IMG/VR virus record: IMGVR_UViG_3300042401_002002
Reading direction: 5' to 3' (one strand)
Origin: a virus
Taxonomy: Duplodnaviria > Heunggongvirae > Uroviricota > Caudoviricetes
Length of the DNA: 64,000 bases
Shown here: positions 1 to 64,000 of the stretch, in pieces
Numbering within the stretch: the first letter of the stretch is position 1
How the letters are laid out: each line of letters opens with the position of its first letter
Notes under the pieces: model-generated
Told to the model about the DNA's origin: nothing
The model's input: the letters and a program-made list of their open reading frames with translations, nothing else
Databases searched by the model: none
Translations under genes and position numbers: made by a program

Positions 1-62
1 ATGCAAATGCATATTAGAAATTTAGTTGAGATAGAAAAAATTGATAATTCTAGGATTTAGAT

Positions 63-341
63 ATGGAAAATAACAAAATTTGGAATTTCGCTTCTGAAGA
101 AGAAATAGAAATTTATAACAACATAAGAAATAATCAATTTTTAACAGATTTACAAATTAAAAGAATAAAACATTTTGTTTATTATCTTCAAAAGCATGTT
201 GATTTTACTAAAATTGATGAAAAAATAATTTCAGATTATATTTTAGGTAGTGAATTTCAGTTTCCGATTGATAATGAACTTGCTTTGTTGATTATTGATG
301 ATGAAAATTTAAAAAGGTTTAAAACTAACCGAAACAACTGA
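63..341 (+). CDS. hypothetical protein
   Basis: 92-aa ORF, no recognisable motif. Confidence 0.6.
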   Translation: MENNKIWNFASEEEIEIYNNIRNNQFLTDLQIKRIKHFVYYLQKHVDFTKIDEKIISDYILGSEFQFPIDNELALLIIDDENLKRFKTNRNN

Positions 342-426
342 TAAATTTAGGTTCTTTATTAAGTTGTTACTTAAAAATTAATTATTAAAGATAAACTTAA
401 TTCGGTTAAATTTAACGCTAACATAG

Positions 427-807
427 TTAGTTTTCTTCTTCAAAAACAATTTGTTTTTCGTACAGTAATTCTTCAATATCTTCAAGTTTGTCACCGAATT
501 TGAAGATTATTTTTTTATGTGTTACTGCACCTAAATTTTCCCAGGCTAAAGCTATGATACCATCAGCACCATCAGTATAAGTAAAAAATTCATTATCAGT
601 TAATAATGTAAAATCTCTTGTGGTGGTCATTGTGTATGTTGATGAAATATAATCTTCATAAGGTGGTTCAGATACATTACTTGCAGGTAATTCCCATTCT
701 GGTCCGATTACATCATCAATATCTTCTGTAAAGTATAATCTATATGTTTTTTCACCTCTTGGTGAGTGTTTGTCTATTTTTTCTAAGTAACAAAGTTGTT
801 GTGACAT
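427..807 (-). CDS. hypothetical phage protein
   Basis: 126-aa acidic ORF, directly follows the upstream ORF. Confidence 0.7.
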   Translation of the reverse strand: MSQQLCYLEKIDKHSPRGEKTYRLYFTEDIDDVIGPEWELPASNVSEPPYEDYISSTYTMTTTRDFTLLTDNEFFTYTDGADGIIALAWENLGAVTHKKIIFKFGDKLEDIEELLYEKQIVFEEEN

Positions 808-808
808 G

Positions 809-1738
809 TTATTTTGTTTTTAATCCAATTAAAAAGTTTTTTATTTTAGTAAAAATATTTTGTTTGTTAATTCTATTTGTATCAGTATTAGGTTTTTGAA
901 TTGCACTTGTGTTAGTTGTAGTTTTAACTAAAATCAACTCATTTAGTTTTAAAATTTTATTAAGAAAAATATCAGCTCTACGTTTTAAGTATTTATCAAT
1001 TTTATTAGGTAAATATTCTTCACTTGTTTTAAAAGAAGTACATAGCTCTTTGATATAATATTGACCTACTTGCGTGTCGCCCATTTGATTTAAATTTACA
1101 TCAATAAACTCAATATAATCAGGATGTAATATTTTATTTATGATTTTTATAAATGGAAGTGTACTTAATTTAGTATCATAATCATTAGGTGTTATTTGGT
1201 ATATTGTAAGTAATTCTTTATAAATCTCATGTATTTCAGCATTAGTTTCCATTTTATCTAAAAAATAAAGATTTTTAACAAAATTATCACCACCAATATT
1301 TTGCATGTAATTTGTTACGGTATTATATAGTTGTTGTTTATTATTACTTCTATTTTTACGGTCTTTAATTGCTTTGATTGTTATTTCAAATAAATGTGTA
1401 ATTTCGTGGTATATTGTACTAATTTGTAAATTATTTTCAGGTATAGTTAAAGTAAATTCGTGTGGTTTTAAGCTATTTGTTTGAATGGATGCTTCGGATT
1501 TTTCTTCCTTGTTTTTATGTTTTATAATTATTTTGTCAAATTTAAAAATTATATCACCAGGTAGGTTTAAATAAAATTCTTGTTTTAATGTACCATTTGA
1601 TAGTGGCACATTACCATTTTGAATAACACATTGCCCGTTATTAAAAACCAAGTTTTTATTTGAAAGTATTTTATATAGTTCTTCTGAAAACCTTACAACT
1701 TCTGAGTTTACTCCTCTTTTTTCGTTAATTAAAGACAT
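809..1738 (-). CDS. putative zincin-like metallopeptidase-motif protein
   Basis: IYHEITHLFE (HExxH) followed by ETNAEIHE; ACTATTTA motif just upstream (1754-1761). Confidence 0.5.
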   Translation of the reverse strand: MSLINEKRGVNSEVVRFSEELYKILSNKNLVFNNGQCVIQNGNVPLSNGTLKQEFYLNLPGDIIFKFDKIIIKHKNKEEKSEASIQTNSLKPHEFTLTIPENNLQISTIYHEITHLFEITIKAIKDRKNRSNNKQQLYNTVTNYMQNIGGDNFVKNLYFLDKMETNAEIHEIYKELLTIYQITPNDYDTKLSTLPFIKIINKILHPDYIEFIDVNLNQMGDTQVGQYYIKELCTSFKTSEEYLPNKIDKYLKRRADIFLNKILKLNELILVKTTTNTSAIQKPNTDTNRINKQNIFTKIKNFLIGLKTK

Positions 1739-1748
1739 AATATTTGTT

Positions 1749-2267
1749 TTAGTTAAATAGTTTAATTATAGAAATTTTATTAATTTTTTGTTTTACAATT
1801 TCTTTAATTTTATATTTACCGTTAAAATAATCTTTTAAATTAATTTGACATTCTTTTGAAATTTTACTGTATTCATTATGTTGTATTTCATTTGTATTTT
1901 TTAATATTACAGTAAATAATTGGGATGATAAATAATTATTTTCATTACCTAAATCATGTATCGTTACATTGTATAGTATTTCAAAAGCTATAACTAGTTT
2001 AGTTGTTTCAAAACCTAATTTTTCGTAAAAAAAAACATATCTATTAATAGTTTTATCGTATTTATTTGTTTCTATATATTTAACTAATTTTTCTATACGA
2101 CTATCAATAAGTAGTTTGTTAATATTTTTTGTATTATGATTAGATTTAACTATTAATATTAGTAAATTATGTATTAACTTAATATAATCGGTATTAAGTA
2201 AGTTATCTACAAATTTGTAATGTAGATGATTGTTAAACGATTTTTTTGGACGTGCTACAAATTCCAT
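1749..2267 (-). CDS. hypothetical protein
   Basis: 172-aa ORF in an operon-like run. Confidence 0.55.
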   Translation of the reverse strand: MEFVARPKKSFNNHLHYKFVDNLLNTDYIKLIHNLLILIVKSNHNTKNINKLLIDSRIEKLVKYIETNKYDKTINRYVFFYEKLGFETTKLVIAFEILYNVTIHDLGNENNYLSSQLFTVILKNTNEIQHNEYSKISKECQINLKDYFNGKYKIKEIVKQKINKISIIKLFN

Positions 2268-2826
2268 AATATTTATTTATTTTATAATCAATTATTTTTT
2301 TTAATCTAAACATATAATTTAGTGATTTTTTATATTTTATAGATAATAATAAACAATCAATAAAGTTGATTTTGAAAAATTTAAGTAACATATTATTTGT
2401 GTTATCACTAAACATGTTCTGGTATTTTAAAAGAGATTTAAATAAATTATCATTTAAAATATCAATAAAATTACCGTTTATTCTACTATTGAATAAATTA
2501 ATATCCTCATTAGTTATGTTTTTAAAATATAAAATGGGTATTATATAATTTATATTTTTATCGTTAATAACATAATTAAATAAATCACCATTATTAATAT
2601 TGGTATAACAAAAATTTTGATAATTCTCTATTATAATATTATTTTCATTATTTTTATAATGATGTGTTTTAATTATGTCAGTACACATTGATAAAATTAT
2701 TTCACCTATTTCGCTGTTTTTACCAGAAAAATCATACATATTTCCAATTAGTCTAAAACTGTGCGGAAAGTTATTATTTTCTTGTATTTCCATTCTAGGA
2801 CTAGTAAATATATTTTCTAATGTCAT
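2233..2826 (-). CDS. hypothetical protein
   Basis: 197-aa ORF; TATATTTG promoter-like box upstream. Confidence 0.55.
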   Translation of the reverse strand: MTLENIFTSPRMEIQENNNFPHSFRLIGNMYDFSGKNSEIGEIILSMCTDIIKTHHYKNNENNIIIENYQNFCYTNINNGDLFNYVINDKNINYIIPILYFKNITNEDINLFNSRINGNFIDILNDNLFKSLLKYQNMFSDNTNNMLLKFFKINFIDCLLLSIKYKKSLNYMFRLKKIIDYKINKYYGICSTSKKIV

Positions 2827-2897
2827 AACACTATTTATTTTGTTCTCAAATATATTAACTTATTTCAATAAATCAAAATTATTTTTGTTTTTTTTTT

Positions 2898-2907
2898 ACT
2901 ATTTATA
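2898..2907 (+). promoter_or_regulatory. putative phage late-promoter motif ACTATTTATA
   Basis: Same motif precedes several structural-type genes (6807, 43480, 45071, 49300, 57951) and the second solo tnpB (13589-13598). Confidence 0.55.
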
Positions 2908-2934
2908 ATAAATAACCGTTAATCTAACTATTCA

Positions 2935-4551
2935 ATGTTTACAACCTACAACCTTAAAGTTAAGTCAATTTCTAATGTTGATGTTTTTGATAACATCGTG
3001 TACAACTACACGGGTCTGTTTCAAAAACTATACAACAACTTTGACCTTTCGGTTGATAAAAATTACATTGAGTCTTTGTGTAACACATTTAATATTTCAC
3101 GTTCATTATATGATAACTGTGTGACCGATGTTAAAATGTCTTTAGAATCTCTAATCGAAATTAAAAAAGAAAAAGAGTTAGATATTATTGATGTTCAAAA
3201 ACAACTTGATAAACTTAACAAGTTAGATAGATTATCTAAAAGACAAAAGAAGTTTAAAGTTAAACTTAAAAATAAACTTGTTAATTTAAAGAAATCTTTA
3301 AACAAAGATGTTACTTTTGGTGGCAAAGAATTGCTACGCAAAATAACTAAACTTTCTCAAAATACAGATAAAACTGATAAACAAGTTAAGTTACTTGAAA
3401 AATATAAACAACAGTTTTCTGAAAACAGAAAACGTAATGTATTTCTACAAGGTAGAGCTTGTGAGAGTGGTAACAGAAACATAGAGTTTCACTTAACCGA
3501 AGGTTATTTGATTTATAAGTTTGATAAAAACAATCACATAAGGTTTGATTTTAAACAACCTTATAAAAGTAAAAAACGTTTACAAAATTTACAAAAAATA
3601 CAACAGTTAGTTAACAATAATCAGATAGCTTTAACAGTTAGATTAGATAAAAACCAAATATCATTAACATTTGATAATGAAATTGTCAATGGTTATCAGT
3701 TTGACACTAAACTGTTGAATGAGTTAAAGAAAAAATATCCTTCAACTGATAAAAAGGTACACTACAAAACTGTTAAAGATGAACAAGCTAACAGAAAAAG
3801 TAAAGGTAAGGTTTTAAACAGATGTGCAGGTGTTGACTTAAACCCAAGTGAAATTGGGTTTAGTATTATAGATGTGGGTTCTGATAATGAGGTACAAAGT
3901 ATTATATTTCACAGAATATATGATGTGTCATACTACACAGATAAAAAGAATATCAAAGGTGCTAGAAAAAGTACGCAGCAAAAGATAAGAAACAAGTTCA
4001 AAAATGAACTTGCAGTAATATTTGATGATATAATTAGTTATTGTGTCCATTACAAAGTATGTTACTTTGGGTTGGAGGAATTGTTAAATATATCAAACTA
4101 TAACACCGAAAGAGGTACTGAGTTTAACAGACAAATTAAAAATGTATGGAACAGAAATCTACAAGTTAATTTGTTAAAAGTAAGATGTGATGAACAAGGG
4201 ATACAACTTATAGAAGTTGACCCAAAGTACAGTAGTGTTATAGGGAATTTATTATATGCCACTAATTATGAACTACACGACTGTGTAGGTTCAAGTGTAG
4301 AAGTGGCGAGAAGAAGTTATACAAAATATCTTAGTGGTTGTCCTAATAGACTGTACCCATCTTTAGTGAACTATAAAAGTGAGTCATTGATTGAACGAAC
4401 TGGCATAGCAGTAGCTAACAAAGAAAGTTGGGTAGAGATTTCGAGAGAAATTAAAAAGTCTAGTTACGGAGCAGGGGGATGGTGGAGGTTAAAACCCTCC
4501 ACCGTAGGTAAATACTTAAACAGTGAAACATCAATGGTTGTATATCATTGA
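2935..4551 (+). CDS. tnpB: TnpB-like RNA-guided RuvC nuclease (solo, IS200/IS605 accessory type, no Zn ribbon)
   Basis: RuvC-I AGVDLNPS, RuvC-II FGLEEL, VDPKYSSVIG, RuvC-III HDCVGSSVEVARR; no adjacent transposase. Confidence 0.8.
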   Translation: MFTTYNLKVKSISNVDVFDNIVYNYTGLFQKLYNNFDLSVDKNYIESLCNTFNISRSLYDNCVTDVKMSLESLIEIKKEKELDIIDVQKQLDKLNKLDRLSKRQKKFKVKLKNKLVNLKKSLNKDVTFGGKELLRKITKLSQNTDKTDKQVKLLEKYKQQFSENRKRNVFLQGRACESGNRNIEFHLTEGYLIYKFDKNNHIRFDFKQPYKSKKRLQNLQKIQQLVNNNQIALTVRLDKNQISLTFDNEIVNGYQFDTKLLNELKKKYPSTDKKVHYKTVKDEQANRKSKGKVLNRCAGVDLNPSEIGFSIIDVGSDNEVQSIIFHRIYDVSYYTDKKNIKGARKSTQQKIRNKFKNELAVIFDDIISYCVHYKVCYFGLEELLNISNYNTERGTEFNRQIKNVWNRNLQVNLLKVRCDEQGIQLIEVDPKYSSVIGNLLYATNYELHDCVGSSVEVARRSYTKYLSGCPNRLYPSLVNYKSESLIERTGIAVANKESWVEISREIKKSSYGAGGWWRLKPSTVGKYLNSETSMVVYH

Positions 4552-4641
4552 GAATAATTGTTTATATGTTTAATACCTCATAAATATCAAATTAAAAAAT
4601 CTGGACTGACATGTATTATCAACCCAGATTCAAAATTAAGT

Positions 4642-5979
4642 TTATTTTCGTTTATTTGCTAAAAGTTCTTTATACCAATCAGCTCTTCTTGCTGTGATTA
4701 TTTCTAAATCAAACTCATTTTTTACATCTTCAACAAATTGTTTAGTTAAATCAGTAATTAATTGCGGTTCGTTAGTTATTTTTTTCAAAATTTTAGCAAA
4801 ATCACGGTCATCTTTAGCTATAAAACCATTAACACCATGTTTAATGTATTTAGTGTATACAGGGTTATTAGAAACAATAGGTAATACTTGTTTTAGAGAT
4901 GCTTCAGCAAGTTTTAATGGTGATTTACATCTGTTAAATTCGGTATCAACTAATGGAATTAATGAAACATCTATATGGTCATAATGTTTCATATAAGAAT
5001 TTACATTTTTTGTAAAATGTCTTACATAAGGTTGTTCTGAAGTGTTTGGATATTCTTCATCAACATATTTTTTAAGGTGTTCTAAATAATTATTATCTTT
5101 GATTAGTTTGTAGTTATCAGTAAATGTATTTTCATAACTATACCAAATATTTTCTTCAATTGGTAGTGGTAATTCTTTAAAACTTACAAAGTTATCTTTA
5201 TATTTCTCTTTTAAATCATTTGGGATTGATTTAATTTTATTGATATCACCTAAAGCTTTGTTAAATTCATTGAATACAACATTTAAATCAATTCTTCTGT
5301 TAATAAGTTCTTTAAGTAAGTCTTCATTTAACATACTCATCTTTTTTGAACCTCTTAAGTCAAAACCGTGTAATGATGTTGTAATTTTTGATTGTAAGTT
5401 TTTATCTGCTGATAAAATTTGGAACATTGATTTCAATTCTTCAAAATCTTTACCATGTGAAGCACCACCGATATAACCAACACGTATTTTATCACTTGAT
5501 TTTCTATTGTATGAAAATTGAGGTGCTATATTTACTGTTGCAGCATTATTAAACACACCAATATTTTTATTAAACTGTCTTAAAAAATTAGCAAAATAAT
5601 CTGTTGTTGTTGATATTGCATCAGCGTATTTTAAACCACCTAAGATTTGTACATCTCTTTTTTCAGTTTTAATTAAGTGATACATTGGGTGTGACGGGTG
5701 TAATCTAGGATTATCATCTATATCAATAATGCTAACAATACCTAAACTATCAAAAAATGTTTTCATTTGTTGATTTTCGCCATGTAAACTTTGGTGGAAA
5801 TGAACAATATCATATTGAGCTAATTCTTCAAATGTTGTTTGAGTGAAATCTTGTTTAATTGTTACATCAAATTCATTATCATGGTTTTGTTGCAACATTA
5901 TTGCTGGTAAGTAAGTTCTCCAGTAAAAAACACCTGCTTGGTCCTGGTTTACGAATAAAATTTTAATTTTTTTGTTCAT
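4642..5979 (-). CDS. GT-B (GT4-like) glycosyltransferase
   Basis: GVFYWR N-terminus, DIDD, RVGYIGGASH, PLVDTEFNRCKSPLKLAEA. Confidence 0.8.
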   Translation of the reverse strand: MNKKIKILFVNQDQAGVFYWRTYLPAIMLQQNHDNEFDVTIKQDFTQTTFEELAQYDIVHFHQSLHGENQQMKTFFDSLGIVSIIDIDDNPRLHPSHPMYHLIKTEKRDVQILGGLKYADAISTTTDYFANFLRQFNKNIGVFNNAATVNIAPQFSYNRKSSDKIRVGYIGGASHGKDFEELKSMFQILSADKNLQSKITTSLHGFDLRGSKKMSMLNEDLLKELINRRIDLNVVFNEFNKALGDINKIKSIPNDLKEKYKDNFVSFKELPLPIEENIWYSYENTFTDNYKLIKDNNYLEHLKKYVDEEYPNTSEQPYVRHFTKNVNSYMKHYDHIDVSLIPLVDTEFNRCKSPLKLAEASLKQVLPIVSNNPVYTKYIKHGVNGFIAKDDRDFAKILKKITNEPQLITDLTKQFVEDVKNEFDLEIITARRADWYKELLANKRK

Positions 5980-6063
5980 TTTGAAAAGTTTTATAAAAAG
6001 TTTGTAAAAATTTGGTTATTTAAAAGAAACGAACTAATAACCTTTTTTAATATTCACAATATA

Positions 6064-6789
6064 ATGGAAAAAAACAACAATAACAAGCAAACAGGTAAAA
6101 ATATTTTGATTTTAATCTTATTATTTTTACTAGGTATTATATCTATTTGGTTTTTAAATAATTATAATCGAATTAAATCTTATGAAGATTTAAAAAAAGA
6201 AAAAGAGTTTGTTCAAACTTTGAATGATTCTATTCATACATATAAAAATGAAAAAGGACAATTAGTTTATGAAAAAGCTGCACTTAAAGCTGATTTTAGA
6301 TTAATGAAAAAATATAATGATAGTCTATCTACAACAACTAAACGTCTTTTTGAAAACTTTAAAAAAGATAAGAATATTATTTCATCTATGAATGTTCAAA
6401 TAGAATATTTAAGAAGTCAATTAATTAATAATAATGGTGTTGTAGATACGAATAGTAATTCTGTTAGTTTTAAGGATAGTACTGAAACATTATTTTATAA
6501 GTTATCTATTAATAATGTTAAAACAATTAAAAATAAAAAACCTGAATTAGTTATTGATACAATAAAAACATTTAGTTCTATTGATATTACAACAAAAAAA
6601 GATTCATCAGGTGCTATTAAAACTGTTATAACACCTCAAGATTCAACTACTAAAGTTAAAGATACTGATTCAGTTGTTGAAGACACTAAACCTAAAGATA
6701 ATAATACAGGTAATACTTTAAAAGATAAATTAAAAACAGGTAGTTTAGGTGTTGTTATAGGGATTGTAATAGCTTTGATATTATTTTAA
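6064..6789 (+). CDS. membrane-anchored coiled-coil protein, possible spanin/Rz-like lysis accessory
   Basis: N-terminal TM helix, coiled coil, C-terminal hydrophobic helix; function is inference. Confidence 0.4.
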   Translation: MEKNNNNKQTGKNILILILLFLLGIISIWFLNNYNRIKSYEDLKKEKEFVQTLNDSIHTYKNEKGQLVYEKAALKADFRLMKKYNDSLSTTTKRLFENFKKDKNIISSMNVQIEYLRSQLINNNGVVDTNSNSVSFKDSTETLFYKLSINNVKTIKNKKPELVIDTIKTFSSIDITTKKDSSGAIKTVITPQDSTTKVKDTDSVVEDTKPKDNNTGNTLKDKLKTGSLGVVIGIVIALILF

Positions 6790-6837
6790 ATAAAACAAAA
6801 ATTAAAACTATTTATAATTATAAAATTAAATATACAA

Positions 6838-7326
6838 ATGACTCCTATAATAATGAATGAATTTGTTGAAACTGTTAATGGTGTTGTGCAACAAATTAAA
6901 GGTGGTGTGCCAGAGATAGATGATGATTCACTTTCTTCTTCAAATAAAACAAGTGATGAGATTGAACAACAAATGACAACTAAAAACATGGCTCCTTGGG
7001 GTACCGGAATTGGTTTGGGATACATAACTGGACCTGTTTTTGAAGGAAATGATAAAGATATTGTTGAGAATGTAATTGATAAAAATAAAGTGTCTGCTTT
7101 GGATTTATTAACTATGGATGAAGATGCACCTTCAGCTGATGAAGATGATGAATCTGAATATATCGATAGAACTAAAAAGTTTGCCGAAGTATTTAATGAT
7201 TTCTTTGACGATGAAGAAAAAATGAAAGCTCTTAATATTTTGTTTGATAGATTACATATTTACGATATTGAAGGTAAATACAAAAAATCTTTGTTGAATA
7301 AATTCAAAGATAAACTTTTTAACTAA
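6838..7326 (+). CDS. hypothetical acidic protein
   Basis: 162-aa ORF after ACTATTTATA at 6807-6816. Confidence 0.65.
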   Translation: MTPIIMNEFVETVNGVVQQIKGGVPEIDDDSLSSSNKTSDEIEQQMTTKNMAPWGTGIGLGYITGPVFEGNDKDIVENVIDKNKVSALDLLTMDEDAPSADEDDESEYIDRTKKFAEVFNDFFDDEEKMKALNILFDRLHIYDIEGKYKKSLLNKFKDKLFN

Positions 7327-7346
7327 TAAACTAAAATAAACATAAA

Positions 7347-8645
7347 ATGAGCAAACATAATAAATTCAATATTGATGTTAAATTATTCAATGATGAATAT
7401 TTTGATGTTGTTTTGTGTTTTGATGAAAAAACTGATTTAGATAATATGTCTTGTGGATTAAATTTATATACTGATGGGTTGATTTGTTATATTGATACAA
7501 CAAATCCTTTATCATGGAATGGAAATACTGATTATTCAGTTGTTTCTTTGGTTTCATATCCACAAGCTATTGTTAGTGCAAATACAATTTCAAATAATGG
7601 TTTAACTTTCTTCGATTATGGAAAGAGTTCTGTTATGTCTGGTGATACTTTAGTTATTAATTACACAGATAGATATTTAAAACTTAATTCTGTTAAGTAT
7701 AATGATGTTAGTGGTAATACTTTCCCTTTAGGTACAGTAACTAGTGGTTCAACAACTAATGGTAATTATTTAACTTTGAGTGGTGGTTCTTATTTTAATA
7801 ATTATTTTAAGTTAGATTCTTATAATTATGAAATATTACCTTATCGTTATCAATATGGTTTAACTATTGAAACTCAGGTAGAATTAACAAATAATTTATT
7901 TGGTTCTATAACAGGTTATACTGGTGGTTTCTTTTTGTTTTTAGGTGCTAAGGCTGAAAATAAATATTTAACATCTTATACAGGTAGAACTTATGTAGAT
8001 ATTTCTGGTAATACAATTACTACTAGTGGTGAAACTTTTTTAAACACTACTTTAGACACACCTTTGAATCCTATTTCTGGTTCAACTGATTTTAATACTG
8101 ATTTATATGAAAATGTTTTTGGTTTTAAGTTTAATCAAGATAAATCAATAACATTTAGATTTGTAAATGAATTTGGTGATGTTAATGAATATAAATCATT
8201 TAACACAATAACTGATTTAGGTTGGTCATTAATTTCTATTGTTTATAAACCATACGGTGATATAAAGAATTTTAATCAAAATAAAGCATGTACTTCTTCT
8301 AGAGAAGGTTCTTTGGAAATATATGTAAATGGTGAAATCTTCTTTTCATTAGAAAATATAAAAGAAATCTGGTTTAAATCTTTAAATGAATCACCTGATA
8401 AAATAATTGGTGTACCATATAACATTTCATGGGGCGGTGGTTCTTATGGATTAAAAAATTCATACAGAATAGATGAAACAAACCCATTTACTTATTATCA
8501 TCCAACTAATGTTGATAATTTGTTGATTGAATCTAATTTTAATGGTTCGATTAACACAAATATACAAAAATTAAGGATTTATGAAAAACCGCTTAATTTT
8601 ACACAAATTAGAAACAACTATAGATACGAACAATCATTATTTTAA
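7347..8645 (+). CDS. putative virion protein with LamG/concanavalin-like beta-sandwich
   Basis: S/T/G/N-rich; LEIYVNG and IQKLRIYEKPLNFTQIRNNY are LamG-like. Confidence 0.6.
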   Translation: MSKHNKFNIDVKLFNDEYFDVVLCFDEKTDLDNMSCGLNLYTDGLICYIDTTNPLSWNGNTDYSVVSLVSYPQAIVSANTISNNGLTFFDYGKSSVMSGDTLVINYTDRYLKLNSVKYNDVSGNTFPLGTVTSGSTTNGNYLTLSGGSYFNNYFKLDSYNYEILPYRYQYGLTIETQVELTNNLFGSITGYTGGFFLFLGAKAENKYLTSYTGRTYVDISGNTITTSGETFLNTTLDTPLNPISGSTDFNTDLYENVFGFKFNQDKSITFRFVNEFGDVNEYKSFNTITDLGWSLISIVYKPYGDIKNFNQNKACTSSREGSLEIYVNGEIFFSLENIKEIWFKSLNESPDKIIGVPYNISWGGGSYGLKNSYRIDETNPFTYYHPTNVDNLLIESNFNGSINTNIQKLRIYEKPLNFTQIRNNYRYEQSLF

Positions 8646-8648
8646 GGC

Positions 8649-9086
8649 ATGGAAAGTTGGTTAAGAGAAGAACTTGATTCAATAATTAAGAATTATAAAT
8701 CAGGTATTAATGAATCTGAAAGTTTAGAGGAAGCTGTTTATAAAGGTAGGAAAGTGCCTTTGAGAAAAATAATGCGTGGTGACGTTAAAAAGTTCAAAGT
8801 TTATGTTAATTCTGGTAAGAAAGATTCAGATGGCAACGTTAGAGCTTTAAGAATTGACTTTGGGCACGGTGGCAGCTCGGCTAAGTCTAAAAATCAAAAG
8901 ACAATGGAAATTAAACGTGATAATCCGAAAAGAAGAAAAGCTTTTAGAGCTAGATTTAATTGCGATAACCCAGGACCTGATACTAGTGCGAGATACTGGA
9001 GTTGCCGTACATGGACCGCTAAAGATAAAGTAAGTGATTTACTTAAAGAAATCATAAAAGAAGAATTGAAAAACCTAACTAATTAA
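8649..9086 (+). CDS. conserved basic phage protein
   Basis: KKFKVYV...FG...RRKAFRARFNC...ARYWSC motif recognised from myovirus hypothetical proteins. Confidence 0.65.
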   Translation: MESWLREELDSIIKNYKSGINESESLEEAVYKGRKVPLRKIMRGDVKKFKVYVNSGKKDSDGNVRALRIDFGHGGSSAKSKNQKTMEIKRDNPKRRKAFRARFNCDNPGPDTSARYWSCRTWTAKDKVSDLLKEIIKEELKNLTN

Positions 9087-9098
9087 GTTAGGTTTTTT
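9069..9098. terminator. bidirectional intrinsic terminator
   Basis: AAAAACCTAACT...AGTTAGGTTTTTT inverted repeat between convergent genes. Confidence 0.75.
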
Positions 9099-9102
9099 GT
9101 TT

Positions 9103-9511
9103 CTACATAATTCTTCCATAAATAACTAATTGATTATTATGTAATTTTCTAAGAATGTCACCATCAAATGTTTCGCTAGTTCTAAGAAATAAACACATCA
9201 TATTTGATGCATAATTGAAAGGTAGTACGAGTCTTTTGTCTATTATTAATTTCATCTTGGAACTATTATTAATTTATTTTTATAGTGTCTAATATCAGTT
9301 TTGGTTCCTATTAATGTTGGAATAAAAACTGAACAAAATTTCCAATCTCGGTCATTACTTTTGTTTTTTATTACAAGTTTCATATTTCCTCGTATCTTGA
9401 TAATATTATTAACTTATTGTAAATTCTAAAACCAATTAATCTATCTTCTAGGTAATCTTGATATATTTCAAAGTCAATTTTAAGATGTTGGGTGTGAATG
9501 TCTAATTTCAT
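9103..9511 (-). repeat. MKL micro-ORF array 1 (3 units)
   Basis: 9380-9511 MKLDIHTQHLKIDFEIYQDYLEDRLIGFRIYNKLIILSRYEEI; 9252-9383 MKLVIKNKSNDRDWKFCSVFIPTLIGTKTDIRHYKNKLIIVPR; 9103-9255 MKLIIDKRLVLPFNYASNMMCLFLRTSETFDGDILRKLHNNQLVIYGRIM; ATGA overlaps. Confidence 0.85.
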
Positions 9512-9515
9512 TGTA

Positions 9516-9758
9516 TTATACAATTTTAAGTAATTCAGTTAATGACTTGACCATTATTTTATCAAAATTACCTTCTATTTTATCAGTTATTTGTAAATAT
9601 AACATATCTTTAAAATTATTATCACTAACACATAACTTGATATTGTTATAAATAAATTCAAAACCTTCATCATTTATTTTAAAATCAATTATAACATTAT
9701 ATTCTTTTTGAATAAGTGTAATATAATTATTACAAAAGTTTGTATACATAATTTTCAT
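9516..9758 (-). CDS. hypothetical protein
   Basis: 80 aa; its ATG overlaps the TGA of the preceding micro-ORF. Confidence 0.6.
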   Translation of the reverse strand: MKIMYTNFCNNYITLIQKEYNVIIDFKINDEGFEFIYNNIKLCVSDNNFKDMLYLQITDKIEGNFDKIMVKSLTELLKIV

Positions 9759-9877
9759 CTTCTAACTATTATTAATTTATTGGACCAATATTTGACACTA
9801 CCGCAACTTGCACTAATATTTCTAGGAACATTAATATGAAAACTAGTTAAACTTATTGTTTTTATTTCAAGTTTCAT
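9755..9877 (-). CDS. MKL micro-ORF coupled to the primase stop
   Basis: MKLEIKTISLTSFHINVPRNISASCGSVKYWSNKLIIVRR; ATG overlaps primase TGA. Confidence 0.8.
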   Translation of the reverse strand: MKLEIKTISLTSFHINVPRNISASCGSVKYWSNKLIIVRR

Positions 9878-10803
9878 TTTACATATTTTTTAACTTCATC
9901 AATTCCTTTATGTCTGTGAATTTCATTTAAATCCAACAAAGTTTTTTTACCATCAATAACACCTTCGTCTTTTAAATGAACATTTACAATATACTCAATA
10001 TTAAACAACTTAAGTTGTTCTTCTATGTCAATTGAGTTATTTTTAGCATCAGGGTCAAGTATTAATATTACCGAACTATTGTTTTCAATCAACCTATTCA
10101 TTAGGTGTGGTGTTAACACTTTACCAGCTAAAGGTATTGTATTTATTGGTATTGTGGTTAAATCCGGATAACCTTCAACTAAATAAACTGGGTGGTTCCA
10201 ATTGATATTAGACTCGTTTAAGATAATCTCTTTTTTCTCCACTTTTGATGCATCGTAAGCAGGTTTAATTTCTTTTCTGAATGAACGTGCTATGAAGAAA
10301 TTTAACTTCTTAAAACGGTTATATGAAGGGAATATGATGCGTCCTTTGTACCAACCTTCTAAACAGAATCCAACATTTAAATATCTTAATGTATTATCTG
10401 TTATTTTTCTGTCATTTATAACATAATTATAAGCTTCTAAATGTTCTATGTTTGTTTTATCCATTTGTGTGAATGGAATAAACTCTTTTGGTAAAGTAAC
10501 ATAAGTGTTTTTCTTTTTCTCAACTGTTTCACCTATGTCAATGAGGTTGTAATCCATGTATGCTTTGTAATCTTCTTTTGAAGCATACTTTTTTAACATA
10601 TAATGAACCTTTCCTCTGTATCCACATTTCCAGCAATTGTAAATGTGTTTGTTTGGTTGTAACGTAATACCTAGGTTATGTTTGCCATCAGGTTCTTCAC
10701 CATTTTCTTCAGCACATCTTGGACAATTAAAATCCAATGTGCTTGCGTTTGCGTGAGTATGTTTAGGTTTACCTAGTGTTCTGATTAGTATGTCTAATAA
10801 CAT
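9874..10803 (-). CDS. DNA primase (Zn finger + TOPRIM)
   Basis: CPRC...CWKCG zinc-binding domain, GRIIFP, YLVEGYPD, LILDPD. Confidence 0.9.
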   Translation of the reverse strand: MLLDILIRTLGKPKHTHANASTLDFNCPRCAEENGEEPDGKHNLGITLQPNKHIYNCWKCGYRGKVHYMLKKYASKEDYKAYMDYNLIDIGETVEKKKNTYVTLPKEFIPFTQMDKTNIEHLEAYNYVINDRKITDNTLRYLNVGFCLEGWYKGRIIFPSYNRFKKLNFFIARSFRKEIKPAYDASKVEKKEIILNESNINWNHPVYLVEGYPDLTTIPINTIPLAGKVLTPHLMNRLIENNSSVILILDPDAKNNSIDIEEQLKLFNIEYIVNVHLKDEGVIDGKKTLLDLNEIHRHKGIDEVKKYVK

Positions 10804-10808
10804 GATTT

Positions 10809-11491
10809 TTATCTTATGTAAATTATTAATTCATTAAAAAAATCTTGTTCTTTGAAGAGTTTTAAATAATACTGGTCGTTTATTAAAACATTTTCAAATG
10901 TATCTGTATGGTCTACTATACCGTTTATTTTAAGTTTCATCTTTTTCTAACTAACATTAAATTTAATAAACCACATTCATTGAAATTGCTATAAATGTAA
11001 TTGGTTGAATATTGTTGAGTAATTTCTTTGTACAACCAATATTCTTTATTGAATTCTCGTCTTGTTATTTCAATTCCAAGTTTCATCTTTTTCTAATAAT
11101 TAACATATCTAATAACATATCACTATTAAGATAAATTTATTTATCATCAAATTTATTTATTTTTTTATATATCCAATATTCGCTATCAAACTGTAATGTC
11201 GGATTTATGTCTGTTATAAGTTTCATCTTTTTCTAATAATTAATATATCCATTAACATATTACGTTCATCGTTTAGTAGATAATTGTTTAATTTATTTAT
11301 TGATTTAAACATCCAATATTCGTTATTGAAAGATAAATTTATTCCAGTTTTTTCAATCCAAAGTTTCATCTTTTTCTAATAGTTAACATATCACATTTAT
11401 GTAAACCTATACGTTTTTCTTGAATAAGTTTATAAATAAGATTATATTTATTGAAAGTTAAATCAATATTTACGTTTATACCAAGTTTCAT
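10809..11491 (-). repeat. MKL micro-ORF array 2 (5 units, one with an internal TAA)
   Basis: 11366-11491 MKLGINVNIDLTFNKYNLIYKLIQEKRIGLHKCDMLTIRKR; 11223-11369 MKLWIEKTGINLSFNNEYWMFKSINKLNNYLLNDERNMLMDILIIRKR; 11083-11226 (TAA at codon 30); 10937-11086 MKLGIEITRREFNKEYWLYKEITQQ...LNLMLVRKR; 10809-10940 MKLKINGIVDHTDTF...NELIIYIR. Confidence 0.85.
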
Positions 11492-11492
11492 C

Positions 11493-11783
11493 TCAAACAA
11501 ATAAATTATCTATTACTTCAACTGCTTTTTGGTATAAATCATCTAGTGTCCCATCATTCTGAATGATAATATCTTTTACAATACTACTGTATGTTGTTTC
11601 AGTTTCATGGTTTATGTTGTTTTCATTATCAGGTCTTTCAATTCCTATAATGTAACCATCTAATTCTCTAATTAACGTTTCTTCAGGTTTTAATCTTAAA
11701 TCTTCAAGAATAAATGTTGTTTTGTTATTCTTTTCGATTTCTGCTTTTGTAACTCTTCTAAACCTTTCATCATCAGATACATA
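11493..11783 (-). pseudogene. 3' remnant of a deoxynucleoside monophosphate kinase
   Basis: Start-less frame ...FILEDLRLKPEETLIRELDGYIIGIERPDNENNINHETE...DIIIQNDGTLDDLYQK; the P-loop half is missing; lies directly downstream of tnpB. Confidence 0.7.
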
Positions 11784-11847
11784 TAATAGTAAATTTAGTT
11801 GTAAAAAGATAAAATCTTTATCTCTCTTGCAAAGGTAATTATTTAAA

Positions 11848-13572
11848 TTAACAATACAAAATTTTTATACAACTTCTTTTAGTACTCATGCTACGTCTTT
11901 CTGTTACCCTACTCAACGAACCTCGCCATCTGCATTGCTTACCGAGGTTAAACAAGCTAGTCCACGTCATATTACTAATGTTCACATTTGAAACATCCTT
12001 CTTGTTCTCTTCGAGAACTCGTACCACGGTGTTCAAAGTACTTTCACTAATCAGTGGTAAACCTGTACAGTTTTTTATAAATCTATACAATCCTCTTCGT
12101 CCTATCTCAATAGCACTATTAATAGGGTCGAAGTAATTGTACATCATATTTCCAATAAATGATGAATAACTTGGTTGAACTTTAATCAATTCAATACCAT
12201 ATTGATTTGTTAACTTCGTTATCATCTCTTCGAGCAAACCTCTATTCCAAACCACTTTGGTTTGTCTGTTCGCTTCCTTGCCTTTTTTATTTACTTCTTT
12301 ATCTTCTTTAAAATCCAAGTCTTCCATTACAAAACTTGAACATTTATAATGATTTGCTACGTTAAAGAGTTGAATTGTCATCTCTTTAATCTCATATTGT
12401 TGTTTGTTTTTATGATACAATCTTTCTTCTTTTGTTGCTTCCTGTGGAAGCTTCTTTGTAAAGAAACTTAAATCATAACAGAACTTATGTATTACTTTAA
12501 CAGCATGTTTACCATGTTCAATGTCTTCATTATCAAAATCACGTTCTAAAATTGACACACCTAGGTAACTAGGGTTCATGTCAATCGAAATACAACGACC
12601 TTCTATTTTGTTAGTTAACCTTAATTCTCTTTCTTTAATATGATGTTGATGACAAACAGTTTTAATTAAAGTAGTTTGAACTTCTTTATCATTATATTTT
12701 TGTTTAATCTCTTTAATTTGTTGTTTCTTTTCAGTTTCATCTAACTTCCAACCGTACAATTTCTCATCATCGTAAGAAATAGAAACTGTTTTATTTGAAA
12801 CAAACAAACTTAAACTAATTGATTTAGTTTGAGATAACTCAACAAGTTTATTAATTAACCATTTTTTATTTTTAGGTACTGAAATAGTTAGATTAACTTT
12901 AGTACCATGTTTAGGTTTATAAACCAACAAACCTTCATTTAGTTTACTAAAGTCAAAGAATCTATTACCTCTATAGTTTTTCTCACCAATTATAAAGAAA
13001 GACCTTAATCTTTGATTAGTGTACTTTTCTTTTTGTTTGGTTATTCTATCAAATAGTTCGGTTAATTCAGTTTCAAGGTGTAAAATTTCAGTTTCATCAA
13101 CAGAAGATGACAAGTAACTAATTAATTTATTATATTGATTATGAAGGTGTGTTAAATGTTGTAGGTTTTTTCTACCACCAAACACGGGTTTGTTATTTAA
13201 TGAACTTCTTAACCTTGGTAATAACGTTTGTAATTTATGAACAGAATGTTTTTCTTTCTTTGTTAACTCTTTTTTATCATTACGTTTTTTAAATAACTCA
13301 TCAAGTTCCTCTTGTTTAGTTTCAATACGTTTAAGAAGTTTCTTTCTGTTTGTTTCGCATTGTTTAAAGAAAGTCTTAACTACAGTTTCAAGTGAACTAT
13401 ATTCTGTATCATTTAAACCAAATTCATTTTTAGTTTTATCATCATATTCTCTATTACCTGATATATCCAAAGTTTTTAACATGTACCTGAAAGCATAGCC
13501 ATGTTGTTTCATTTTGTCTTCGACAAAAGAAGCATCACTGTTATGAATAATAGGTAGTTTAAGAGATAACAT
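11848..13572 (-). CDS. tnpB: TnpB-like RNA-guided RuvC nuclease (solo, no Zn ribbon)
   Basis: ISIDMNPS, FVMEDLDF, VQPSYSSFIG, FDPINSAIEIGRRG; homologous layout to 2935-4551. Confidence 0.8.
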   Translation of the reverse strand: MLSLKLPIIHNSDASFVEDKMKQHGYAFRYMLKTLDISGNREYDDKTKNEFGLNDTEYSSLETVVKTFFKQCETNRKKLLKRIETKQEELDELFKKRNDKKELTKKEKHSVHKLQTLLPRLRSSLNNKPVFGGRKNLQHLTHLHNQYNKLISYLSSSVDETEILHLETELTELFDRITKQKEKYTNQRLRSFFIIGEKNYRGNRFFDFSKLNEGLLVYKPKHGTKVNLTISVPKNKKWLINKLVELSQTKSISLSLFVSNKTVSISYDDEKLYGWKLDETEKKQQIKEIKQKYNDKEVQTTLIKTVCHQHHIKERELRLTNKIEGRCISIDMNPSYLGVSILERDFDNEDIEHGKHAVKVIHKFCYDLSFFTKKLPQEATKEERLYHKNKQQYEIKEMTIQLFNVANHYKCSSFVMEDLDFKEDKEVNKKGKEANRQTKVVWNRGLLEEMITKLTNQYGIELIKVQPSYSSFIGNMMYNYFDPINSAIEIGRRGLYRFIKNCTGLPLISESTLNTVVRVLEENKKDVSNVNISNMTWTSLFNLGKQCRWRGSLSRVTERRSMSTKRSCIKILYC

Positions 13573-13809
13573 TAAAGAGATATTTTATTATAAATAGTAT
13601 AAAGTTGAAAAAATAAATAAAAAATTCTATTTATTTAAATATTTTAATCCAGATATTACAATAATCTGGTATTTTAAGTTATTTTTTTAACATCTTTCTT
13701 TGTTTTTAATGGTTCTGGATATTTTAATTTTATATATTCCTCATGTGAAATTATGTTGCACATATCAGGAATAACGTGAAAACGTTCCTTTAACATAATA
13801 TGAATAACT

Positions 13810-14667
13810 TTATATTTTTGAATATAATGAATTAACATTATATATACGTTTATAACCAACATCATGTTTTATATTATAAGTTTGGTTCATTAAGAATGTT
13901 CTGATACCTGATTGGTTTAATTCTTTAAAATTACTAAAGCAATCATCTAAAAAAGTATCACATTTTAATTGTTTTAAAATATCAACTTTACTTTTACCAT
14001 TTGTCGTGTACACAGGTACACAAGGTAAATTATTTTTTGAAATCCACTCTTCTGTCCATGAAGATGGTATTGACCTAGATGTTACATAAAAATCAGGTTC
14101 AAATGTTAAGTTAGTTGTAATTGGTTTTATATTTAACCAAAATTCTTTATCATTTTTAATTTTATTCCATAAAACATTATATTCATACGGAAAGTTCCAG
14201 TGTGATTGGTCAAAACTATTATTAGTATTTATACCTTCTTTTTTAGCTAACTCAATAAATGAAGCTGAAAAGTCTGCTAAAACACCATCAATATCTAAAC
14301 CTATTTTTTTATTGGATAAATATTTATGTTCCCTGTCATCAATAAAATTACTGTTTTCATACCCATCAATCAAAAAACCAATATTACAAGCAGCTAATGC
14401 TAGATGATATAAACCTGATTCAGGGTCGAAATCTTCACCATTTTTATATGCTTCAATATGTCTAAGAAGTGAACCTATTGTTTCTGAAGCTTTTAACCCT
14501 TTTTTCCAATTATTAGAACCGTCAGAAATTATATTCCCGTCATTATCTTTAATACTATATTTATTTTTACCATATAATAACCCTTTAGATATTTCTCGTG
14601 TTAATGATGATGGTATTAGATTATAAGGTAATTTACCTTCGTTATATCTTAATCCTTTATTTTCCAT
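13810..14667 (-). CDS. dATP/dGTP diphosphohydrolase-like domain fused to HAD 5'(3')-deoxynucleotidase
   Basis: GLRYNEGK...YGKNKY...NWKKG...SLLRH...GEDFDPESGLYHLALAACN, then IGLDIDGVLADF and FLDDC; start taken at MENKG after a TAGGTTTG box. Confidence 0.75.
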   Translation of the reverse strand: MENKGLRYNEGKLPYNLIPSSLTREISKGLLYGKNKYSIKDNDGNIISDGSNNWKKGLKASETIGSLLRHIEAYKNGEDFDPESGLYHLALAACNIGFLIDGYENSNFIDDREHKYLSNKKIGLDIDGVLADFSASFIELAKKEGINTNNSFDQSHWNFPYEYNVLWNKIKNDKEFWLNIKPITTNLTFEPDFYVTSRSIPSSWTEEWISKNNLPCVPVYTTNGKSKVDILKQLKCDTFLDDCFSNFKELNQSGIRTFLMNQTYNIKHDVGYKRIYNVNSLYSKI

Positions 14668-14720
14668 ATATTTATTATTTAACAACACAAACCTACATTT
14701 TTTTATTTTAAAAAACAAAT

Positions 14721-15119
14721 TTAATCATCAAAATCTTCATTCATCATGTAAAGTAAGAAATTAAACTCTGATAATGTTATTTTTTCTAAGTAAGGAAATG
14801 TTGTTCCGTGAAATGTTGTTTTATTGTCTATTGTAATGAATGAACCATTTGCCGAATATTTTTCACCAGTTGTTTTTGATGTATAAATTACCAATATGGT
14901 AACTATTCTGTCAATATCTTCAGGTTTAGTGTCTTTTTTGTATATTTTAATATCATCTTTAACATAATGAATCACACAACCTTCAAAATTATCATTTGTT
15001 AAATCAAGTTTTTCTTGTAACGAATTTTCAAAATAATCTTTCAACTTAAAAAAGTTGGTTATTGTTGGTACGTTTGGAGAAATCTTTACTATTCTTATTT
15101 TACTGTCTGTAATGGTCAT
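14721..15119 (-). CDS. hypothetical protein
   Basis: 132-aa ORF. Confidence 0.6.
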   Translation of the reverse strand: MTITDSKIRIVKISPNVPTITNFFKLKDYFENSLQEKLDLTNDNFEGCVIHYVKDDIKIYKKDTKPEDIDRIVTILVIYTSKTTGEKYSANGSFITIDNKTTFHGTTFPYLEKITLSEFNFLLYMMNEDFDD

Positions 15120-15202
15120 AACATTTACATTTTAAATTCTTTGTTTATAACGTAAATTTATATAAAATGTTTCAACTATTTAAAAGAAAAACGATATTTT
15201 TA

Positions 15203-15397
15203 ATGAATGGAGATAAAAAACCTTATGAAAAATCTTGCTTGATGCTTGATTTTAAAATAGATAACTGGTCTGAATTACTCAATAAAGTTTCTGATGATAA
15301 ACTTTATAATGATGAAACTAATGATTTTGGTAAAGAAACTGAACCACATTGTACAGTTCTTTATGGGTTTAATCAAGGTAAAGAAACTATTAACTAA
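15203..15397 (+). pseudogene. 5' fragment of a 2H-phosphoesterase-like (Acb1/T4 gp57B-like) gene cut by IS607
   Basis: CLMLDF...GKETEPHCTVLYG (single HxT motif), ends just inside the IS left end. Confidence 0.55.
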
Positions 15398-15502
15398 TTT
15401 ATTAACAAAAATTAATATTTACTACTATTTAAATTAAAATATCTTGACTTTATCATTTTATTTTATTACATTTGTAAATCATTAAATTTAACCTAACATA
15501 AA

Positions 15503-16099
15503 ATGAATTACCTTCCTTCTAGGAAAGCTAGTCAAGTCCTTGGGTTACACCCAAATACTCTTAGAAAATATGCAGACAACGGAACAATACATACAATTAA
15601 AAACAACGCTGGTCAAAGACTGTATGACGTTCAGTCATACATCAACTTGTCCTTGTCTGTTGATGAATTCGTGTGTTATTGTAGAGTCTCTTCTAAAAAA
15701 CAACAAGATGATTTACAGCGACAAGTCGCTTACATGTCTTCCTTGTACCCTAACGCAACCATTATTCAAGACATCGGTTCAGGTGTCAACTACAAACGAA
15801 AAGGTCTTCAAACCTTACTGGAACGACTTATCAAAGGAGATAAGTTCACACTTGTGGTTGCCCACAAAGACAGACTTGTTAGGTTCGGATTTGAACTCTT
15901 TGAGTTCCTCTTTAACCAAAACAATGGAAAAATCTTGGTTCTCAACATTAACTCAGGAGACCCTCAGACCGAACTCACAAACGACATTCTCAGAATTCTG
16001 TACGATTACTCGTCCAGCGTTCCAAGACTTAGAGAGTACTATAATAAAATCAAGGAAGATTTCCCTGAATATAACAAAGAAACAGAAGAAAAAACTTGA
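15503..16099 (+). CDS. tnpA: IS607 serine transposase
   Basis: MerR-like HTH (LGLHPNTLRKYA), YCRVSSKKQQDDLQRQ, DIGSG, KDRLVRFGFE. Confidence 0.92.
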   Translation: MNYLPSRKASQVLGLHPNTLRKYADNGTIHTIKNNAGQRLYDVQSYINLSLSVDEFVCYCRVSSKKQQDDLQRQVAYMSSLYPNATIIQDIGSGVNYKRKGLQTLLERLIKGDKFTLVVAHKDRLVRFGFELFEFLFNQNNGKILVLNINSGDPQTELTNDILRILYDYSSSVPRLREYYNKIKEDFPEYNKETEEKT

Positions 16100-17177
16100 T
16101 GTTTGGTCTGGCGTTGCCAGATATGTTTACAACAGAACTGTTGATTATATTTCATTAAAAACCGGTTTCGGTGAACCACTTGAAAAATGGAATCTTGTTT
16201 TTAATGAAATTAACAAACAACTACCTGAATGGTGTAACACAACACCATATCAAATTAAAAAGATGGCTTGTAAAGATGCGTTCAAAGCAAGAACATCTTC
16301 TTTAGCTTTGTTGAAAAACAAAAAGATTAAGTTCTTTAAGTTAAACTATAGAACGAAGTTAAATAAAAACAATATGTATATACCAAAAGATGCAGTTAAA
16401 TCTAAAGGAATATACCATACACTGTTAGGTGAAACTAAATTTAAAGAGAATCTTCCAATCATAGAATATGATTGCAGGTTAATAGAAGAACATGGTGAGT
16501 ACTTCTTATGTGTACCATACAAACAAACTATAGCTAAATTCAACAACCAAGAAGTGCTTTCAAAAGCTGTAGCTATAGACCAAGGAGTGAGAAGTTTTAT
16601 AACTTATTACTCAGAGGATTCAGTTGGTAAGATAGGTAATGAAGACCATGTAATACTATTTAATCTTTGCAAACATATTGATGATTTAATATCAAAAACC
16701 AAGTTAAGTAAAGGGTTTAAAAACCGTAAAAAACGTAAGTCTTATAAAAAAGCAATGAATCGTTTAAAAGCAAAGTTACGCAACTTAGTTGATGAATTAC
16801 ACTGGAAGTCAATTAACTTTTTAGTTAATAATTACAATGTAATAATATGTCCTAACTTTAAAGTTAGCAACATGGTATTAGATGATGTTAAACGAAAGAT
16901 AAGTAGCAAAACAGTACGCAACATGTTAAACTTTAGGTTTTATGTTTTCAAGCAACGCTTGAAACTTAAATGTAAAGAGAGAGGTTGTGTATTGATTGAA
17001 ACAAGTGAAGAGTTTACAAGTCAGATAGCAAGTTGGACAGGTGAGAGAGTTAAAGACATAGGTGGTTCAAAAGAGATTAAAAGCGAAGGTGTTGTAGTTG
17101 ATAGAGATTACAACGGAGCTAGAAACATATTTATCAAGTGTATCCAAGAGAACTTGGATACATCAAAGATAAATTAA
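15540..17177 (+). CDS. tnpB: IS607 TnpB (true start uncertain, overlaps tnpA)
   Basis: AIDQGVRSF (RuvC-I), CPNFKVSNM, SEEFTSQ, DRDYNGARNI (RuvC-III). Confidence 0.88.
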   Translation: MGYTQILLENMQTTEQYIQLKTTLVKDCMTFSHTSTCPCLLMNSCVIVESLLKNNKMIYSDKSLTCLPCTLTQPLFKTSVQVSTTNEKVFKPYWNDLSKEISSHLWLPTKTDLLGSDLNSLSSSLTKTMEKSWFSTLTQETLRPNSQTTFSEFCTITRPAFQDLESTIIKSRKISLNITKKQKKKLDVWSGVARYVYNRTVDYISLKTGFGEPLEKWNLVFNEINKQLPEWCNTTPYQIKKMACKDAFKARTSSLALLKNKKIKFFKLNYRTKLNKNNMYIPKDAVKSKGIYHTLLGETKFKENLPIIEYDCRLIEEHGEYFLCVPYKQTIAKFNNQEVLSKAVAIDQGVRSFITYYSEDSVGKIGNEDHVILFNLCKHIDDLISKTKLSKGFKNRKKRKSYKKAMNRLKAKLRNLVDELHWKSINFLVNNYNVIICPNFKVSNMVLDDVKRKISSKTVRNMLNFRFYVFKQRLKLKCKERGCVLIETSEEFTSQIASWTGERVKDIGGSKEIKSEGVVVDRDYNGARNIFIKCIQENLDTSKIN

Positions 17178-17253
17178 AGATACAAGGTTGATGTACCTTT
17201 ATAATGCAGACTTAACGACTAAGGTTGTTAATAAAAGTTAGCGTTAACGCATC

Positions 17254-17436
17254 GGTGATTTTGCTTTTATTGATGATTTTTCACTTGAAGAATTAAAAGA
17301 TGATTTAAAAGTTGAATCAGAACACACTGATAATATTGCTGAAGTTTTGGAAATAGTTTTGGACCACTTAACTGAAAATAAAGAATATTACGTTAAACTT
17401 AAAGATGCAGGTTTAGCTGATGAATTAGATAAATAA
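17254..17436 (+). pseudogene. 3' fragment of the IS-interrupted gene (VExEHT...DHLxE..YY phage motif, DUF5661-like)
   Basis: Start-less frame GDFAFIDDFSLEELKDDLKVESEHTDNIAEVLEIVLDHLTENKEYYVKLKDAGLADELDK. Confidence 0.6.
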
Positions 17437-17440
17437 AACT

Positions 17441-17476
17441 AAAAACCTCTACTTAATTATTAAGTAGAGGTTTTTT
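17441..17476. terminator. bidirectional intrinsic terminator
   Basis: AAAAACCTCTACTTAAT-T-ATTAAGTAGAGGTTTTTT. Confidence 0.8.
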
Positions 17477-17479
17477 ATT

Positions 17480-17974
17480 TTAAATATAGTGGTGGATTGT
17501 TTTTAAAGGTTTATTTGTTAGTTCTTTTTTGTAATTAACAGCTTCATCTTTGTTGTCAAAATGAGTATTTGTTTTATTCCACTCATGTTCACCACCTAAT
17601 TTATATTGTAATTGATATTTAATTATGTTGTCAGTAAAATGTTGTTCAACCACTCTAAATTCAGTGATATAAGTATTAAAACCGTCCTCGTGTGTTTCAA
17701 CCTCTATTTCATTATCTTTATGTATTTCAACTTCTATTTCATCAGTTTGAAATGTTTCATTTAATTCATCTTCATTAGGGAAATAATCTACTTTTGAAAT
17801 TGTAGGTGAATTTTTAGATATGAATTTTTTAATTTGAACTAAAGCTTCGTGATAAGTACTGTAACTATCATTAATTACTTTCCAACCAAATTCACCTTGT
17901 AGGAAAAATGGTACGTATAAAATAGTACCATTTTCTTTGGTACGTTCTTCGATTTTGTATTGTGCATTATTCAT
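17480..17974 (-). CDS. hypothetical protein (two similar halves)
   Basis: Both halves show a Y..W...F/Y....EA pattern. Confidence 0.6.
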   Translation of the reverse strand: MNNAQYKIEERTKENGTILYVPFFLQGEFGWKVINDSYSTYHEALVQIKKFISKNSPTISKVDYFPNEDELNETFQTDEIEVEIHKDNEIEVETHEDGFNTYITEFRVVEQHFTDNIIKYQLQYKLGGEHEWNKTNTHFDNKDEAVNYKKELTNKPLKTIHHYI

Positions 17975-18000
17975 TCTTATATTTAGTTTTGTTAATTAGT

Positions 18001-18495
18001 TTAATAACTTGAGATTTTTCCGTCAATGTAATCTTTAGCTGTAGGGTTTTCTTCTAAATAAGTCATTAGAATATGTGGTGACCCATCACATTTTTCATTT
18101 AAAACTTTATTTAAACGTTCTTTATATTCATTAAAAAGGTAAGTTGCTTTATTGAATTGTCTTGTGTTTAGTTTAACATCGCTCTCAATAAATGTTTGTT
18201 GAGGTGTGTCATTTTCAACTTCTTTTTCATTTGAATATGTGAAGGTTACAACTTCTTTTCCTAAATTAAACTTTTCAGACTGTGAATTTTTAATTAATTC
18301 AAGTTCGTTTTCTGAAATTAATTCAGGTTTGTTTTTAATAATTTTACCAATAGTACTCTCATTGAATTCAATAATAGAATCTAAAATATTTGTTTCTGTA
18401 TAAGTGGGTAACATATTTAGACTTTTTAGATTGGTAAAGAATTCGATTTGTTCAGTAATTAATGTATCTAATACATCTTTATTTAAGTTTTCCAT
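18001..18495 (-). CDS. hypothetical protein
   Basis: 164-aa ORF. Confidence 0.6.
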   Translation of the reverse strand: MENLNKDVLDTLITEQIEFFTNLKSLNMLPTYTETNILDSIIEFNESTIGKIIKNKPELISENELELIKNSQSEKFNLGKEVVTFTYSNEKEVENDTPQQTFIESDVKLNTRQFNKATYLFNEYKERLNKVLNEKCDGSPHILMTYLEENPTAKDYIDGKISSY

Positions 18496-18499
18496 TATT

Positions 18500-19060
18500 T
18501 TAAAATTTAAAGAAGTTTTTTAGTTTAGTCATAAAAGAAATGTTAGATTTCTTATTGAAAGAATTATCTAAACTTTCTATTTTAGGTTTTTTGATTGAAT
18601 TGATTATATTATCAACTTCTTCAAGTGAAATATCTTTAACGTTGTTTTTAATTTCTTCTAATTTGTTTTTTAGAATTGATTGGTTTTCTGTTAAATAATC
18701 ATTTCTTTCATCAGGTTCTGCAACAATGTGTTTTTTTACTTTATAGGTAAACTCTACACCATTTTCATCAGTTTTACCATCTTTCCAGGTTTTCTCACCT
18801 TTAGAAAGTTCGTAATCTACATCTTCTTCCTTCTCACCTTCTTGAATATCAAAAACAGAAACAATCTTCTTATTTTTGTTGATTTCATCAAATTTTTCTG
18901 AATTATCAGCAACACCTTTCCAGATTCTTAATTTTTCATTAAGTTCTTCATCTTCTCCGTTAGTTGCTAGGAATCTTCTTAAATCTTCAGTTGTAATTCT
19001 GAATTGTTTTTTCTGAACCTCTTGGGTGATTTCAATATCAGTTGTTATTTTTTCAAACAT
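18500..19060 (-). CDS. hypothetical protein
   Basis: 186-aa charged ORF. Confidence 0.6.
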   Translation of the reverse strand: MFEKITTDIEITQEVQKKQFRITTEDLRRFLATNGEDEELNEKLRIWKGVADNSEKFDEINKNKKIVSVFDIQEGEKEEDVDYELSKGEKTWKDGKTDENGVEFTYKVKKHIVAEPDERNDYLTENQSILKNKLEEIKNNVKDISLEEVDNIINSIKKPKIESLDNSFNKKSNISFMTKLKNFFKF

Positions 19061-19084
19061 TATTATTTTGTTAATTAATATTAA

Positions 19085-20905
19085 TTAGTTTCTAAATTTT
19101 TTAGCGTAAAGTTTCATTAAGTCACTAATTACACTACCGTTATCATTTGCGTTATCAATAAAGTCCTCACCATCAATTACTTTGGAGATAACTTTTTGTT
19201 TTTCAGTTATCATGTCATAAACATACTCATCAATTGAATCTTTTACAATTAAAATCCACGCATTTACTTGGTTTGTTTGTCCTATACGGTCCAATCTACC
19301 TATTGCTTGAGATAATATTGCAGGAACATAGGGGATTGTATTAGCTATAATATTGCTACTTTTTGTTAAAGTTATACCAGCATTACCAGCACCAAAACTA
19401 ATAAACAAATTCTGTAATTCATTACTATCTTGTTGGAATTTATCAACTAATTCTTGTCTAATATAAGAATCAGTTTCACCAATATACAACTCACTATTGT
19501 TTTTGAAGTTTTCGTGAATTTTTTTTAATGGGTTTTTATATTCATCAAACAAAATAACCTTTTCTCCCTCATTGTTTAGTTCGGTAATTAAATCAGTTGA
19601 GTAGTCAAGTTTAATTGATGCTGTATACTGTCTTAATTCATTCATAACACCCATTACACTTACTTGTTTTTGGTTTTCTAAACCTTTGATTGATTTATCT
19701 TCTTGCCAGTCAATCTTAGCAAAACCATTTTCAATATTTTGATAGGTTTTAAGTTGTTCATCACTCATTTCAAGGTAAACTTTTTGAATGTTAAGTGGTG
19801 GAAGGTCTTTAAGGTACTCTGATTTTTTTAATCGAATCATTAAACCTTCTAACTTATCATGCAATTTTTCATAATCAGGTGTTGATATTTGAGACCAACC
19901 ACTAAATGATGAACTGTCGTATTTCATACCACACCACTCAGTAAAAAACTTACTTTTGCTTGTGAATTCTAATGGTGATAATAAATGAAGGTTAACAAAT
20001 AAATCAGTTATTGCATTTTGTTGTGGTGTTGCACTAAGTAAAGAAACTTTATTACCTATAATAGGTCTAATATGTTTAAGTAAATTTTTAACCATATTAG
20101 CTTGTGGATTCTTAATTGTATGCGCTTCATCACATATTAACATATCAAACTGTGTTAATCCGTGTTTAGCGAACCTTTCTTTGAAATTGAATGTACCTGA
20201 TTTAAAATAATCGTAATTACAAATAATATATTTAGATTCTGAAATAGAATTTTTATTATTCTTTTTCATTTTAGCTGGTGTTGTTTCTAATACAAAAGCT
20301 TTTTGTTTTGTAAATTTAGTTACTTCATTAACCCAGTTAAATTTTAAGTTATTTGGTACAACAACCAACACTTTTTTAACTGAATCTTCATACATTTCAC
20401 ATTGTAATAATGTAATTAAGGTTTTACCTAAACCTAAGTCAGCAGCAATTAAAATCTTTTCAACCTCATGCGCAAAAATAGCGGCAGCTACTTGATATCT
20501 ATAAGGTGTAATACCTGGATTTAAATATTTACTATAATCAAATTCAATTTTATCTAAAGCTAATAAATCTTTCTTTCTTTGTATAGCTTTAGTTTGTTTT
20601 GCTAATGAAACTTTTAACTCTTCTTGTTTTTTATTATGTTCAGATAGTTTCTTTTTATATTTTTTAATGAAATTGTCACGTTCACCTTCTTGGTGAAAAT
20701 TGAAAAATATTTTATCATCACCTTTGTAAGAAAGGATAACTTGATATAAAGAAAAAATATCAAGAACCCAACATTTTTTTGCTGAATCCCATTCTCTTTT
20801 TTCTAAAGATTTAATTTTTGTTATTAAATCTACATTATATAAAAATGACAAACTATAACTATCTCTTTTGAATTTAGTTATGTCTACTACTAATTTATTT
20901 TCCAC
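19085..20905 (-). CDS. SNF2-family helicase with N-terminal HARP-like domain
   Basis: DLGLGKT, ICDEAH, LSATP, GITLT, QAIGRLDRIGQ; N-terminal F.YN..LI..IK.L..R.WD...K.W. Confidence 0.9.
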   Translation of the reverse strand: MENKLVVDITKFKRDSYSLSFLYNVDLITKIKSLEKREWDSAKKCWVLDIFSLYQVILSYKGDDKIFFNFHQEGERDNFIKKYKKKLSEHNKKQEELKVSLAKQTKAIQRKKDLLALDKIEFDYSKYLNPGITPYRYQVAAAIFAHEVEKILIAADLGLGKTLITLLQCEMYEDSVKKVLVVVPNNLKFNWVNEVTKFTKQKAFVLETTPAKMKKNNKNSISESKYIICNYDYFKSGTFNFKERFAKHGLTQFDMLICDEAHTIKNPQANMVKNLLKHIRPIIGNKVSLLSATPQQNAITDLFVNLHLLSPLEFTSKSKFFTEWCGMKYDSSSFSGWSQISTPDYEKLHDKLEGLMIRLKKSEYLKDLPPLNIQKVYLEMSDEQLKTYQNIENGFAKIDWQEDKSIKGLENQKQVSVMGVMNELRQYTASIKLDYSTDLITELNNEGEKVILFDEYKNPLKKIHENFKNNSELYIGETDSYIRQELVDKFQQDSNELQNLFISFGAGNAGITLTKSSNIIANTIPYVPAILSQAIGRLDRIGQTNQVNAWILIVKDSIDEYVYDMITEKQKVISKVIDGEDFIDNANDNGSVISDLMKLYAKKFRN

Positions 20906-21056
20906 TGTATAAAAATTTACTGTTTACAATTTAGAAAAAATAAATTAAATAAACAAATAAAATGTTGGTTATTTTGTAAAAATATTTTAATTTTCTTGTT
21001 TATGTTTACTTGAAATTATAACAATTATTTGTAACAGTTACTTGCAACAGTTACTT

Positions 21057-21189
21057 GTAACTAACGTAGCGGTGCTTGTGAAAGTTGGTTTCACTAAAGT
21101 TTAATAGAATCACAATGTTTGTGTTTATCACTAAACTGTCCACGAAGTACAATGACCAACTTTCATAAGCACAGTGTTACCAAATGTTT
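21057..21189 (-). other. attC-like recombination hairpin (distal)
   Basis: Minus strand: TTTGGTAAC-act-GTGCTTATGAAAGTTGGT...ACCAACTTTCACAAGCAC-cgctac-GTTAGTTAC (17/18 arm match), right after a stop codon. Confidence 0.75.
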
Positions 21190-21639
21190 TTATTGTTGTT
21201 GAAAATGTTGTTTATAATATTTAGCTGAATTTTGAAAAGCGGTTAATCCACCTTCATGTTTGTTTTTATATTTATTTACCATGTTGATTATTTCAGCATT
21301 TAATTTAGTCTTGAATGTTTGTCTAGGTACTTTACATTTATAAAAATTAAAACACGCATCATCATATTTCGATAATATTCTTTCTATTTTAGCGTTTAAT
21401 AAGATACTGTCAATTGTATCTTTACTATACAATTCTTCTAATTCAATTTTACTTTTTTCAATATCATCAATTATTTTGTCTAGTTTATTGTTTTTGTTTT
21501 TAAAATATGTTTGAATAAACGGTATTATGATAACTAAAATAGAGATAACAGCAATAATCCAAAATTTAATTTCAGTTTCGTTATTTGATTCTTTTAATTT
21601 AACTATTTCATTAAAAGCTATTCTTAAACTATCTTTCAT
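21190..21639 (-). CDS. cassette gene 2: single-TM membrane protein
   Basis: 149 aa from MKDSLR; TM segment FWIIAVISILVIIIPFI. Confidence 0.65.
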   Translation of the reverse strand: MKDSLRIAFNEIVKLKESNNETEIKFWIIAVISILVIIIPFIQTYFKNKNNKLDKIIDDIEKSKIELEELYSKDTIDSILLNAKIERILSKYDDACFNFYKCKVPRQTFKTKLNAEIINMVNKYKNKHEGGLTAFQNSAKYYKQHFQQQ

Positions 21640-21892
21640 TGTTGTTACGTTTTTCAAGTTCATCTAATAATTTAATAAAATCTGTATTATCATATCCTTC
21701 GTTTATATTATTAAACTTTTCACGAATTTTATTTATAATTTTAATCTTGTCTTTCAGTGTTATATTTTTACCACTATTGACATAAGTTAATTTATTTATT
21801 TTATTGTCTAGGGATTCAACAACAAGTGGGTTATTTTTTTGTTGTAATAAATACTTATAATAATCTTCACTTAAATTTTCAATACTAGCCAT
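21629..21892 (-). CDS. cassette gene 1: small hypothetical protein
   Basis: 87 aa from MASIEN; also in frame with an upstream ATG (21982) inside the hairpin. Confidence 0.6.
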   Translation of the reverse strand: MASIENLSEDYYKYLLQQKNNPLVVESLDNKINKLTYVNSGKNITLKDKIKIINKIREKFNNINEGYDNTDFIKLLDELEKRNNNER

Positions 21893-21921
21893 AATTTTAT
21901 TTATTTCTATTTCTGTCTTTA

Positions 21922-22063
21922 AAATATTTGGTAACATTAAATATTTGCGAAGGTGGGTTATTAAAGATTGAATAAAGTTCATAATTTAGGTTTTAAAGTT
22001 AATTAAGATTGAAGAACAAATATATGAATAAAAACCCACTTTTGCAAATATTTTGTTAGTTAT
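21922..22063 (-). other. attC-like recombination hairpin (proximal) containing a Bacteroidota-type promoter
   Basis: ATAACTAAC-a-AAATATTTGCAAAAGTGGGTT...AACCCACCTTCGCAAATATTT-aat-GTTACCAAA (19/21 arm match); TTTG(22045-48)-20 nt-TATATTTG(22017-24). Confidence 0.75.
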
Positions 22064-22083
22064 AAATAACTGTTATAAGTTTG

Positions 22084-22596
22084 TTATTTTGTAAAAATAA
22101 GTAAATAATTTAAACCTAAATTATTTAATGGGATTACATTAGAATAATTACCTATACATAATACATATTCATAACTAATTTTAAACTTGTATTCTTCTTC
22201 TATATAATATTTTAGTTTCATCTTTTAAATATTATTAAATGTCCTGAATGAGTTTTAATAGTTACAACATTGTCTTTTATTTTATTTTCTATCTTTTTAT
22301 AAATCAAACCTTCACTAAATGTAAAGATAGAACTAGTTAAATTTCCAATTTTTAATTTCATCTTTTAAATAATTTAAGGTCGTTTAATAAATAATTGTAA
22401 GATTTTGTTACATCTTCATCTATAATTAAATTATAAATACCACCTTCGGTAAATTTCCAACTTGATATTAAATCAGATATAAGAAGTTTCATCTTTTAAA
22501 TGTTAATAATTTGTTATTTAATGTATTAGCTGATAAAAGTAATTGAAAAATAACCTTATCAAATATTATGTGGTTACTGGCTCTTTTAAGTTTCAT
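22084..22596 (-). repeat. MKL micro-ORF array 3 (4 units)
   Basis: 22489-22596 MKLKRASNHIIFDKVIFQLLLSANTLNNKLLTFKR; 22358-22492 MKLLISDLISSWKFTEGGIY...NDLKLFKR; 22218-22361 MKLKIGNLTSSIFTFSEGLIY...GHLIIFKR; 22084-22221 MKLKYYIEEEY...NYLLIFTK. Confidence 0.88.
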
Positions 22597-22597
22597 A

Positions 22598-23287
22598 CTA
22601 TTCAGTTTCCCTTTCTATATGAAAATCTAAACCTATTTTAGAAAATTCACTATTTCTAGTTGATTGATTATTGTTACTTTTAAAATAATCATTATCATTT
22701 GGTAAAATATTTGCAGGTCTCATCCCGTAATATTCTTCATCACTTAACCCATCATCATCCGGTTCAATTTGAATAAATTGTGGTTGTTCAACAAATTCTT
22801 TGTTTTTAAATGATTTTAAGAACTCACTAGCATCAATACCAGCAAATTCTTCTTCTTCATTAATTGGTTCATTGTTAATTATTAATGGTGTTGTATTTTC
22901 AAATTCAATAAATTCATCATTATCTTTGATTTTTAGTGAATTATTTTTTATTTTTTCAAGCTTTTCCTCTAATAATTGTTGTTCTTTTATTCTTTTTTCT
23001 TCTATTTTCTTTTCAATGTTCTCACGTTTAATATTTGTGTTAATATTATCTTTTAAATAAGTTAATAAATAATCAATAGTTGTATCAATGTTTATTGGTT
23101 TTATTAATAAACTATTAGCGTTATTTGTTTGTGAGTATTTTTCAATAATAATATGTTCATCTTTTTTTAATTTCCAATTTATAGGTATTAAAGCTTTTAA
23201 TTGAAAACAAAATATATCATTATTAATTTCAATAGAAATTAAATGTGGTCGTAATTCGTTTAATATTTTTTGAATTTGTTGTTTCAT
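22598..23287 (-). CDS. hypothetical protein
   Basis: Coiled-coil/acidic ORF; start taken at MKQQIQ. Confidence 0.6.
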   Translation of the reverse strand: MKQQIQKILNELRPHLISIEINNDIFCFQLKALIPINWKLKKDEHIIIEKYSQTNNANSLLIKPINIDTTIDYLLTYLKDNINTNIKRENIEKKIEEKRIKEQQLLEEKLEKIKNNSLKIKDNDEFIEFENTTPLIINNEPINEEEEFAGIDASEFLKSFKNKEFVEQPQFIQIEPDDDGLSDEEYYGMRPANILPNDNDYFKSNNNQSTRNSEFSKIGLDFHIERETE

Positions 23288-23401
23288 TTTTATTTCTTTT
23301 TGATATAATACTATTGATGTATTTGGTGCCATATTGTTTTTATTTCAGTAAACGCAATGTAGTTAAAATTATTTACATTTCCAAATTTTTTATAATAAAA
23401 A

Positions 23402-23430
23402 ATCCCAAGTTGTTGTCGCAACTTGGGACT
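23402..23430 (-). terminator. intrinsic terminator
   Basis: CCCAAGTTG...CAACTTGGG hairpin followed by a T-run on the minus strand. Confidence 0.65.
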
Positions 23431-23465
23431 AAACATTATTTTATGAAAAATACAATTTAAAAAAA

Positions 23466-23858
23466 TTAATCTTCAATATCATCAGAATCGTCAGATAAAG
23501 CATCAATCATTAATTTTTTGTGCTTCTCTTTTTCGTAATCTTCTAATGACTTCATGTATATCATTACTCGGTCAACTGTATGAGCATAAATGATAATCAC
23601 TGATTGTTCTTTTTCAAGAATGATGCGAACATCTTCGCCATCCTCACCTTGTTTTACAACCTCGCACCATTTTTTGTACTCTACCATATCGTCATCAGTT
23701 ACCTCAGGGTATCTGTTTGCAATTTGGTCCTCTAAAAGATGGATAAAGAAGTCTTTGAATGTTCTGAAATCAATACCATGAATTGGGTCACTTGGTAGGA
23801 TTTCATGTTTGAACTCTAACTTCTCTGGTTGGTTGTCTAACTTTACTTTTTCTGACAT
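23466..23858 (-). CDS. hypothetical acidic protein
   Basis: 130 aa; TACATTTG box upstream. Confidence 0.65.
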   Translation of the reverse strand: MSEKVKLDNQPEKLEFKHEILPSDPIHGIDFRTFKDFFIHLLEDQIANRYPEVTDDDMVEYKKWCEVVKQGEDGEDVRIILEKEQSVIIIYAHTVDRVMIYMKSLEDYEKEKHKKLMIDALSDDSDDIED

Positions 23859-23953
23859 TTTGTTGTGATTTTAAGGTTTACATTTAAACAAAGAACCGTT
23901 CTTTGCTTTCGATGTTACAAATGTAGTATAAAAATTTTACATACAAAATTATT

Positions 23954-25081
23954 TTAAGAAATATTTTTATTTATTTTTATATCTTCTATAGTTTTTAATG
24001 CTGAACCGTAAACTTGATGCATGTCATAATACTTATAATCAGCCAATCTACCACCAAAAATAACATTTTTTAAATTTTTTGTTAGTTCTTTGTAATCTGA
24101 AAATAATTTATTATTTTTTTCATCATTAACAGGGTAATATGGTGTTTTTGTTTTATCAAAAGTATCAGGTGTTTCATAAGTCACATAACTTATGCTGTTA
24201 TCTTTGTTTTTATTGTTTAATTCAAAGTGTTTATGTTCAGTTGTTCTAGTGTAAGGAATGTCTTCAGATGTGTGATTAATAACTGAAACACCCTGGAAAT
24301 CACTAGTATTCATTTTAACTGTATCAAACTTTAGTGTTCTGTATTCTAATTCACCATAACAATAATTGAAATATTCATCTATCTTACCTGTGTAAATTAC
24401 TGTTTCAGCTAAATTATCAAAATATTCTTTATTGTTAAAATAATTAGTATTTAATCTAACTTCAATATTATTTAATAAATTTTTAAATAACTCTGTATAA
24501 CCACCTTTAGGTATACCTTGGTATTTATCAAAAAAATATGAATCATTAAAATTTGTTCTTATGGGAATTCTTTTAATAATGGACATAGGTAGTTCTTTAG
24601 GTTCCCTTCCCCATTGTTTTTTTGTGTAACCATAAATAAATGTTTTATAAATATCTTCACCAACTAAAGATAATACATATTCTTCTAGGTTTTTAGGATT
24701 AGGTATATTAGATTTTACAGATTCTAATTTATCAATAGCTTCTTTTGGTGTTTTAACATTGTACATTTGATATAATGTTAATAAATTAATCGGAAATGAA
24801 TAAAATTTGTCATTATACGATACAATAGGTTTGTAGTTATACGGTAAAAATTCTACATAATTATTTATATCGTCCCATATTTTTTTACTATCAGTATGAA
24901 AAATGTGTGGACCATATTTATGTATATGTATATCATCTTTGGTTTCGGTATAACAGTTACCTGCTATGTGTTCTCTTTGGTCAATAACTAGGCATTTAAA
25001 ACCTAGGTCAGTAAGTTTTCTAGCACATACAGCACCAAACATACCTGACCCAACTATTAGATAATCGTATTGTTTTTTCAT
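23954..25081 (-). CDS. glf: UDP-galactopyranose mutase
   Basis: IVGSGMFG, HKYGPHIFHT, YQGIP, YTRTTEHKHF, PYYP, GGRLADYKYYDMHQ. Confidence 0.95.
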   Translation of the reverse strand: MKKQYDYLIVGSGMFGAVCARKLTDLGFKCLVIDQREHIAGNCYTETKDDIHIHKYGPHIFHTDSKKIWDDINNYVEFLPYNYKPIVSYNDKFYSFPINLLTLYQMYNVKTPKEAIDKLESVKSNIPNPKNLEEYVLSLVGEDIYKTFIYGYTKKQWGREPKELPMSIIKRIPIRTNFNDSYFFDKYQGIPKGGYTELFKNLLNNIEVRLNTNYFNNKEYFDNLAETVIYTGKIDEYFNYCYGELEYRTLKFDTVKMNTSDFQGVSVINHTSEDIPYTRTTEHKHFELNNKNKDNSISYVTYETPDTFDKTKTPYYPVNDEKNNKLFSDYKELTKNLKNVIFGGRLADYKYYDMHQVYGSALKTIEDIKINKNIS

Positions 25082-25734
25082 TCTTTAATAATTAATATAC
25101 CAATACCCATAATGTTGTAATTATTAGGGTGTTCAGTGAATTCTAAATATTTGTAGTTTTGTTTGATTTCATCCCAAAATGTAACAACACCGCCATTTTC
25201 ACATTTTTCTTTTATATACATGTCATTAATATCATGAAACACACAGTATTTTGATTTTATACCAACATTATAAAAATCATTTTTAACATAACTATAGTCA
25301 TGATTACCATCAATAAAAACTAAATCGTAGTTATTATTTTTTATTATTGGGTCATCACTTGTTGTTGTTATTTTATTTACATTAAATGTCTCTATTAATT
25401 CATTATTAATAAAATTAAAAGGGTCTATTGTGGTAGTTTCAATATTTTTATTATTTTTTTCCAATATAGTTTTAATTAAAACATGTGTATAACCATTATA
25501 TGTCCCGATATCTAAATAATTATGTATTATTTTATTAGATAAAAATTTTAAAAGATTATTTATTTGAGACGGTATTTGCCACATACCGTCAGTGTCTTTA
25601 TTTTTTAACATATAAATAATATCATCACCATATAAATCACGTTCATCGTAAGCTAGACCTATTTTATGTATTATTTCTAAATAATCATCTGAATTGTGAT
25701 TATTTATTAAATTTTTTATTTCTATATAATTCAT
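25078..25734 (-). CDS. class I SAM-dependent methyltransferase (Methyltransf_24-like)
   Basis: YLDIGTYNG, DLVFIDGNHDYSYVKND, FHDI. Confidence 0.85.
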   Translation of the reverse strand: MNYIEIKNLINNHNSDDYLEIIHKIGLAYDERDLYGDDIIYMLKNKDTDGMWQIPSQINNLLKFLSNKIIHNYLDIGTYNGYTHVLIKTILEKNNKNIETTTIDPFNFINNELIETFNVNKITTTSDDPIIKNNNYDLVFIDGNHDYSYVKNDFYNVGIKSKYCVFHDINDMYIKEKCENGGVVTFWDEIKQNYKYLEFTEHPNNYNIMGIGILIIKE

Positions 25735-26543
25735 AGTATTTCTCTATATTTGTTAACAAAATTATTATTGTCAACGATTTCTCTTTGTGTAAAAAAAGCG
25801 TAATGTGAAAATATTTTTTCACCAAAAATAATATTAGGTTTATTAATCATTTTTGGTTTATCTACTGATAACCATTGTTCTTCATCAGACCCTACTTCAC
25901 CATTAAAATTACTAAATTCTGAACCTAACCATGAAATAACATTTATTGAAACCCTTTGATATTCAGATAATATCCATTTTTTAAATTTATATTTATCTGT
26001 ATCGTTATTATTTAAATCGGTTATAAATTTTTCATGTACAAATGACGCAAAATTGCCATCTACCCATCCCATTGCTGGTACCCCATGTTCTTGCCAACAA
26101 GCATATTGGTTTAAACCAAAAGGTTGTGTTGGTATAGCACCTATTCTTTGGTGAATGTGTGTGATAACTGAGTTATTTATGATATTACCATATACCAAAA
26201 AATATTCAGGATTGTTAATTCTAAAATTAAATATTTCCTTTATAGCGTCATTTTCAATATAAACTATATCATCATCTAACCTTAAATATGCTGTCTCGTT
26301 GTCAGTATATTCTTTAAAGAACTTGCAAATTGATAAATTACCATTAATTGGTTCATTTATTTTCACTGTTTTAACCCATTCAATTTCAGATTCCAATTTT
26401 AACATATAGTTAATATCTTCTTCGTTTGTTGTATTAACCCATAAATGATATTCATCAAAATCATTTTTTTGTTTTTTTAGATATTCAATTAATATTTCTA
26501 AATATCTTTTTCTACCTGCTGGTGTTACTATTATTTTTTTCAT
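25731..26543 (-). CDS. putative GT-A glycosyltransferase
   Basis: AGRKRYL, YLRLDDDIVYI (DxD). Confidence 0.65.
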   Translation of the reverse strand: MKKIIVTPAGRKRYLEILIEYLKKQKNDFDEYHLWVNTTNEEDINYMLKLESEIEWVKTVKINEPINGNLSICKFFKEYTDNETAYLRLDDDIVYIENDAIKEIFNFRINNPEYFLVYGNIINNSVITHIHQRIGAIPTQPFGLNQYACWQEHGVPAMGWVDGNFASFVHEKFITDLNNNDTDKYKFKKWILSEYQRVSINVISWLGSEFSNFNGEVGSDEEQWLSVDKPKMINKPNIIFGEKIFSHYAFFTQREIVDNNNFVNKYREIL

Positions 26544-26551
26544 TATTTTTA

Positions 26552-27193
26552 TTAAGGTTTATTCGTCCAGTTTGTAAAGCTTTGTCCCCAATTAGCTTTA
26601 TATTTTTTTACACCTATATGTTTATAATTTTCAATTTTTCTAATAACACCATTATAAACGGTGTCAAAATTAAACCATTCAACATTGTCATACAAAAAAT
26701 GTGTACTGTTTGTTGATTTAAAAATAAAACCTTCATAATCAACAGCTTTTATTTTTGTGCAATTTATTAATTTTTTTAATTCATTTTTAAATTTATATAA
26801 AATGTCTGATTTATATAAACCTATATTACATATACCAATATGTTGTTTTGTTAAATATATAGAATCAATATTTTTGTCAATATAATTGATATTTTTTAAT
26901 AATTCTTCTTTAAAATAGCTTTCAACTTCACAAGTATCATGTAAATAAAAATAATAATCACATGGTATAGGGTTTTCAGATAATTCTATTAAAGCTGTGT
27001 AGTCAAAAGAATTATGTGTAATGTAGTTGTATGTTATATTGTGTTCAATTTTAGTATAATTATAATCTGAACCACCAATATAAATAATTATATCATTATT
27101 GTTTATACCTGATATATTTAATGAATTAATCAATAAAGGTAATGTTATATTGTGATATTCTATATAACTGTTAATTATGTATTTTATTTCCAT
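26552..27193 (-). CDS. putative glycosyltransferase-like protein
   Basis: YFYLHDT motif, cluster context. Confidence 0.5.
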   Translation of the reverse strand: MEIKYIINSYIEYHNITLPLLINSLNISGINNNDIIIYIGGSDYNYTKIEHNITYNYITHNSFDYTALIELSENPIPCDYYFYLHDTCEVESYFKEELLKNINYIDKNIDSIYLTKQHIGICNIGLYKSDILYKFKNELKKLINCTKIKAVDYEGFIFKSTNSTHFLYDNVEWFNFDTVYNGVIRKIENYKHIGVKKYKANWGQSFTNWTNKP

Positions 27194-27197
27194 ATTA

Positions 27198-27884
27198 TTA
27201 ATTTATATGTCTTCCCCAACCTATGTGTTCAACATGTTTTTCTGTTAATATTACTGACCTGAATCCTAACTCTTTATATTTTATACCTGCTTCAGCTTCA
27301 AAATCTATGTAAACACCTGAATTAATTATTTTAATGTCAACTAATCCAAAATAAGGTTTTATTAAGTTATAGTCAGATAATCTTCTTAAACCAGGGTTAA
27401 AACTAAAACCGTGCCAGACATTTAAGTAACCCAATGATAAAAGTCTATAATTAACACCGTTAGCATTAAAAATTTCGTCTTCAACTGGGTGACCATTTGT
27501 ATCATGTAAATTTCTTAACCAAACATTCACTATTTTAGTATCATTTTCTAGTATTTCTAAACTTTTTTCAATAAATGATTCTTTAGTAAAGAACCAATCT
27601 TCTTCACAATGAAATATGTATTCAGTATTTATTTTTGAATACATTTTATCTATTGATTTTATTTGTCCTAATTTAAGTTCATTTTCAATCCATTCAACAT
27701 TATATTTTTTATATTTTTCTTTTAAATGATTATTTATACCTAATATATTACTATCTTCTATAATAATATATTTTGTTATGGGGTAAGTGTTTTTTTCAAA
27801 AAAACTGTCCATAGTTTTTTCTAATAAATCAGGTCTCCCACATGATGTTAGTGCAAATGTTATTTGTTTATTTTGAGTTATCAT
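27198..27884 (-). CDS. GT2 glycosyltransferase
   Basis: LTSCGRPDLL, FHCEEDW, FSFNPGLRR, HIGWGR. Confidence 0.8.
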   Translation of the reverse strand: MITQNKQITFALTSCGRPDLLEKTMDSFFEKNTYPITKYIIIEDSNILGINNHLKEKYKKYNVEWIENELKLGQIKSIDKMYSKINTEYIFHCEEDWFFTKESFIEKSLEILENDTKIVNVWLRNLHDTNGHPVEDEIFNANGVNYRLLSLGYLNVWHGFSFNPGLRRLSDYNLIKPYFGLVDIKIINSGVYIDFEAEAGIKYKELGFRSVILTEKHVEHIGWGRHIN

Positions 27885-28729
27885 AATTCTTTTAAAAATT
27901 CTTTAGCAATATTTTCTTCATTACTATATTTTTGTTTATTTGATAATGATGAATGTCCATTACCGTTATTACTAAAATATGCATGTTTTGCATATTTTTT
28001 TAAATCTAAATTTTTAAATGTGTAACCTAAATTAAACATTTCTTTAAACCATTCTGTAGCTGTATCTAATTTACATGACCCAAAAGGTATTACATTTTTA
28101 TTATAAATAACTTCTTTGTTATTTATTTCATTATTTATTAAACAAAACCATTCATTTAATCTACATTCTGGTAATGGAAATGGTTTATTTTTATCAACAA
28201 TATGGTGAGGTCTTGCTGGTTTGTGTATATTAAATGTTTGAATTATTTCACCGTAATTATAATTAAAATCATTGAATTTTTCACTATTACATTTATTTGC
28301 ATAAAACATAGGACAGTTCCAACATTGCCCTATTTCACTAACACCTAAATTGTTTTCAATATTTTCTAGCATGTGTTTTATGATATTGTTTTTATATAAA
28401 ACATCATTATGTGTTATAAATACAAACTTCTTGTCAGACTTTTCAAAACCATATTGGTAACGCATTGATAATCTATATTCTTCATCAATAAAACATCTTT
28501 GTTTGTCAGTTTGGTTAATAAAATTAAAATATTTAGGTTTGTAATGTATTATATTATCAAACTCATTTAATATTAGATTAATATCAAAAACTTCTGGTTG
28601 ATTTGGTTCTTCTTGTAAATAAATTTTATCAATATAGTCACCAGAATGTTTCATTAAAGATTTTAAAGTGACCAAAGTTTGATATGGTTTACCATAAACA
28701 TTTATAATAACATCAACTTTCTGTTCCAT
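27881..28729 (-). CDS. putative GT-A glycosyltransferase
   Basis: DVIINVYGKP, VFITHNDV. Confidence 0.6.
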   Translation of the reverse strand: MEQKVDVIINVYGKPYQTLVTLKSLMKHSGDYIDKIYLQEEPNQPEVFDINLILNEFDNIIHYKPKYFNFINQTDKQRCFIDEEYRLSMRYQYGFEKSDKKFVFITHNDVLYKNNIIKHMLENIENNLGVSEIGQCWNCPMFYANKCNSEKFNDFNYNYGEIIQTFNIHKPARPHHIVDKNKPFPLPECRLNEWFCLINNEINNKEVIYNKNVIPFGSCKLDTATEWFKEMFNLGYTFKNLDLKKYAKHAYFSNNGNGHSSLSNKQKYSNEENIAKEFLKEL

Positions 28730-30270
28730 TACTGAACTCTTAAAATATATTTATTTAGTTTATTTTGGTTTTTTACAACAAAAGGAAATAATCTTTCAAC
28801 CCAATCTTGTTGTAACATTTCTATTTTTTTGTTGTCATCATTTCTAGTTTGTGATTCTAAATGGTAACAAACACTATTCATGTCGCAAATGTTTTCAAAT
28901 CCATGTAAAATAGTTTGTAGACCTAGTTCAACATCTTCAAAACATGAAATATAATTTTCATTAAACATTCCTAGTTTTTGAAAAGTCTTTAATCTAGTCA
29001 TAACAAAGGCGGCAGTGTTACCACAAACTAATTTATCTTTTGTGTTGTAATTATAGTGTGTTTGTATATTATCGTGTGATACTTGTAAGTTATTATTTTT
29101 ATCAATAAACATAATCTGACCACCATGTTGAATGGTACCATCACCAAAATGTAATCTAGCTCCAATGGTACCTAAATTATGTTTGTTGTTAAATTTATTT
29201 ACGAATCTAGTTAAACAATCATTTAACATAATTATGTCATTATTACAAAATAAAACATAATCAGTGTTTTTATTAACATAATTTTTTACAACATCATTAT
29301 TAATTTTAGCAAAGTTGTAATAATTATATTTAATAACTTCAATGTTGTTGTAAGGGTGTTTTTCAATCAGTTTTTCTGTTTCAGATAAACATTCTTCATT
29401 TGAACCTGTATCCGCTATGTAAATTTTAAATTTATCTTTTGGATATAATGTATTATTTATGATGCTATCAACACATTGTGTAATTAAATCAATTTTATCC
29501 TTAGTTGGAATAATAATTGATATAAAACCATGTTTTTTTAGTTTAATATTATCATTTTTTTCATACAAAACTTCTATTTTTTCTGAAATAGGTAGTAGTT
29601 GTTTGTATTTTTCAACAAATTGTTGTCTATTAACTTCAAATTCTTCATTTGGTTGTCCTACTGATTCATGAGTGATATCAAAACTAAAAGTAACACCAAT
29701 TTTAACATCTTCTAAGTAATTTGGTATAGTAAAAGAATGGTCATAAAAATGAAAACCTTTAAATTCTTCATCAAATTTATGTTTGATTAAATTTTTATTA
29801 ACAGCAAAAAACAAACCATCAACTGTGCAAACATTTATTAGTTCGTTATTGTTTGTACTAACTGAATATTTAGAAAGATATTTTTTTGTGTGTTCAGGTG
29901 CATGATAAACCTCACCAACCATTGTTTGGTGCATTCTTTCCCAGAAAACACCACTTTCACTCATGTATGTAGAACCAGCTTTACCTATGATACCGTATTC
30001 AGGGTTTGAATTGAAATCTTTTAAAAGATTAATACCCCAATTTTTAGATAACTTAATATCATTGTGACAAAAAATAACTAAATCAGTTTTTGATTCCTCT
30101 AAACCTTTGTTGTATAATTCAGATAAAGAATATTGATTATAATTCTCGTAACATATAATATCTAAACCATTATTAAGTAAACCTGACGATAATCTTAAGT
30201 GATTAATAAAATTTTGGTTATATTCTGAATTTTTGTGTGAAGAAAAAACTACTGTCAATTTTGAAAACAT
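28729..30270 (-). CDS. two-domain GT2 glycosyltransferase
   Basis: N domain FCHNDI/FHFYD; C domain SIIIPTKD, FCNND, FEDVE, HLESQTR. Confidence 0.85.
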   Translation of the reverse strand: MFSKLTVVFSSHKNSEYNQNFINHLRLSSGLLNNGLDIICYENYNQYSLSELYNKGLEESKTDLVIFCHNDIKLSKNWGINLLKDFNSNPEYGIIGKAGSTYMSESGVFWERMHQTMVGEVYHAPEHTKKYLSKYSVSTNNNELINVCTVDGLFFAVNKNLIKHKFDEEFKGFHFYDHSFTIPNYLEDVKIGVTFSFDITHESVGQPNEEFEVNRQQFVEKYKQLLPISEKIEVLYEKNDNIKLKKHGFISIIIPTKDKIDLITQCVDSIINNTLYPKDKFKIYIADTGSNEECLSETEKLIEKHPYNNIEVIKYNYYNFAKINNDVVKNYVNKNTDYVLFCNNDIIMLNDCLTRFVNKFNNKHNLGTIGARLHFGDGTIQHGGQIMFIDKNNNLQVSHDNIQTHYNYNTKDKLVCGNTAAFVMTRLKTFQKLGMFNENYISCFEDVELGLQTILHGFENICDMNSVCYHLESQTRNDDNKKIEMLQQDWVERLFPFVVKNQNKLNKYILRVQ

Positions 30271-30362
30271 GATATTGAAATTAAAAATTATATCCCTTTC
30301 AAACTTTTTACAGTTATCAGGGATATAAGGGAGATTTTAAAAAGTTAAATAGTTTAAAAAAA

Positions 30363-30545
30363 CTATTCAGCTTTACCTAAAGCAGCGATAGCGATACGAA
30401 TATCTTGAGCTGATGATTTTACATCTTGTAAACCAACACGTACTCTAGTTTTTGCAGCTTTGTTACCTGCGTCAATTTTTGTAGCGTCAGCTTTCAATGC
30501 TACTACAGATGTCTCTAATCCTTCGATTTGTTCTAAAATTGTCAT
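30363..30545 (-). CDS. histone H1-like (Hc1-type) DNA-binding protein
   Basis: GNKAAKTRVRVGLQDVK motif as in Bacteroidota Hc1-like proteins; start taken at MTILEQ. Confidence 0.7.
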   Translation of the reverse strand: MTILEQIEGLETSVVALKADATKIDAGNKAAKTRVRVGLQDVKSSAQDIRIAIAALGKAE

Positions 30546-30624
30546 TTTGTTATTGTTTAATGATACAATATTAACACTTTTATTTTTATTATGCAAGTAA
30601 TTTGTTAATTATTTTTAAAATAAT

Positions 30625-31048
30625 TTAGTAACTATTGATTATTAACGTGTTATACCTACTAAATATTTTTAATTCATTTAAATGAATATCTCTAATAACA
30701 ACATATCTTAAAAAATCTTTATTTATTATGGTTGATAAACCTGAATCAGTAAAGGACTGATAAAATTGGTTGTTTATTTTAAGTTTCATCTTTTATATAT
30801 TAAAATTTCATTTATAAAAGGGTATGATAATTGTGGATTACCACCTAGATTAAACATAATAACTATTTCAGTATTTTTAAAGTATGTATTTTTTGAAAAG
30901 AATAATTGTAATTTCATCTTTTATATAACCTTAATTTGTTGTTAAAATGTAAATGAAACATCGCATTAGTTTTACCACTTAAAACATAATATATACCATG
31001 ATTAATGAAATAATCAAATTGATTTGCTGTGTATATTTTAAGTTTCAT
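30625..31048 (-). repeat. MKL micro-ORF array 4 (3 units)
   Basis: 30914-31048 MKLKIYTANQFDYFINHGIYYVLSGKTNAMFHLHFNNKLRLYKR; 30786-30917 MKLQLFFSK...NEILIYKR; 30625-30789 MKLKINNQFY...NELKIFSRYNTLIINSY. Confidence 0.88.
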
Positions 31049-31056
31049 CTGTAATA

Positions 31057-31467
31057 TTATTTAAAATATTCAATTAATATAATACCTAAACTAAACAAAC
31101 AACCTATTATGAATTTAGTTAATAAAGGTTTAAACGGTGATTTTAATAGAACTTTGTCCATAAATGCATTATTTTCACTAGTACCAATATATTCAGTAGG
31201 GAGGTTTCTTAGTTTGTTTAAATAATAATCAGCAATTAACCAATTAATATCCCAAAGAAGAAATATAAGCAAAGGTATCGACCAAACTGATAAGTGATAT
31301 GTTAACCCTAATATAGGTGCAATAATACAGGGAATAATAACCCTTAATAAAGGTTGATGTTCAATAAATTCATCATTTTTTATTTTCTGATAATCAGTAA
31401 CAATGTGGTCAATCATTGAAATAACCCAAATAGTTAAGTTGATAATGAGTAGAGGTAGTAAAATCAT
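31057..31467 (-). CDS. multi-TM membrane protein
   Basis: Four hydrophobic segments. Confidence 0.65.
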   Translation of the reverse strand: MILLPLLIINLTIWVISMIDHIVTDYQKIKNDEFIEHQPLLRVIIPCIIAPILGLTYHLSVWSIPLLIFLLWDINWLIADYYLNKLRNLPTEYIGTSENNAFMDKVLLKSPFKPLLTKFIIGCLFSLGIILIEYFK

Positions 31468-31469
31468 GG

Positions 31470-32002
31470 TTATCTTGGATAAATAATTAGTGAGTTTTGA
31501 AAGACTTTGAAATAATTGGAGCTTGGACTTGTTTTACCATCCTTTAAATATAAACCACTACGGTAAGTAAATAAACTAGTAAGTTTAGTTCTTATATGTA
31601 ATCTCATTATCTTGGATATAAAGTTATTTCGTTATAATTTATTAATATTTCTGTATTCGGTAAACCTAAAAGTAACCCACCAGTTACAGTGTTTTGTAGT
31701 TTAACGGCTCTGTAATTAATTACTAGTCTCATCTTCGGTAAATTATTAGTTTATTTTTTTATAAACACCAATATGACCATCATCAAAGTGTATTCTCTTA
31801 TCTGTTAAATATTCACCTAAAACATACCACGTAAATTGATTAATCCTGATTGTTGTTTTAAGTTTCATCTTTTGTAAATTCTAAGGTTATTTAAATATAC
31901 AGTTTTTGCTTTGTTGATTTTTTCAGCAAAATCACCCACTAAAATATTAAATATACTGTAACATTCTAATTTTTCAATAGGTTTGGATATTTTAAGTTTC
32001 AT
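31470..32002 (-). repeat. MKL micro-ORF array 5 (4 units, one frameshifted)
   Basis: 31865-32002 MKLKISKPIEK...NNLRIYKR; 31729-31868 (A7 frameshift before NKLIIYRR); 31607-31732 MRLVINYR...NEITLYPR; 31470-31607 MRLHIRTK...NSLIIYPR. Confidence 0.85.
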
Positions 32003-32268
32003 CTTTTCTCCAATTTATGTCTGCAAAATATCCTAATTATATCAACCAAATCTTGTTCGGTTTCTATTGGGTAGAAATTTCCGTTAAATAACTCAACAGT
32101 GAAATTGTTATCAATACATTCTGATTTACAATTTGTAATCAAAGCTTCTTGATAAAACTTTTTATCAATTTGTTCTAAATCCAAACAAAGGTAATAATCT
32201 TTATCACCATCGAATTCGTTACATAGTTCACGTTTGAAACCGTATTTTTTTAATATTTCTTCTTTCAT
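31999..32268 (-). CDS. hypothetical protein embedded in the micro-ORF chain
   Basis: 89 aa, both ends use the AAGATGAAA overlap. Confidence 0.65.
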   Translation of the reverse strand: MKEEILKKYGFKRELCNEFDGDKDYYLCLDLEQIDKKFYQEALITNCKSECIDNNFTVELFNGNFYPIETEQDLVDIIRIFCRHKLEKR

Positions 32269-32513
32269 CTTTTATAAATTCTTTAAGTTTTATTTAATAA
32301 ATATATTTAAACAGTTTTTACTCAGTAAAATATCTATAATATCTAACTGTAAGTAGGTTAATTCAAAATCTGAATCTTCAGACCAATGTTCTATATTAAG
32401 TTTCATCTTTTATACTGTAATATTATGTTATTATATTTTAAATCAATGATAATTTTGATAATATCTGGATACATAAATTCAATATCAGACCATGAGTACT
32501 GTTAAAGTTTCAT
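32265..32513 (-). pseudogene. two degenerate MKL micro-ORF units
   Basis: 32403-32513 MKL*QYSWSDIEF...NNIILQYKR; 32265-32406 MKLNIEHWSED... stops early with its C-terminal motif out of frame. Confidence 0.7.
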
Positions 32514-32515
32514 AT

Positions 32516-32851
32516 TTATCTAATTTTATTCAAATATTTCTTTATTAAATTATCATCTTCGTAAATAACACCAATAGTTACTTCGTATTGATTTTTATCT
32601 TTACTAACCTTGGATATTTTACAATCTTTAAACAACATCTTGGTTTTTTCATCAAATTCAATAACAAATTCAAGTCCTAGCTTTTCAGTATTGGTTAGTT
32701 TTTTAATACTTTCAAATACAAATATAACATATTCACCCTGTACTCCAACACAAGAACCGTTTTTTATTTTTTCGTATTCAAAAATAGGTAATGTTTTGCA
32801 TTCTATTTCGTAAATTAACCCTTTAGTTGGTGTTATTAAGTTTGCTTGCAT
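32516..32851 (-). CDS. hypothetical protein
   Basis: 111 aa. Confidence 0.6.
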   Translation of the reverse strand: MQANLITPTKGLIYEIECKTLPIFEYEKIKNGSCVGVQGEYVIFVFESIKKLTNTEKLGLEFVIEFDEKTKMLFKDCKISKVSKDKNQYEVTIGVIYEDDNLIKKYLNKIR

Positions 32852-33041
32852 CTTTGTAAATGTATTTCTTGTATAAATAGACTAATAAACTTAGTATTGC
32901 TGCTAGTATTAATAGTGCAGGTATAATACCTAGAGGTAATAAAATTATAAACCAATTATAGGTTATTATTTTGGTTAGTTTTAAATAAATCAACATTATT
33001 TGTAGTTGACCTATTAGGATGTATAAGTAGTTGCGTGTCAT
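32823..33041 (-). CDS. small 2-TM membrane protein
   Basis: LIYLKLTKIITYNWFIILLP motif typical of small phage TM proteins. Confidence 0.65.
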   Translation of the reverse strand: MTRNYLYILIGQLQIMLIYLKLTKIITYNWFIILLPLGIIPALLILAAILSLLVYLYKKYIYKDASKLNNTN

Positions 33042-34115
33042 TGTTTTAATATAATAATGTAGTTTATAAAGTGCATACTATAGTTTTGTTTGATTAAAAT
33101 ATGTTTTATTAAGCTATCATTCAAAACGTTGCTCCAACTGTAATCAAATATATTAAGTTTCATCTGTCGTAAATTATTAGTTTATTGTAATGTGTTTTTA
33201 CAGTTTTTATATAATTTAATTGTTTACCTGTATATATTACAAAATCAGTAAAAAGAAATATTTTAAGTTTCATCTTTTAATTAATAAAATTTCATTAGAA
33301 TGATAACGTTTTTGTAAAACAAAAAACTCTGTTGTTAAATATTTAGGTACGTTATAATTAGGAATAACTTGGGTTTTAAGTTTCATCTTTCAAATATAAT
33401 TAATTTATTATAACGGATTTTGTCAATAATATAATTTAAAGACTCATCATGTTTTACTGTAAAACCTTTGTAAGGTACTATATCTAGTATTTTAAGTTTC
33501 ATCTTACAAAGATATAAATAATATTTTTAGAAACAACGCATTTTAGTCTATTTCCGAAAATAATTCTTCCATTAACATTTTCTATGTAACCTGAATCTAA
33601 ATTTATACCTGTTCTATTAAAGTCAAGTTTCATCTGTTATAAGTTCTTAATGCGTTATAACGTTTAAAATAAATTACAGCAATTAATGTACTAGATGTAA
33701 ATTTAACCCAATTTGTACTTTGAGTATTAAATATTTTAAGTTTCATCTGTAAGTTAAATATAATGAATCAGTTTTAAATGTGGTCCATACATCTTTTTTG
33801 ATTAACAAGTTAAATGCTAATGTATAATATTCTTTTTTATTATTCTTTGAATCTGGATTTATCTTAAGTTTCATACCCTTCGATGAATTAATAGTTTGTT
33901 AGAACGTTTATCTTTACGTTGAACATGAATATCAATAATAAATTCAAGAAAATTAATAGGAAATATAGTTCTTTTAAGTTTCATCTTTGGTAAATTCTTA
34001 TTTTATTATTCCATGTTTTGTTATGTAGTTTACCAGATAAACCTTTTGTTAGTAAATCAAAACTAGTTGTCTCGTTATAATTTAAATCACTTAAATTTAA
34101 TATTAGAAGTTTCAT
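33038..34115 (-). repeat. MKL micro-ORF array 6 (9 intact units)
   Basis: ATGs at 34115, 33984, 33874, 33746, 33633, 33502, 33386, 33273, 33163, all chained by ATGA overlaps; e.g. MKLKILDIVPYKGFTVKHDESLNYIIDKIRYNKLIIFER and MKLKIFLFTDFVIYTGKQLNYIKTVKTHYNKLIIYDR. Confidence 0.92.
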
Positions 34116-34119
34116 CTTT

Positions 34120-35184
34120 TTAAACTTTTTTACTAAATGACTTTTCTTTCAAAATCGTAGCGTAGAATGGTTCACAGAAACTCTTTAAACTACCATTCCA
34201 ATGCTGCATGAAACCAATTTCGTCAAATATTCTAATTAAATTACGTGAACCTCTATTTTCTTCATCTAAAGGTAGTTCACAAGCTTCTTTTAAGTTGTGA
34301 ATATCATTTTTGGTAACAAAAGGTTCCAATAAATTAATTATTTTATAGTTGTTTTCGTATAGTGATATACCTAACTCTTCGTCTTGTCCATTAATACCGT
34401 ATTTAATGTTATCTAGTACTAATAAAGGTTTCTTTTTGGTTAAAGTGCGTTCATTAATTAATTCCTCAGTTCTTTCAAGTATAAACTTAATATCTATCGC
34501 TTGTGTTTTTATCTCAGGAAATAACTTAATTAGTGTGTCTTCACCTAATCCTTTTACACCATATATATTATCACTAGTATCACCACAAAATGTCTTAACA
34601 ATAGCTAAGTTTTTGTAATAATGTTTGAAAAATAAATGATAATTATCTTTACATATTAAACTCTTTTTAGAAGCTAAATAAACTTTAATTGTATCAGAAT
34701 ATTGTAATAACTGTAATAAATCGACATCACCAGTATAAACAGTGATTTTTTCATCTTCATGGTATTGTTTACAATACACAGAAATTAAATCATCAGCTTC
34801 AATTTCATCATGTGCCATTACTTGTCTAATGAATAACTCTTCCAATATATTTTGTAAACATATCTTGGTTCTTAATAAGGATTCTTTGTTTGCTTCCTCT
34901 TTACGAATATCTTTTTCATCAAGAATTATTTTGGTAGTAAAAGATTTATGCATCCTGGTTGCTTTATAGTTACCTACTAAGTTGTTTCTTAGTTTACCAT
35001 TATTCTGACCATCCCAAACAAAAACAATCTTGTTTGCTGCTAATTGTTTAGCCAAGGTTCTTAATGTAATTAAAGATAATAAAACACCAGATATATTTCC
35101 AAATTCTGGAGTATAATGATTTCCGTTCACAGCGTGAGAACGTTTATATAATGATGAAGCATCTACTAGTAATGTGTGTCGCAT
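34120..35184 (-). CDS. 5'-3' exonuclease / T4 RNase H-like flap nuclease
   Basis: LLVDA, FVWDG, YKATR, EADDLI, TGDVDLLQL, GDTSDNIYGVKGLGE. Confidence 0.92.
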   Translation of the reverse strand: MRHTLLVDASSLYKRSHAVNGNHYTPEFGNISGVLLSLITLRTLAKQLAANKIVFVWDGQNNGKLRNNLVGNYKATRMHKSFTTKIILDEKDIRKEEANKESLLRTKICLQNILEELFIRQVMAHDEIEADDLISVYCKQYHEDEKITVYTGDVDLLQLLQYSDTIKVYLASKKSLICKDNYHLFFKHYYKNLAIVKTFCGDTSDNIYGVKGLGEDTLIKLFPEIKTQAIDIKFILERTEELINERTLTKKKPLLVLDNIKYGINGQDEELGISLYENNYKIINLLEPFVTKNDIHNLKEACELPLDEENRGSRNLIRIFDEIGFMQHWNGSLKSFCEPFYATILKEKSFSKKV

Positions 35185-35187
35185 AGG

Positions 35188-37290
35188 TTATTTGTTAAAT
35201 GTAAATAATTTATTTGTTTCTGAGAATTCTATCTTAAGTTTACCGTTTAAGAAACTGTTACCAATATGTGTTTCTTTGAAATTCTTGTAAGTTATCTGAA
35301 TTAATTCAAGTTTCATCTTTTGTAAGTAAGAATAAAGTTGTAACTTTGATGGTGTAAGTCATCCTCTAGTTCATCTAAAGTGAATTTGATGTGTGTATTT
35401 TCTGTTATAGTTAATTTCATCTTCTGTATAAAATTAAAGTATTATAAAACTCATAATTAATATCATCTTGTAAATCAGCTAATATAAAAGACATATTGTA
35501 AGTCTGTTTTTTAAGTTTCATCTTTTATAAATTATAATTTTATTGCTTCTCTTATCACGAATATCTTCAATTAACTGTAATTCATTGAATGAGAAGAATA
35601 TATACCAATCACTTATATCAAGTTTCATCTTTTATAAATTATAATTCTATTAAACCTATCATTTTCAAAATCTTCAATAAATTGTAATTCACTAAAAGTG
35701 AACATTATATAGAAATTACTAACGTTGAGTTTCATCTTTTAAAGATTGTTAAGTTGTCTTTGGTAAATTATTAATCTGTTATAATATATGATATTAATAT
35801 CGTCATAAATCTGGCGAACACTGAAGTCAATTAATACAAAAGGTACTATTTTTAGTTTCATCGTACAAAGATAATAATTTTTATTTATAAAACAAGTTTC
35901 ATCTTTTGTAAATTGATAAAACGTTAATATAATATTCTTTATGTTGTACTGTGTGGTAAATATTTACCTCTGACTGGAAATCAATATTATTAGTGAATCT
36001 TACTGAAACGAAACTTGACATATTATTTATGTTAAGTTTCATCTTTTGTAAATTGAAATTTGATTACTATTATTAATAACATCAATTAGTTCTATTTCTA
36101 ACCATTCAACGTTGAATTTAATTTCTTTGGTTATTTTGTTTATATATAACATCATCTTCGGTATATTACTAATAAATTATGTAACGTTGTTGGTGGATTT
36201 CCTAAATCAACTACTCTAAATTTAGGTTGTAAGTAAAATGTGTAATCGTGAATATCTAATTTCATCTCAAATAAATTGTTATTTCGTTTAGAAAAACCGA
36301 CATGTCTCTTTGTTTATTTTCAACAAGATGTACGTAAGCAGTGGATAAACAAAAATGTTCATAAGTGTATTTAGCTATGTTGTCTATTATTAATTTCATC
36401 TTTGGTAAATTGTTATTTCGTTAATAAATCCTCTAAGATTTCTACATTCATCCTGTACAAGATGTTTATAAACTTTGCTGTAACTGAACGGTTTATTTGT
36501 ATATTTATCTATAATTATTTTCATCTTTTGTAAATTGTTAGTTCATTTAGAAGTAGCTCAAGATATTTATTGTTTGTTTTTAATTTACGAAAAACATTAC
36601 TTCCGCTGAAATTTATTATTTTATCACTATAAAATAATTTTCTTGTTTCTATTTTAAGTTTCATCTTTGGTAGATTTTTATCGTATTACAATGATATTTT
36701 ATATTAACAAGGGAGTAGTATTGTTCAGTTAATAACATAACTATAATATTAATTTTGTTATTGGTAAATTTAAAATTTTGAGTTGAATGTATTTTAAGTT
36801 TCATGTTCTAAATAAAATAAATACACGATTTATTTCCATAACTGTCGGATTTAAATCAAAGTTAGGGTTAAATATAGTTTGTTGTATATATACAGTTGTT
36901 AGGTTAGATATTTTAAGTTTCATCTTTTGTAAGTTGTTAGTTGATTATTGTACCAATCAATTAGTATGCCTTTTGGTCCTTTTAATGTTTTATACAAATC
37001 ACTATACTTAAAATCTATGTTTGCTTGATTTTTAAATATCTTAAGTTTCATCTTATATAAATCCTTAGTTCTATAAAATCATAATCTTCTCTAGAATTTA
37101 AATCAGTTATATCAAATTCAGGTAACTGATAATAATGTATTTTTAATTTCATCTTTTGTTATCTTTTGAATATTGATATATAATTAATAGACTCGATTAC
37201 ATTGACCATTTTTATTTGATGAAAAATTAATCTGTATCTCATCGTTTTATTGAAATTTAAAGCTGTGTTTTTGTTTATACCTAGTTTCAT
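35188..37290 (-). repeat. MKL micro-ORF array 7 (18 units: 17 ORFs + 1 promoter stub)
   Basis: ATGs at 37290, 37152, 37051, 36923, 36804, 36664, 36524, 36399, 36265, 36155, 36042, 35902, 35861, 35735, 35628, 35521, 35420, 35316; consensus MKLKI...NxLxIYKR. Confidence 0.93.
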
Positions 37291-37313
37291 AGATGTTCCC
37301 ATATTGTTGAACG

Positions 37314-37321
37314 CAAAGATA
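37314..37321 (-). promoter_or_regulatory. Bacteroidota -7 promoter box heading array 7
   Basis: TATCTTTG (TAnnTTTG) 23 nt upstream of the first unit. Confidence 0.6.
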
Positions 37322-37377
37322 GTTTTTATTTTTGAGAAATAAAAATGTCCGTTAATTATTTTAACGAACAAGGGTTT

Positions 37378-38859
37378 TTAGATTATGTTTTGTTGTTTTA
37401 GAAATTCGGTTAACTTTTTTTCGACATCTTCGTTATATCGAATACGAAGTAAGGGTATGTTGTTGGTTAGGCAATATTCGTTTTTGATTTGGTCACGTTG
37501 TTTAATAGTGTTGAATGTTTCTTCACCACCGAAATAATTAATAGGTTGAAAGTGTTGTTTACCATCATATTCTATTAAAATATTGTGTTCAGTTAAATAA
37601 AAATCAAACGGTAATTCTCTTTTATGAACACATCCAAAAAATTTCTTTTCTATTTCAAAATTTATATTATGTTCAGTTAAAATCTCACTTATCCTAGTTT
37701 CACCTTTTGATGCCACACATTTTGAACAGCCACCACTTGCACTTAAATGTGTATTTGCTGAAATTTCAAAATCACCGTGTTCTTCGCATGTAATAATTAC
37801 TTTATTTTTTGAAAGTGTATAATTAGTTTTACTATAATTATATTTATTACCATGTATTTCTTTAGCTTTTTGAATAAATTCATCGTTTGTTAACCTATTC
37901 CCTTCATCTGCGCACATTTTACAACCCCCACCTAGTAGGTGAGTATTTGGAATTTGTTCAAATTCACCATGAACTTTACATTTTATGGTAACTTTTTGTT
38001 TATTATGTTTGTAATCTACTAAACTATAGTCGTATTTATCACCATGTATTTTTTTGGCTTTTTCTATAAAACGTTCAGTATTGTTGTAATGTGTATTACA
38101 TTTTTTACAACCTATTTTTTCATTTAAAAAACTACTTTTTAAAATCATGAAAGGACCATGTTCTTTGCAAATGATTTTAATTTTATCTTTTTTAGTACCA
38201 TGTACAGTTTCATCGTAAATATATTTATCACCATGAACTTCCATTGCTCTTTTAATAAATTCTTCACCAGTAATTGATAGTTTTTCTCTGGAACAACGTT
38301 CACAATCACATAATAGGTGACTTGATGGTGTTGTTTTAAATAACCCGTGTTTATCACATCTTAATTCTATGTGACTTTTCATGTTAATAAAATTTATATT
38401 GTCATAATTAAATTTTTCACCATGAACTTCTTTAGCTTTTTGAATAAATTCTTCTTTAGTTATTGTATGATTTGAACATTTTTTACAACCTGTTGAGTTT
38501 ATATGGTTGGTAGGTCTTTGTTCAAAATATTCACCACATGAATTACATTTTATTTTAATTTTAGTATCAGCGTTTATATATTCGCTTTCACTGTAATCGT
38601 ATTTATCACCATGTTTTTCTTTAAAAACTTCCTTAAAATTGTCTTTATTAACACTATATTTTGGTCCACAACTTGGACATGTTAAATTTTTACGTATCTT
38701 AGATGCTTTATTTAAAGTAAATGGTCCGTGAACTTTACATGTTATAGTAACAGGGTCGTTATTACTGATATATTTGGTGAGTTCGTAAGTATAATTTTCA
38801 CCATGTATTTTCTTGCATTGTTCAATATACTGTTCGTTGGTTAAGTTTTTAGCGTTCAT
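37378..38859 (-). CDS. DUF723-repeat homing-type endonuclease with C-terminal PD-(D/E)xK/Vsr-like nuclease
   Basis: Six repeats of FI.KA..VHG.KYDYS...I.C..HG.F...H...GC..C; SKGE..I, LPFDFYL, IEYDGKQHF. Confidence 0.85.
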   Translation of the reverse strand: MNAKNLTNEQYIEQCKKIHGENYTYELTKYISNNDPVTITCKVHGPFTLNKASKIRKNLTCPSCGPKYSVNKDNFKEVFKEKHGDKYDYSESEYINADTKIKIKCNSCGEYFEQRPTNHINSTGCKKCSNHTITKEEFIQKAKEVHGEKFNYDNINFINMKSHIELRCDKHGLFKTTPSSHLLCDCERCSREKLSITGEEFIKRAMEVHGDKYIYDETVHGTKKDKIKIICKEHGPFMILKSSFLNEKIGCKKCNTHYNNTERFIEKAKKIHGDKYDYSLVDYKHNKQKVTIKCKVHGEFEQIPNTHLLGGGCKMCADEGNRLTNDEFIQKAKEIHGNKYNYSKTNYTLSKNKVIITCEEHGDFEISANTHLSASGGCSKCVASKGETRISEILTEHNINFEIEKKFFGCVHKRELPFDFYLTEHNILIEYDGKQHFQPINYFGGEETFNTIKQRDQIKNEYCLTNNIPLLRIRYNEDVEKKLTEFLKQQNII

Positions 38860-38870
38860 AAATAAAAGAT

Positions 38871-38893
38871 GAGGAGGTATTGTTAACCTCCTC
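38871..38893 (-). terminator. GC-rich hairpin between the helicase and the endonuclease
   Basis: GAGGAGG-TTAACAATA-CCTCCTC followed by ATCTTTTATTT. Confidence 0.6.
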
Positions 38894-38918
38894 TGAAAGT
38901 AAATAGTTTGTTTTGTAA

Positions 38919-40406
38919 TTAATTCAAGTTAATACCTTGAAGTGGATGTGCTGATAACGCTTGTGACATTATTTCATCTTCATTATATTTTTGTTCAAAT
39001 TTCTCTTCTTCTTTAACTATTTTTTCATTAAAGATAGAGTTTGGGTCATCTGATTGTATTTCTAACGTATCTTTATCAAAAGTAACATTTTCCCACATCA
39101 TACCATTACCTGAAATTCTTGATTTACAAATCATGAAATTATTTAGATTATTCTTTTTCATTTCAGGTGTTGCAGCACAACCTAAAACCACTGCCGCTTT
39201 TTTACCTAACATAGCTGAACCGTATATATCAGCTAAGGTTAATACAGGCGCAATGTTAGCATTTTTACCTGCTTGGCAAGCTGTGAAAATAGCTATTTGA
39301 TAATATTCAGCCATATTGTCCATAGCTCTTACAACTAAAGATTGCGAAGTAAATTCGGAATTTGTAGGTATTTCCCAGTCAAGGCAATCGTAATAGTCTA
39401 AGTGTAAGGCAGTTACCTTTTTTCCAGTCTTGATTTCGGTATCTTCTATTAACTTTTTTATTTGACTTAACTTACTACCATCAGGCATTCTGGTTATTGT
39501 TAAAGTTCCGGTGTTTGGATTTTCTTTAACTATTTTTAGTCTTTTTTGAGCCAATTCTTTGTTAGCAACCAATTGTGATATAGGAATACCAACCAAGTGT
39601 GAAAAAATTTTGCGTCTTACATCATCACGTTTACCTTCTAACAAAACAAATAAAATATTTTCACCAGCTTTGTATTGATTAGCCGCTATTACCGACATTA
39701 GACTCGTTTTTCCTTGTCCCTGACCACTGAGGCAGACAAAAATTTCACCAAATGAAATTCCGCCATTTGTACCAAACGCATTATCAATAAAATTAATACC
39801 TGTTTTAACTGCTCTTCTACTAGTTTCTGAAAACACTTCGTCTTCATTATCGAATATATCAATAGCGTCTTGTTTAACCTTACCAATGTTTGATACTTTT
39901 TTAATTCTATCAATAACATCATCTAACAAGTAATCACCAACATTTCCATTATTTAATAAAGATTCTCCATGAACTAAAGCTTTTAGTAATTCTTTTTGTT
40001 TGATGAAGTTTAATGATTGGTCTTTGATTAATTGTGTATCATTATTGATTGTGCCATTTTTTCTATCAATAGTAATCTTTCTAATTTGTTGTAATCTTGC
40101 AACAATCTCAGCTCTATCTACATCGTTCTGTACCTCAGTATTAACAATGCTGAAAATATTTTCAATATTTGGAGGTAATTGGTATTTATCATAATAATTC
40201 TTGATTTGAATCATTATCATCCTTAAACTTTTATCCTCAAAATAATTACTATCAATAGAATGTATTATTTCATCAAAAAACGTATTATTAGTTTTTAGAT
40301 TAATATTATTAGGTGTTAAAATCTCATTTAATAACTTAACTTGATATAATTGACCAAGTTTACTAAATGTGGGTAAATTGTCTTCAGCGTCATTCAACTG
40401 ACTCAT
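38919..40406 (-). CDS. replicative DnaB / T4 gp41-like helicase
   Basis: Walker A GQGQGKT, LLEG, HLDYYD, TACQ, CKSR. Confidence 0.9.
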   Translation of the reverse strand: MSQLNDAEDNLPTFSKLGQLYQVKLLNEILTPNNINLKTNNTFFDEIIHSIDSNYFEDKSLRMIMIQIKNYYDKYQLPPNIENIFSIVNTEVQNDVDRAEIVARLQQIRKITIDRKNGTINNDTQLIKDQSLNFIKQKELLKALVHGESLLNNGNVGDYLLDDVIDRIKKVSNIGKVKQDAIDIFDNEDEVFSETSRRAVKTGINFIDNAFGTNGGISFGEIFVCLSGQGQGKTSLMSVIAANQYKAGENILFVLLEGKRDDVRRKIFSHLVGIPISQLVANKELAQKRLKIVKENPNTGTLTITRMPDGSKLSQIKKLIEDTEIKTGKKVTALHLDYYDCLDWEIPTNSEFTSQSLVVRAMDNMAEYYQIAIFTACQAGKNANIAPVLTLADIYGSAMLGKKAAVVLGCAATPEMKKNNLNNFMICKSRISGNGMMWENVTFDKDTLEIQSDDPNSIFNEKIVKEEEKFEQKYNEDEIMSQALSAHPLQGINLN

Positions 40407-40567
40407 TTGTTTTTAATTTAAAGGGTTCAACATATTTGGAATTTTAAGCGCGTTTAACGCAGGTTGATTCAAACCTAATACTTTATATCAACTAACTAAT
40501 ATTGTGTCTCTACGGTACATAAAAACACACTTTAAAGATACAATACTAATTAATATAACGGCTATTA

Positions 40568-40942
40568 CTACCAGTCAATTTCTATACAATATTCACCTGC
40601 TTTTATCAAACCTTTACTATAGAGGTCATTAATAACCATATCAACGTGAGGATAGAAATTTCTTTGATAGTCAATATCATTACCTTCGATATAGTCAATT
40701 TCTAACCAATTTTTGAAACTAACACCACCAAAACCATCAAACGGGTCTTTTTCATTTGGGTCAAACTCACCAGATACGTCTTCATGGTCATAAGGATTAG
40801 TTACAGGAACAGTTATATGTTCAGTACCTCTATCTTTGCAACCATCTTGTTGTTGGAATGAATACGGTTTACTATAAGTTTTCTCTACAAGATTATCCCA
40901 ATCTTGGAGTTTAACCATTTGTATTGTTGTTGTCTTTAACAT
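40568..40942 (-). CDS. hypothetical phage protein
   Basis: 124 aa. Confidence 0.65.
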   Translation of the reverse strand: MLKTTTIQMVKLQDWDNLVEKTYSKPYSFQQQDGCKDRGTEHITVPVTNPYDHEDVSGEFDPNEKDPFDGFGGVSFKNWLEIDYIEGNDIDYQRNFYPHVDMVINDLYSKGLIKAGEYCIEIDW

Positions 40943-41334
40943 TTTTTATCAGATTTATTAAAAACCTAAACTACAATATTTCTATTATAGTTTAGGTTTG
41001 AATGTTATTTGTACACCTTTAACACCAATAAATTTATATTCAACTAACCAATTTTGTTGGTTGCAAATTTCTTCTAACCAATCAGTAAATTTCTTTAAAG
41101 GAAATTTATGCATCATGTTATAAGTTTTATTGGGTTTTATTGAAAGTGTGTTGTCCATATTAATTTATTGATTCTAGTCAATTTTTGAAACAAACACTAC
41201 AATAACCAACTTAATGATTATTGTAGTGTTTAATAAAGCATTTACTCTTTAGTTACTGTTACTATAATTAAAATAAGTAGTAGTAAATTAGTTGCAATTA
41301 ATTGGATATCCATAATTTTAGCACTTAACTATAT

Positions 41335-41892
41335 TTACTCAACAACTAAGAAACTACTGAATGGGTGTCTTTCGTAGTTTTTGTGTAGGATTTCAAAATC
41401 ACGTTTTTTAAGTTGTGATTGAATATCTGTAACAATGTCGCTGAATGTGTCGGTTAAGTTATAACTAAATCTAACATTTGGGTTATAATTTTCAACCATG
41501 AAATTTCTTTCAATTACGATGTCTTTAGTTGGGTTACCTTTTTCATCAGTACCTTCGTTATAAAGAACGTATTTGAATTTTTCTTGGTCGTTAATGTAGA
41601 AACCTTCATCACTTTTACCGCCTGTTGAAAGTCTAACTGTTTTGTTTTCAGAATCAGGTAATTTTGCAAACTCGGCAGCTTTAATGTAGTTAATTAACTC
41701 ATTAGTTTTTTTGTTTGAGCCAGCAATCCTTAAATCTTTATCAGGAGTTGAAAGAGTTTGTTTAAACTGACGAATGTAAGTTTTAGCTACATCTTGTAAG
41801 TTTATGTTGTTAATAAAGTGTTTAGGAAAGATTCTTTCTGTAATAACTTTATTGTTAAGTAATAATGCAAATTTAAAGTGAGAATTGCTCAT
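41335..41892 (-). CDS. hypothetical protein (internal duplication of an ERxF motif)
   Basis: FKFALLLNNKVITERIF and FKYVLY...IVIERNF. Confidence 0.65.
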   Translation of the reverse strand: MSNSHFKFALLLNNKVITERIFPKHFINNINLQDVAKTYIRQFKQTLSTPDKDLRIAGSNKKTNELINYIKAAEFAKLPDSENKTVRLSTGGKSDEGFYINDQEKFKYVLYNEGTDEKGNPTKDIVIERNFMVENYNPNVRFSYNLTDTFSDIVTDIQSQLKKRDFEILHKNYERHPFSSFLVVE

Positions 41893-42021
41893 TCGGTAGA
41901 GATTTATTCGGAATTAGTTTGTTTCTTTGCTTTAGACGTTATTATTTTATTTCTAAAGTAAGAAGAGTAAACAAACAACACAATTTATTATTTTAATGTG
42001 TTGTTTGTTTTTGTGGTTTTG

Positions 42022-42297
42022 TTATTTTAGGTTTTTAATATCTATCGTTGTTTCAATGAACAAATCAGATAAACCTAATTTTTTTAGTTCATTTTTTAGT
42101 AATCTAGTTTTTGCTCTTTCTAAAGTATTTTCTGTTAGTAAAGAGAACATAAATACAGTAGTAAAAATACTGTTTAATTCTTTTTGACCTGGTTGATTTG
42201 TTGCAAAGAAGAATAAAACTAGTATTAAAAGACCAAATACTGAACATTGCAATATTACATTAGCGTAATAAACAATTTTTGTTACTTTGTTTGACAT
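42022..42297 (-). CDS. small membrane protein
   Basis: Two hydrophobic segments. Confidence 0.55.
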   Translation of the reverse strand: MSNKVTKIVYYANVILQCSVFGLLILVLFFFATNQPGQKELNSIFTTVFMFSLLTENTLERAKTRLLKNELKKLGLSDLFIETTIDIKNLK

Positions 42298-42303
42298 TAC
42301 AGA

Positions 42304-42762
42304 TTAAGCTTTAAAAGGTTTCTTGCCTGCTTTACCTTTCTCTTTTTGGTCTTTAGCTTCGTCAGCTTTTTGTTGAATTAATGTTCTAACCAATTCTTTA
42401 GCTCTACTAAGTTTTTTGTCATACTTAGATTGAAGACCTGAGAATGTTGTGTAATCTGGTGTTGCTTTTGAAACAATTTCTTTGTCTTGGTCGAATCCAA
42501 CGTAAGCTAAAGCTTCTTCAATGATGATATCTCTTGCTTCATCATCTAATTTGTCAAAAAGGTCTTCGTTGACAAAAATTAAGAATTCGATTTCATTTAG
42601 GTATTCAATTACACCATTTGCTTTTGCAGGTGAATAAATATCCTTTTGTTTTTCGTTGTTAAGTAACTTTATTTTAATAAAGTCTGGGAGTGAGGTTTGT
42701 TTGTTTCTGATTTCGTTAAATCTTTCTTGTAATTCATCAGATACTTCTGTAAACTTAGCCAT
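42304..42762 (-). CDS. phage metallopeptidase-fold protein, likely inactive
   Basis: FDKLDDEARDIIIEEALAYV...PD resembles the phage metallopeptidase family but lacks HExxH. Confidence 0.5.
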   Translation of the reverse strand: MAKFTEVSDELQERFNEIRNKQTSLPDFIKIKLLNNEKQKDIYSPAKANGVIEYLNEIEFLIFVNEDLFDKLDDEARDIIIEEALAYVGFDQDKEIVSKATPDYTTFSGLQSKYDKKLSRAKELVRTLIQQKADEAKDQKEKGKAGKKPFKA

Positions 42763-42927
42763 TTAGTTTATTGGTTAAGAGGTTAAACATTTATTTAAAT
42801 TGATAATGCAAACTTAGTAATAAAAAATGATAAAACCAAACAATTATTTAACATATTTTCTTGTTAAAGTGTGTTTTTCTTTTAACTGTTTGGTTTTTAG
42901 TTGTAAAATTTTAAAAATATTTTGTTT

Positions 42928-43473
42928 TTATTTACTATCACTAATAATATCATCAACATCTTGTAAATTTGATGTTTTGTTTATTTTTATTACCTTATCT
43001 AGTACACTATATTCTTGTCTTTCTACATTTATGTAATTATTTATTCTTGGTTTTTCATTTATATTTATTAGTAGGTCATCTTTTTTATATAAAAAGTTAT
43101 CATTATAATTATTTGTTGTGGAACCTGTGTAAATATAAGTTGTTGTGTTTGTTATTAGATTTGTTGTATAAATAATATCATTTAAATTATAAACAACTTG
43201 TGTATATTCTAAAGTAGTTGGGTTTCTTGTTAAATTGATAACACCATTTACACCTATTTGGTATGGATTTGTCTGGTCATACGTTCTAATTTCATCTAAC
43301 ATAGATTCGGTTGAACCTGTAATGAATATATTATTTTTATTTGTTGTGTTTGGATTATTATTTTCTATTTCATCATTTACTCCGGATAATTTAAATGATT
43401 CAGTTAGTAATATATCAATATTGTATTCGGTTGAACCTGAGTTATATAGTATTTTTTTGGTTATTGTTTGCAT
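42928..43473 (-). CDS. putative virion protein
   Basis: N/T-rich, ITGSTES; start taken at MQTITKK after ATATTTATT. Confidence 0.55.
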   Translation of the reverse strand: MQTITKKILYNSGSTEYNIDILLTESFKLSGVNDEIENNNPNTTNKNNIFITGSTESMLDEIRTYDQTNPYQIGVNGVINLTRNPTTLEYTQVVYNLNDIIYTTNLITNTTTYIYTGSTTNNYNDNFLYKKDDLLININEKPRINNYINVERQEYSVLDKVIKINKTSNLQDVDDIISDSK

Positions 43474-43539
43474 AATTGTACTATTTATAATAAATATTAG
43501 AAAATAACTAATATTTTGATTATTTAAACAAATATTAAT

Positions 43540-43929
43540 ATGGCAAGACCTATAAAAAAACAAAATAATTTTACTACTGGGTATGATTCAGTTTTAGGTG
43601 AGTTGGGTAATTTAGCGAAAGAACTTAATGATTTTAAAATGAAAGCATTAAGGGATTATAATGAAGTAAGAGCTTTGGCTGGTAAGGATGATTTAGCTGA
43701 TAAAATTCAGATTGAAAATATACGTGCTAACTGTATGAAAAGCTTCCAGGAATTCTTTAAATTAAGGGTTGATGTTCTTAAAATTCATGCAGCTGTTGCG
43801 ATGAAAGCTAATGCAAAAAGTAAAGAAGTTGAAGATGCTGCTAGTTTAGGTACTGGTGAAAAGGAGTCGATGATGGATTTGATGGAAAAACTTAAGAAAG
43901 ATATATCAGATTCTAGATTGAAAAATTAA
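43540..43929 (+). CDS. hypothetical helical protein
   Basis: 129 aa; ACTATTTATA at 43480. Confidence 0.65.
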   Translation: MARPIKKQNNFTTGYDSVLGELGNLAKELNDFKMKALRDYNEVRALAGKDDLADKIQIENIRANCMKSFQEFFKLRVDVLKIHAAVAMKANAKSKEVEDAASLGTGEKESMMDLMEKLKKDISDSRLKN

Positions 43930-43934
43930 ACAAT

Positions 43935-43969
43935 AAAACCTCTCTTAATTAATTTTAGGAGAGGTTTTC
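43935..43969. terminator. bidirectional terminator
   Basis: AAAACCTCTCTTAA...TTAGGAGAGGTTTT. Confidence 0.75.
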
Positions 43970-43972
43970 ATT

Positions 43973-44570
43973 TTAACAAGGTAATTCATTTATTTTTATT
44001 ATCCAACCACTTGGAATGTTTATCATAGCTAATACATTTTTAAAATATTCATCTTTTGGTGGTACGGTTATGTTGTCTTTCTCAGGTGATAACATTTTTA
44101 ACAAAATAAGTTCATTGTAACACGCTTCAATATATTTGTTGTAAATGTTTAAAACCATGTTACTCGTTTTAGGTATTAAATTTTGTATTTCATAACTAGC
44201 GTTTATTCTAACTTTTTCAGCTAACTGAATGTATCTTGATTCTTCTTCAGTAAATGTTGTTAAGATAATAGTATTTCCTAAGACAGATTTGTTATGTTGT
44301 CTAATTTTATCAATAACGTCAACGTTTTCAAATCCGAAATAAGGGTCGTCTATGATTAAATCATTTATTCTGTAACCTATTAAATTACTATTGAATGATT
44401 TAATTTTTCTATCTATCAAATGACTATGTTTTTTATTAAAAGATTTTGATTCAAAAATTTTTGGTTTTATGTTTTAAACTTGGTATAAAGTTTGCAACAT
44501 TTTTATTTAAAAGCTCAATGGCTCTGGTGGTTTTTCCAGAACCTCTTGGTGAAGAATAGACGTAAATCAT
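43973..44570 (-). pseudogene. frameshifted small P-loop NTPase
   Basis: MIYVYSSPRGSGKTT (Walker A) from 44570 stops after an AAAAATTTTT run; the next frame continues to GYRINDLIIDDP (Walker B-like). Confidence 0.6.
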
Positions 44571-44599
44571 GTTAAAAATTTTTATAAAATTAGTTTAGT

Positions 44600-45001
44600 T
44601 TATTCCATTTCAAAAATATATTCTTCATTTTCATTCCATGTAAAATTTATTTTATTTTTATAATCATGTATACATATTGAGGTTTCATTAGGAAAAATTG
44701 TTAATACACCTGAAAAACCGATTAGATTAAAATTTAGTAAATCTGTTCTATTGTTCATTATTTCTACAGTTTTTTCACATATTTTGGTAATTTTAACATA
44801 TTGTCCGTTTTTAAATTTTTTATTTTTTAAATCAGATAACATATTTTCTTTTATTTTAGAAACATTTTCAGTTCTTATAATATAATCTCGATTGTTATAT
44901 GTTTGATTTTTTAATTTATTTAAAAATACTGTACTATCTATTTTATTATCAATTTGTATTTCAGATATTATTTTTATGATTTCATCTAAATGGTAAGCCA
45001 T
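44600..45001 (-). CDS. hypothetical protein
   Basis: Start taken at MAYHLDE. Confidence 0.55.
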   Translation of the reverse strand: MAYHLDEIIKIISEIQIDNKIDSTVFLNKLKNQTYNNRDYIIRTENVSKIKENMLSDLKNKKFKNGQYVKITKICEKTVEIMNNRTDLLNFNLIGFSGVLTIFPNETSICIHDYKNKINFTWNENEEYIFEME

Positions 45002-45094
45002 AATTAATTTATTTTTCACTAGTATAATAAAATTAATTAACATTTCCAAATTATTTCATTTATTTTTACATTATTTATAAAAAAGTATTATAAT

Positions 45095-45991
45095 ATGGAC
45101 ATATCCGACCACATGTTAAGAGGTTCTGGGAAACCAAACAAAAGAGACGGTTTAAAAACCAAGACAATACATATTGCTGAGGTTATTGATAATAATGACC
45201 CAACGGATAGTTATAGGGTTAAATGTAAAATACCTGGGTTAGATGATACCGTTTCATCTAGTGATAATCGTTTGTGGTGTAATTTTTTTGGTTATAAAGG
45301 TTCTAGTGTAATTCCTAAGATAGGTGAATCTGTTTATGTTATTCTTGGTGATGTTTCATATCCTTTGGAATTTAGATTTTGGTCAGGACCTGTTATTGGT
45401 GATTTACAGAATATGGAATTTGATTCTTATGTTAGTTCTTTGAATAATCAAACAGGTGCTGTACTTGAAAGTAACAAACCTCTTTCAACTGTACCTAATT
45501 CAGATAAAACATTTCCTGTTACAAATAATGATGATTTAAATGATTCTAAATTATTAGGAAGGTATGGTTCTGATTTATTATTACCTAGGAATAAATTTAG
45601 ATTAAGAGCAAATAAAAATAATTCTGATTTAAGTATTAATAATATTAACCCTGTCATAGTTGAAGGGGGTATCAATAAAGATTCTGATACTTCTTATCAC
45701 GCTATTATGAGCGATATGTTGGTTTTATTATCAAGAGCTGAAGGTTCTGCTAAATTAACAGGTAATAATCATGAAATAACTGAAGATGATATTCAAAATA
45801 TAAAACAAAACGGTTTTACAACACTTAGAGCTGAACCAACTGTTGAGTTATTAAAATTAATGATTAGGTTTATGTTTGAACATATGCATCCTTACGGAGG
45901 AAAGGAACCTTTGTTGAATTTAGATTTACCTAAAAGTATTGCAAACTTTGATTTTGAAACAATTAAAAATAAAGGTATTAAGATTAATTAA
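45095..45991 (+). CDS. baseplate hub / gp5-VgrG-like N-terminal OB-fold protein
   Basis: AEVIDNNDP...RVKCKIPG...W...IPKIGESVYV; HxH near the C-terminus. Confidence 0.8.
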   Translation: MDISDHMLRGSGKPNKRDGLKTKTIHIAEVIDNNDPTDSYRVKCKIPGLDDTVSSSDNRLWCNFFGYKGSSVIPKIGESVYVILGDVSYPLEFRFWSGPVIGDLQNMEFDSYVSSLNNQTGAVLESNKPLSTVPNSDKTFPVTNNDDLNDSKLLGRYGSDLLLPRNKFRLRANKNNSDLSINNINPVIVEGGINKDSDTSYHAIMSDMLVLLSRAEGSAKLTGNNHEITEDDIQNIKQNGFTTLRAEPTVELLKLMIRFMFEHMHPYGGKEPLLNLDLPKSIANFDFETIKNKGIKIN

Positions 45992-46081
45992 TTTAAAAAC
46001 ACACTCAGTGATTATTCTATTTGGTAGATAAATTATAATTGTTTGCAACCAACTATAAACTAATTTGAGTGTGTTTGTTTT

Positions 46082-47512
46082 TTAACCGAATTTATTACAT
46101 TTTTTACAATAACATGTTTGGTCAAACGGGTCTGCTGTCATTACCCATTGATGTTCACATTCAGTTTTTGTATTATCTATAAACTCATCAACTGTTGGTC
46201 CAACTTTATCATATTCTTGTGACTTATTCCAATCTTCAAGAATTTGCTCTTTCGATGTTGTTCTGAAATATTCTTTCAGTTCTTCTAGAAAGTTTTGGTT
46301 GTTATTTTCCATTTTGTTCTTTAAATTTTTTAATTGATAAAACCAATGCTGATAAAGGTGTTAAACTTGTATTGTAACATTCTTTATTAATATAACCATA
46401 ATACTGAAAATCCTCACCTCGAATAATTTGAATATCATGGTTTAGTTGAAATTGTAATATTTCATCTAAATCAAACAATTCTTTGGTTAATTTATTTTCT
46501 TCTTGAAAGTAATTAAATTCCATTATTACCAACATTTAACTTTTCAACTTTAATAATATACTCTTCAAGCAAACTTGTATTCTTTGAAATATAGAACCTT
46601 TCAACACCTGTTGAATCTTTGTTTTTAAATGCTTCTACAGTCTTTTCTTCACCATTATACAAAGTAGTTACTAAATATTGGTTATCTGGGTTATATCTAG
46701 CATTAAATAATAAACAATCTTCGTTATTTTCCTCTAGACCTTTTTCCATTCGATAATTTCTACTTATCCAACCAAATAAATTAATTCTTTGTTCAGGTGT
46801 TAATTGATTATAATAGCTATCAATAACTTTCTGAAAGAACATAGCTCTGGCGATAGGTACAGGAGGTATGCATGTTTCAACTAAGAAACTAAACTCAAAG
46901 AAATCTATAATGAACCCTTCTGGTTTTGTTGTTTTGTTTTTTTTCATTACTTTAAATCTTATCTACTTTCCAACCGAATTGTGCAACAAAGTTTGAAGCT
47001 AGTCTTAATCTATTTTCTTTATTATTTCTAAGATATGATTTTCCAAACAAATGAAATGTTTTTTTCTTTGTTTTAAAATAATCACCTAACCAGTTAATAA
47101 ATTCTGATTCTTGTTCCTTGGTCCAAGTATGTGACCAATACCAATTATCAGCTTTAACAAACTCTCTAATATTATCAGTTGGTGCTGATACACTTTTAAA
47201 CATTTCTGGTAAAATATCTTCGTATAGATATTTATCAATTAATTCTTGTCTGTTTAACATATTTTATAAACTTTTAATAAATGATTCGGTTTCTCTAACT
47301 AAACTAACAAAGTCTGATGATTCTATCTTTTGATAACCAGTTGAATTTCCGTTTTTGAAACGTATACTTGCTGTATATTCTATCTCATTTTCTGTAAAAA
47401 GTTTTCTACCTATAGTAAATTCAATCTTATCAACTTTATCTGATTTAAACGGATTACTATAACTAGAAATAAATTTCTTTTCTTCTTCTGAATTATTAAA
47501 TATATTTAACAT
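46082..47512 (-). CDS. run of five small hypothetical genes (46082-46312, 46302-46535, 46513-46947, 46952-47260, 47264-47512)
   Basis: Closely packed co-oriented ORFs downstream of a TAGATTTG box. Confidence 0.6.
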
Positions 47513-47694
47513 TATATTGTTTTATTTAAGTTATTATTTAAAATCTTAAACGTTTTTAAGTATAAAAGGTTGCAATATTTAACACTTTTACATTAAAGAC
47601 AATACAAATCTAGTTGTTTTAAACTAATAAAACAAATTTTTACTAAACAATTTTTACATAAATTGTCAAAATGAGAACCTACTATTTAAGGGAA

Positions 47695-48906
47695 CTAAAC
47701 AGTTTCCAATAAAGAAGAAAACAAATTAAAACTGTTGCAGGTAATGTTGTTAGAAAACTTAATCATTGATGAGTTATTCTTGGTTGAATAGAATACTTTA
47801 CCATACTTAGAAACAAGTTTATTAGTTTGTAAATCATCCAACATGTAACCATCATCATTAAAAGAGTATTCTTGAATTTTATCTTTTTCAATAAGATTTA
47901 ATTCTTTTAATCTTTTAATAATTTTAGAACCTTTAGATTTAGATTTAAAACCAACACATTTAGCAACACCTTCTCTACTTAAAGTAAAGAAAGGGTTTCT
48001 ATTTGATTTAATAAATTCTTTTGAATCTTCAATTTTGTCTTTATTCACAAAGCCTGATAATAAATTATACACGGTTCGTTTGTCTTCATGTATATAAAAA
48101 TCAAGATTCTTTTCAATGTCTTTACGAGCAATTGAATATCTTTTTTTATTATACGAAGTTATTCCCTTATATTTTTCGGTAATCTTATTATCTAGTACCT
48201 TCTGAATTAATTTATCAACATACTTTTCTCTTTGCTGTTCAATACTATTATTGATACAGTAAGCGTATAATATGTTTTTAAACTTATCCTTTTCATGTTT
48301 TACATTTTTATCAAAAATTACATTATTATCCCAATATTTTATATTATGAAAATCTCTTACAAGATTTTGTTTATTATATTTATTTACAATTAAATTTGGA
48401 TTAACTAAAAAATTATTATCAAATATTAATTTATCTTGCATCGTACCAACATTAATAATGTTTTCATCAACAAGACCATCAAAATAATATTCGTTATCTA
48501 AAACAACGTTGTCAGTGATAATTAAATTATCTTTTCTGATTCTTAATGTTTCAAACATAACCTTATCAGTATCTTTTCCGTTTTTATTATTATAACCGAA
48601 AGAATCAATAAGATTATATTTTGAATTTAAAAATAAATTACCATTCTCTATCCTAACTAAACCTTTTTCTTTAAGAAGTTGAATCCTTCTTCTTATTGTA
48701 GCTTCTGAATAACCTGTCTTTCCACATAAAAACGCATATTTCTTCCTGTACCCTTTTATGGCACCACAATTTGTTAATGATTTAAGCTGAAGAAAGAATT
48801 CTACTATTGTAAACTGTTCTTTTTCAGACATTAAACCTAACAAAACTTTTGGAAACGATATGTAAGTCTTTTGTTTTTTGATAATTTCTTGGTAATTTAT
48901 GTTCAA
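47695..48906 (-). CDS. winged-HTH DNA-binding protein (replication-initiator-like)
   Basis: TGYSEATIRRRIQLLKEKGLV and LSREGVAKCVGF...IIKRLKELNLI HTH-like segments. Confidence 0.5.
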   Translation of the reverse strand: MNINYQEIIKKQKTYISFPKVLLGLMSEKEQFTIVEFFLQLKSLTNCGAIKGYRKKYAFLCGKTGYSEATIRRRIQLLKEKGLVRIENGNLFLNSKYNLIDSFGYNNKNGKDTDKVMFETLRIRKDNLIITDNVVLDNEYYFDGLVDENIINVGTMQDKLIFDNNFLVNPNLIVNKYNKQNLVRDFHNIKYWDNNVIFDKNVKHEKDKFKNILYAYCINNSIEQQREKYVDKLIQKVLDNKITEKYKGITSYNKKRYSIARKDIEKNLDFYIHEDKRTVYNLLSGFVNKDKIEDSKEFIKSNRNPFFTLSREGVAKCVGFKSKSKGSKIIKRLKELNLIEKDKIQEYSFNDDGYMLDDLQTNKLVSKYGKVFYSTKNNSSMIKFSNNITCNSFNLFSSLLETV

Positions 48907-48948
48907 ACTTAATAAAATTTATTGAATTATGCAAATAAAAGAAGAAAA

Positions 48949-49212
48949 TTAATCTTGTATCATTTCAAAAAAATTAATATCTAATTTATATAAAAAATAA
49001 TTATCACTACTACTTACTTCTAAATTATAATAATTTATTTTAGTATTATGTGAACCTTGATGTATTAAAAAATTATTTGGTAAATCTATTTTAACATCTA
49101 ATTTAAAACTCACAGGCATGTATAAATATTTACCGTTACTGTAATACAGACATAAATCACTCAATTCAAAAACTTCATGTTTATCTAGTTGTTCATCTAA
49201 AATATAATTCAT
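48949..49212 (-). CDS. hypothetical protein
   Basis: 87 aa. Confidence 0.5.
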   Translation of the reverse strand: MNYILDEQLDKHEVFELSDLCLYYSNGKYLYMPVSFKLDVKIDLPNNFLIHQGSHNTKINYYNLEVSSSDNYFLYKLDINFFEMIQD

Positions 49213-49324
49213 ATTCTATTTCTTTTAAATATATAGTTTATTATAAACTTTTATAATAACAAGCTTCCAAAATACCAATTAATTTAATTTTTAGGTTAAT
49301 CTATTTATTAAAAATACAATTCAA

Positions 49325-52300
49325 GTGGTAAAGAAAGTTAAAGTTTTTGGTTCAGGTTCAGAAGTTGCTAACAGCAATATTTCTATATTCAATAGTTATC
49401 AAACTAATCCAAGTACGATAACAAACATAGGTTCCTTTTTAATTAATACAAATAATAGTTCAAGAGTTATTAATAATACAAAAAAATTAACTAATTTCTC
49501 TTCTAACATAACTATTGATTCGTTAAAATTAAACCAAGACCAAATAACTTCTATTATTAACAAAACAACACATTATAGTTTCAATATTGATAAGACAAAT
49601 CTTTTAAGTTATGCTAAATATGGTAGTTTATTTGAAAGATTTAAAGCTGCGGTCAATAATATCATAACAACATTTCCTGGTTCTTTATATGTTAATGGTT
49701 TAATTGATGATTTTACATCATACAATACTGTTAATAATTATGTTTATGATTCAACAACAAACATAGGGTCATTTAATGTTAATATGTTATCTGTTAAGAA
49801 TAAATTTAATTTAAACATAAACAATTCTTCTTTAAATAATGACCCAAGTAATCATGAATTAAAAAACTTACCTGTTTCATATTCTGACTATGTTTTATTT
49901 GTTAATAATACAGAATATGATGTATTAGGTTTTACTGGTTTAACATCAACAAATAACACTACTTTATATTTTAAAGTTAAAGGTAACCCATTTACAGGTT
50001 CTACATCAAGTTTATCGTATCACATTAAACCTAATCAAAACAAATATACGTTATTCTATAGTAACTTAGATTTCTTTGAACAGTATTTACTTAATAAAGA
50101 TATTACACCAATATACACAGTAAATTTTAGAATACCTATATTAGATGAAGATAATGATACAATAATTTATAACAATAAAACACTTACTTGGACCACAACT
50201 GATGGATACAATATAGATATTGATAATATTTCTTTTGAAAATTACTATAGTGATTTTATTGAAATTTGCAATATTTTTGATTTAGTTAAATCTGATTTAA
50301 TTAATAGAATGTTAATGACTCAATCTGTTATTATAACTGATAACAGCGAAAGTAATAAATCTGTTCAAATTAGTAGAATATTAGGTAGAGAGATTGATGA
50401 AATTAAAAGATATGTTGATGGTTTGCAATTTGTAAACACATTAAGTTATGATAAAATTGACAATACAAGTGATGTTTTAATAAAATCAATGGCAAATACA
50501 TTAGGATTCCAACATTTTAATTTTGTTGAATTAGACAATGTATTTGAATCAATGTTTACACCCTCAGTTGCTAATGTTACAGGTTCAACAAATAACGGAA
50601 AGACACCTTCTGAGTTAGATATTGAATTATGGCGAAATATTTTAATCAATACAAATTATTTATTTAAATCAAAAGGTACAAGAAAAGGTATTGAAGGTAT
50701 ATTTTCTATTTTAGGTTTACCTGATGCTTTTATTGAAATAAATGAACATGTTTATACAGTTGATGGTGTTATCGACCCTAACAATGTTGATTTAACAGTT
50801 ATTTACCCGTTAAATGAAACATTAACTACATTACCATACGATAATAATGGTTACCCTGTTGCTGGTAATGAAATTGATAGTTATTGGTTCCAAATGAACG
50901 GTAATGAAGATAGAGGACAAGCTTACTTAGATGTTTATAGAAAATTAGGTTTTAATATTACAAAACAAATTGATAATAAAAAATCTTGGGTTTATAGTAC
51001 AGGGCAAACCAGACATACTGATTCGTTTTCACCTACAGCTGTTGATTATTTAATTAATGAAAGTAAATTAGTACTTAATACTAAAGAAATTTCTGTTTAT
51101 TTAGACCCTATTCAAGCTATCGAAAATGATGTGTATAATTATAATAAAACATATAATTTTCCAATAAGTTCAACAGGTAGAACATATCCTTATCCTAATA
51201 GAAGTAATACATCTTTTAGTGTAACAGGTTTAACCTTTAACCAATATGTGTCTGAAAGTTATATTAATTTTATTAACGTACAAAATAGAAAAACAATAAC
51301 ATCAGCGAATGGTATCAACTATCCTTCATTATACAAATTATATGAAGATTATTTATTAGTTACAAATTCAAATAAATATACACTTGAAAAAATATACACA
51401 TTTATTGATAAATTTCAAAATTTATATCAAAAATTAATAACCCAATTATTAAGTGCTACTGTAATTGTTGGTGAAGATGGTATTAAAATAAAAAATTTAA
51501 TTTACACTGAACAAAAGTTTGATTACAAAAATGGTATAGATGTTGGTAGTGAATTTAAAAATGAACAACCTAAAGATTTAAATGCTGATTTAAATTCAGT
51601 TACAACTATTTCAGGTTTTTATACTAAACCTATAACAAACAATACTTATTTATTTCAATCTTATGGTAATGGTTCATATAACGGTTCAAACAGTAGTAAC
51701 GGTGTGATAAATTCAAACACTAATAATCTATCAGGTTTTATAAAACCACATCAACATTTTAGTTCATTTATTGTTGATTTAGATATACCTACTTTAGATA
51801 TAAGTGGTGCGACTAAAATAGGTTCAATAGGTACAAATAATAGTGTGTATTATTACGATAACTCAACCGGACATACATTACAATATACAGTTACTGATAA
51901 TCTCCCAGTTTTACAAAATAGTGGAAATACTTTTAATTATGAAATATATAGTTTAGATAAAACTATAACAGGTTTTACTAATTTAGAAATTGTAGTAAAT
52001 ACCGACTATAAATCTTTTACTGGTTCTAGTGTATTTACAGACACTCTAGAGAAGACTTTATTATCAGGTGATACTGAGTATATAATTAAACCTTACTTTG
52101 AATATAGAACGAATTTATTAACTGGTGAAACAATAAACTTTAGTAGTGTGTTAGATTCATACAACTTAGATAGTATTTTAAAATACCCTTTACAAAAAGC
52201 TTATTATAATTACTACTTTGATAATAGTAAATATTATTCTTATACAGGTCAAACATATTCAACCAAATCAAATGGTGTTTATGATTTACCTTATTATAAT

Positions 52301-53263
52301 TATAATAATGATAGTGATTGGTATTTTTTATCAGTTAAAAATCCAGATAAACCTGTTATATTAACAACTAGTACATCAGATACAACTCAACAACCTTTAG
52401 GTAATTTATATACTGAAAATATAGTACCAGACAACACAGACACATTTGTTTTATCTTATCAACCAGCAGGTGATATCAAAGTTTCTGTTAATGGTAGTAC
52501 TTTACAAAAAAATACCGAATATAGTGGTGTAACATCATTACCAGCGGCTTTAGCTAATATTACATTTAAATTATTAGTTCCATTTAACAGTAGTACTGAT
52601 TTATTAACTGTTACTTATGTTATTAATAGTGCTAAAAATAGTTTAATAACTGAAAATGAATTTGTTAATTATATGATTCCAACAGGCACAACTAGAGGTT
52701 TAGATGGTAGAGTATTTTATGATACAACAAATAATTATTATAGTTACATAATGGATATAAACAGTTTTGATGGTACTAGTAATAATTTATTAGTAACATA
52801 TAATGGTAATACACTAACACCTAATCAAGATTATAGTTTATCTAACATTGTAAAAAACAAAATAAAACTTCATAATATATTAGTTGAAAGTGGTGATACT
52901 ATAACAGTTAGTTATCCAACTCAAAACCAATCTATTATTTCAATGTCAAGTACATCTCAAGTAATAAATTGGGATACTAACAATGTAATTCCAATAAATG
53001 AAACAGGATATTTTAATCTAGAGTTATCAACTGATACTGTATTTAATACTATTACATGTGTTTCAAATAATATTAATTATGTAGTAGGGCAAAATGTATT
53101 TAGCGAAACAATTGACTTAACAATAGCACCTTACAATGTTTTAACATATAATACAACCTATTATGGAAGAATCAAAAGTACTAGGTTATATTCAACAGTA
53201 AACGGTGACATTATACCTGTAACAATTTATAGTGATAAATTTACAATAAAAACAACTTCTTAA
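49325..53263 (+). CDS. large virion structural protein (baseplate wedge/tail-like)
   Basis: 1312 aa, N/T/S-rich; LWRNILINTNYLFKSKGTRKGIE (baseplate KGT motif); CTATTTATT upstream. Confidence 0.7.
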   Translation: MVKKVKVFGSGSEVANSNISIFNSYQTNPSTITNIGSFLINTNNSSRVINNTKKLTNFSSNITIDSLKLNQDQITSIINKTTHYSFNIDKTNLLSYAKYGSLFERFKAAVNNIITTFPGSLYVNGLIDDFTSYNTVNNYVYDSTTNIGSFNVNMLSVKNKFNLNINNSSLNNDPSNHELKNLPVSYSDYVLFVNNTEYDVLGFTGLTSTNNTTLYFKVKGNPFTGSTSSLSYHIKPNQNKYTLFYSNLDFFEQYLLNKDITPIYTVNFRIPILDEDNDTIIYNNKTLTWTTTDGYNIDIDNISFENYYSDFIEICNIFDLVKSDLINRMLMTQSVIITDNSESNKSVQISRILGREIDEIKRYVDGLQFVNTLSYDKIDNTSDVLIKSMANTLGFQHFNFVELDNVFESMFTPSVANVTGSTNNGKTPSELDIELWRNILINTNYLFKSKGTRKGIEGIFSILGLPDAFIEINEHVYTVDGVIDPNNVDLTVIYPLNETLTTLPYDNNGYPVAGNEIDSYWFQMNGNEDRGQAYLDVYRKLGFNITKQIDNKKSWVYSTGQTRHTDSFSPTAVDYLINESKLVLNTKEISVYLDPIQAIENDVYNYNKTYNFPISSTGRTYPYPNRSNTSFSVTGLTFNQYVSESYINFINVQNRKTITSANGINYPSLYKLYEDYLLVTNSNKYTLEKIYTFIDKFQNLYQKLITQLLSATVIVGEDGIKIKNLIYTEQKFDYKNGIDVGSEFKNEQPKDLNADLNSVTTISGFYTKPITNNTYLFQSYGNGSYNGSNSSNGVINSNTNNLSGFIKPHQHFSSFIVDLDIPTLDISGATKIGSIGTNNSVYYYDNSTGHTLQYTVTDNLPVLQNSGNTFNYEIYSLDKTITGFTNLEIVVNTDYKSFTGSSVFTDTLEKTLLSGDTEYIIKPYFEYRTNLLTGETINFSSVLDSYNLDSILKYPLQKAYYNYYFDNSKYYSYTGQTYSTKSNGVYDLPYYNYNNDSDWYFLSVKNPDKPVILTTSTSDTTQQPLGNLYTENIVPDNTDTFVLSYQPAGDIKVSVNGSTLQKNTEYSGVTSLPAALANITFKLLVPFNSSTDLLTVTYVINSAKNSLITENEFVNYMIPTGTTRGLDGRVFYDTTNNYYSYIMDINSFDGTSNNLLVTYNGNTLTPNQDYSLSNIVKNKIKLHNILVESGDTITVSYPTQNQSIISMSSTSQVINWDTNNVIPINETGYFNLELSTDTVFNTITCVSNNINYVVGQNVFSETIDLTIAPYNVLTYNTTYYGRIKSTRLYSTVNGDIIPVTIYSDKFTIKTTS

Positions 53264-53332
53264 AAAATAAAAATAGATAAATATTTGGATTAAAAAAAAT
53301 TAATTATTAAGTTTGTTTAAAATATAAAACAA

Positions 53333-53458
53333 ATGATGTTATTAGGATTTATTTGTGGGATTCCACTAGCAATGTTAGCGTTTAAAATAGGTGAAAGTGA
53401 TGGTAATGTAGTTTATCAAATTATAGAAGATGCTGCTAAAAGAAATGCTAAAAATTAA
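53333..53458 (+). CDS. 41-aa membrane peptide
   Basis: MMLLGFICGIPLAMLAFKIG...; TAAGTTTG box upstream and its own terminator downstream. Confidence 0.5.
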   Translation: MMLLGFICGIPLAMLAFKIGESDGNVVYQIIEDAAKRNAKN

Positions 53459-53464
53459 CAAACT

Positions 53465-53497
53465 AAACCTTACTTATTAATTTAAGTAAGGTTTTTT
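53465..53497 (+). terminator. intrinsic terminator
   Basis: AAACCTTACTTA...TAAGTAAGGTTTTTT. Confidence 0.75.
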
Positions 53498-53571
53498 ATT
53501 TTTTAAAATATATTTGTTATTTATTGTTTAAATACGTACTTTTGTATCTCACAATTTAAACAAAGTAATTA

Positions 53572-55836
53572 ATGTTAAAATCATTAAAAATTACAGATAA
53601 TTTCTTCTTAAATGAAAGAATTATCAAACAAAAAGACGAAACTGTAGTAGTTTCAAAACCTGTACCTGTAAACTTCATTGTTAATATTGATGTTTCAGGT
53701 TCAATGAGTTGGGAATTAAATGAGATTCGCAAACAGCTTAAAAACAAATTACCTAACCTTATTAAAGAAGGTGATACAGTATCAATTATTTGGTTCTCAG
53801 GTAATAGAGATGCAGGTATTTTGAAAGAAGAAGTTGAAATTAAGTCTTTAACTAATTTAAAAGACCTAAATGATGCGATTGATAGATTCTTAAAACCTGT
53901 AGGTTTAACAGCATTCGCTAAACCTTTAGAATTAACTAAAGAAGTAATTAGTAGAATTAAGAAAAATAGACCTAACAGTATATTTTCTTTATTATTCTTG
54001 ACAGATGGTTATAATAATGATTGTTCTTGGTCAGACGTTACCAAACATTTATCAACTTTAACAACTGATTTAAGTTCATCTACATTTATTGAATACGGCT
54101 TGTATGCTGATTCAAAAAGATTAACTGAAATGGCTGAAGCTTTGGGTGGTGAAAAAATTTCAGCATCTAATTTTGAAGATTATGATGTTATTTTTGCTGA
54201 TAAAATTAGTAAAAACTTAACTTCAACTAAAAAAGTAACAATTGATATTGTAGATAATAAACATAATTTTGTTTTCTCTGTTTCAGATGATAATGAAGTT
54301 TTAGTATATGGTGTTAATAATGGTCAAATCTTAATTAATGATAACATTGAGAAAATTTATTATTTCAGTGAACTAGCTTTATCTGATAATGAACTAACTT
54401 TTACTTCAGAAACTAACAAAGACTTAGCTAAAGTACTTTATTCAGCTATCTATGTTTTATCTGATAGAACATTAAATAATGATGTAGAATTAATCTATTC
54501 AGTACTTGGTGATAAATATACATTTGATTTGTTTAATAATTCTTTTGGTAAACAGAAGTTAAATCAATACAAACAATATATTAAAGACTGTGTTTCTGAT
54601 GAAACAAAACGATTTGTTAAAGGTAGAATTGAAGATTTAGTTTTAGATGAAAATACATACTGTTTCTTAGATTTAATTAATGACTTATCTGCCGAAGGTA
54701 ATTTATTTTATCCAAATCATGAGGATTTCAATTATAAACGTATCGGTGCGAAAAAAGTTTCATCAGCGAATAAAATATCTAAAGAATTAGCAGAAAAGAT
54801 AGCTCAGTGTGATGATTTAAACCAACTCCAACTGTTAGTTCAAGAAGAATTAGATTCTATTCCAGGTGAACTTAAATTCATCAACAGTGAACCAAACAAA
54901 GGTTATAAATTATCTGATTTGGTCTACAATGAAAGCAGATGTAACTTATCTGTTAGGGTTAAATTCGAGGGTTATGTAGATTTACCAACTAACCAATTTG
55001 GCATCCAAAGAATTAATACATTCATTTATAGAACATTTACTTTAGTAAAAGATGGCATTTTAAACATAACTAAATTACCTGTAACATTAACTACTGAAAC
55101 AGTAAGTAAAGTCGGTTTATTTGTTAATTTAAAAAATGTAACTGAAGATATTATTACTATTGATTTCAGTTCACTACCGATTATTAACCGTAGTATGGTT
55201 AAATCAATCTCAGCAACTGATTTAGCAAAACAAGAATGGTCTCTATTAAAACTTCAAGCTAATAAAAAGGTTTATGACCATTTTGATAAAACATTATTTC
55301 CTAAAGTTTCAAAAGGATTTATTGACACTTACGGTAAAGAAGCTGAAGAATATTTAAAATCAATAGGTATCACAGATTTTAACGGCTTTGCACCTAAAAC
55401 AACTAATGCTGAAAGTACAGATTTTTACATGTCAGTGTTATTAGAAACTAAAGTTGCAGGATACTCTAGTTTACCTAAAGTTACTGATGTGATTTCTAAG
55501 ATTGAAAAAGGTGCAACTTTAAAACCAACAGAATTATTAATGGCTGACGCTGTAAACGATTATAATAACCAGATAACATCTGAATTATATTTATCTCAAG
55601 ACGTAGAAGTTCAAAAATCAATTCTTGAAAAATGGTTAAAGAAAGTTAAAACTGATTTTATAACTGAAAAAAGAAGAGTTATAAACGAAATAGCTAAAAT
55701 CAAGTTTGGTTTAATCTTATCTAAAGGTTGGTTCAAAGAATTCAGTTCATTTGATGAAAATACTTTAGAACTTGAACTAGATGATAAAAAAGTTAAATTT
55801 ACCTTCGATTTAAAAGAAGAACAAGTAAATATCTAA
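53572..55836 (+). CDS. von Willebrand factor A (vWA) domain protein
   Basis: MIDAS DVSGSM, GLT, LFLTDG. Confidence 0.8.
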   Translation: MLKSLKITDNFFLNERIIKQKDETVVVSKPVPVNFIVNIDVSGSMSWELNEIRKQLKNKLPNLIKEGDTVSIIWFSGNRDAGILKEEVEIKSLTNLKDLNDAIDRFLKPVGLTAFAKPLELTKEVISRIKKNRPNSIFSLLFLTDGYNNDCSWSDVTKHLSTLTTDLSSSTFIEYGLYADSKRLTEMAEALGGEKISASNFEDYDVIFADKISKNLTSTKKVTIDIVDNKHNFVFSVSDDNEVLVYGVNNGQILINDNIEKIYYFSELALSDNELTFTSETNKDLAKVLYSAIYVLSDRTLNNDVELIYSVLGDKYTFDLFNNSFGKQKLNQYKQYIKDCVSDETKRFVKGRIEDLVLDENTYCFLDLINDLSAEGNLFYPNHEDFNYKRIGAKKVSSANKISKELAEKIAQCDDLNQLQLLVQEELDSIPGELKFINSEPNKGYKLSDLVYNESRCNLSVRVKFEGYVDLPTNQFGIQRINTFIYRTFTLVKDGILNITKLPVTLTTETVSKVGLFVNLKNVTEDIITIDFSSLPIINRSMVKSISATDLAKQEWSLLKLQANKKVYDHFDKTLFPKVSKGFIDTYGKEAEEYLKSIGITDFNGFAPKTTNAESTDFYMSVLLETKVAGYSSLPKVTDVISKIEKGATLKPTELLMADAVNDYNNQITSELYLSQDVEVQKSILEKWLKKVKTDFITEKRRVINEIAKIKFGLILSKGWFKEFSSFDENTLELELDDKKVKFTFDLKEEQVNI

Positions 55837-55844
55837 ATTAAAAT

Positions 55845-55875
55845 AAACCTCTCTTATTAAATTAGGAGAGGTTTT
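55845..55875 (+). terminator. intrinsic terminator
   Basis: AAACCTCTCTTA...TAGGAGAGGTTTT, nearly identical to the one at 43935. Confidence 0.75.
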
Positions 55876-55893
55876 AATATAAATGATGTTATT

Positions 55894-56374
55894 ATGAAAT
55901 TAGACTTTATATTTAGAAATGAAAAAATTTGTTCAGATTTTTTTCGTTCAGTTCTTTTTAAACTAAACTATCCAAAAGTGACTTATACTTGTATTTATAG
56001 TTATTACAAATCTGATGAAATAACTGAAAATAATATGAAAAATAATCAAATTTATATATTTTCAAGATGAAATTACAAATAGCTAATTCTGAACTAAAAA
56101 TCGAAAGATTTCAACTAACCAAACAAGAATCTAGACAAACTTATTCTTACTTACATTTTAGTAAAGATATCAATCAAATGACTTTATTAATTAATAATCA
56201 CTTACATATATTTACAAGATGAGATTAAGAATACATCTCAGCGAACAACCTATTTGTTCAGACATTTATAAATCAGAAATTTCTGGGAATTTTTGCATAT
56301 TAACTAAACATAAAATTAGTGGTAGTGAAATCATCAACTTTATTATCATTGGAAATTTACACACATTCAACTGA
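55894..56374 (+). repeat. MKL micro-ORF array 8 (3 units, plus strand)
   Basis: 55894-56070 MKLDFIFRNEKICSD...NNQIYIFSR; 56067-56222 MKLQIANSELK...NNHLHIFTR; 56219-56374 MRLRIHLSEQPICSD...GNLHTFN. Confidence 0.8.
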
Positions 56375-56376
56375 TT

Positions 56377-57936
56377 CTAAAAACCACCTAATCCTTGTAA
56401 GATAGCTAGATAACTTCTAGCTTTTTCTTTTATCATCGAAATAATAATTGGAGTTAACTTCTTTTTAATTATTTTAGTTAAGTAGTTATATATCAATTCA
56501 GTAACTTTCTTTTTCAAAGTTTTAATAATACAAAGTAAAACAAAACTATTTTGTTTCATTATATCTTGAAAGTTTGTAGGTTGTGTTGAAACTGATACAC
56601 CTTTTATATACGAATCAAGTATATTATTAATCATTAAATATTGTGGTGATGTAATTGCATTTTTTATAATAATAAAACTTAAAGCTTTAATAATATCGTT
56701 ATTTAGTTTATTATCTACCCCTTGTTTATTACCTGTACTTGACTGTAAAGATTGGTCCTTCTTTAAGAACTTTTCCATTTTAGATTTTGTTGCATCAACA
56801 GTATATTTAACATTCAAATCATTTGAAACAATATTACCATTAACTCTACTATTCAAAGACAATAAAGGGTCCTGAGAATTTAAAATATCAGAAACATCTT
56901 TATCAGTTAAAAACACATTAAGTTCAGTACAATCAAAATCAAAAGAAGTACCATAAGTTTTTTTATCAATTGAATTTTGCAAATTAGACATATCCTGAGT
57001 AGACAATGTAAAAACTGTATCATTAACATCATCTGAATTAATAATATTAGTTAATTGCTTATTAAATGTTTCTTTAGCTAATATTTTATTACTACTCTCA
57101 TTCCCTATATTATACAAAGAACCAAACAATAAGTTTATTATCTCAGAATAAATAATATTACCATCTATAAAATCAGTACCATCAATTATTTTATTAACTA
57201 ATTCAAATTTAGTAATTGTATTAGATGTTGATTTTAAACTTATCTTACCGGTAGCATCAAAAGTGTAACTATACAAACTATCTGAATATGTGTTTTTATC
57301 CAAAACATTAGATAAACCATTATAAATTTGACCACCTATTTTTAAATTATAATTATGTACAATATTAGTTGAACCTCTAACTTTCAAATTACCAAAAGGG
57401 TCAATCTGCTGCATCGTCATTGATATATCTTGTGGTTTGTTCGTTAAATTAATAGCACCAAGTGATTGTTGTGTATTTACTGATATGTTAGTATTAACAC
57501 CTAAATTACCTGTTGAGTTATTTAAATTAGATACCTGACTATTAACACTACTGGTAACATTTGACGTTGCAATACTAACTGCACTAGATAAATTAGACTG
57601 ACTTGAACTTATTTGAGAACCTACTTGACTAGAAACATCACCAATAGCACCCAAAACCGAAGCCTGTGATTTTAACAGTTGTTTAATTAAATTATTAAAT
57701 TCAAGTGTTGATGTAGTAATTATTTTTTTAACCAATAATTGAACTTCATTTACAGATGTCAATGTGGTTAATAATTGTATTAAAAAGGGTATTATATCTT
57801 TTGTATTTGTATCATTTGGTAAATTAAACCTATTTAACAAATCATCTAATTTATTTATTGTTGATAAACTATCACTCAATGAGTTGATAGATGTAACTGA
57901 ATCAAAAATAGCTTTTTTATCACTTGTGATAGACAT
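56377..57936 (-). CDS. putative virion structural protein
   Basis: 519 aa with an S/N/Q-rich linker; CCTATTTATT motif upstream. Confidence 0.55.
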   Translation of the reverse strand: MSITSDKKAIFDSVTSINSLSDSLSTINKLDDLLNRFNLPNDTNTKDIIPFLIQLLTTLTSVNEVQLLVKKIITTSTLEFNNLIKQLLKSQASVLGAIGDVSSQVGSQISSSQSNLSSAVSIATSNVTSSVNSQVSNLNNSTGNLGVNTNISVNTQQSLGAINLTNKPQDISMTMQQIDPFGNLKVRGSTNIVHNYNLKIGGQIYNGLSNVLDKNTYSDSLYSYTFDATGKISLKSTSNTITKFELVNKIIDGTDFIDGNIIYSEIINLLFGSLYNIGNESSNKILAKETFNKQLTNIINSDDVNDTVFTLSTQDMSNLQNSIDKKTYGTSFDFDCTELNVFLTDKDVSDILNSQDPLLSLNSRVNGNIVSNDLNVKYTVDATKSKMEKFLKKDQSLQSSTGNKQGVDNKLNNDIIKALSFIIIKNAITSPQYLMINNILDSYIKGVSVSTQPTNFQDIMKQNSFVLLCIIKTLKKKVTELIYNYLTKIIKKKLTPIIISMIKEKARSYLAILQGLGGF

Positions 57937-58045
57937 AATACTGTGTTTTTAATAAATAGGGTTATAAATATTTTAAAAATAAATAAAATAATGTTTGGTT
58001 TTAATAAATTAATTTGTATATTGCAACTACTAAACAGAAATTTTT

Positions 58046-58324
58046 ATGTTCATTGATTTTAAACAACTAGCTACTAAATGTGGTGAATATTGCGAACTAG
58101 ACCCAACTGGAAATGTTGCTGAAACACTAAATGAATGTGTTCAATATCTTTTATTAAGTTCTGAATCCGAATTTAACGATGAAACATTAGATGATGATGA
58201 ATTACCTTTAAATACAGTTTTTATTAAAAATACACTTATCAGAGAAAAAGTATTGGTTTTTGGTAATAACACACCTGTTTCACCTGTTAATAAAAAAGCT
58301 CCAACCGCTAAGAAGAAAGCTTAA
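58046..58324 (+). CDS. hypothetical protein
   Basis: 92 aa. Confidence 0.6.
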   Translation: MFIDFKQLATKCGEYCELDPTGNVAETLNECVQYLLLSSESEFNDETLDDDELPLNTVFIKNTLIREKVLVFGNNTPVSPVNKKAPTAKKKA

Positions 58325-58356
58325 AAACTAATTTTTTTAATTTAGATTTAACCATA

Positions 58357-59157
58357 ATGGCTAAACGCAAACCAACACCTTCTTATATTAGAGAAGAACA
58401 GGATAATTTAATAACAACATCTAAAGATAAAAGGTTTAAAGAACCGACAGCTAGAGATATTATATCAATTGACGATATACTCAAAACCCCAATTACACTT
58501 TCTACGGAACAAGAACAACTTATTAGATTAGTTGATAAATCCATAGTGACTGTTTCGGAGGGTGGTCCTGGTTCGGGAAAATCCTTTACTGCGATATATA
58601 TAGCACTATTAAAATTAGCCAAAGGTGAAGTTGAAAGAATAATTTTATCTAAACCATTAGTACAAAGTGCATCGGATGAAATTGGTTTCCTAAAAGGAAC
58701 ACTAGACGAAAAAGTAAAACCTTTTTTGGAGTCATATTTTGATATTTTTGAAACTTTTCTAACCAAACAACAAATTGAATCTTTAATAAAATCAGGATTT
58801 ATTAAATTTGAACAAATTTCGTTTTTACGTGGAAGAACATTTAAGAACGCAATGATAATTTTAGACGAGGGACAATCAGCCCGAATTGACGGTTTATTTT
58901 TAATTTCATCGAGGGTAGGTTTAGGTTCAAAATTATTAATTTTGGGTGATAGATTCCAAGCAGATATCAAACCTTCTGAGCAGAAATTTACAGATTTTAT
59001 TTCTATTCTTGAAAAGATTCCAGAAGCTAGTGTTTTTAAATTTTCAGATTCACATAACTATAGAAACCCTTTCCTTATAGAGTTAACTAGATTATATAAT
59101 GAGTACATGGAAAAACAATTAGAGCCAAAAACAAAAAAACTACTTTTGAAATCATGA
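58357..59157 (+). CDS. phoH: PhoH-like ATPase
   Basis: GGPGSGKS, IGFLKG, FLRGRTF, ILDEGQ, GDRFQAD. Confidence 0.92.
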   Translation: MAKRKPTPSYIREEQDNLITTSKDKRFKEPTARDIISIDDILKTPITLSTEQEQLIRLVDKSIVTVSEGGPGSGKSFTAIYIALLKLAKGEVERIILSKPLVQSASDEIGFLKGTLDEKVKPFLESYFDIFETFLTKQQIESLIKSGFIKFEQISFLRGRTFKNAMIILDEGQSARIDGLFLISSRVGLGSKLLILGDRFQADIKPSEQKFTDFISILEKIPEASVFKFSDSHNYRNPFLIELTRLYNEYMEKQLEPKTKKLLLKS

Positions 59158-59486
59158 TTTTAATTAACCCAGCATACATAAGTTCTATTGAAATTACCCA
59201 ACCTTTTTTACTTAGTGAATTAGAATTTATTAATGGTGTGTACCATAAAGTATACGAAAATGAAATTGGACAAATAATTAAAAAACCGTTATATCATTTA
59301 GACATTGATAATATAATAAAAGGCACTATTACTGAAGATGAAAAAGTTTACGGCAAACCTAAAGTGATTATTTATTATAATAATGATAAATATATAACTG
59401 TTGATGGTTTTAAAACAAAAAATGAGTTTGATAATTATTTGGAAAAACTAAAACAACATACCACTAATTTTTTATCAGTTATTTAA
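59154..59486 (+). CDS. hypothetical protein
   Basis: 110 aa, overlaps the phoH stop. Confidence 0.6.
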   Translation: MILINPAYISSIEITQPFLLSELEFINGVYHKVYENEIGQIIKKPLYHLDIDNIIKGTITEDEKVYGKPKVIIYYNNDKYITVDGFKTKNEFDNYLEKLKQHTTNFLSVI

Positions 59487-59559
59487 AAAATAATCAACAA
59501 ATTATTTGGTTATATAAAAACTTTTTATTAGATTGCAACATAGTAATTCAGAGAAACAA

Positions 59560-60123
59560 ATGGCAAAGGTAGTAACAATTTTTATAGATGATATTTTAAG
59601 GAATTTTTCTGGTGCGTTCAAAGAATGTTACAATGAGCAATACCCAAAAAATACTTTTTCAACTTTTGATATTTTTAATCTTAATAATTTTTTTCAGTCA
59701 AGTGAAGTTTTTAATGATTTTTTTAGCTTAAATTTTTTTACAATCCTTAGCGCATCCGAGACTAAATATCAAGGGTGCGTTAATGATTATTCTAACACAA
59801 AACATCTACTTAACTCAGAAGGATATAAAATTAGATTAGTATCAACAGTTAGTGACACTAGACATATTTTTGCAAACTACTTCTTCTTATCTAAAAACTT
59901 TATTTCAGGTGATGAAGTTGTAATGTTGCAACCAGAAGAAGATATTAGAACAGCTTACAACCAAAATTATATAGTTACAACAAATTATAATTTAATAGGT
60001 GACAATGTTATTTTGCTTGAAACTGAATATAACATAGAACATGCACATAAATTTAAACATGTTATTAAAAAAGTTTCAGATATACCTAAAATAGTTTTTA
60101 AAGATAGTGAAAATAATGAATAA
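59560..60123 (+). CDS. degenerate HAD 5'-nucleotidase-like protein
   Basis: IFIDDILRNF and ETEYN; start taken at MAKVVT. Confidence 0.45.
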   Translation: MAKVVTIFIDDILRNFSGAFKECYNEQYPKNTFSTFDIFNLNNFFQSSEVFNDFFSLNFFTILSASETKYQGCVNDYSNTKHLLNSEGYKIRLVSTVSDTRHIFANYFFLSKNFISGDEVVMLQPEEDIRTAYNQNYIVTTNYNLIGDNVILLETEYNIEHAHKFKHVIKKVSDIPKIVFKDSENNE

Positions 60124-60457
60124 CATAGATAATTTTATAAATATTCTTGAACAAACAAAAAAAGATTGTTTAAGTATTAGTAATGAATTAATCAAAGCTG
60201 ATTATTTAATTCAACTAGACAATATTGAAGTATGTGATGAAAATATTAATTCATATAACACATACTTTAAAGACAAAGTTAGTTATTTTGGTACACAATT
60301 TAATGGAAAAACAATTCCTTATTTTTGTTATATCAATAACACCGAATTTACACAGATTTTAACTATTGAAGATATTAATAAACTAGAACCTAATATTGAA
60401 ATAGAAAAAGTTTATATTGAAGAATTAGAGTTTGCTTTTAATAAATTAACATTGTAA
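60107..60457 (+). CDS. hypothetical protein
   Basis: 116 aa. Confidence 0.55.
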   Translation: MKIMNNIDNFINILEQTKKDCLSISNELIKADYLIQLDNIEVCDENINSYNTYFKDKVSYFGTQFNGKTIPYFCYINNTEFTQILTIEDINKLEPNIEIEKVYIEELEFAFNKLTL

Positions 60458-60579
60458 TGAAACTTAAAATAACATATTACGATAGACAATATTCTTTAAT
60501 ATTAACTTGTACAGTAGATACCAGCAATAAACTTGAACTAAAGTACAACAAAAACAGACTTTTTATCTTTAATAGATAA
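60457..60579 (+). CDS. solitary MKL micro-ORF
   Basis: MKLKITYYDRQYSLILTCTVDTSNKLELKYNKNRLFIFNR; TAATG overlap with the upstream gene. Confidence 0.78.
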   Translation: MKLKITYYDRQYSLILTCTVDTSNKLELKYNKNRLFIFNR

Positions 60580-60613
60580 AACTTTAAACTAAAAACAATA
60601 ATCAATTTTTAAT

Positions 60614-61672
60614 ATGACTGATAAAATCGAAAAAGTTTCGACATCACTTTCAAATCTTAAATCAAAAGACTTCACATTTTATTTTTTCATTGTTGAAGAA
60701 CAAAATGTTAACGCAGGTGTACTTGAAGTTTACAATCAAGCTAATGTTTTAAGAAAACTAGGTTACAATGTAACAATGATTACTGATGACGAATACAAAA
60801 CACCTTTATTTTTAGATGATGAATTACAAACTATTCAAACAAAAAAATCTAGTGAAAATATCACAGTAAAACCAGAAGATTTTTTAATTATCCCTGAGAT
60901 TTTCACAAACGTTTTAGACCAAACTAGAAAGTATAACTGTAATAAAATTTTATTATTCCAATCATATAGTAATGCATTAAGAGGGTTACTACCAGGTTTC
61001 TCTTGGTTACAAGAATACGGTATTACACAAATTATCACTACGAATGATAACCTAACTAATTTTGTTAATAAATTTATGGGTCCTGGGTATGATATTCAAA
61101 AATACACTATTGGAATACCTGATTATTTCAAAAAACCAACACTACCAAAAGATTTAACTATTTCTTACTTATCAAGAAATCCACAAGAAATGGAAATGGT
61201 TATTAAATTATTTTATCTTCAAAATCCCGAATATAAATTTATTACTTTTGAAGATTTAAGAATTAATTCAAAAAGAAAAGATTTTGCTGAAAAACTAAAC
61301 AAATCTATCGGAACAATTTTCATTGATAGAATTAGTAGTTTTGGTACATTACCTCTAGAAGCAATGAAATCACATAACTTTGTTTGTGGTTTAATACCTG
61401 AAATGGTACCTGAATATATTGATGAAAAAAATGGTTTATGGTCATATAACATATTTGATTTACCTGAATTATTAGCTTCATTAATTAGTAGTTTTATTCA
61501 AGATAAAATTCCACAAGAATTCTACGATAAAATGGATGAAACTGTAGCTAAATATACACCAGAAATTAGTGAAAATAGTATCAAAAATGTTTATGAATAT
61601 TTTATTAATAAAAGAATAAATAATTTTGAAGACGCACTAAAAGAACTTAACGAAAGTGAAACACAGAACTAA
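60614..61672 (+). CDS. GT-B glycosyltransferase
   Basis: LRKLGYNV, IIPE, SSFGTLPLEAM. Confidence 0.75.
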   Translation: MTDKIEKVSTSLSNLKSKDFTFYFFIVEEQNVNAGVLEVYNQANVLRKLGYNVTMITDDEYKTPLFLDDELQTIQTKKSSENITVKPEDFLIIPEIFTNVLDQTRKYNCNKILLFQSYSNALRGLLPGFSWLQEYGITQIITTNDNLTNFVNKFMGPGYDIQKYTIGIPDYFKKPTLPKDLTISYLSRNPQEMEMVIKLFYLQNPEYKFITFEDLRINSKRKDFAEKLNKSIGTIFIDRISSFGTLPLEAMKSHNFVCGLIPEMVPEYIDEKNGLWSYNIFDLPELLASLISSFIQDKIPQEFYDKMDETVAKYTPEISENSIKNVYEYFINKRINNFEDALKELNESETQN

Positions 61673-61695
61673 TTTTAAATTAATTAAAACAAAAT

Positions 61696-62505
61696 ATGTC
61701 AAATAACATAAACGTAGTAATACCAATCCATGAATTTAATCAAGAAATTGATAGACCATATTTAGAAAAAGCTCTAAACTCTGTAACTAATTCAGAAACC
61801 AAACCTGAAAAACTTACACTGGTTTTAACTAAAGAATTAGAATACTACAATATTGATGATTTAATTAAAGAACACAATATTAATATTCTTAATAACAACT
61901 CAGGTAAGACCGACTTTCCAAGTCAAATCAATTTCTTTGCCAAACAAAATGCAACTGAGTATTTTTTAATCTTAGAATTAGATGATGAATTATCTGAAAA
62001 AGCTATCACACACTTTGAAACTTACTCAAACGCTTACGGTCAAAAAGTACAAAATTTTATACCTATTATAGCTGATGCAACAATTGATGACCAATTAATT
62101 GCTTACAGAAATATTGAAGTGTTTAGTAAATCAGTATTCCAAGATGACAATATAGGTATGTTAAACAATAGAATCCTTCAAGAATACCACTTATTCAATA
62201 CAAGTGGTGGGTTATTTAACACTAGTGCATTTAACGAAATAGGTGGTTTCAAATCTTCGTTAAACATTGCTTTTATTTATGAATATTTCTTAAGAGCAAC
62301 ATCTAATGACCAACAATTTATGGTTATTCCTAAAGTTTCATTAATTCACAGAAACAATAGAGAAGGTTCTTTCTTAAAATCACTTAATGATAGACATATC
62401 AGTAAAGAAGAGGTTGGTTTTTATTACGAAAAAGCCAAGGTGGAATATTTTTTCACGAAAGAACGTGATTTAGTGTATTCTGGATTAGTTGAAGAAGTTA
62501 AATAA
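61696..62505 (+). CDS. GT2 glycosyltransferase
   Basis: NVVIPIH, LELDD, FNEIGGFK. Confidence 0.75.
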   Translation: MSNNINVVIPIHEFNQEIDRPYLEKALNSVTNSETKPEKLTLVLTKELEYYNIDDLIKEHNINILNNNSGKTDFPSQINFFAKQNATEYFLILELDDELSEKAITHFETYSNAYGQKVQNFIPIIADATIDDQLIAYRNIEVFSKSVFQDDNIGMLNNRILQEYHLFNTSGGLFNTSAFNEIGGFKSSLNIAFIYEYFLRATSNDQQFMVIPKVSLIHRNNREGSFLKSLNDRHISKEEVGFYYEKAKVEYFFTKERDLVYSGLVEEVK

Positions 62506-62617
62506 TTAAACAAAGTTCATAAGTATATATTTTTTCTTAAAAACTAAATAATCTTTTGTAAAAATTAGGTTATTTAGTTTTTTTGTTTTATAATTGTAAA
62601 TAATAATAAAAATTATA

Positions 62618-62866
62618 ATGAAACCTAACTTAACAAATTCTGAACTATTAAACATTACCGAAAATAAAAGATTAGATATTCTTTTTACTGAAAGAATTTA
62701 CACAGATTATTATCCTATAATTACTGAAAATAACAAACAAAAGAAATTTGGTAAAATCTGTGATGTTAATCTAAACTTCAATATCCAAGATAACCAAACC
62801 GAAACTATACAAAATGTTCTTATTGAAAAATACGGACTAATTGATAAATTTTATTTCATTAAATAA
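62618..62866 (+). CDS. hypothetical protein
   Basis: 82 aa. Confidence 0.5.
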   Translation: MKPNLTNSELLNITENKRLDILFTERIYTDYYPIITENNKQKKFGKICDVNLNFNIQDNQTETIQNVLIEKYGLIDKFYFIK

Positions 62867-62868
62867 CC

Positions 62869-63096
62869 ATGCAAACACTACTACAACATAACCTAATTAT
62901 AGGTTTATTAATCTTATCATCTGTACTATCAAGTTTCATTGATATAATTTTAGGGTTTTCTGTCAGAAGATTAATCGTGAAATATAAATTAAAAACATTT
63001 ATTGAAATATTTTCTACAGCTTTTGCTACTACTAGAAATATCATCTTAATAGGTTTTGTTATTTTATTATTAATTGGAAAAATAAATATTATTTAA
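62869..63096 (+). CDS. small 2-TM membrane protein
   Basis: Two hydrophobic helices. Confidence 0.55.
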   Translation: MQTLLQHNLIIGLLILSSVLSSFIDIILGFSVRRLIVKYKLKTFIEIFSTAFATTRNIILIGFVILLLIGKINII

Positions 63097-63203
63097 AAAT
63101 AATTAAGTTTTTATTTGGTTTATTCATTTTTATTTCTTATTTTACAGACAGTTCAAAATAAGGACTTTTTAACCTAAAATATATTTTTCACTTTTAATTT
63201 TTA

Positions 63204-64000
63204 ATGGAAAACCAAAATACAAACATTGATGTTCAGGATACTATCAATAACATTGCACTACCACCTAAAGTAGACAAAGGTGCGTTATCTAGACGTGGCA
63301 GAAAAAAACAATTAAATCACTATTGGACTGAAGACACTGAAAAGGCTGTAATAGCTTATATCGAAACTACTGAAAGAGGTTTAAGAAATGAAATATACAC
63401 AAAATATTTACACGAGACAATTAATAAATTAATTGATGGGTTGATTCAAAAATATGCATCAGGAAATAAACGACACATAGGACATTGCGGTTTAGAAGAA
63501 TTAAGAGCCAGAATGTATCTACAAGTATTTAATTCAATTGAAGGTTTCGATAAAAATTTAGTAGGTAAAAACGGTACACCTGTTAGAGCTTATTCATATT
63601 TAGGTACAATAGCAAATAACTTTTTAAAAAACCACTCAAAAACAAGTTATAAATTAGAATCAAAAAATGACAACATTGATTCATATAATACATCTTACCT
63701 AGATGAACAAATTAAAGAGGAACATTACAAAACCAGAGACCCTGACGAAGTAGATGCTATTGATTTAATTATCGAACATACCATAGATGCTTTAAAAAAA
63801 GAAGTTAAATCAAATATTACATTAAAAGAAATTGACATAAAAATAGCGAATGCAATTATTGTTATTCTTGAAAATTTTGAATACTACTTTACAGAACCAA
63901 CTGAAAATTCAGAACCACTAGAATATACTAAACGTGGTAAGATTAAAAAACCTAAATTTACTAACTCTTATACAAAAAATAAAGTTTTCTTTATCCTTAA
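63204..64000 (+). CDS. phage sigma factor (gp55-like late sigma), 3'-truncated by the window
   Basis: Open to the window end; YWTEDTEKAVIAY...RNEIY...FD...RAYSYLGTIANNFL resembles sigma region 2. Confidence 0.65.
   Translation, partial: MENQNTNIDVQDTINNIALPPKVDKGALSRRGRKKQLNHYWTEDTEKAVIAYIETTERGLRNEIYTKYLHETINKLIDGLIQKYASGNKRHIGHCGLEELRARMYLQVFNSIEGFDKNLVGKNGTPVRAYSYLGTIANNFLKNHSKTSYKLESKNDNIDSYNTSYLDEQIKEEHYKTRDPDEVDAIDLIIEHTIDALKKEVKSNITLKEIDIKIANAIIVILENFEYYFTEPTENSEPLEYTKRGKIKKPKFTNSYTKNKVFFIL

Follow-up and report, generated by a model that had tools for sequence, protein, structure and literature searches.

Tandem arrays of an orphan micro-ORF family in an uncultured jumbo phage lineage

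Large eukaryotic DNA viruses carry multigene families and gene accordions, for example the MGF110, MGF360 and MGF505 families of ASFV and the amplification of K3L in poxviruses. Like the phage arrays described here, these involve tandem duplication and divergence, copy number changes between strains and a presumed role in host interaction, except that their proteins are much larger, several have a known host target, and none is known to have the overlapping-junction architecture of the arrays.

In T4-type phages, PeSL repeats mediate the shuffling of ORFan cassettes within hyperplastic regions (Arbiol et al., 2010, PMC2839356; PMC4122927). A PeSL combines an early promoter with a stem-loop terminator in an intergenic element flanking each cassette, and the ORFans concerned are mutually unrelated (PMC2839356; PMC4122927). 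Our arrays are similar in that small genes lie between conserved replication and structural modules, appear to be dispensable, and are inserted, deleted or replaced between close relatives at a short repeated flanking motif; we find both an indel of exactly one unit at a shared junction and whole-unit differences from the relative L001. They differ in that the motif lies in coding sequence, where consecutive genes overlap end to start, whereas a PeSL is intergenic; in that the units overlap by ATGA and the arrays have no internal terminators; and in that all the cassettes belong to one protein family.

The closest published precedent is Bacillus phage G, with about 35 copies of a zinc ribbon, a lineage-specific expansion described in 2021 as unprecedented for phages (Iyer et al., PMC7824862). 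In both cases one large phage carries a small domain many tens of times over, or at least some tens of times, with a function that is conjectural. Our family is by contrast an orphan without metal ligands, reaches 51 or more copies within just 64 kb, is tightly chained by ATGA overlaps, and varies in copy content between near-identical strains. An initial sequence-only reading had stated that no system with this architecture was described. That is too strong, given the related kinds already published (PMC7824862; PMC2839356), although searches of the literature on tandem micro-gene arrays in phages turned up no account of the family itself.

Census and placement of the arrays

The window, meaning the whole 64-kb stretch of DNA that was analysed, comes from an uncultured jumbo phage of freshwater lakes with a genome of 265–309 kb. 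A family profile seeded with 38 units recovers 51 units and no long ORFs. There are 50 intact units, one truncated unit (11137–11226, where a premature stop leaves 29 aa) and three remnants (a five-codon stub and two decayed pieces, listed below), in 11 clusters. The family of about 53 units proposed from the sequence is thus real, and profile search and ORF layout place members in every one of the 11 clusters proposed. The unit proteins are 29–58 aa long with a median of 43, and 34 of the 51 units overlap the next one by ATGA. Together they occupy 6,627 nt, so that about 10% of the stretch is devoted to one orphan microprotein family absent from family libraries. The features are as follows.

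9103–9511, minus strand: array of three units (9380–9511, 9252–9383, 9103–9255), the closing genes of a primase operon
9755–9877, minus strand: lone unit with −4 gaps on both sides
10809–11491, minus strand: array of five units directly upstream of the primase gene (9874–10803)
22084–22596, minus strand: array of four units (ORF layout; compared with relatives L128 and L169)
30625–31048, minus strand: array of three units, with a 60-aa Hc1 histone-like gene (30363–30545) downstream
31470–32002, minus strand: array of four units (profile and ORF layout)
32290–32513, minus strand: one intact unit (32290–32406) and two decayed remnants (32403–32474, 32502–32513), from the profile
33038–34115, minus strand: array of nine units, every junction an ATGA overlap, directly downstream of the exonuclease gene (34120–35184)
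35188–37290, minus strand: largest array, 17 intact units and a five-codon stub (35885–35902), directly upstream of the exonuclease gene
37314–37370, minus strand: terminator-like hairpin (37370–37346) after an HNH gene, then TATCTTTG (37321–37314), both as consensus matches only
55894–56374, plus strand: array of three longer units (58, 51 and 51 aa) after a 754-aa structural gene
60457–60579, plus strand: lone unit that has one base of its ATG in common with the stop codon of the 113-aa ORF before it

The arrays are embedded, on the same strand, in operons of replication-type genes (primase, exonuclease and helicases); the exonuclease was assigned through PHROG 107. Overlaps extend to genes outside the family. 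The lone unit at 9755–9877 begins with an ATG overlapping the TGA of the primase gene and ends with a TGA that overlaps the start of an 80-aa ORF (9516–9758) from outside the family. The genes of this phage lack Shine-Dalgarno sites. TATCTTTG is a putative −7 promoter motif of the Bacteroidota type and lies 23 nt ahead of the largest array's first unit, and promoter-like TAnnTTTG motifs occur at a few junctions. A sigma-70 promoter scan gave fewer sites than in shuffles and is uninformative, and a terminator scan found no terminator-like sites inside arrays. The HNH genes near the arrays are ordinary and free-standing.

Related phages gain and lose units singly. Where flanks are 95–96% identical (L001, L128), indels are unit-precise, and whole-unit differences between phages about 95% identical cut exactly at the junction. 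At 22084–22596, L128 (flanks 95% identical) lacks exactly unit 22358–22492, a 131-nt indel with a 15-nt shared junction, and L169 has three units. In the largest array, L001 has two additional units after 36920–37051 and lacks 36661–36804. Array content and order also differ in L127 and L169: the 10809–11491 array is absent from L127, and in L169 it has three units in another order. The 9103–9511 array has orthologues in both, and a patch of about 300 nt (window positions ~9048–9347) is 100% identical to L169 although its flanks are only 63–85% identical. Duplication is apparent within arrays as well. The best-matching paralogue is adjacent for eight units and lies within the same array for 17 (eight expected), and the largest array contains two adjacent pairs of recent duplicates (35518–35628/35625–35735 and 36262–36399/36396–36524).

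Outside this lineage we found nothing. Searches of 1.84 billion cluster representatives and 5.8 billion proteins matched only this phage and its near relatives, and scans of all units against Pfam, PHROGs and NCBIfam gave scattered single matches only, with E values of 0.01 or worse; the family is absent from these libraries. There was also no match from a sequence profile search of the PDB, from a blastn comparison of the largest array with GenBank phages, or from a search of IMG/VR with the exonuclease. Scanning for the junction pattern gave a single match in IMG/VR, which is not a family member, and 40 matches in GTDB representatives, none containing one; the matches in metagenomes are mostly CRISPR arrays of hot-spring organisms, which share AGATGAAAC by chance. 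No longer protein containing a fused unit was found, which is a weak negative. Among the databases searched, the family is therefore found only in one phage lineage. With its paralogues joined by one profile, its coding status and selection (below), and its confinement to a single lineage with varying copy number, this tandem orphan family is a lineage-specific multigene family of a large phage, and a very large new one.

Coding status, conserved ends and selection

We used a frame test that is independent of ORF calling, based on 38 consecutive pairs of junction motifs 90–190 nt apart. In 32 of them the spacing is 3n−1, which puts the next TGA in frame, and 30 of these 32 have no internal stop. 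The openness noted from the sequence is thereby confirmed: 30 of 38 junction-defined intervals are in frame and open, against 3.1% of shuffled interiors. Neither of the two shifted same-strand frames is open across any of the intervals, and in the other five frames of the 51 units stops make up 6–15% of codons.

The ends of the units are as originally described. The N-terminal residues M1, K2, L3 and I5 occur in 51, 47, 50 and 39 of the 51 units, respectively. In the 42 units that finish in R or K, the C-terminal motif positions −8 (N), −6 (L/I), −4 (I), −3 (Y/F) and −1 (R) carry the residue named in 36, 40, 29, 34 and 38 units, respectively. The junction AAGATGAAA(C/T)T was verified base by base. 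Neither it nor the MKL start is shared by the long genes of the phage, which makes the motif family-specific.

These ends had been proposed to form a constant scaffold, and this holds for only part of them. The least conserved junction columns are the wobble positions of the N, I and Y/F codons, implying that NxLxI[YF] is constrained at the protein level; it is also retained in units that are last in their array. The terminal Arg (AGA inside AGATGA) behaves differently, being present in 30 of 34 units that have a following unit and 8 of 17 others. Leu3 is encoded by CTT or CTA in about 70% of units compared with about 21% in long genes; the rare codon CTT alone accounts for 63% of units (CTN for 71%) against 11.7% CTT in long genes. 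This excess is also seen in first-in-array units, so coupling to an upstream unit is not its explanation. Synonymous divergence is lower in the ends than in the centres (dS 0.26 and 0.46). Part of the fixed end, including the terminal Arg and the Leu3 codon, is thus conserved at the nucleotide rather than the protein level.

The centres had been described as mostly unrelated. The paralogues have indeed diverged, but their centres are not featureless: an aromatic residue recurs near position 13 and hydrophobic ones at about 19–22. They had further been called hypervariable, with a diversified loop, and this is not borne out as an ongoing process. In 10 orthologous pairs from close relatives, the centres have 56 synonymous and 56 non-synonymous changes on 162 and 708 sites respectively, giving a dN/dS of 0.18 (p = 6e-14). 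The ends have 0.22, and neither value is near 1. Since the value for orthologous centres is this low, the sequence comparison indicates that the centres diverged long ago and are each conserved, rather than being actively diversified, and that they differ between units because the paralogues are old. Together with the frame test, this supports the earlier proposal of translated and selected micro-genes of one family. A diversity-generating retroelement target, or other active hypermutation, was considered and rejected, given that the centres are conserved between orthologues and that there is no near-identical template/variable pair. The best unit pairs are about 68–69% identical in nucleotide sequence.

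Selection is not equally strong everywhere. When the comparison is with L169, a more distant relative, the pooled omega rises to 0.46 and two pairs look almost neutral, which suggests that some units may be drifting, or that these pairs may not be true orthologues. The omega of neighbouring core genes is 0.06–0.09, and that of the family is 2–5 times higher.

Predicted fold and readings of function

AlphaFold2 models of two units have pLDDT of 68 and 72 and the same strand(4–7)-helix-helix-strand topology. In both, the two end strands pair as the sequence-only reading had suggested, with moderate model confidence. ESMFold2 gave pLDDT below 50 in at least one run, which, with the moderate AlphaFold2 values, suggests that the proteins may be disordered when alone. 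Fold searches with both models (PDB Foldseek, ESM Atlas, BFVD, and VIA-align in its wide mode) gave no match, and neither did an ESM Atlas feature search. The LysM domain is also strand-helix-helix-strand and about 44 aa long. The likeness is limited to order of elements and similar size, there being no match to LysM PF01476 in Pfam even at E = 1 and no structural match. The C-terminal motif had suggested an all-beta fold like that of AbrB/MazE, but neither Pfam nor AlphaFold2 supports one.

On balance we favour a joint reading, in which a massively expanded, lineage-specific family of about 43 residues is expressed by coupled reinitiation, folds as a clasp, recombines at its junctions and supplies host-directed binders. 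Ribosomes would translate the units serially, at each AGATGA junction terminating on the TGA and reinitiating on the ATG. Read-through as a polyprotein by −1 frameshifting was rejected by inspection, as the junctions are not X XXY YYZ slippery sites. Each protein would be a small strand-helix-helix-strand unit, in which the N-terminal strand (MKLxI) is predicted to pair with the C-terminal strand (NxLxI[YF]) and close the domain, leaving between the end strands a surface that would be paralogue-specific and maintained by selection. The junction DNA probably has two roles: to make ribosomes stop and restart for the next unit, and to offer recombination a short stretch of homology for the insertion, deletion or exchange of whole units. 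Such recombination would explain why arrays differ between near-identical phages. The arrays would then be a natural system for studying the expression of tiny proteins in long overlapping chains without Shine-Dalgarno sites, a coding junction that serves as a recombination module, and the purpose of such repertoires in large phages.

Neither homologues nor fold matches nor any conserved partner gene pointed to a function. The most likely function is that of dispensable host-directed binders, acting in host take-over or counter-defence with one target each. We infer this from the accessory-gene pattern, namely fast turnover together with the higher omega relative to core genes. A more specific form is possible but considerably less likely, in which the two-strand clasp is the scaffold of a binder repertoire, each unit is directed against a different host defence or take-over target, and the junction is a recombination site through which co-infecting phages trade units. 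If so, the arrays would be a modular, exchangeable counter-defence library.

It is about as unlikely that the units are small nucleic-acid- or replisome-associated proteins, not directed at the host, which coat or organise DNA or tune replication proteins. Most are basic (median pI 9.5, median net charge +3), the arrays adjoin and are coupled to primase, exonuclease and helicase genes, the Hc1 histone-like gene adjoins one of them, and the zinc ribbons of phage G have been suggested to act as transcription factors or as structural proteins that bind DNA (PMC7824862). Generic DNA coating would however need no set of more than 50 distinct, individually conserved paralogues, and would not tolerate units being gained and lost among phages that are nearly identical; the pI range is wide (4.4–11.5), and no match to a known DNA-binding fold or family was found.

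Somewhat less probable again are selfish mini-cassettes, whose junction drives its own duplication or transfer between co-infecting phages while the peptide brings little or no benefit. The junction is conserved at the nucleotide level beyond what the protein needs, indels are unit-precise, a mosaic patch is common to diverged relatives, some unit pairs are almost neutral, and decayed units exist. A pure DNA-level parasite is nevertheless not expected to show purifying selection on paralogue-specific centres (omega 0.18) or open frames in 50 of about 54 units, and no recombinase or nuclease tied to the arrays was found.

Fixed flanks around a variable core, in many tandem precursor-like genes, are in general reminiscent of RiPP precursor libraries such as those of the prochlorosins and cyanobactins, with the fixed ends as recognition sequences. 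This is very improbable here. At five residues, the fixed N-terminal part falls far below the length of known leaders; Cys makes up 0.8% of residues, with no enrichment of Ser or Thr; and the AlphaFold2 models place both ends within one folded unit. Thus neither a long leader nor a Cys/Ser/Thr-rich core is present, and no modifying enzyme was found among the 19 larger window proteins scanned against PHROGs or Pfam.

Finally, a non-coding repeat-spacer or regulatory array (CRISPR-like, or a promoter array) with incidental frames, as might be suggested by a conserved junction every 105–177 nt with interiors unrelated at the DNA level and by the few TAnnTTTG motifs, has no Rfam match in the window, is hard to reconcile with free wobble positions within a conserved motif and strong conservation over only about 12 nt per repeat, and is refuted, at the level of sequence analysis, by the frame and openness test and the excess of synonymous change.

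Coding capacity of the micro-ORF units

The sequence-only reading described micro-ORFs at 11 named clusters, and all were recovered in a listing of ATG-started frames beginning M-[KR]-[LI]; direct reading shows that the minus strand carries the motif at 9000-11600. A unit profile made from 38 seed units scored 51 ORFs in the window and none of the long ORFs. The gene map contains 50 intact units, one shortened unit (11137-11226) and three remnants:

35885-35902: unit remnant
32403-32474: unit remnant
32502-32513: unit remnant

Units are 29-58 aa long (median 43) and total 6.6 kb, or about 10% of the window. A 4-nt ATGA overlap joins 34 of them to the next unit, and several have the same ATGA-type coupling to the primase gene or other ORFs.

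A test independent of ORF calling was made with the intervals between consecutive junction motifs (AGATGA-type sites, in which the Arg codon and TGA stop of one unit overlap the ATG of the next) at a spacing of 90-190 nt. The spacing places the next TGA in frame in 32 of 38 intervals, and 30 of these 32 are free of internal stops. None of the in-frame intervals is open in either shifted frame of the same strand, and only 3.1% of shuffled interiors remain open. The original observation is confirmed.

Related-phage contigs were reached via database proteins matching the unit profile. Contigs L124-L126 match the window at 100% identity and come from different samples, among them a Lake Mendota metagenome. 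The flanks of L001/L002 and L128 are 95-96% identical to the window, and identity is 85-94% for L127 and 70-89% for L169. Ten orthologous unit pairs (window against L001, L127 and L128) were used to calculate dN/dS, each unit being split into its ends (first five and last eight codons) and its centre (the remainder).

Substitutions in 10 orthologous unit pairs
Centre: synonymous 56/162 sites; non-synonymous 56/708 sites; omega 0.18; p = 6e-14
Ends: synonymous 15/68 sites; non-synonymous 16/295 sites; omega 0.22; p = 2e-4

The value of dS is lower in the ends (0.26) than in the centres (0.46). The frame and openness test and the omega values of both parts support the claim that the micro-ORFs are selected genes, and the same test, with the synonymous and non-synonymous counts, refutes the alternative that they are non-coding repeats. 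The centres had also been described as hypervariable and diversified. This does not agree with the omega of orthologous centres, so the term hypervariable does not apply to them if it implies diversification that is still under way. Omega is 0.09 for the neighbouring primase and 0.06 for a 432-aa gene. Against the more distant L169 the pooled omega of unit pairs is 0.46, from a mixed set made up of one identical unit, some well-conserved ones and two pairs that look nearly neutral. These comparisons indicate that the centres are old and diverged, that they are individually conserved in most units, and that they change at a few times the rate of core genes, in the manner of accessory genes.

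The conserved ends as protein and as nucleotide sequence

At the protein level, units start with MKLxI and end with NxLxI[YF]x[RK], with an aromatic residue near position 13 and hydrophobic positions around 19-22. In the junction logo, conservation is lowest at the third (wobble) positions in the codons for N, I and Y/F, and NxLxI[YF] is retained in units that are last in their array. Ile, Leu, Tyr and Phe are abundant in the proteins, and Ala, Gly, Pro and Cys are scarce; most of the proteins are basic (median pI 9.5, range 4.4-11.5).

AlphaFold2 was used to predict the structures of two different units, from alignments that contained 49 and 73 members of the family. Both models (pLDDT 68 and 72) have a strand at residues 4-7, two helices and a strand near the C-terminus. 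The predicted strands must pair with each other, because neither model contains any other strand, and this arrangement supports the earlier suggestion that the two ends pair.

There are also signals at the nucleotide level. The terminal Arg is encoded by AGA, within AGATGA; this residue is present in 30 of the 34 units that have a following unit, compared to only 8 of 17 otherwise. Leu3 is encoded by CTT in 63% of units and by some CTN codon in 71%; among Leu codons of the long genes, CTT makes up 11.7% and TTA 65%. The excess of this rare codon holds in first-in-array units too, and none of the explanations tried accounts for it. Neither the junction nor the MKL start was found in the long genes of the window, which shows that the motif belongs to the family and is not a general start signal.

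Family distribution, array turnover and possible function

No match to the family was found in Pfam, PHROG or NCBIfam. When 1.84 billion cluster representatives were searched with the profile, nine proteins matched, each from this phage or a close relative; a search among 5.8 billion proteins gave three. No longer fused forms of the units were found, and the source records hold no product names for unit proteins. Clearly different further members occur on two short contigs (L044 and L056) from a marine-labelled assembly. No family member was found in IMG/VR, in GenBank phages or in those GTDB representatives that the junction pattern reached; matches of this pattern at five loci (L053, L033, L008, L046 and L015) are chance, unrelated matches to hot-spring metagenome CRISPR arrays with a repeat ending ...GGTTCAGATGAAAC.

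Among relatives, exactly one unit of the window (22358-22492) is absent from L128: a 131-nt stretch, equal to one period, is missing, and the two alignments to the window overlap by 15 nt at the junction. L001 has two extra units after 36920-37051 and lacks 36661-36804. In L127 the array upstream of the primase gene is absent, and downstream of this gene there are six units, a set unlike that of the window, followed by decayed ones. L169 has three units upstream of the primase gene, compared to five in the window, in a different order, and three rather than four at the 22-kb array. Identity reaches 100% over a 300-nt patch (window ~9048-9347, L169 10037-10336) that spans most of units 9252-9383 and 9103-9255, within surroundings of 63-85% identity; the patch looks like a recent exchange by recombination between diverged relatives. 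Within the window, the best-matching unit is adjacent for eight units and lies in the same array for 17, compared to eight expected by chance; most centres are not much more alike than shuffled centres. The pattern suggests that the expansion is old and that some tandem duplication has been recent.

On the best reading the units are a real, translated multigene family. Their conserved ends would serve both as a two-strand clasp of the protein and as junction signals, and junction recombination would drive array evolution. From the turnover, from protein evolution that outpaces that of core genes and from the need for a large number of distinct, individually conserved surfaces, we infer a host-directed accessory function. 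Rival readings are that the units are small basic DNA- or replisome-associated proteins, selfish cassettes or RiPP precursors. Of the initial interpretation, the genes, the family and the paired ends are supported, and the actively diversified library is not.

The nearest published kinds are the T4-type hyperplastic regions, in which ORFan cassettes are shuffled at PeSL repeats (PMC2839356), and jumbo-phage lineage-specific expansions, for example that of a zinc ribbon to ~35 copies in phage G (PMC7824862). In T4-type regions the shuffling site is a promoter-terminator cassette, whereas here it is coding, and here all the cassettes are paralogues. The orphan family is new and very large, and it falls within a kind of phage genome feature that is already known; the unusual trait of the family is the junction architecture.

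The segment 21035-21933, which separates the SNF2 helicase gene from the 22-kb array and contains a 157-aa ORF, varies between relatives: in L128 a 286-aa HNH endonuclease gene lies there, and in L169 the array directly abuts the helicase gene. A TnpB-type gene (OrfB_IS605 / Cas12f-like TNB; ORF 15540-17177) lies within 15386-17254. The stretches on either side of it form one intact 375-377-aa Acb1/DUF5661/ART-PolyVal-like gene in L127 and L169, so that an insertion sequence appears to split this gene here.

Genome context and host

The following genes were identified around the arrays:

9874-10803: DNA primase (PHROG match)
19085-20905: SNF2-type helicase (PHROG match)
28729-30270 (-): 513-aa protein with two family-2 glycosyltransferase domains
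30363-30545 (-): 60-aa ORF, Hc1 (histone H1-like; Pfam E = 2e-13)
34120-35184: exonuclease (PHROG match)
37378-38859: HNH endonuclease (PHROG match)
38919-40406: DnaB-like helicase (PHROG match)

A 754-aa protein matches PHROG 2426, and its best GenBank relatives are Ackermannviridae-like and Shewanella myoviruses (~31% identity). No close cultured relative of the helicase was found. The units of the window occur on contigs as long as 265 and 309 kb, which makes this a jumbo phage; the samples come from freshwater lakes and one marine-labelled set.

Upstream of the largest array are a terminator-like hairpin (37370-37346) and a promoter-like TATCTTTG motif (37321), and no terminator-like site was found within that array. 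The 37290-35188 array, the exonuclease gene and the 34115-33038 array therefore look like one operon.

Three features fit a Bacteroidota host, without proving it: starts without Shine-Dalgarno, TTG-N19-TAnnTTTG intergenic motifs and the Hc1 histone-like gene. No Shine-Dalgarno-like sequence occurs upstream of the 36 long-gene starts in the window, and the leaders of these genes are A/T-rich. The TTG-N19-TAnnTTTG motif occurs in several intergenic regions (for example at 11837, 23925, 42816, 48911 and 53537). The Hc1 ORF, a possible hint of such a host, lies immediately downstream of one of the micro-gene arrays. L128 has additional glycosyltransferase genes, of families 11 and 17, close to the 22-kb array.

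Follow-up and report, generated by a model that had tools for sequence, protein, structure and literature searches.

A candidate family of accessory-gene cassettes with structured, mutually pairing ends in AT-rich, T4-related jumbo phages

The acquisition and exchange of orphan genes by lytic phages are poorly understood. Integrons account for cassette traffic in bacteria, and PeSL motifs for part of it in T4-type coliphages. The locus described here, two small genes flanked by two hairpins, raises the question of whether it is such a cassette and, if so, of which kind. It lies in a 64-kb stretch of phage DNA (24% G+C; hereafter the window) from a genome of 265–308 kb. The original prediction held that hairpin 1 belonged to a pre-existing attC-like landing pad, into which a circle of ~870 bp carrying hairpin 2 had been integrated at G|TT with exchange of core sites. 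Our analysis supports that interpretation in part. As the best explanation we propose, with a probability of about one half, that the region is a self-contained accessory-gene cassette of ~1.1 kb, belonging to an undescribed family of AT-rich, T4-related jumbo phages and equipped with structured ends that pair with each other. On the best reading, this family resembles both attC sites and PeSL cassettes but is a member of neither.

Insertion boundaries and empty sites

The inserted unit measures 1115 bp and is bounded by a duplication of the end of the upstream micro-gene (Table 1). The two copies of this direct repeat, which bracket the whole unit, are identical over 17 nt and agree at 21 of 22 positions across 22 nt; a 15-mer taken from the repeat occurs only twice in the window. 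The 17-nt exact repeat had not been mentioned in the original prediction. The last micro-ORF is the orthologue of positions 6851–6988 in L006, the closest relative (helicase 89% identical), from which the cassette is absent. The empty allele there has a single copy of the repeat and no hairpin, and the distance from the orthologous micro-ORF to the helicase is 59 nt, compared with 58 nt beyond the right repeat in the window. Five relatives with the same flanking genes have neither hairpin and neither gene, and the whole 1115-bp unit is therefore an insertion. The cassette was also absent in L007, L008–L010, L201 and L202. Cassette-free relatives lack the hairpins and the genes together, no homologue of either having been found in their loci. 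A search of IMG/VR with the helicase returned at best a 27% relative.

A second empty site is present in the window itself, at a position occupied in contig L198 by another member of the cassette family; the flanks in L198 correspond to window positions 62666–63356 with up to 78% amino-acid identity. The site in L006 and that at 63094–63102 are independent of each other, and both are free of hairpins. Empty-site alleles, for which the original prediction suggested a search, do exist, but they retain no hairpin. The predicted integrated cassette is upheld as a discrete insertion, but hairpin 1 is part of what was inserted and not an older site, and the two independent empty sites contradict a landing pad made of hairpin 1 that received an ~870-bp circle at G|TT. 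Both hairpins belong to the cassette, which is gained or lost as one piece between genes, beside a stop codon. Its gain here was accompanied by the 21/22-nt target duplication, consistent with recombination at a short stretch of homology. As a hallmark of the family, flanking direct repeats were rejected: they were seen only here (22 nt) and in L198 (9 nt), with none above chance in the other members.

Table 1. Coordinates of the cassette, its parts and neighboring features in the window.
Feature	Position	Strand	Remarks
Left direct repeat	22079..22106	(-)	natural 3' end of the last micro-ORF, stop 22086-22084; exact 17-mer 22099-22083
X, outer left flank	22055..22080	(-)	terminates in ATAACTAAC; complementary to X'
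Hairpin 1 (5' module)	21939..22053	(-)	25-nt arms, 65-nt loop
Gene A	21629..21982	(-)	117 aa counted from the leader ATG; orphan
Y', inner flank of hairpin 1	21921..21936	(-)	over leader-frame codons 16-21; complementary to Y
Gene B	21190..21663	(-)	157 aa, or 149 aa from 21639; orphan
Y	21175..21190	(-)	starts at the gene B stop codon; complementary to Y'
Hairpin 2 (3' module, type A)	21072..21172	(-)	18-nt arms, structured 65-nt loop
X' and three tandem 13-mers	21013..21065	(-)	X' begins with GTTAGTTAC; 13-mers AAGTAACTGTTRC-like
Right direct repeat	20964..20991	(-)	copy of the micro-ORF's last five codons and stop; exact 17-mer 20984-20968
SNF2-type helicase	19085..20905	(-)	right-hand neighbor; anchor used to find relatives
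Empty site TAAAAATAA	63094..63102	(+)	at a stop codon; L198 carries a family cassette there

The statement that no integrase is present holds for tyrosine recombinases, none of which was found among the 40 ORFs scanned in the 64-kb window; a Y1 (HUH) transposase was likewise not found in the window. The sole recombinase there is an IS607 serine recombinase (TnpA) at 15503–16099, 5 kb from the cassette and adjoined by tnpB, and the ends of IS607 share nothing with those of the cassette.

Crosswise pairing and a predicted four-way junction

Both hairpins were found as originally described, with arms at 22053–22029 and 21963–21939 in hairpin 1 (88% complementary) and at 21172–21155 and 21089–21072 in hairpin 2 (94% complementary). 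Gene B ends (TAA at 21192–21190) immediately before hairpin 2, again as described. No further hairpins of either kind were detected elsewhere in the 64-kb window, and the two loops showed no significant similarity in either orientation. The reported offset of the arms corresponds to internal loops between the TAAC/GTTA cores and the arms, 1x3 in hairpin 1 and 3x6 in hairpin 2. When compared with the consensus RYYYAAC ... GTTRRRY, the best of the 7-mers at the cores matched at 6/7 positions.

The mismatch of each hairpin's own cores and their crosswise complementarity were both reproduced. ATAACTAAC (22063–22055) is matched to GTTAGTTAC (21065–21057) at 8/9 positions, or 22/26 when extended, and a second inverted-repeat alignment of X with X' reaches 20/23; GTTACCAAATATTT (21935–21922) is matched to AAACATTTGGTAAC (21189–21176) at 13/14. 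The 30-nt flanks were evaluated against 20,000 random pairs of 30-mers drawn from the window, which yielded P = 5e-5 for the outer and P = 1.5e-4 for the inner flanks of hairpin 1 versus hairpin 2, whereas the two flanks within one hairpin scored at chance level (P = 0.74). It is hardly credible that two unrelated terminator or operator hairpins carry flanks that match accidentally in AT-rich DNA. Short matches are frequent at 24% G+C and isolated cores do not exceed the chance number across the window, but these position-specific tests, and the recurrence of the same architecture with compensatory changes on independent contigs (see below), argue otherwise. The motif in the X' segment did not occur above chance elsewhere in the window. 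The X motif shows no enrichment in the rest of the window and was therefore ruled out as a general phage operator.

As X pairs with X' and Y' with Y, one whole-cassette strand is predicted to fold into a four-way junction, in which all four helices converge at AAC/GTT. Mini-constructs of the cassettes were predicted to fold into the same junction in 7/7 cases, and AAC...GTT flanks both hairpins in all family members. Across the family, X:X' and Y':Y remain complementary via compensatory changes; Y'/Y occurs in three complementary, covarying versions, with a 3-nt co-change between L198 and L199, which are elsewhere 93% identical. In hairpin 1 (27 pairs, 94% of cells paired), 6 pairs have changed on both sides, and the covariation score was reached by 0/500 shuffles. 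Compensatory change in these alignments shows the four predicted helices to be maintained and, on the same evidence, the crosswise complementarity of the flanks is under selection. A single fold with four helices is a better reading of the footprint than a scar left by exchange between two attC sites.

Single-strand folding, which had been suggested as a check, bore out the likeness to attC: the hairpins resemble conserved single-strand structures set between AAC and GTT, and the strand opposite the genes, like the attC bottom strand, is the better folder. The antisense strand was more stable than the coding strand by 22–28 kcal/mol with RNA parameters and by 5–7.5 kcal/mol with DNA parameters; in sixty random segments of the same coding strand, the difference averaged +0.8 kcal/mol (sd 7.8). 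The G.U cells of hairpin 1 number 26 antisense versus 1 sense. The sense RNA is also predicted to fold into a four-way junction, at −73 to −93 kcal/mol.

A small family with interchangeable cargo

Metagenomes were scanned using an arm pattern derived from this locus, which identified 10 related contigs among 15 matches; a search with the leader peptide added 1 further related contig. The resulting family is small: AT-rich contigs from aquatic sources carry 12 5' modules and 8 3' modules, with homologues of the hairpin 1 module on 11 other contigs and homologues of hairpin 2, loop included, in L186 and L199. The layout is invariant (X-hairpin1-Y'-leader-cargo-Y-hairpin2-X'). The conserved 5' module (150–215 nt) bears the start codon and is found in every cassette, with hairpin 1 followed by ~80 more conserved nt on the cargo side. 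The eight complete cassettes share this layout with differing cargo of 54 to 290 aa; each carries one or two genes, unrelated between members. Hairpin 2 occurs with two unrelated arm sequences at the same position (types A and B). Long terminal inverted repeats of a transposon were rejected as a full explanation because, in type B, hairpin 2 bears no relation to hairpin 1 and yet the flanks pair.

Other searches returned no additional members. No match was obtained in Rfam 15 at gathering score or at E values up to 5 (window and four family loci), a tRNA search found nothing, and the region had no counterpart by BLAST, in either near or distant mode, among 50,697 phage records. The pattern of core plus core matched 36 times in IMG/VR, and GTDB genomes gave at least 120 matches; chance accounts for all of them, and a profile of the two ends detected no true copy. 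The arm pattern matched 0 times in IMG/VR and 7 times in GTDB, none related; all 9 matches to the X-core pattern were due to chance, and the Y' string was not found in IMG/VR. Profile searches for more copies of the modules in the window or the relatives were negative.

These data bear directly on the integron interpretation, under which a single attC-like site (X-hairpin 1-X') would have received a circle bearing Y-hairpin 2-Y' at G|TT, with the cores exchanged by a host or distant tyrosine recombinase. The likeness is real in several respects: an imperfect hairpin of ~130–140 nt, bounded by ...AAC and GTT..., lies directly 3' of the cargo, immediately after a stop codon, and has an internal loop separating core from arms; folding favors the strand opposite the genes; the complementarity is crosswise; and cargo is unrelated from cassette to cassette. 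Clusters of attC sites are, moreover, known in lytic phages (Qi et al. 2023, PMC9892861). An integron cassette, however, has one attC at its 3' end and supplies at its 5' end no more than a few core bases, whereas a large conserved 5' hairpin module is added here; and an empty integron platform retains attI or attC, whereas no recombination site is left here when the site is empty (L006, L007, L008 and window 63094–63102). Hairpin 1 travels with every family cassette, including the conserved ~80 nt on what would be the cassette side of the junction, and a solo X-hairpin-X' site was seen in 0 of the 12 5' modules. Arrays were not seen (one cassette in 64 kb), nor was an attI in the window or an IntI among the 40 ORFs scanned, and the loops are long (65 nt) and the complementary flanks 16–26 nt, as opposed to the 6–7 nt of an R box. 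We therefore consider integration by an integron mechanism improbable. In behavior the unit is a moron or PeSL-like shuffling unit with attC-like recognition structures; it is not an integron cassette.

The inverted repeats of 16–26 nt that bracket the cargo could also be those of a phase-variable module, in which an invertase acting at Y'/Y or X/X' turns the cargo round with respect to the leader. In favor of this, a serine recombinase is encoded 5 kb from the cassette, and three Logan assemblies break inside hairpin 1, in its right arm. However, cargo orientation was the same in 8/8 complete cassettes, including L193, in which the leader continues normally past Y', and the serine recombinase is the TnpA of IS607 with tnpB alongside. 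Inversion is accordingly a very improbable explanation.

Role of the fold and relation to known systems

Two readings of the fold were weighed. In the first, which we hold tentatively and at close to even odds, the fold acts in bottom-strand single-stranded DNA, uniting the cassette ends as a substrate for insertion and excision. Pairing of X with X' and of Y' with Y would fold one cassette strand into four arms ending in AAC/GTT and keep both ends together for both reactions. Either the highly active recombination machinery of the phage itself or a strand-specific enzyme with its gene outside the cassette would do the work. In the mRNA, A.C mismatches may weaken the same helices enough for translation. 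It is a doubtful further step that the family represents a class of mobile element new to lytic phages, with a bottom-strand four-way junction centered on AAC/GTT that is inserted and excised as single-stranded DNA by a candidate strand-specific recombinase or junction-resolving enzyme. Such a system would follow integron-like logic without the platform, the cassette bearing both partner sites. Several observations weigh against the single-stranded DNA reading. No enzyme was identified, the sole recombinase in the window being the IS607 serine type, with ends unlike those of the cassette; a flanking repeat of this length is found at this copy only; and helices rich in G.T pairs are more usual in RNA than in functional single-stranded DNA. 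The family is also small and was collected with a pattern from this locus, and the window covers 64 kb of a 265–308-kb genome.

The second reading, possible but at distinctly less than even odds, is that of an RNA device with ordinary mobility. The 5' module would act as promoter and leader and the 3' module as a terminator-like stabilizer, with 5'–3' pairing closing the transcript to control its stability or translation; the fold-back of hok mRNA is a precedent for such closure. Because the modules are common to the cassettes, general phage recombination could swap the cargo, as with PeSL motifs. A Bacteroidota-type promoter motif, TTTG-N20-TACATTTG, immediately precedes X in contigs L189, L193 and L196; a sense RNA would then begin at X, an arrangement that favors a role in RNA and counts against one in single-stranded DNA. 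A similar promoter-like motif (TTTG-N20-TATATTTG) is located within hairpin 1 of the window at 22048–22017. The start codon lies in the loop of hairpin 1 (ATG at 21982), and the leader frame is open into every cargo across at least five junction types, pointing to translation through the helices. The leader of gene A, MNFIQSLITHLRKYLML, is homologous to those of other members, and the cargo itself probably starts at an internal Met (21893). A U-rich stretch comes after hairpin 2 of type B, the sense RNA reaches the four-way junction, and PeSLs provide a precedent in T4-type phages (PMC2839356), whose portal and gp25 genes adjoin the helicase in the relative L201. Against an RNA device, the conserved A.C mismatches of the sense strand fall exactly at the antisense G.U positions, the sense strand is the less stable by the margin given above, and synonymous C-to-T changes that would yield sense G.U pairs were not seen. 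Transcripts ending at the U-rich stretch would miss most of X'. The variable sites of the leader are spread about evenly over the codon positions (16, 17 and 20 of 40 each).

As a recombination substrate, the fold would open a new route for genes to move; as an RNA device, it would close phage messages 5'–3' in an unusual way. The family is a defined, searchable structure (two end modules, interchangeable cargo, four covarying helices and a strand bias), and under both readings the module profiles offer a means of mining metagenomes for accessory genes of phages.

Three further systems invite comparison. Morons were reportedly described by Juhala et al. in 2000 as extra transcription units between two conserved tailed-phage genes. 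The cassette, too, adds a unit between genes that are direct neighbors in the relatives and, as judged from sequence signals, has a promoter-like motif and a hairpin after its last gene. Morons are not known, however, to be defined by conserved, mutually pairing ends common to unrelated cargos, as is the family described here. Single-strand transposons of the IS200/IS605 type and their non-autonomous derivatives share subterminal hairpins at both ends, strand-specific structure and variable cargo, and resemble most family members in lacking a classical target duplication. They differ in that no Y1 transposase was seen in the window, the hairpins here are much longer, the two ends are unlike yet pair mutually, and a 21/22-nt repeat flanks this copy.

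The third comparison is with the PeSL (promoter-early stem-loop) cassettes of T4-type phages, for which the integron comparison was drawn by the original authors (Arbiol et al. 2010, PMC2839356; Comeau et al. 2014, PMC4122927). Both kinds of cassette carry small orphan genes, located in variable regions of T4-related phages and present in some close relatives but not in others, both have conserved promoter and stem-loop sequences bracketing the cargo, and for neither is a dedicated recombinase known. PeSLs are, however, one short motif copied in direct orientation many times per genome, and recombination between copies gives rise to mini-circles (PMC2839356, PMC4122927). The present family has two unlike end modules of ~150 nt each, with one cassette in 64 kb, and its flanks pair across the whole cassette, with four covarying helices and a strand-biased fold.

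With respect to cargo, one family member encodes a SocA/Panacea-domain protein and several encode small membrane proteins. An antitoxin-type Panacea cargo together with small membrane proteins makes defence or counter-defence functions possible, and the cassettes may carry them. Comparison of genes A and B with a protein atlas gave no reliable family, and a search of 5.8 billion proteins for relatives of gene B recovered only gene B itself. A weak PHROG match was obtained for gene B, and its nearest cluster is annotated 'abortive infection' (score 0.88), which we treat as a lead only. The gene B protein has one transmembrane helix and a helical tail.

Anatomy of the cassette and its empty alleles

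The two hairpins of the cassette (layout X–hairpin 1–Y'–leader–cargo–Y–hairpin 2–X', where X/X' are the outer and Y'/Y the inner flanks) had been noted to match crosswise, and this observation was correct in all checkable details. Compared with 20,000 random 30-mer pairs drawn from the window, the 30-nt outer flanks of hairpins 1 and 2 matched each other at P = 5e-5 and the inner flanks at P = 1.5e-4; in the same test, the two flanks of any one hairpin matched at chance level only. Both hairpins folded better than shuffled sequence (z -2.3 to -5.0, as DNA), with the plus strand folding more strongly in each case, and no further hairpins of this kind were found elsewhere within the 64-kb window.

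Features of the cassette region; coordinates are read on the minus strand, which carries all genes of the region
Feature	Position	Strand	Remarks
Micro-ORF end (45 aa)	stop 22086-22084	minus	
Flank X	22080-22055	minus	
Hairpin 1	arms 22053-22029 + 21963-21939	minus	25-nt arms, 88% complementary, 65-nt loop
Flank Y'	21936-21921	minus	
Gene A	ends 21629	minus	
Gene B	21663-21190	minus	
Flank Y	21190-21175	minus	
Hairpin 2	arms 21172-21155 + 21089-21072	minus	18-nt arms, 94% complementary, 65-nt loop
Flank X' and three tandem 13-mers	21065-21013	minus	followed by a short tail
Copy of the micro-ORF's last five codons + stop	20991-20964	minus	
SNF2-type helicase	start 20905	minus	preceded by promoter region

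Relatives of the helicase were identified at 89, 66, 63, 49 and 42% identity. The closest, contig L006, carries a 244-aa gene and first and last micro-ORFs orthologous to those of the window; its last micro-ORF ends in ...YTK and a stop codon, with the helicase 59 nt later. The sequence present twice in the window occurs once in this stretch, which has no hairpin and neither gene A nor gene B. On L007, L008-L010, L201 and L202 a small gene is likewise followed directly by the helicase, and no homologues of gene A, gene B or either hairpin were found in the helicase loci of these relatives. On either side of the 1115-bp unit in the window stands a direct repeat, identical at 17 of 17 nt in its exact part (21/22 over 22 nt). 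The most economical reading of these alignments is a single 1115-bp insertion, with both hairpins inside, in this phage's lineage. At 22084-22492 the window has three paralogous micro-ORFs (44-47 aa) in tandem, the stop codon of one overlapping the start of the next (ATGA); L006 has two, the middle one being the window's extra copy.

A second empty site lies within the window itself. On contig L198, a two-gene family cassette sits between flanks orthologous to window 62666-63356 (up to 78% amino-acid identity), where the window has only TAAAAATAA at the upstream gene's stop codon (63094-63102) and no hairpin. Contig L199 carries a related cassette whose right flank is that of L198 and whose left neighbour differs; thus, the cassettes occupy several contexts and are gained or lost as complete units. 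The original prediction, in which a circular cassette of ∼870 bp recombined at G|TT into a pre-existing attC-like hairpin 1, had called for empty alleles, and these do exist; however, they are hairpin-free and the insertion holds both hairpins, which contradicts hairpin 1 as a landing pad and with it the core of that model.

Elsewhere in the family, on contig L186 (oriented, 930-960), the gene that follows the cassette has its start codon within a 14-nt tandem duplication, possibly a junction footprint akin to the window's repeat. Three sequencing runs gave Logan assemblies of the identical strain (L002, L004, L005), and every one of them breaks in the right arm of hairpin 1, at window 21941-21962, where two contigs end and one starts; this could reflect heterogeneity at the site, extra module copies in the samples, or a problem in assembling the hairpin.

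A cassette family with a four-helix fold

As the arms of hairpins 1 and 2 are alike, sequence collections were scanned with a degenerate arm pattern. Only chance hits were obtained from IMG/VR and GTDB genomes, while a metagenome collection yielded 15 matches, 10 of them related AT-rich contigs from marine and freshwater sources; a leader-peptide search added one more. Including the window, the family comprises 12 5' modules (X through leader) and 8 complete cassettes. All share the order X, hairpin 1 (with ATG in the loop), Y', a conserved stretch, cargo, Y, hairpin 2 and X', with Y directly abutting the last cargo stop codon. The cargo itself is unlike between cassettes (one or two genes; products of 54 to 290 aa). 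P0043, a 200-aa protein from a JGI metagenome, has a SocA/Panacea antitoxin-type domain (Pfam E = 2.4e-17) and its own methionine start after the common 45-codon leader, and several other cargos have membrane helices. Among 1.8 billion representative proteins, profile searches recovered only ∼10 leader-bearing proteins, so the family is rare in present data. On L196 (oriented, ∼60-200), a 118-bp tandem duplication of the 5'-module promoter, X, left arm and half of the loop precedes a complete cassette.

Covariation supports hairpin 1: across 27 aligned pairs, 94% of cells were paired, six pairs had changed on both sides (2.4 in shuffles), and the score was reached by 0/500 shuffles, with pairing at ∼50% when partner columns were slid. 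The arms of hairpin 2 come in two unrelated sequences, found at one and the same position and each enclosing a structured interior. Y' and Y exist in three complementary versions (15/16 each), with the core TTACCAAAT in the window, TGTGTGTAAG in most members and GGTGGTAAG in L199; a 3-nt change in Y' with a matching one in Y separates L198 from L199, which share 93% identity otherwise. For X and X', too, the window (TAACTAAC) departs from the other members (AATAAATAAC) without loss of complementarity. When each 5' module was joined through a short linker to its 3' module (Y, hairpin 2 and X') and folded, a four-way junction of X:X', hairpin 1, Y':Y and hairpin 2 was predicted in 7/7 cassettes. 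What was noted as a crosswise match between two hairpins turns out to be one locally visible part of a conserved architecture of four helices. The junction-side end of all four helices is AAC/GTT, making hairpin-local closure and long-range pairing alternatives over 4-5 bp.

Strand bias of the fold

In all seven cassettes, the strand opposite the genes was the more stable, by 22-28 kcal/mol with RNA parameters and 5-7.5 kcal/mol with DNA parameters; sixty random segments of that coding strand gave a mean difference of +0.8 (sd 7.8). Hairpin 1 contained 26 G.U cells in antisense and 1 in sense, where A.C mismatches stand instead, and the same bias was seen at the single mismatch of Y':Y and of each hairpin 2 type. 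Based on stability and G.U content, selection appears to act on the bottom-strand fold or to disfavour tight folding of the message. Other features argue for an RNA device: L189, L193 and L196 have a Bacteroidota-type promoter consensus immediately before X, a similar promoter-like motif occurs within hairpin 1 of the window, and a frame starting in the hairpin 1 loop continues uninterrupted into all cargos. Codon positions in the leader show a flat pattern, so a role of the leader peptide itself is not evident.

Known systems, recombinases and the host phage

The integron reading was right in that the cassette is portable, its hairpins are strand-specific and the cores are AAC/GTT, but failed as a mechanism: no site existed beforehand, the two hairpins are both parts of the cassette, and no array or integrase was seen. 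A Pfam scan of 40 of the 58 window ORFs of at least 100 aa found no tyrosine recombinase, in agreement with the noted lack of an integrase, and no HUH enzyme. The sole recombinase seen was the MerR-resolvase TnpA of an IS607 element, overlapping TnpB (15503-17177), whose ends have nothing in common with the cassette. In L006 the matching place (10016-11143) is occupied by a 375-aa gene that is intact and has hits to Acb1/2H-phosphoesterase and ART-PolyVal.

The nearest described behaviour is that of morons and the promoter-early stem-loop (PeSL) cassettes of T4-type phages (PMC2839356), and among described structures attC sites, present in some lytic phages (PMC9892861), come nearest; the family fits the definition of neither. 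That it represents a new single-strand recombination system is a tentative proposal, to which we give a chance of roughly one in four.

The window (G+C 23-29%) is part of a 265-kb contig (308 kb in another assembly) and encodes a DnaB-type helicase, PhoH, a baseplate protein and glycosyltransferases along with the IS607 element. Neither the GenBank phage set nor IMG/VR contained a close relative of the phage. In distant relatives found via the SNF2-type helicase, a T4-type portal, gp25 and family B polymerase adjoin it; these neighbours, with ribonucleotide reductase, on L201 (2740-6803) and L202 (1-10053) place the lineage within the T4 superfamily. At window 23954-30270, UDP-galactopyranose mutase, a methyltransferase and several glycosyltransferases form an operon, and L006-L008 carry other sugar-modifying genes in its place.

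Follow-up and report, generated by a model that had tools for sequence, protein, structure and literature searches.

The array described here lies in the ~309-kb genome of an uncultured jumbo phage that is known from a metagenome, and a stretch of 64 kb of this genome (hereafter, the window) was analyzed. On the minus strand, 17 intact ATG-started microgenes (34–47 aa) and 1 decayed remnant occupy positions 35188–37290 (or 37302, depending on the first ATG) with a unit pitch of 105–144 nt (Table 1). Endonuclease, helicase and exonuclease genes flank the units, and conventional genes sit within the chain at gaps of only 3–4 nt. The copy number of the family is about 50 units in the window. A preliminary description had reported 18 units in 2.1 kb (35188–37290) between an exonuclease and an endonuclease, and both claims held, with both neighbors encoded on the minus strand. 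In relatives, the flanking endonuclease is 594–596 aa long, and its DNA is mostly different from that of the window version.

The leader 5' of the array showed almost no variation between strains. It contains TATCTTTG (37314–37321), which matches the Bacteroidota -7 box TAnnTTTG. A promoter function of TATCTTTG is possible, but this is a weak call inferred from sequence alone, because TAnnTTTG was not enriched in the window (148 occurrences vs 143 expected) and was rejected as a promoter marker. A sigma70 promoter scan returned 58 promoter-like sites vs 60 in shuffled sequences. No terminator-like hairpin was found on the coding strand inside the array, and an Rfam search of 32500–38000 gave no hit, with one sub-threshold chance match only.

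The "repeat" of the array consists of the coding end of one unit (N-x-L-x-I-Y-x-R), the AGATGA overlap and the start of the next unit (M-K-L-x-I), and the "spacer" is the variable protein core. AAGATGAAACT with at most one mismatch occurred 50 times in the window vs 3.9 times expected, nearly always on the minus strand. The junction motif of the preliminary description proved to be the minus-strand reading; its claimed recurrence held and far exceeded chance, with 13 copies of its 24-mer (at most three mismatches) in the window vs 0.02 expected. The claim of a conserved-repeat/unique-spacer pattern held only in part, since the resemblance is in spacing only and the repeat is degenerate and itself coding. 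The claim that an ATGA overlap shifts the frame at each junction also held in part: the stop-start overlap, with the next ORF shifted to the -1 frame, was present at 14 of the 18 junctions, whereas the remaining four have a TAA stop and a 3–23-nt spacer and retain the ATG-AAA-CTN start. Up to 10 overlaps follow one another in unbroken succession, and TGA is the stop codon in 35 of the 40 family units of the window.

Table 1. Features of the microgene array and its flanks.
Feature	Position	Strand	Description
Endonuclease (upstream flank)	37378–38859	-	493 aa; repeated Zn-ribbon modules; DUF723; PHROG "HNH endonuclease"
Terminator-like hairpin + T-run	37346–37370	-	Directly 3' of endonuclease; nearly invariant in L275
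Conserved leader	37291–37345	-	5' of array; contains TATCTTTG
Unit 0	37159–37290	-	43 aa, MKLGINK...ISIFKR; alternative ATG at 37302; TAA stop, 6-nt spacer to unit 1
Unit 1	37048–37152	-	34 aa; ATGA overlap with unit 2
Unit 2	36920–37051	-	43 aa; X1 and X2 at 3' junction in L019/L020
Unit 3	36801–36923	-	40 aa, ends ...LFRT; missing in L275/L276, slot holds non-homologous X1'
Unit 4	36661–36804	-	47 aa
Unit 5	36521–36664	-	47 aa
Unit 6	36396–36524	-	42 aa; recognizable paralogue of unit 7
Unit 7	36262–36399	-	45 aa; tandem duplicate in L275/L276 (clean 138-nt insertion)
Unit 8	36152–36265	-	37 aa
Unit 9	36039–36155	-	38 aa, starts MML; missing in L275 (clean 117-nt deletion)
Unit 10	35899–36042	-	47 aa
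Unit 11	35862–35902	-	Decayed remnant MKLVL* (ORF 35885–35902) + spacer; ATG destroyed in L022
Unit 12	35739–35861	-	40 aa; C-terminal extension ...IYQRQLNNL; TAA stop; 3-nt spacer
Unit 13	35625–35735	-	36 aa; recent tandem duplicate of unit 14 (107-nt period by TRF)
Unit 14	35518–35628	-	36 aa; modelled beta-alpha-beta, pLDDT 75
Unit 15	35417–35521	-	34 aa
Unit 16	35313–35420	-	35 aa
Unit 17	35188–35316	-	42 aa, ends ...FTFNK; TAA stop; 3-nt spacer to exonuclease ATG
5'-3' exonuclease (downstream flank)	34120–35184	-	354 aa; FEN family; embedded in chain
Next array	33038–34115		10 units; begins 4 nt past exonuclease

Coding status and protein family of the units

Coverage of the coding strand by ORFs of at least 30 aa was 97.8% over the array; the opposite strand reached 15%, and 500 dinucleotide shuffles averaged 9.5% (maximum, 34%). 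Pooled dN/dS between orthologs was 0.22–0.46 (core, 0.40 [CI 0.32–0.53]; N-terminus, 0.32; C-terminus, 0.27), and ortholog lengths differed by multiples of 3 in every case. ORF coverage, core dN/dS and these length differences ruled out a non-coding repeat-spacer, CRISPR-like or RNA array. Purifying selection on the units was weak (about 0.4 vs 0.05 for the neighboring exonuclease), and dN equaled or exceeded dS in some of them. The units are thus protein-coding under relaxed purifying selection; their expression is inferred from sequence alone, without support from transcript, ribosome-profiling or proteomic data.

The products share the pattern M-K-L-x-I, a variable core of ~20–33 aa and N-x-[LI]-x-[IL]-[YF]-x-R, in which M1, K2, L3 and the C-terminal R are the conserved columns. 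A 9-residue C-terminal motif and one conserved aromatic residue are maintained at the amino-acid level. The cores of the paralogues were mostly statistically unrelated (median z = 0.41), with the exception of units 6/7 (z = 6.8) and units 13/14 (z = 8.4). No unit matched Pfam, PHROG or PADLOC. When 1.84 billion proteins were searched with a profile, just 10 matched with E < 1e-3, all of 42–54 aa, and the contigs carrying them, where looked up, were this genome or related contigs. The family is highly variable, previously undescribed and likely to be lineage-specific.

The median pI of the products was 9.5, hydrophobic runs never exceeded 5 residues, and Cys was present in only 20 of 63 units. 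AlphaFold monomer models predicted a beta(4–7)-alpha(16–25)-beta(30–33) fold with a pLDDT of 75, although the models were only moderate overall (pLDDT 70–75, pTM about 0.35). Foldseek searches of the models against PDB and BFVD returned nothing with E below 1, and an ESM Atlas language-model search gave noise-level scores (0.81 or below). On these model predictions, each product may be a small, basic, soluble beta-alpha-beta protein, with the conserved ends as scaffold and the core as a variable surface. A role of the units as rapidly evolving binders in host takeover or counter-defence is conceivable but speculative, the function of the proteins being unknown.

Synonymous constraint, translation signals and unit turnover

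Codon choice at the start of the units was strongly biased. Leu-3 was encoded by CTT in 28 of 39 cases vs 12% genome-wide (p = 7e-18) and Ile-5 by ATA in 27 of 31 cases vs 37% genome-wide (p = 1e-8), and both biases were replicated in 34 independent units from relatives. In accord with these findings, ortholog pS was 0.14 at the termini vs 0.22 in the core. The junction core (roughly AGATGAAACT..ATA) is thus constrained synonymously beyond the needs of the protein, and the nucleotide-level constraint spans roughly 10–23 nt. The residues N, L and I of the C-terminal motif, by contrast, follow the synonymous codon usage of the genome as a whole, which places their conservation at the protein level. 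Predicted mRNA accessibility at the junctions was not above that elsewhere (z = 0.16), so the synonymous constraint is not accounted for by structure; the junction motif showed no hairpin, palindrome or excess predicted pairing.

None of 50 large ORFs was preceded by an SD-like motif. Instead, A was enriched at positions -13, -12, -6, -5 and -3 before ORF starts, in agreement with the determinants reported for F. johnsoniae (PMC6847099). The start sites most likely resemble those of an SD-independent, Bacteroidota-type host, although this host assignment is indirect. At ATGA overlaps, strict coupling was reported for 13 of 14 tested gene pairs (PMC6728339). Termination-reinitiation is consistent with the junction anatomy and the absence of SD motifs, but it is inferred from sequence alone and coupling was not measured.

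The array was compared with three other versions of the locus, all from metagenomic contigs (L019/L020, L275/L276 and L022). L019/L020 carry two additional units (X1 and X2) between units 2 and 3. In L275/L276, X1' replaces unit 3, unit 7 is tandemly duplicated and unit 9 is missing. L022 differs in the next array, where six units stand in place of two window units that are unrelated to them. The first two variants were each found in two separate assemblies (L019 and L020; L275 and L276). All aligned whole-unit indels and replacements start and finish in AGATGAAA(C/T)T. Strains therefore differ by whole-unit gain, loss, tandem duplication and replacement, with every breakpoint within the junction. 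Reordering was not seen, the shared units being colinear in the compared versions. Many units were intact between genomes that are 73–89% identical over aligned blocks; unit 17 was the most diverged ortholog relative to L022 (76% aa). Recombination at the junction as the route of turnover is inferred, not shown, as selection for intact chains could also confine indels to unit boundaries.

The remaining proposals of the preliminary description fared as follows. Unit gain and loss in orthologous loci with breakpoints in the junction was confirmed, whereas the reordering proposed with it was not; conservation of synonymous positions at the junction was also confirmed (Leu-3 CTT, Ile-5 ATA and pS). 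Re-initiation along most of the array, also suggested there, fits the anatomy and the missing SD motifs but remains an inference. The suggestion that the junction is a recombination site is supported, yet inferred rather than shown, and the alternative of an RNA-processing site is without RNA data.

Further relatives were sought in several ways. Searches of IMG/VR with single flanking proteins recovered no close relatives, and the 18 matches to a two-junction DNA signature in the same collection were chance matches without family-like ORFs. A three-junction signature, applied to metagenome, viral and genome collections, returned hundreds of unrelated tandem repeats and only one genuine new relative (L118). 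L034, L065 and L074 from this search were true CRISPR arrays, which look quite different from the microgene array, and a Subsaximicrobium repeat that at first resembled a 325-kb phage contig was rejected as a chromosome of 40% GC. A search for the strain-specific X1 elsewhere gave no candidates, but this says nothing about transposition, since gene calling had missed X1 in its own contig. In a cultured-phage database, the best matches had about 31–32% identity, so there is no annotated close relative.

Proposed model, known systems and rival explanations

The locus is best explained, and with good likelihood, as a polycistronic chain of microgenes of one variable family with turnover at constrained junctions. 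In this model, transcription would run from the conserved leader, downstream of the endonuclease terminator, and each unit would be translated by termination-reinitiation at AUGA, so that no ribosome-binding site would be needed per gene. Units would be gained and lost when junction copies recombine homologously or replication slips from one copy to another, and the junction would therefore serve re-initiation as well as cassette exchange. By analogy, the working principle may be akin to the PeSL-mediated modular shuffling of T4-type phages.

PeSL shuffling in T4-like phages is the closest known concept (PMC2839356, 2010; Comeau et al. 2014, PMC4122927). In both systems, small and apparently dispensable ORFs of a large myovirus are bounded by short conserved motifs, and close relatives differ by insertion, deletion or replacement of whole ORFs, with endpoints that here, too, lie in the motif. 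PeSLs, however, lie between genes, combine a promoter with a terminator and border ORFans unrelated to one another, whereas the motif of the array is a coding stop-start overlap and its ORFs are paralogous. An intergenic sigma70-type early promoter with a stem-loop terminator, as in PeSLs, was not found; at 14 of 18 junctions the genes leave no space between them. Expression also differs, with one promoter per gene for PeSLs and presumed re-initiation in the array. The exchange motif of the array would be a coding re-initiation junction, both roles being inferred.

The criterion of a co-directional 4-nt overlap for ATGA termination-reinitiation coupling (Huber et al. 2019, PMC6728339) was met at the same 14 of 18 junctions, but the examples described so far are for the most part pairs of genes, or short operons for complex subunits, not paralogous microgenes with extra synonymous constraint. 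Bacillus phage G, with about 35 zinc-ribbon copies (Iyer et al. 2021, PMC7824862), likewise shows a paralogous expansion of very small proteins in a jumbo phage; the array units differ in lacking a Zn-ribbon or known domain and in their near-random cores, strict overlap chaining and higher copy number. The "microprotein arrays" of Leptotrichia PEP3458 (bioRxiv 10.64898/2026.08.11.744246) are also tandem, with up to tens of diverse microproteins and a conserved predicted alpha/beta mini-fold. PEP3458 proteins are bacterial chromosomal lipoproteins of 48–81 aa with signal peptides and conserved Cys17/Gly31/Cys34/Gly40/Cys45, whereas the array units are phage-encoded and ATGA-overlapping, have no signal peptide or conserved Cys, and show no homology to them.

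CRISPR arrays have near-identical repeats of 23–47 bp and uniform non-coding spacers of about 26–72 bp; here, a degenerate repeat alternates with "spacers" of ~80–120 nt that are ORFs under selection. Neither a CRISPR direct-repeat RNA family (Rfam, 32500–38000) nor adjacent cas genes were found. A diversity-generating retroelement target was rejected, as the substitutions between orthologs were mainly ordinary transitions (CT 42, AG 31, AT 26, AC 19) and not adenine-specific; there was no reverse transcriptase among the large ORFs scanned in the window, the rest of the 309-kb genome being outside the search. Integron cassettes were also rejected, with no excess predicted pairing at the junction (attC-type hairpin) and no integrase among the ORFs scanned, in the window only.

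Among the rival explanations, selfish or neutral molecular drive remains possible and is partly compatible with the main model. Units would spread because consensus junctions favor their own copying and transfer; the proteins would be largely or wholly functionless, and biased propagation and homogenization of junctions would produce the synonymous "constraint" as a by-product. The high unit turnover, the recent adjacent duplicates, the constraint that is weak relative to that on enzymes, the tolerated decayed remnant and the mostly unrelated paralogue cores favor it. Against it stand the core dN/dS, whose upper CI of 0.53 is clearly below 1, the C-terminal motif conserved as protein with free codon choice, and the many units that are intact between such divergent genomes.

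It is unlikely that the ORFs are a translational relay or filler that keeps ribosomes on a long early/middle mRNA, for protection from RNase/Rho or delivery to embedded genes such as the exonuclease, so that only the open frame and the junction matter. The conventional genes embedded at 3–4 nt gaps, the host type without SD sequences and the junction as the best-conserved part would fit, but purifying selection on the core and the C-terminal motif and aromatic residue kept at the amino-acid level would not, and a relay would have no use for so many units (about 50 in the window).

Still less likely is that the junction is the specific target of a dedicated enzyme. Such an enzyme could be a site-specific recombinase, an endonuclease of the homing type (like the DUF723 neighbor) or an endoribonuclease by which the polycistronic RNA would be split into monocistrons. 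The nucleotide-level constraint on the junction core and the variable endonuclease gene directly upstream favor this view. However, the large ORFs scanned included no recombinase, the sole such match being a TnpB-like transposase (15540–17177); the motif has no hairpin, palindrome, structure signal or Rfam family; and general homologous recombination suffices for the breakpoints.

A non-coding CRISPR-like or other RNA array with incidental ORFs, suggested by the regular 105–144-nt spacing and the conserved motif of about 24 nt, is all but excluded by 17 open frames over 98% of the strand (vs 9.5% in shuffles), dN/dS below 1, indels in multiples of 3, degenerate repeats, spacers far longer than those of CRISPR and the lack of an Rfam hit. 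A single long polyprotein made by serial programmed -1 frameshifting, suggested by the open frame moving -1 at each junction, can be dismissed just as firmly, as a conserved ATG begins every unit, UAC-AAA-AGA-UGA is not an X-XXY-YYZ slippery heptamer, and the four junctions with TAA and a spacer still keep the ATG start.

Within the model of a polycistronic chain with turnover at the junctions, a bolder reading, on balance clearly more doubtful than credible, is that the dual-purpose junction AGAUGAAACU yields a rapidly reshuffled library of ~40-aa binders on a fixed beta-alpha-beta scaffold, for anti-defence or host takeover. If true, this would be a phage-encoded, recombination-based diversification unlike DGRs, integrons and PeSLs. 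If the units are expressed, several per cent of one jumbo-phage genome is given to microproteins that annotation pipelines miss or leave unnamed, and the locus bears on the role of very small, fast-evolving phage proteins. It offers a natural system for re-initiation by SD-independent (Bacteroidota-type) ribosomes along long chains of overlapping genes and for short-motif-driven modular gene turnover in phages beyond the T4 PeSL. Furthermore, the synonymous constraint at the junction provides a mutable handle by which its translational and recombinational roles can be separated.

Organization of the microgene array

Seventeen ATG-started ORFs of 34-47 aa, together with one decayed remnant, filled the minus strand between the endonuclease and exonuclease genes, with units recurring every 105-144 nt. 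The preliminary description had counted 18 units, which held, and the motif that it quoted is the junction (the conserved end of one unit, the stop-start overlap and the conserved start of the next) in the minus-strand reading. ATGA overlaps, which shift the downstream ORF to frame -1, formed 14 of the 18 array junctions; the other four consisted of TAA and a 3-23-nt spacer, with the ATG-AAA-CTN start retained. ORFs of ≥30 aa covered 97.8% of the array coding strand and 15% of the opposite strand, compared with a mean of 9.5% and a maximum of 34% in 500 dinucleotide-preserving shuffles. The junction motif was far more abundant than expected by chance: AAGATGAAACT (≤1 mismatch) occurred 50 times in the window (3.9 expected), nearly always on the minus strand, and the junction 24-mer (≤3 mismatches) 13 times (0.02 expected). 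The window held about 50 family units in several arrays. Conventional genes, the exonuclease among them, sit within the microgene chain with gaps of 3-4 nt. Plus-strand family members sit among plus-strand genes, indicating that the family tracks the local transcription direction and not one DNA strand.

Coordinates of features in the window and in related metagenomic contigs (L-numbers)
Feature	Position	Strand	Details
Array, units 0-17	37302/37290 to 35188	-	largest
Remnant unit 11	35885-35902	-	MKLVL*
Endonuclease	37378-38859	-	493 aa; DUF723; PHROG 'HNH endonuclease'
5'-3' exonuclease	34120-35184		354 aa
DnaB-like helicase			farther upstream than endonuclease
Terminator-like hairpin	37370-37346		3' of endonuclease
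Family array	9103-11491
Family array	22084-22596
Family array	30625-32406
Family array	33038-34115	-	10 units; next downstream of exonuclease
Few family units	55894-56222	+
Few family units	60457-60579	+
Array after exonuclease in L022	L022:2193-3797		14 units
Adjacent unit pair	9103-9383	-	counterpart L021:17598-17878
Relatives' endonuclease	L019:4382-6172; L275:5987-7771		594-596 aa
Transposase-like ORF	15540-17177	+	545 aa; phrog_506, E = 3e-36
Interval homologous to transposase site	L021: about 13872-14244		~370 nt
375-aa protein	L021:13300-14427	-
Hc1 gene	L021:3587-3769; L022:6021-6203		60 aa; PF07432
Region homologous to Hc1 site	near 30300-30500

A new family of protein-coding genes

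Across 30 orthologous unit pairs, the pooled dN/dS was 0.22, 0.33 and 0.46 against the related contigs L019, L022 and L021, respectively, compared with 0.05 for the exonuclease and 0.045 for a neighbouring 111-aa ORF. By region, it was highest in the cores (0.40, bootstrap 95% CI 0.32-0.53), followed by the first 5 codons at the N-terminus (0.32) and the last 9 at the C-terminus (0.27). Orthologue lengths differed without exception by multiples of 3, and the substitution spectrum was ordinary, consisting mostly of transitions with no adenine-specific signature. These results indicate that the units are protein-coding genes on which purifying selection is relaxed but real. This selection speaks against the alternative that the units encode peptides whose sequence is irrelevant. 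A non-coding repeat-spacer array is excluded by the coding signal and the purifying selection on the units. As judged from the window, readings as CRISPR, DGR, integron or serial frameshifting each lack a feature that defines the system.

Every unit carried M-K-L-x-I at the N-terminus and N-x-[LI]-x-[IL]-[YF]-x-R at the C-terminus, and an aromatic residue was conserved near position 13. The paralogue cores within the array were mostly unrelated statistically (median z = 0.41 against shuffled cores), and recognisable similarity was limited to a few adjacent pairs (z = 6.8 for units 6/7 and 8.4 for units 13/14, the latter a 107-nt tandem repeat by TRF). With a median length of 43 aa and a median pI of 9.5, the units were small and basic; they were also soluble and lacked signal peptides and membrane segments. 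AlphaFold, run on an 86-sequence family alignment, predicted beta(4-7)-alpha(16-25)-beta(30-33) with a pLDDT of 75; in this model both strands come from the conserved ends, and the loop and helix from the variable core. An earlier structure model was weaker and there were no structural neighbours; a beta-alpha-beta fold is plausible, at only moderate confidence. No family in Pfam, PHROG or PADLOC matched the units; the microgenes constitute a new protein family. Just 10 matches at E < 1e-3, all of 42-54 aa, came out of a profile search across 1.84 billion representative proteins, and the matches whose contigs were looked up all lay on the window's genome or related contigs. A language-model search stayed at noise level. 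The family is confirmed within the window and the retrieved relatives only.

Nucleotide constraint and unit turnover at the junction

Leu-3 was encoded by CTT in 28/39 cases (p = 7e-18), Ile-5 by ATA in 27/31 (p = 1e-8) and Tyr -3 by TAC in 13/20 (genome-wide 29%, p = 9e-4); genome-wide, Leu codons are 64% TTA and 12% CTT, and Ile codons 54% ATT and 37% ATA. The biases at Leu-3 and Ile-5 recurred (CTN 25/34, ATA 16/25) among 34 units of the relatives for which the window has no close orthologue, with no clear replication of the Tyr -3 bias. The N, L and I of the C-terminal motif are equally conserved, yet use genome-typical codons (p = 0.4-1.0), indicating constraint at the protein level, whereas the core around AGATGAAACT..ATA also shows constraint on the nucleotide sequence itself. 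Synonymous divergence between orthologues was 0.14 at the termini versus 0.22 in the cores (z ~2.5, our own calculation from counts). Together with the codon biases, this lower terminal divergence gave a positive answer to the check proposed in the preliminary description, whether synonymous positions in the junction are unusually conserved. Predicted mRNA accessibility did not distinguish the junction. Possible causes of the constraint are the re-initiation context, propagation of a consensus junction through recombination, or an unknown factor. Read directly off the sequence, a CTT with AAA behind it yields a third-frame TAA at +8 to +10, so that a consensus junction stops one frame, starts another and closes the third. 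This closure may or may not be selected.

Cluster look-ups mapped window proteins to a 308,574-bp contig, indicating a jumbo phage; the nearest cultured phages showed 31-32% identity in single proteins. Relatives covering the array locus were retrieved by exact-protein look-ups. L019 and L020 carry units 0-3 onward along with the helicase and an endonuclease of 596 aa; L275 and L276, from a different sample, carry units 0-10 along with the helicase and an endonuclease of 594 aa. L022 (about 94% identical) spans units 8-17 and the exonuclease and continues into the next arrays, and the more divergent L021 is 73-89% identical across aligned blocks.

Relative to the window order 0-17, whole units were gained, lost or replaced. 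L019/L020 had two additional units, X1 and X2, between units 2 and 3. In L275/L276, a degenerate X1' occupied the unit 3 slot, unit 7 was tandemly duplicated (clean 138-nt insertion) and unit 9 was missing (clean 117-nt deletion). L022 had lost the ATG of remnant unit 11, and its array after the exonuclease had 14 units, with a block of six in place of two unrelated units of the window. At this position L021 had merely three or four units, versus ten in the window. In every case, nucleotide alignments showed homology breaking and resuming within AGATGAAA(C/T)T. The proposal that the junction allows units to move as recombination cassettes was thus supported for gain, loss and replacement; its reordering part was not, as shared units were colinear among the aligned relatives. 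Homologous recombination or slippage is the inferred mechanism. Each variant structure was present in two separate assemblies (L019/L020 and L275/L276), which speaks against assembly artefacts. The relatives' assemblies tend to break in arrays (those of L019 and L022 both end inside one), which may reflect strain heterogeneity.

Divergence was patchy at the unit scale, with several units identical between genomes and their neighbours differing by 10-15%. Two adjacent units at 9103-9383 were 97-100% identical in nucleotides to L021, in a block averaging 88%, compared with 73-82% for other shared genes; this unit-scale mosaicism may point to recent exchange.

Expression, host and related systems

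The ~90-nt leader before unit 0 hardly differed between the window and L275 despite the differing endonuclease gene. It contains TATCTTTG, which matches the Bacteroidota -7 box; this motif was not enriched in the AT-rich window, so the promoter evidence is weak. Among 50 large ORFs in the window, none had an SD-like motif, 18 had ATGA and 8 TAATG-type start contexts, and A was enriched at -13 (74%), -12, -6, -5 and -3. A at these positions has been shown to promote initiation in Flavobacterium johnsoniae, which is SD-blind (PMC6847099), and the best exonuclease matches were in Flavobacterium phages. These observations fit a Bacteroidota-type host, on indirect evidence, and the start-site features are hallmarks of translation of the Bacteroidota type. 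ATGA termination-reinitiation was experimentally strict in 13/14 gene pairs tested (PMC6728339). We infer that the array would be transcribed polycistronically and that, in such a host, this re-initiation would allow a single mRNA to yield many microgene products with no initiation region for each. A role as a binder library in host takeover or counter-defence is possible but speculative.

The closest concept is PeSL modular shuffling in T4-type phages (PMC2839356, PMC4122927), which likewise has short conserved motifs flanking small ORFs as exchange points between close relatives. Unlike in PeSL, the array motif is a coding stop-start overlap that lacks both promoter and stem-loop, and its ORFs are paralogous; by analogy, the array would work similarly without being a member. 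Jumbo phages are known to have lineage-specific expansions of tiny proteins, such as the roughly 35 zinc ribbons of phage G (PMC7824862), and the recently described tandem 'microprotein arrays' of Leptotrichia encode unrelated Cys-containing lipoproteins. The array is a variation on known kinds of phage genome plasticity, here with a new protein family.

The relatives' DUF723/HNH-type endonuclease is longer than the window's and has little DNA similarity to it, whereas the flanks on both sides reach about 80-96% identity; the gene resembles a homing-endonuclease gene that was swapped or remodelled and whose Zn-ribbon repeats vary in number. A TnpB/IS200-605-type transposase-like ORF faces only a short homologous interval in L021, indicating that the element was apparently inserted in the window's genome. 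In L021, a protein of 375 aa matches Acb1, 2',5' RNA ligase and ART-PolyVal in precomputed Pfam annotations, making its gene a counter-defence candidate. An Hc1 (histone H1-like) gene lies just downstream of arrays in L021 and L022.
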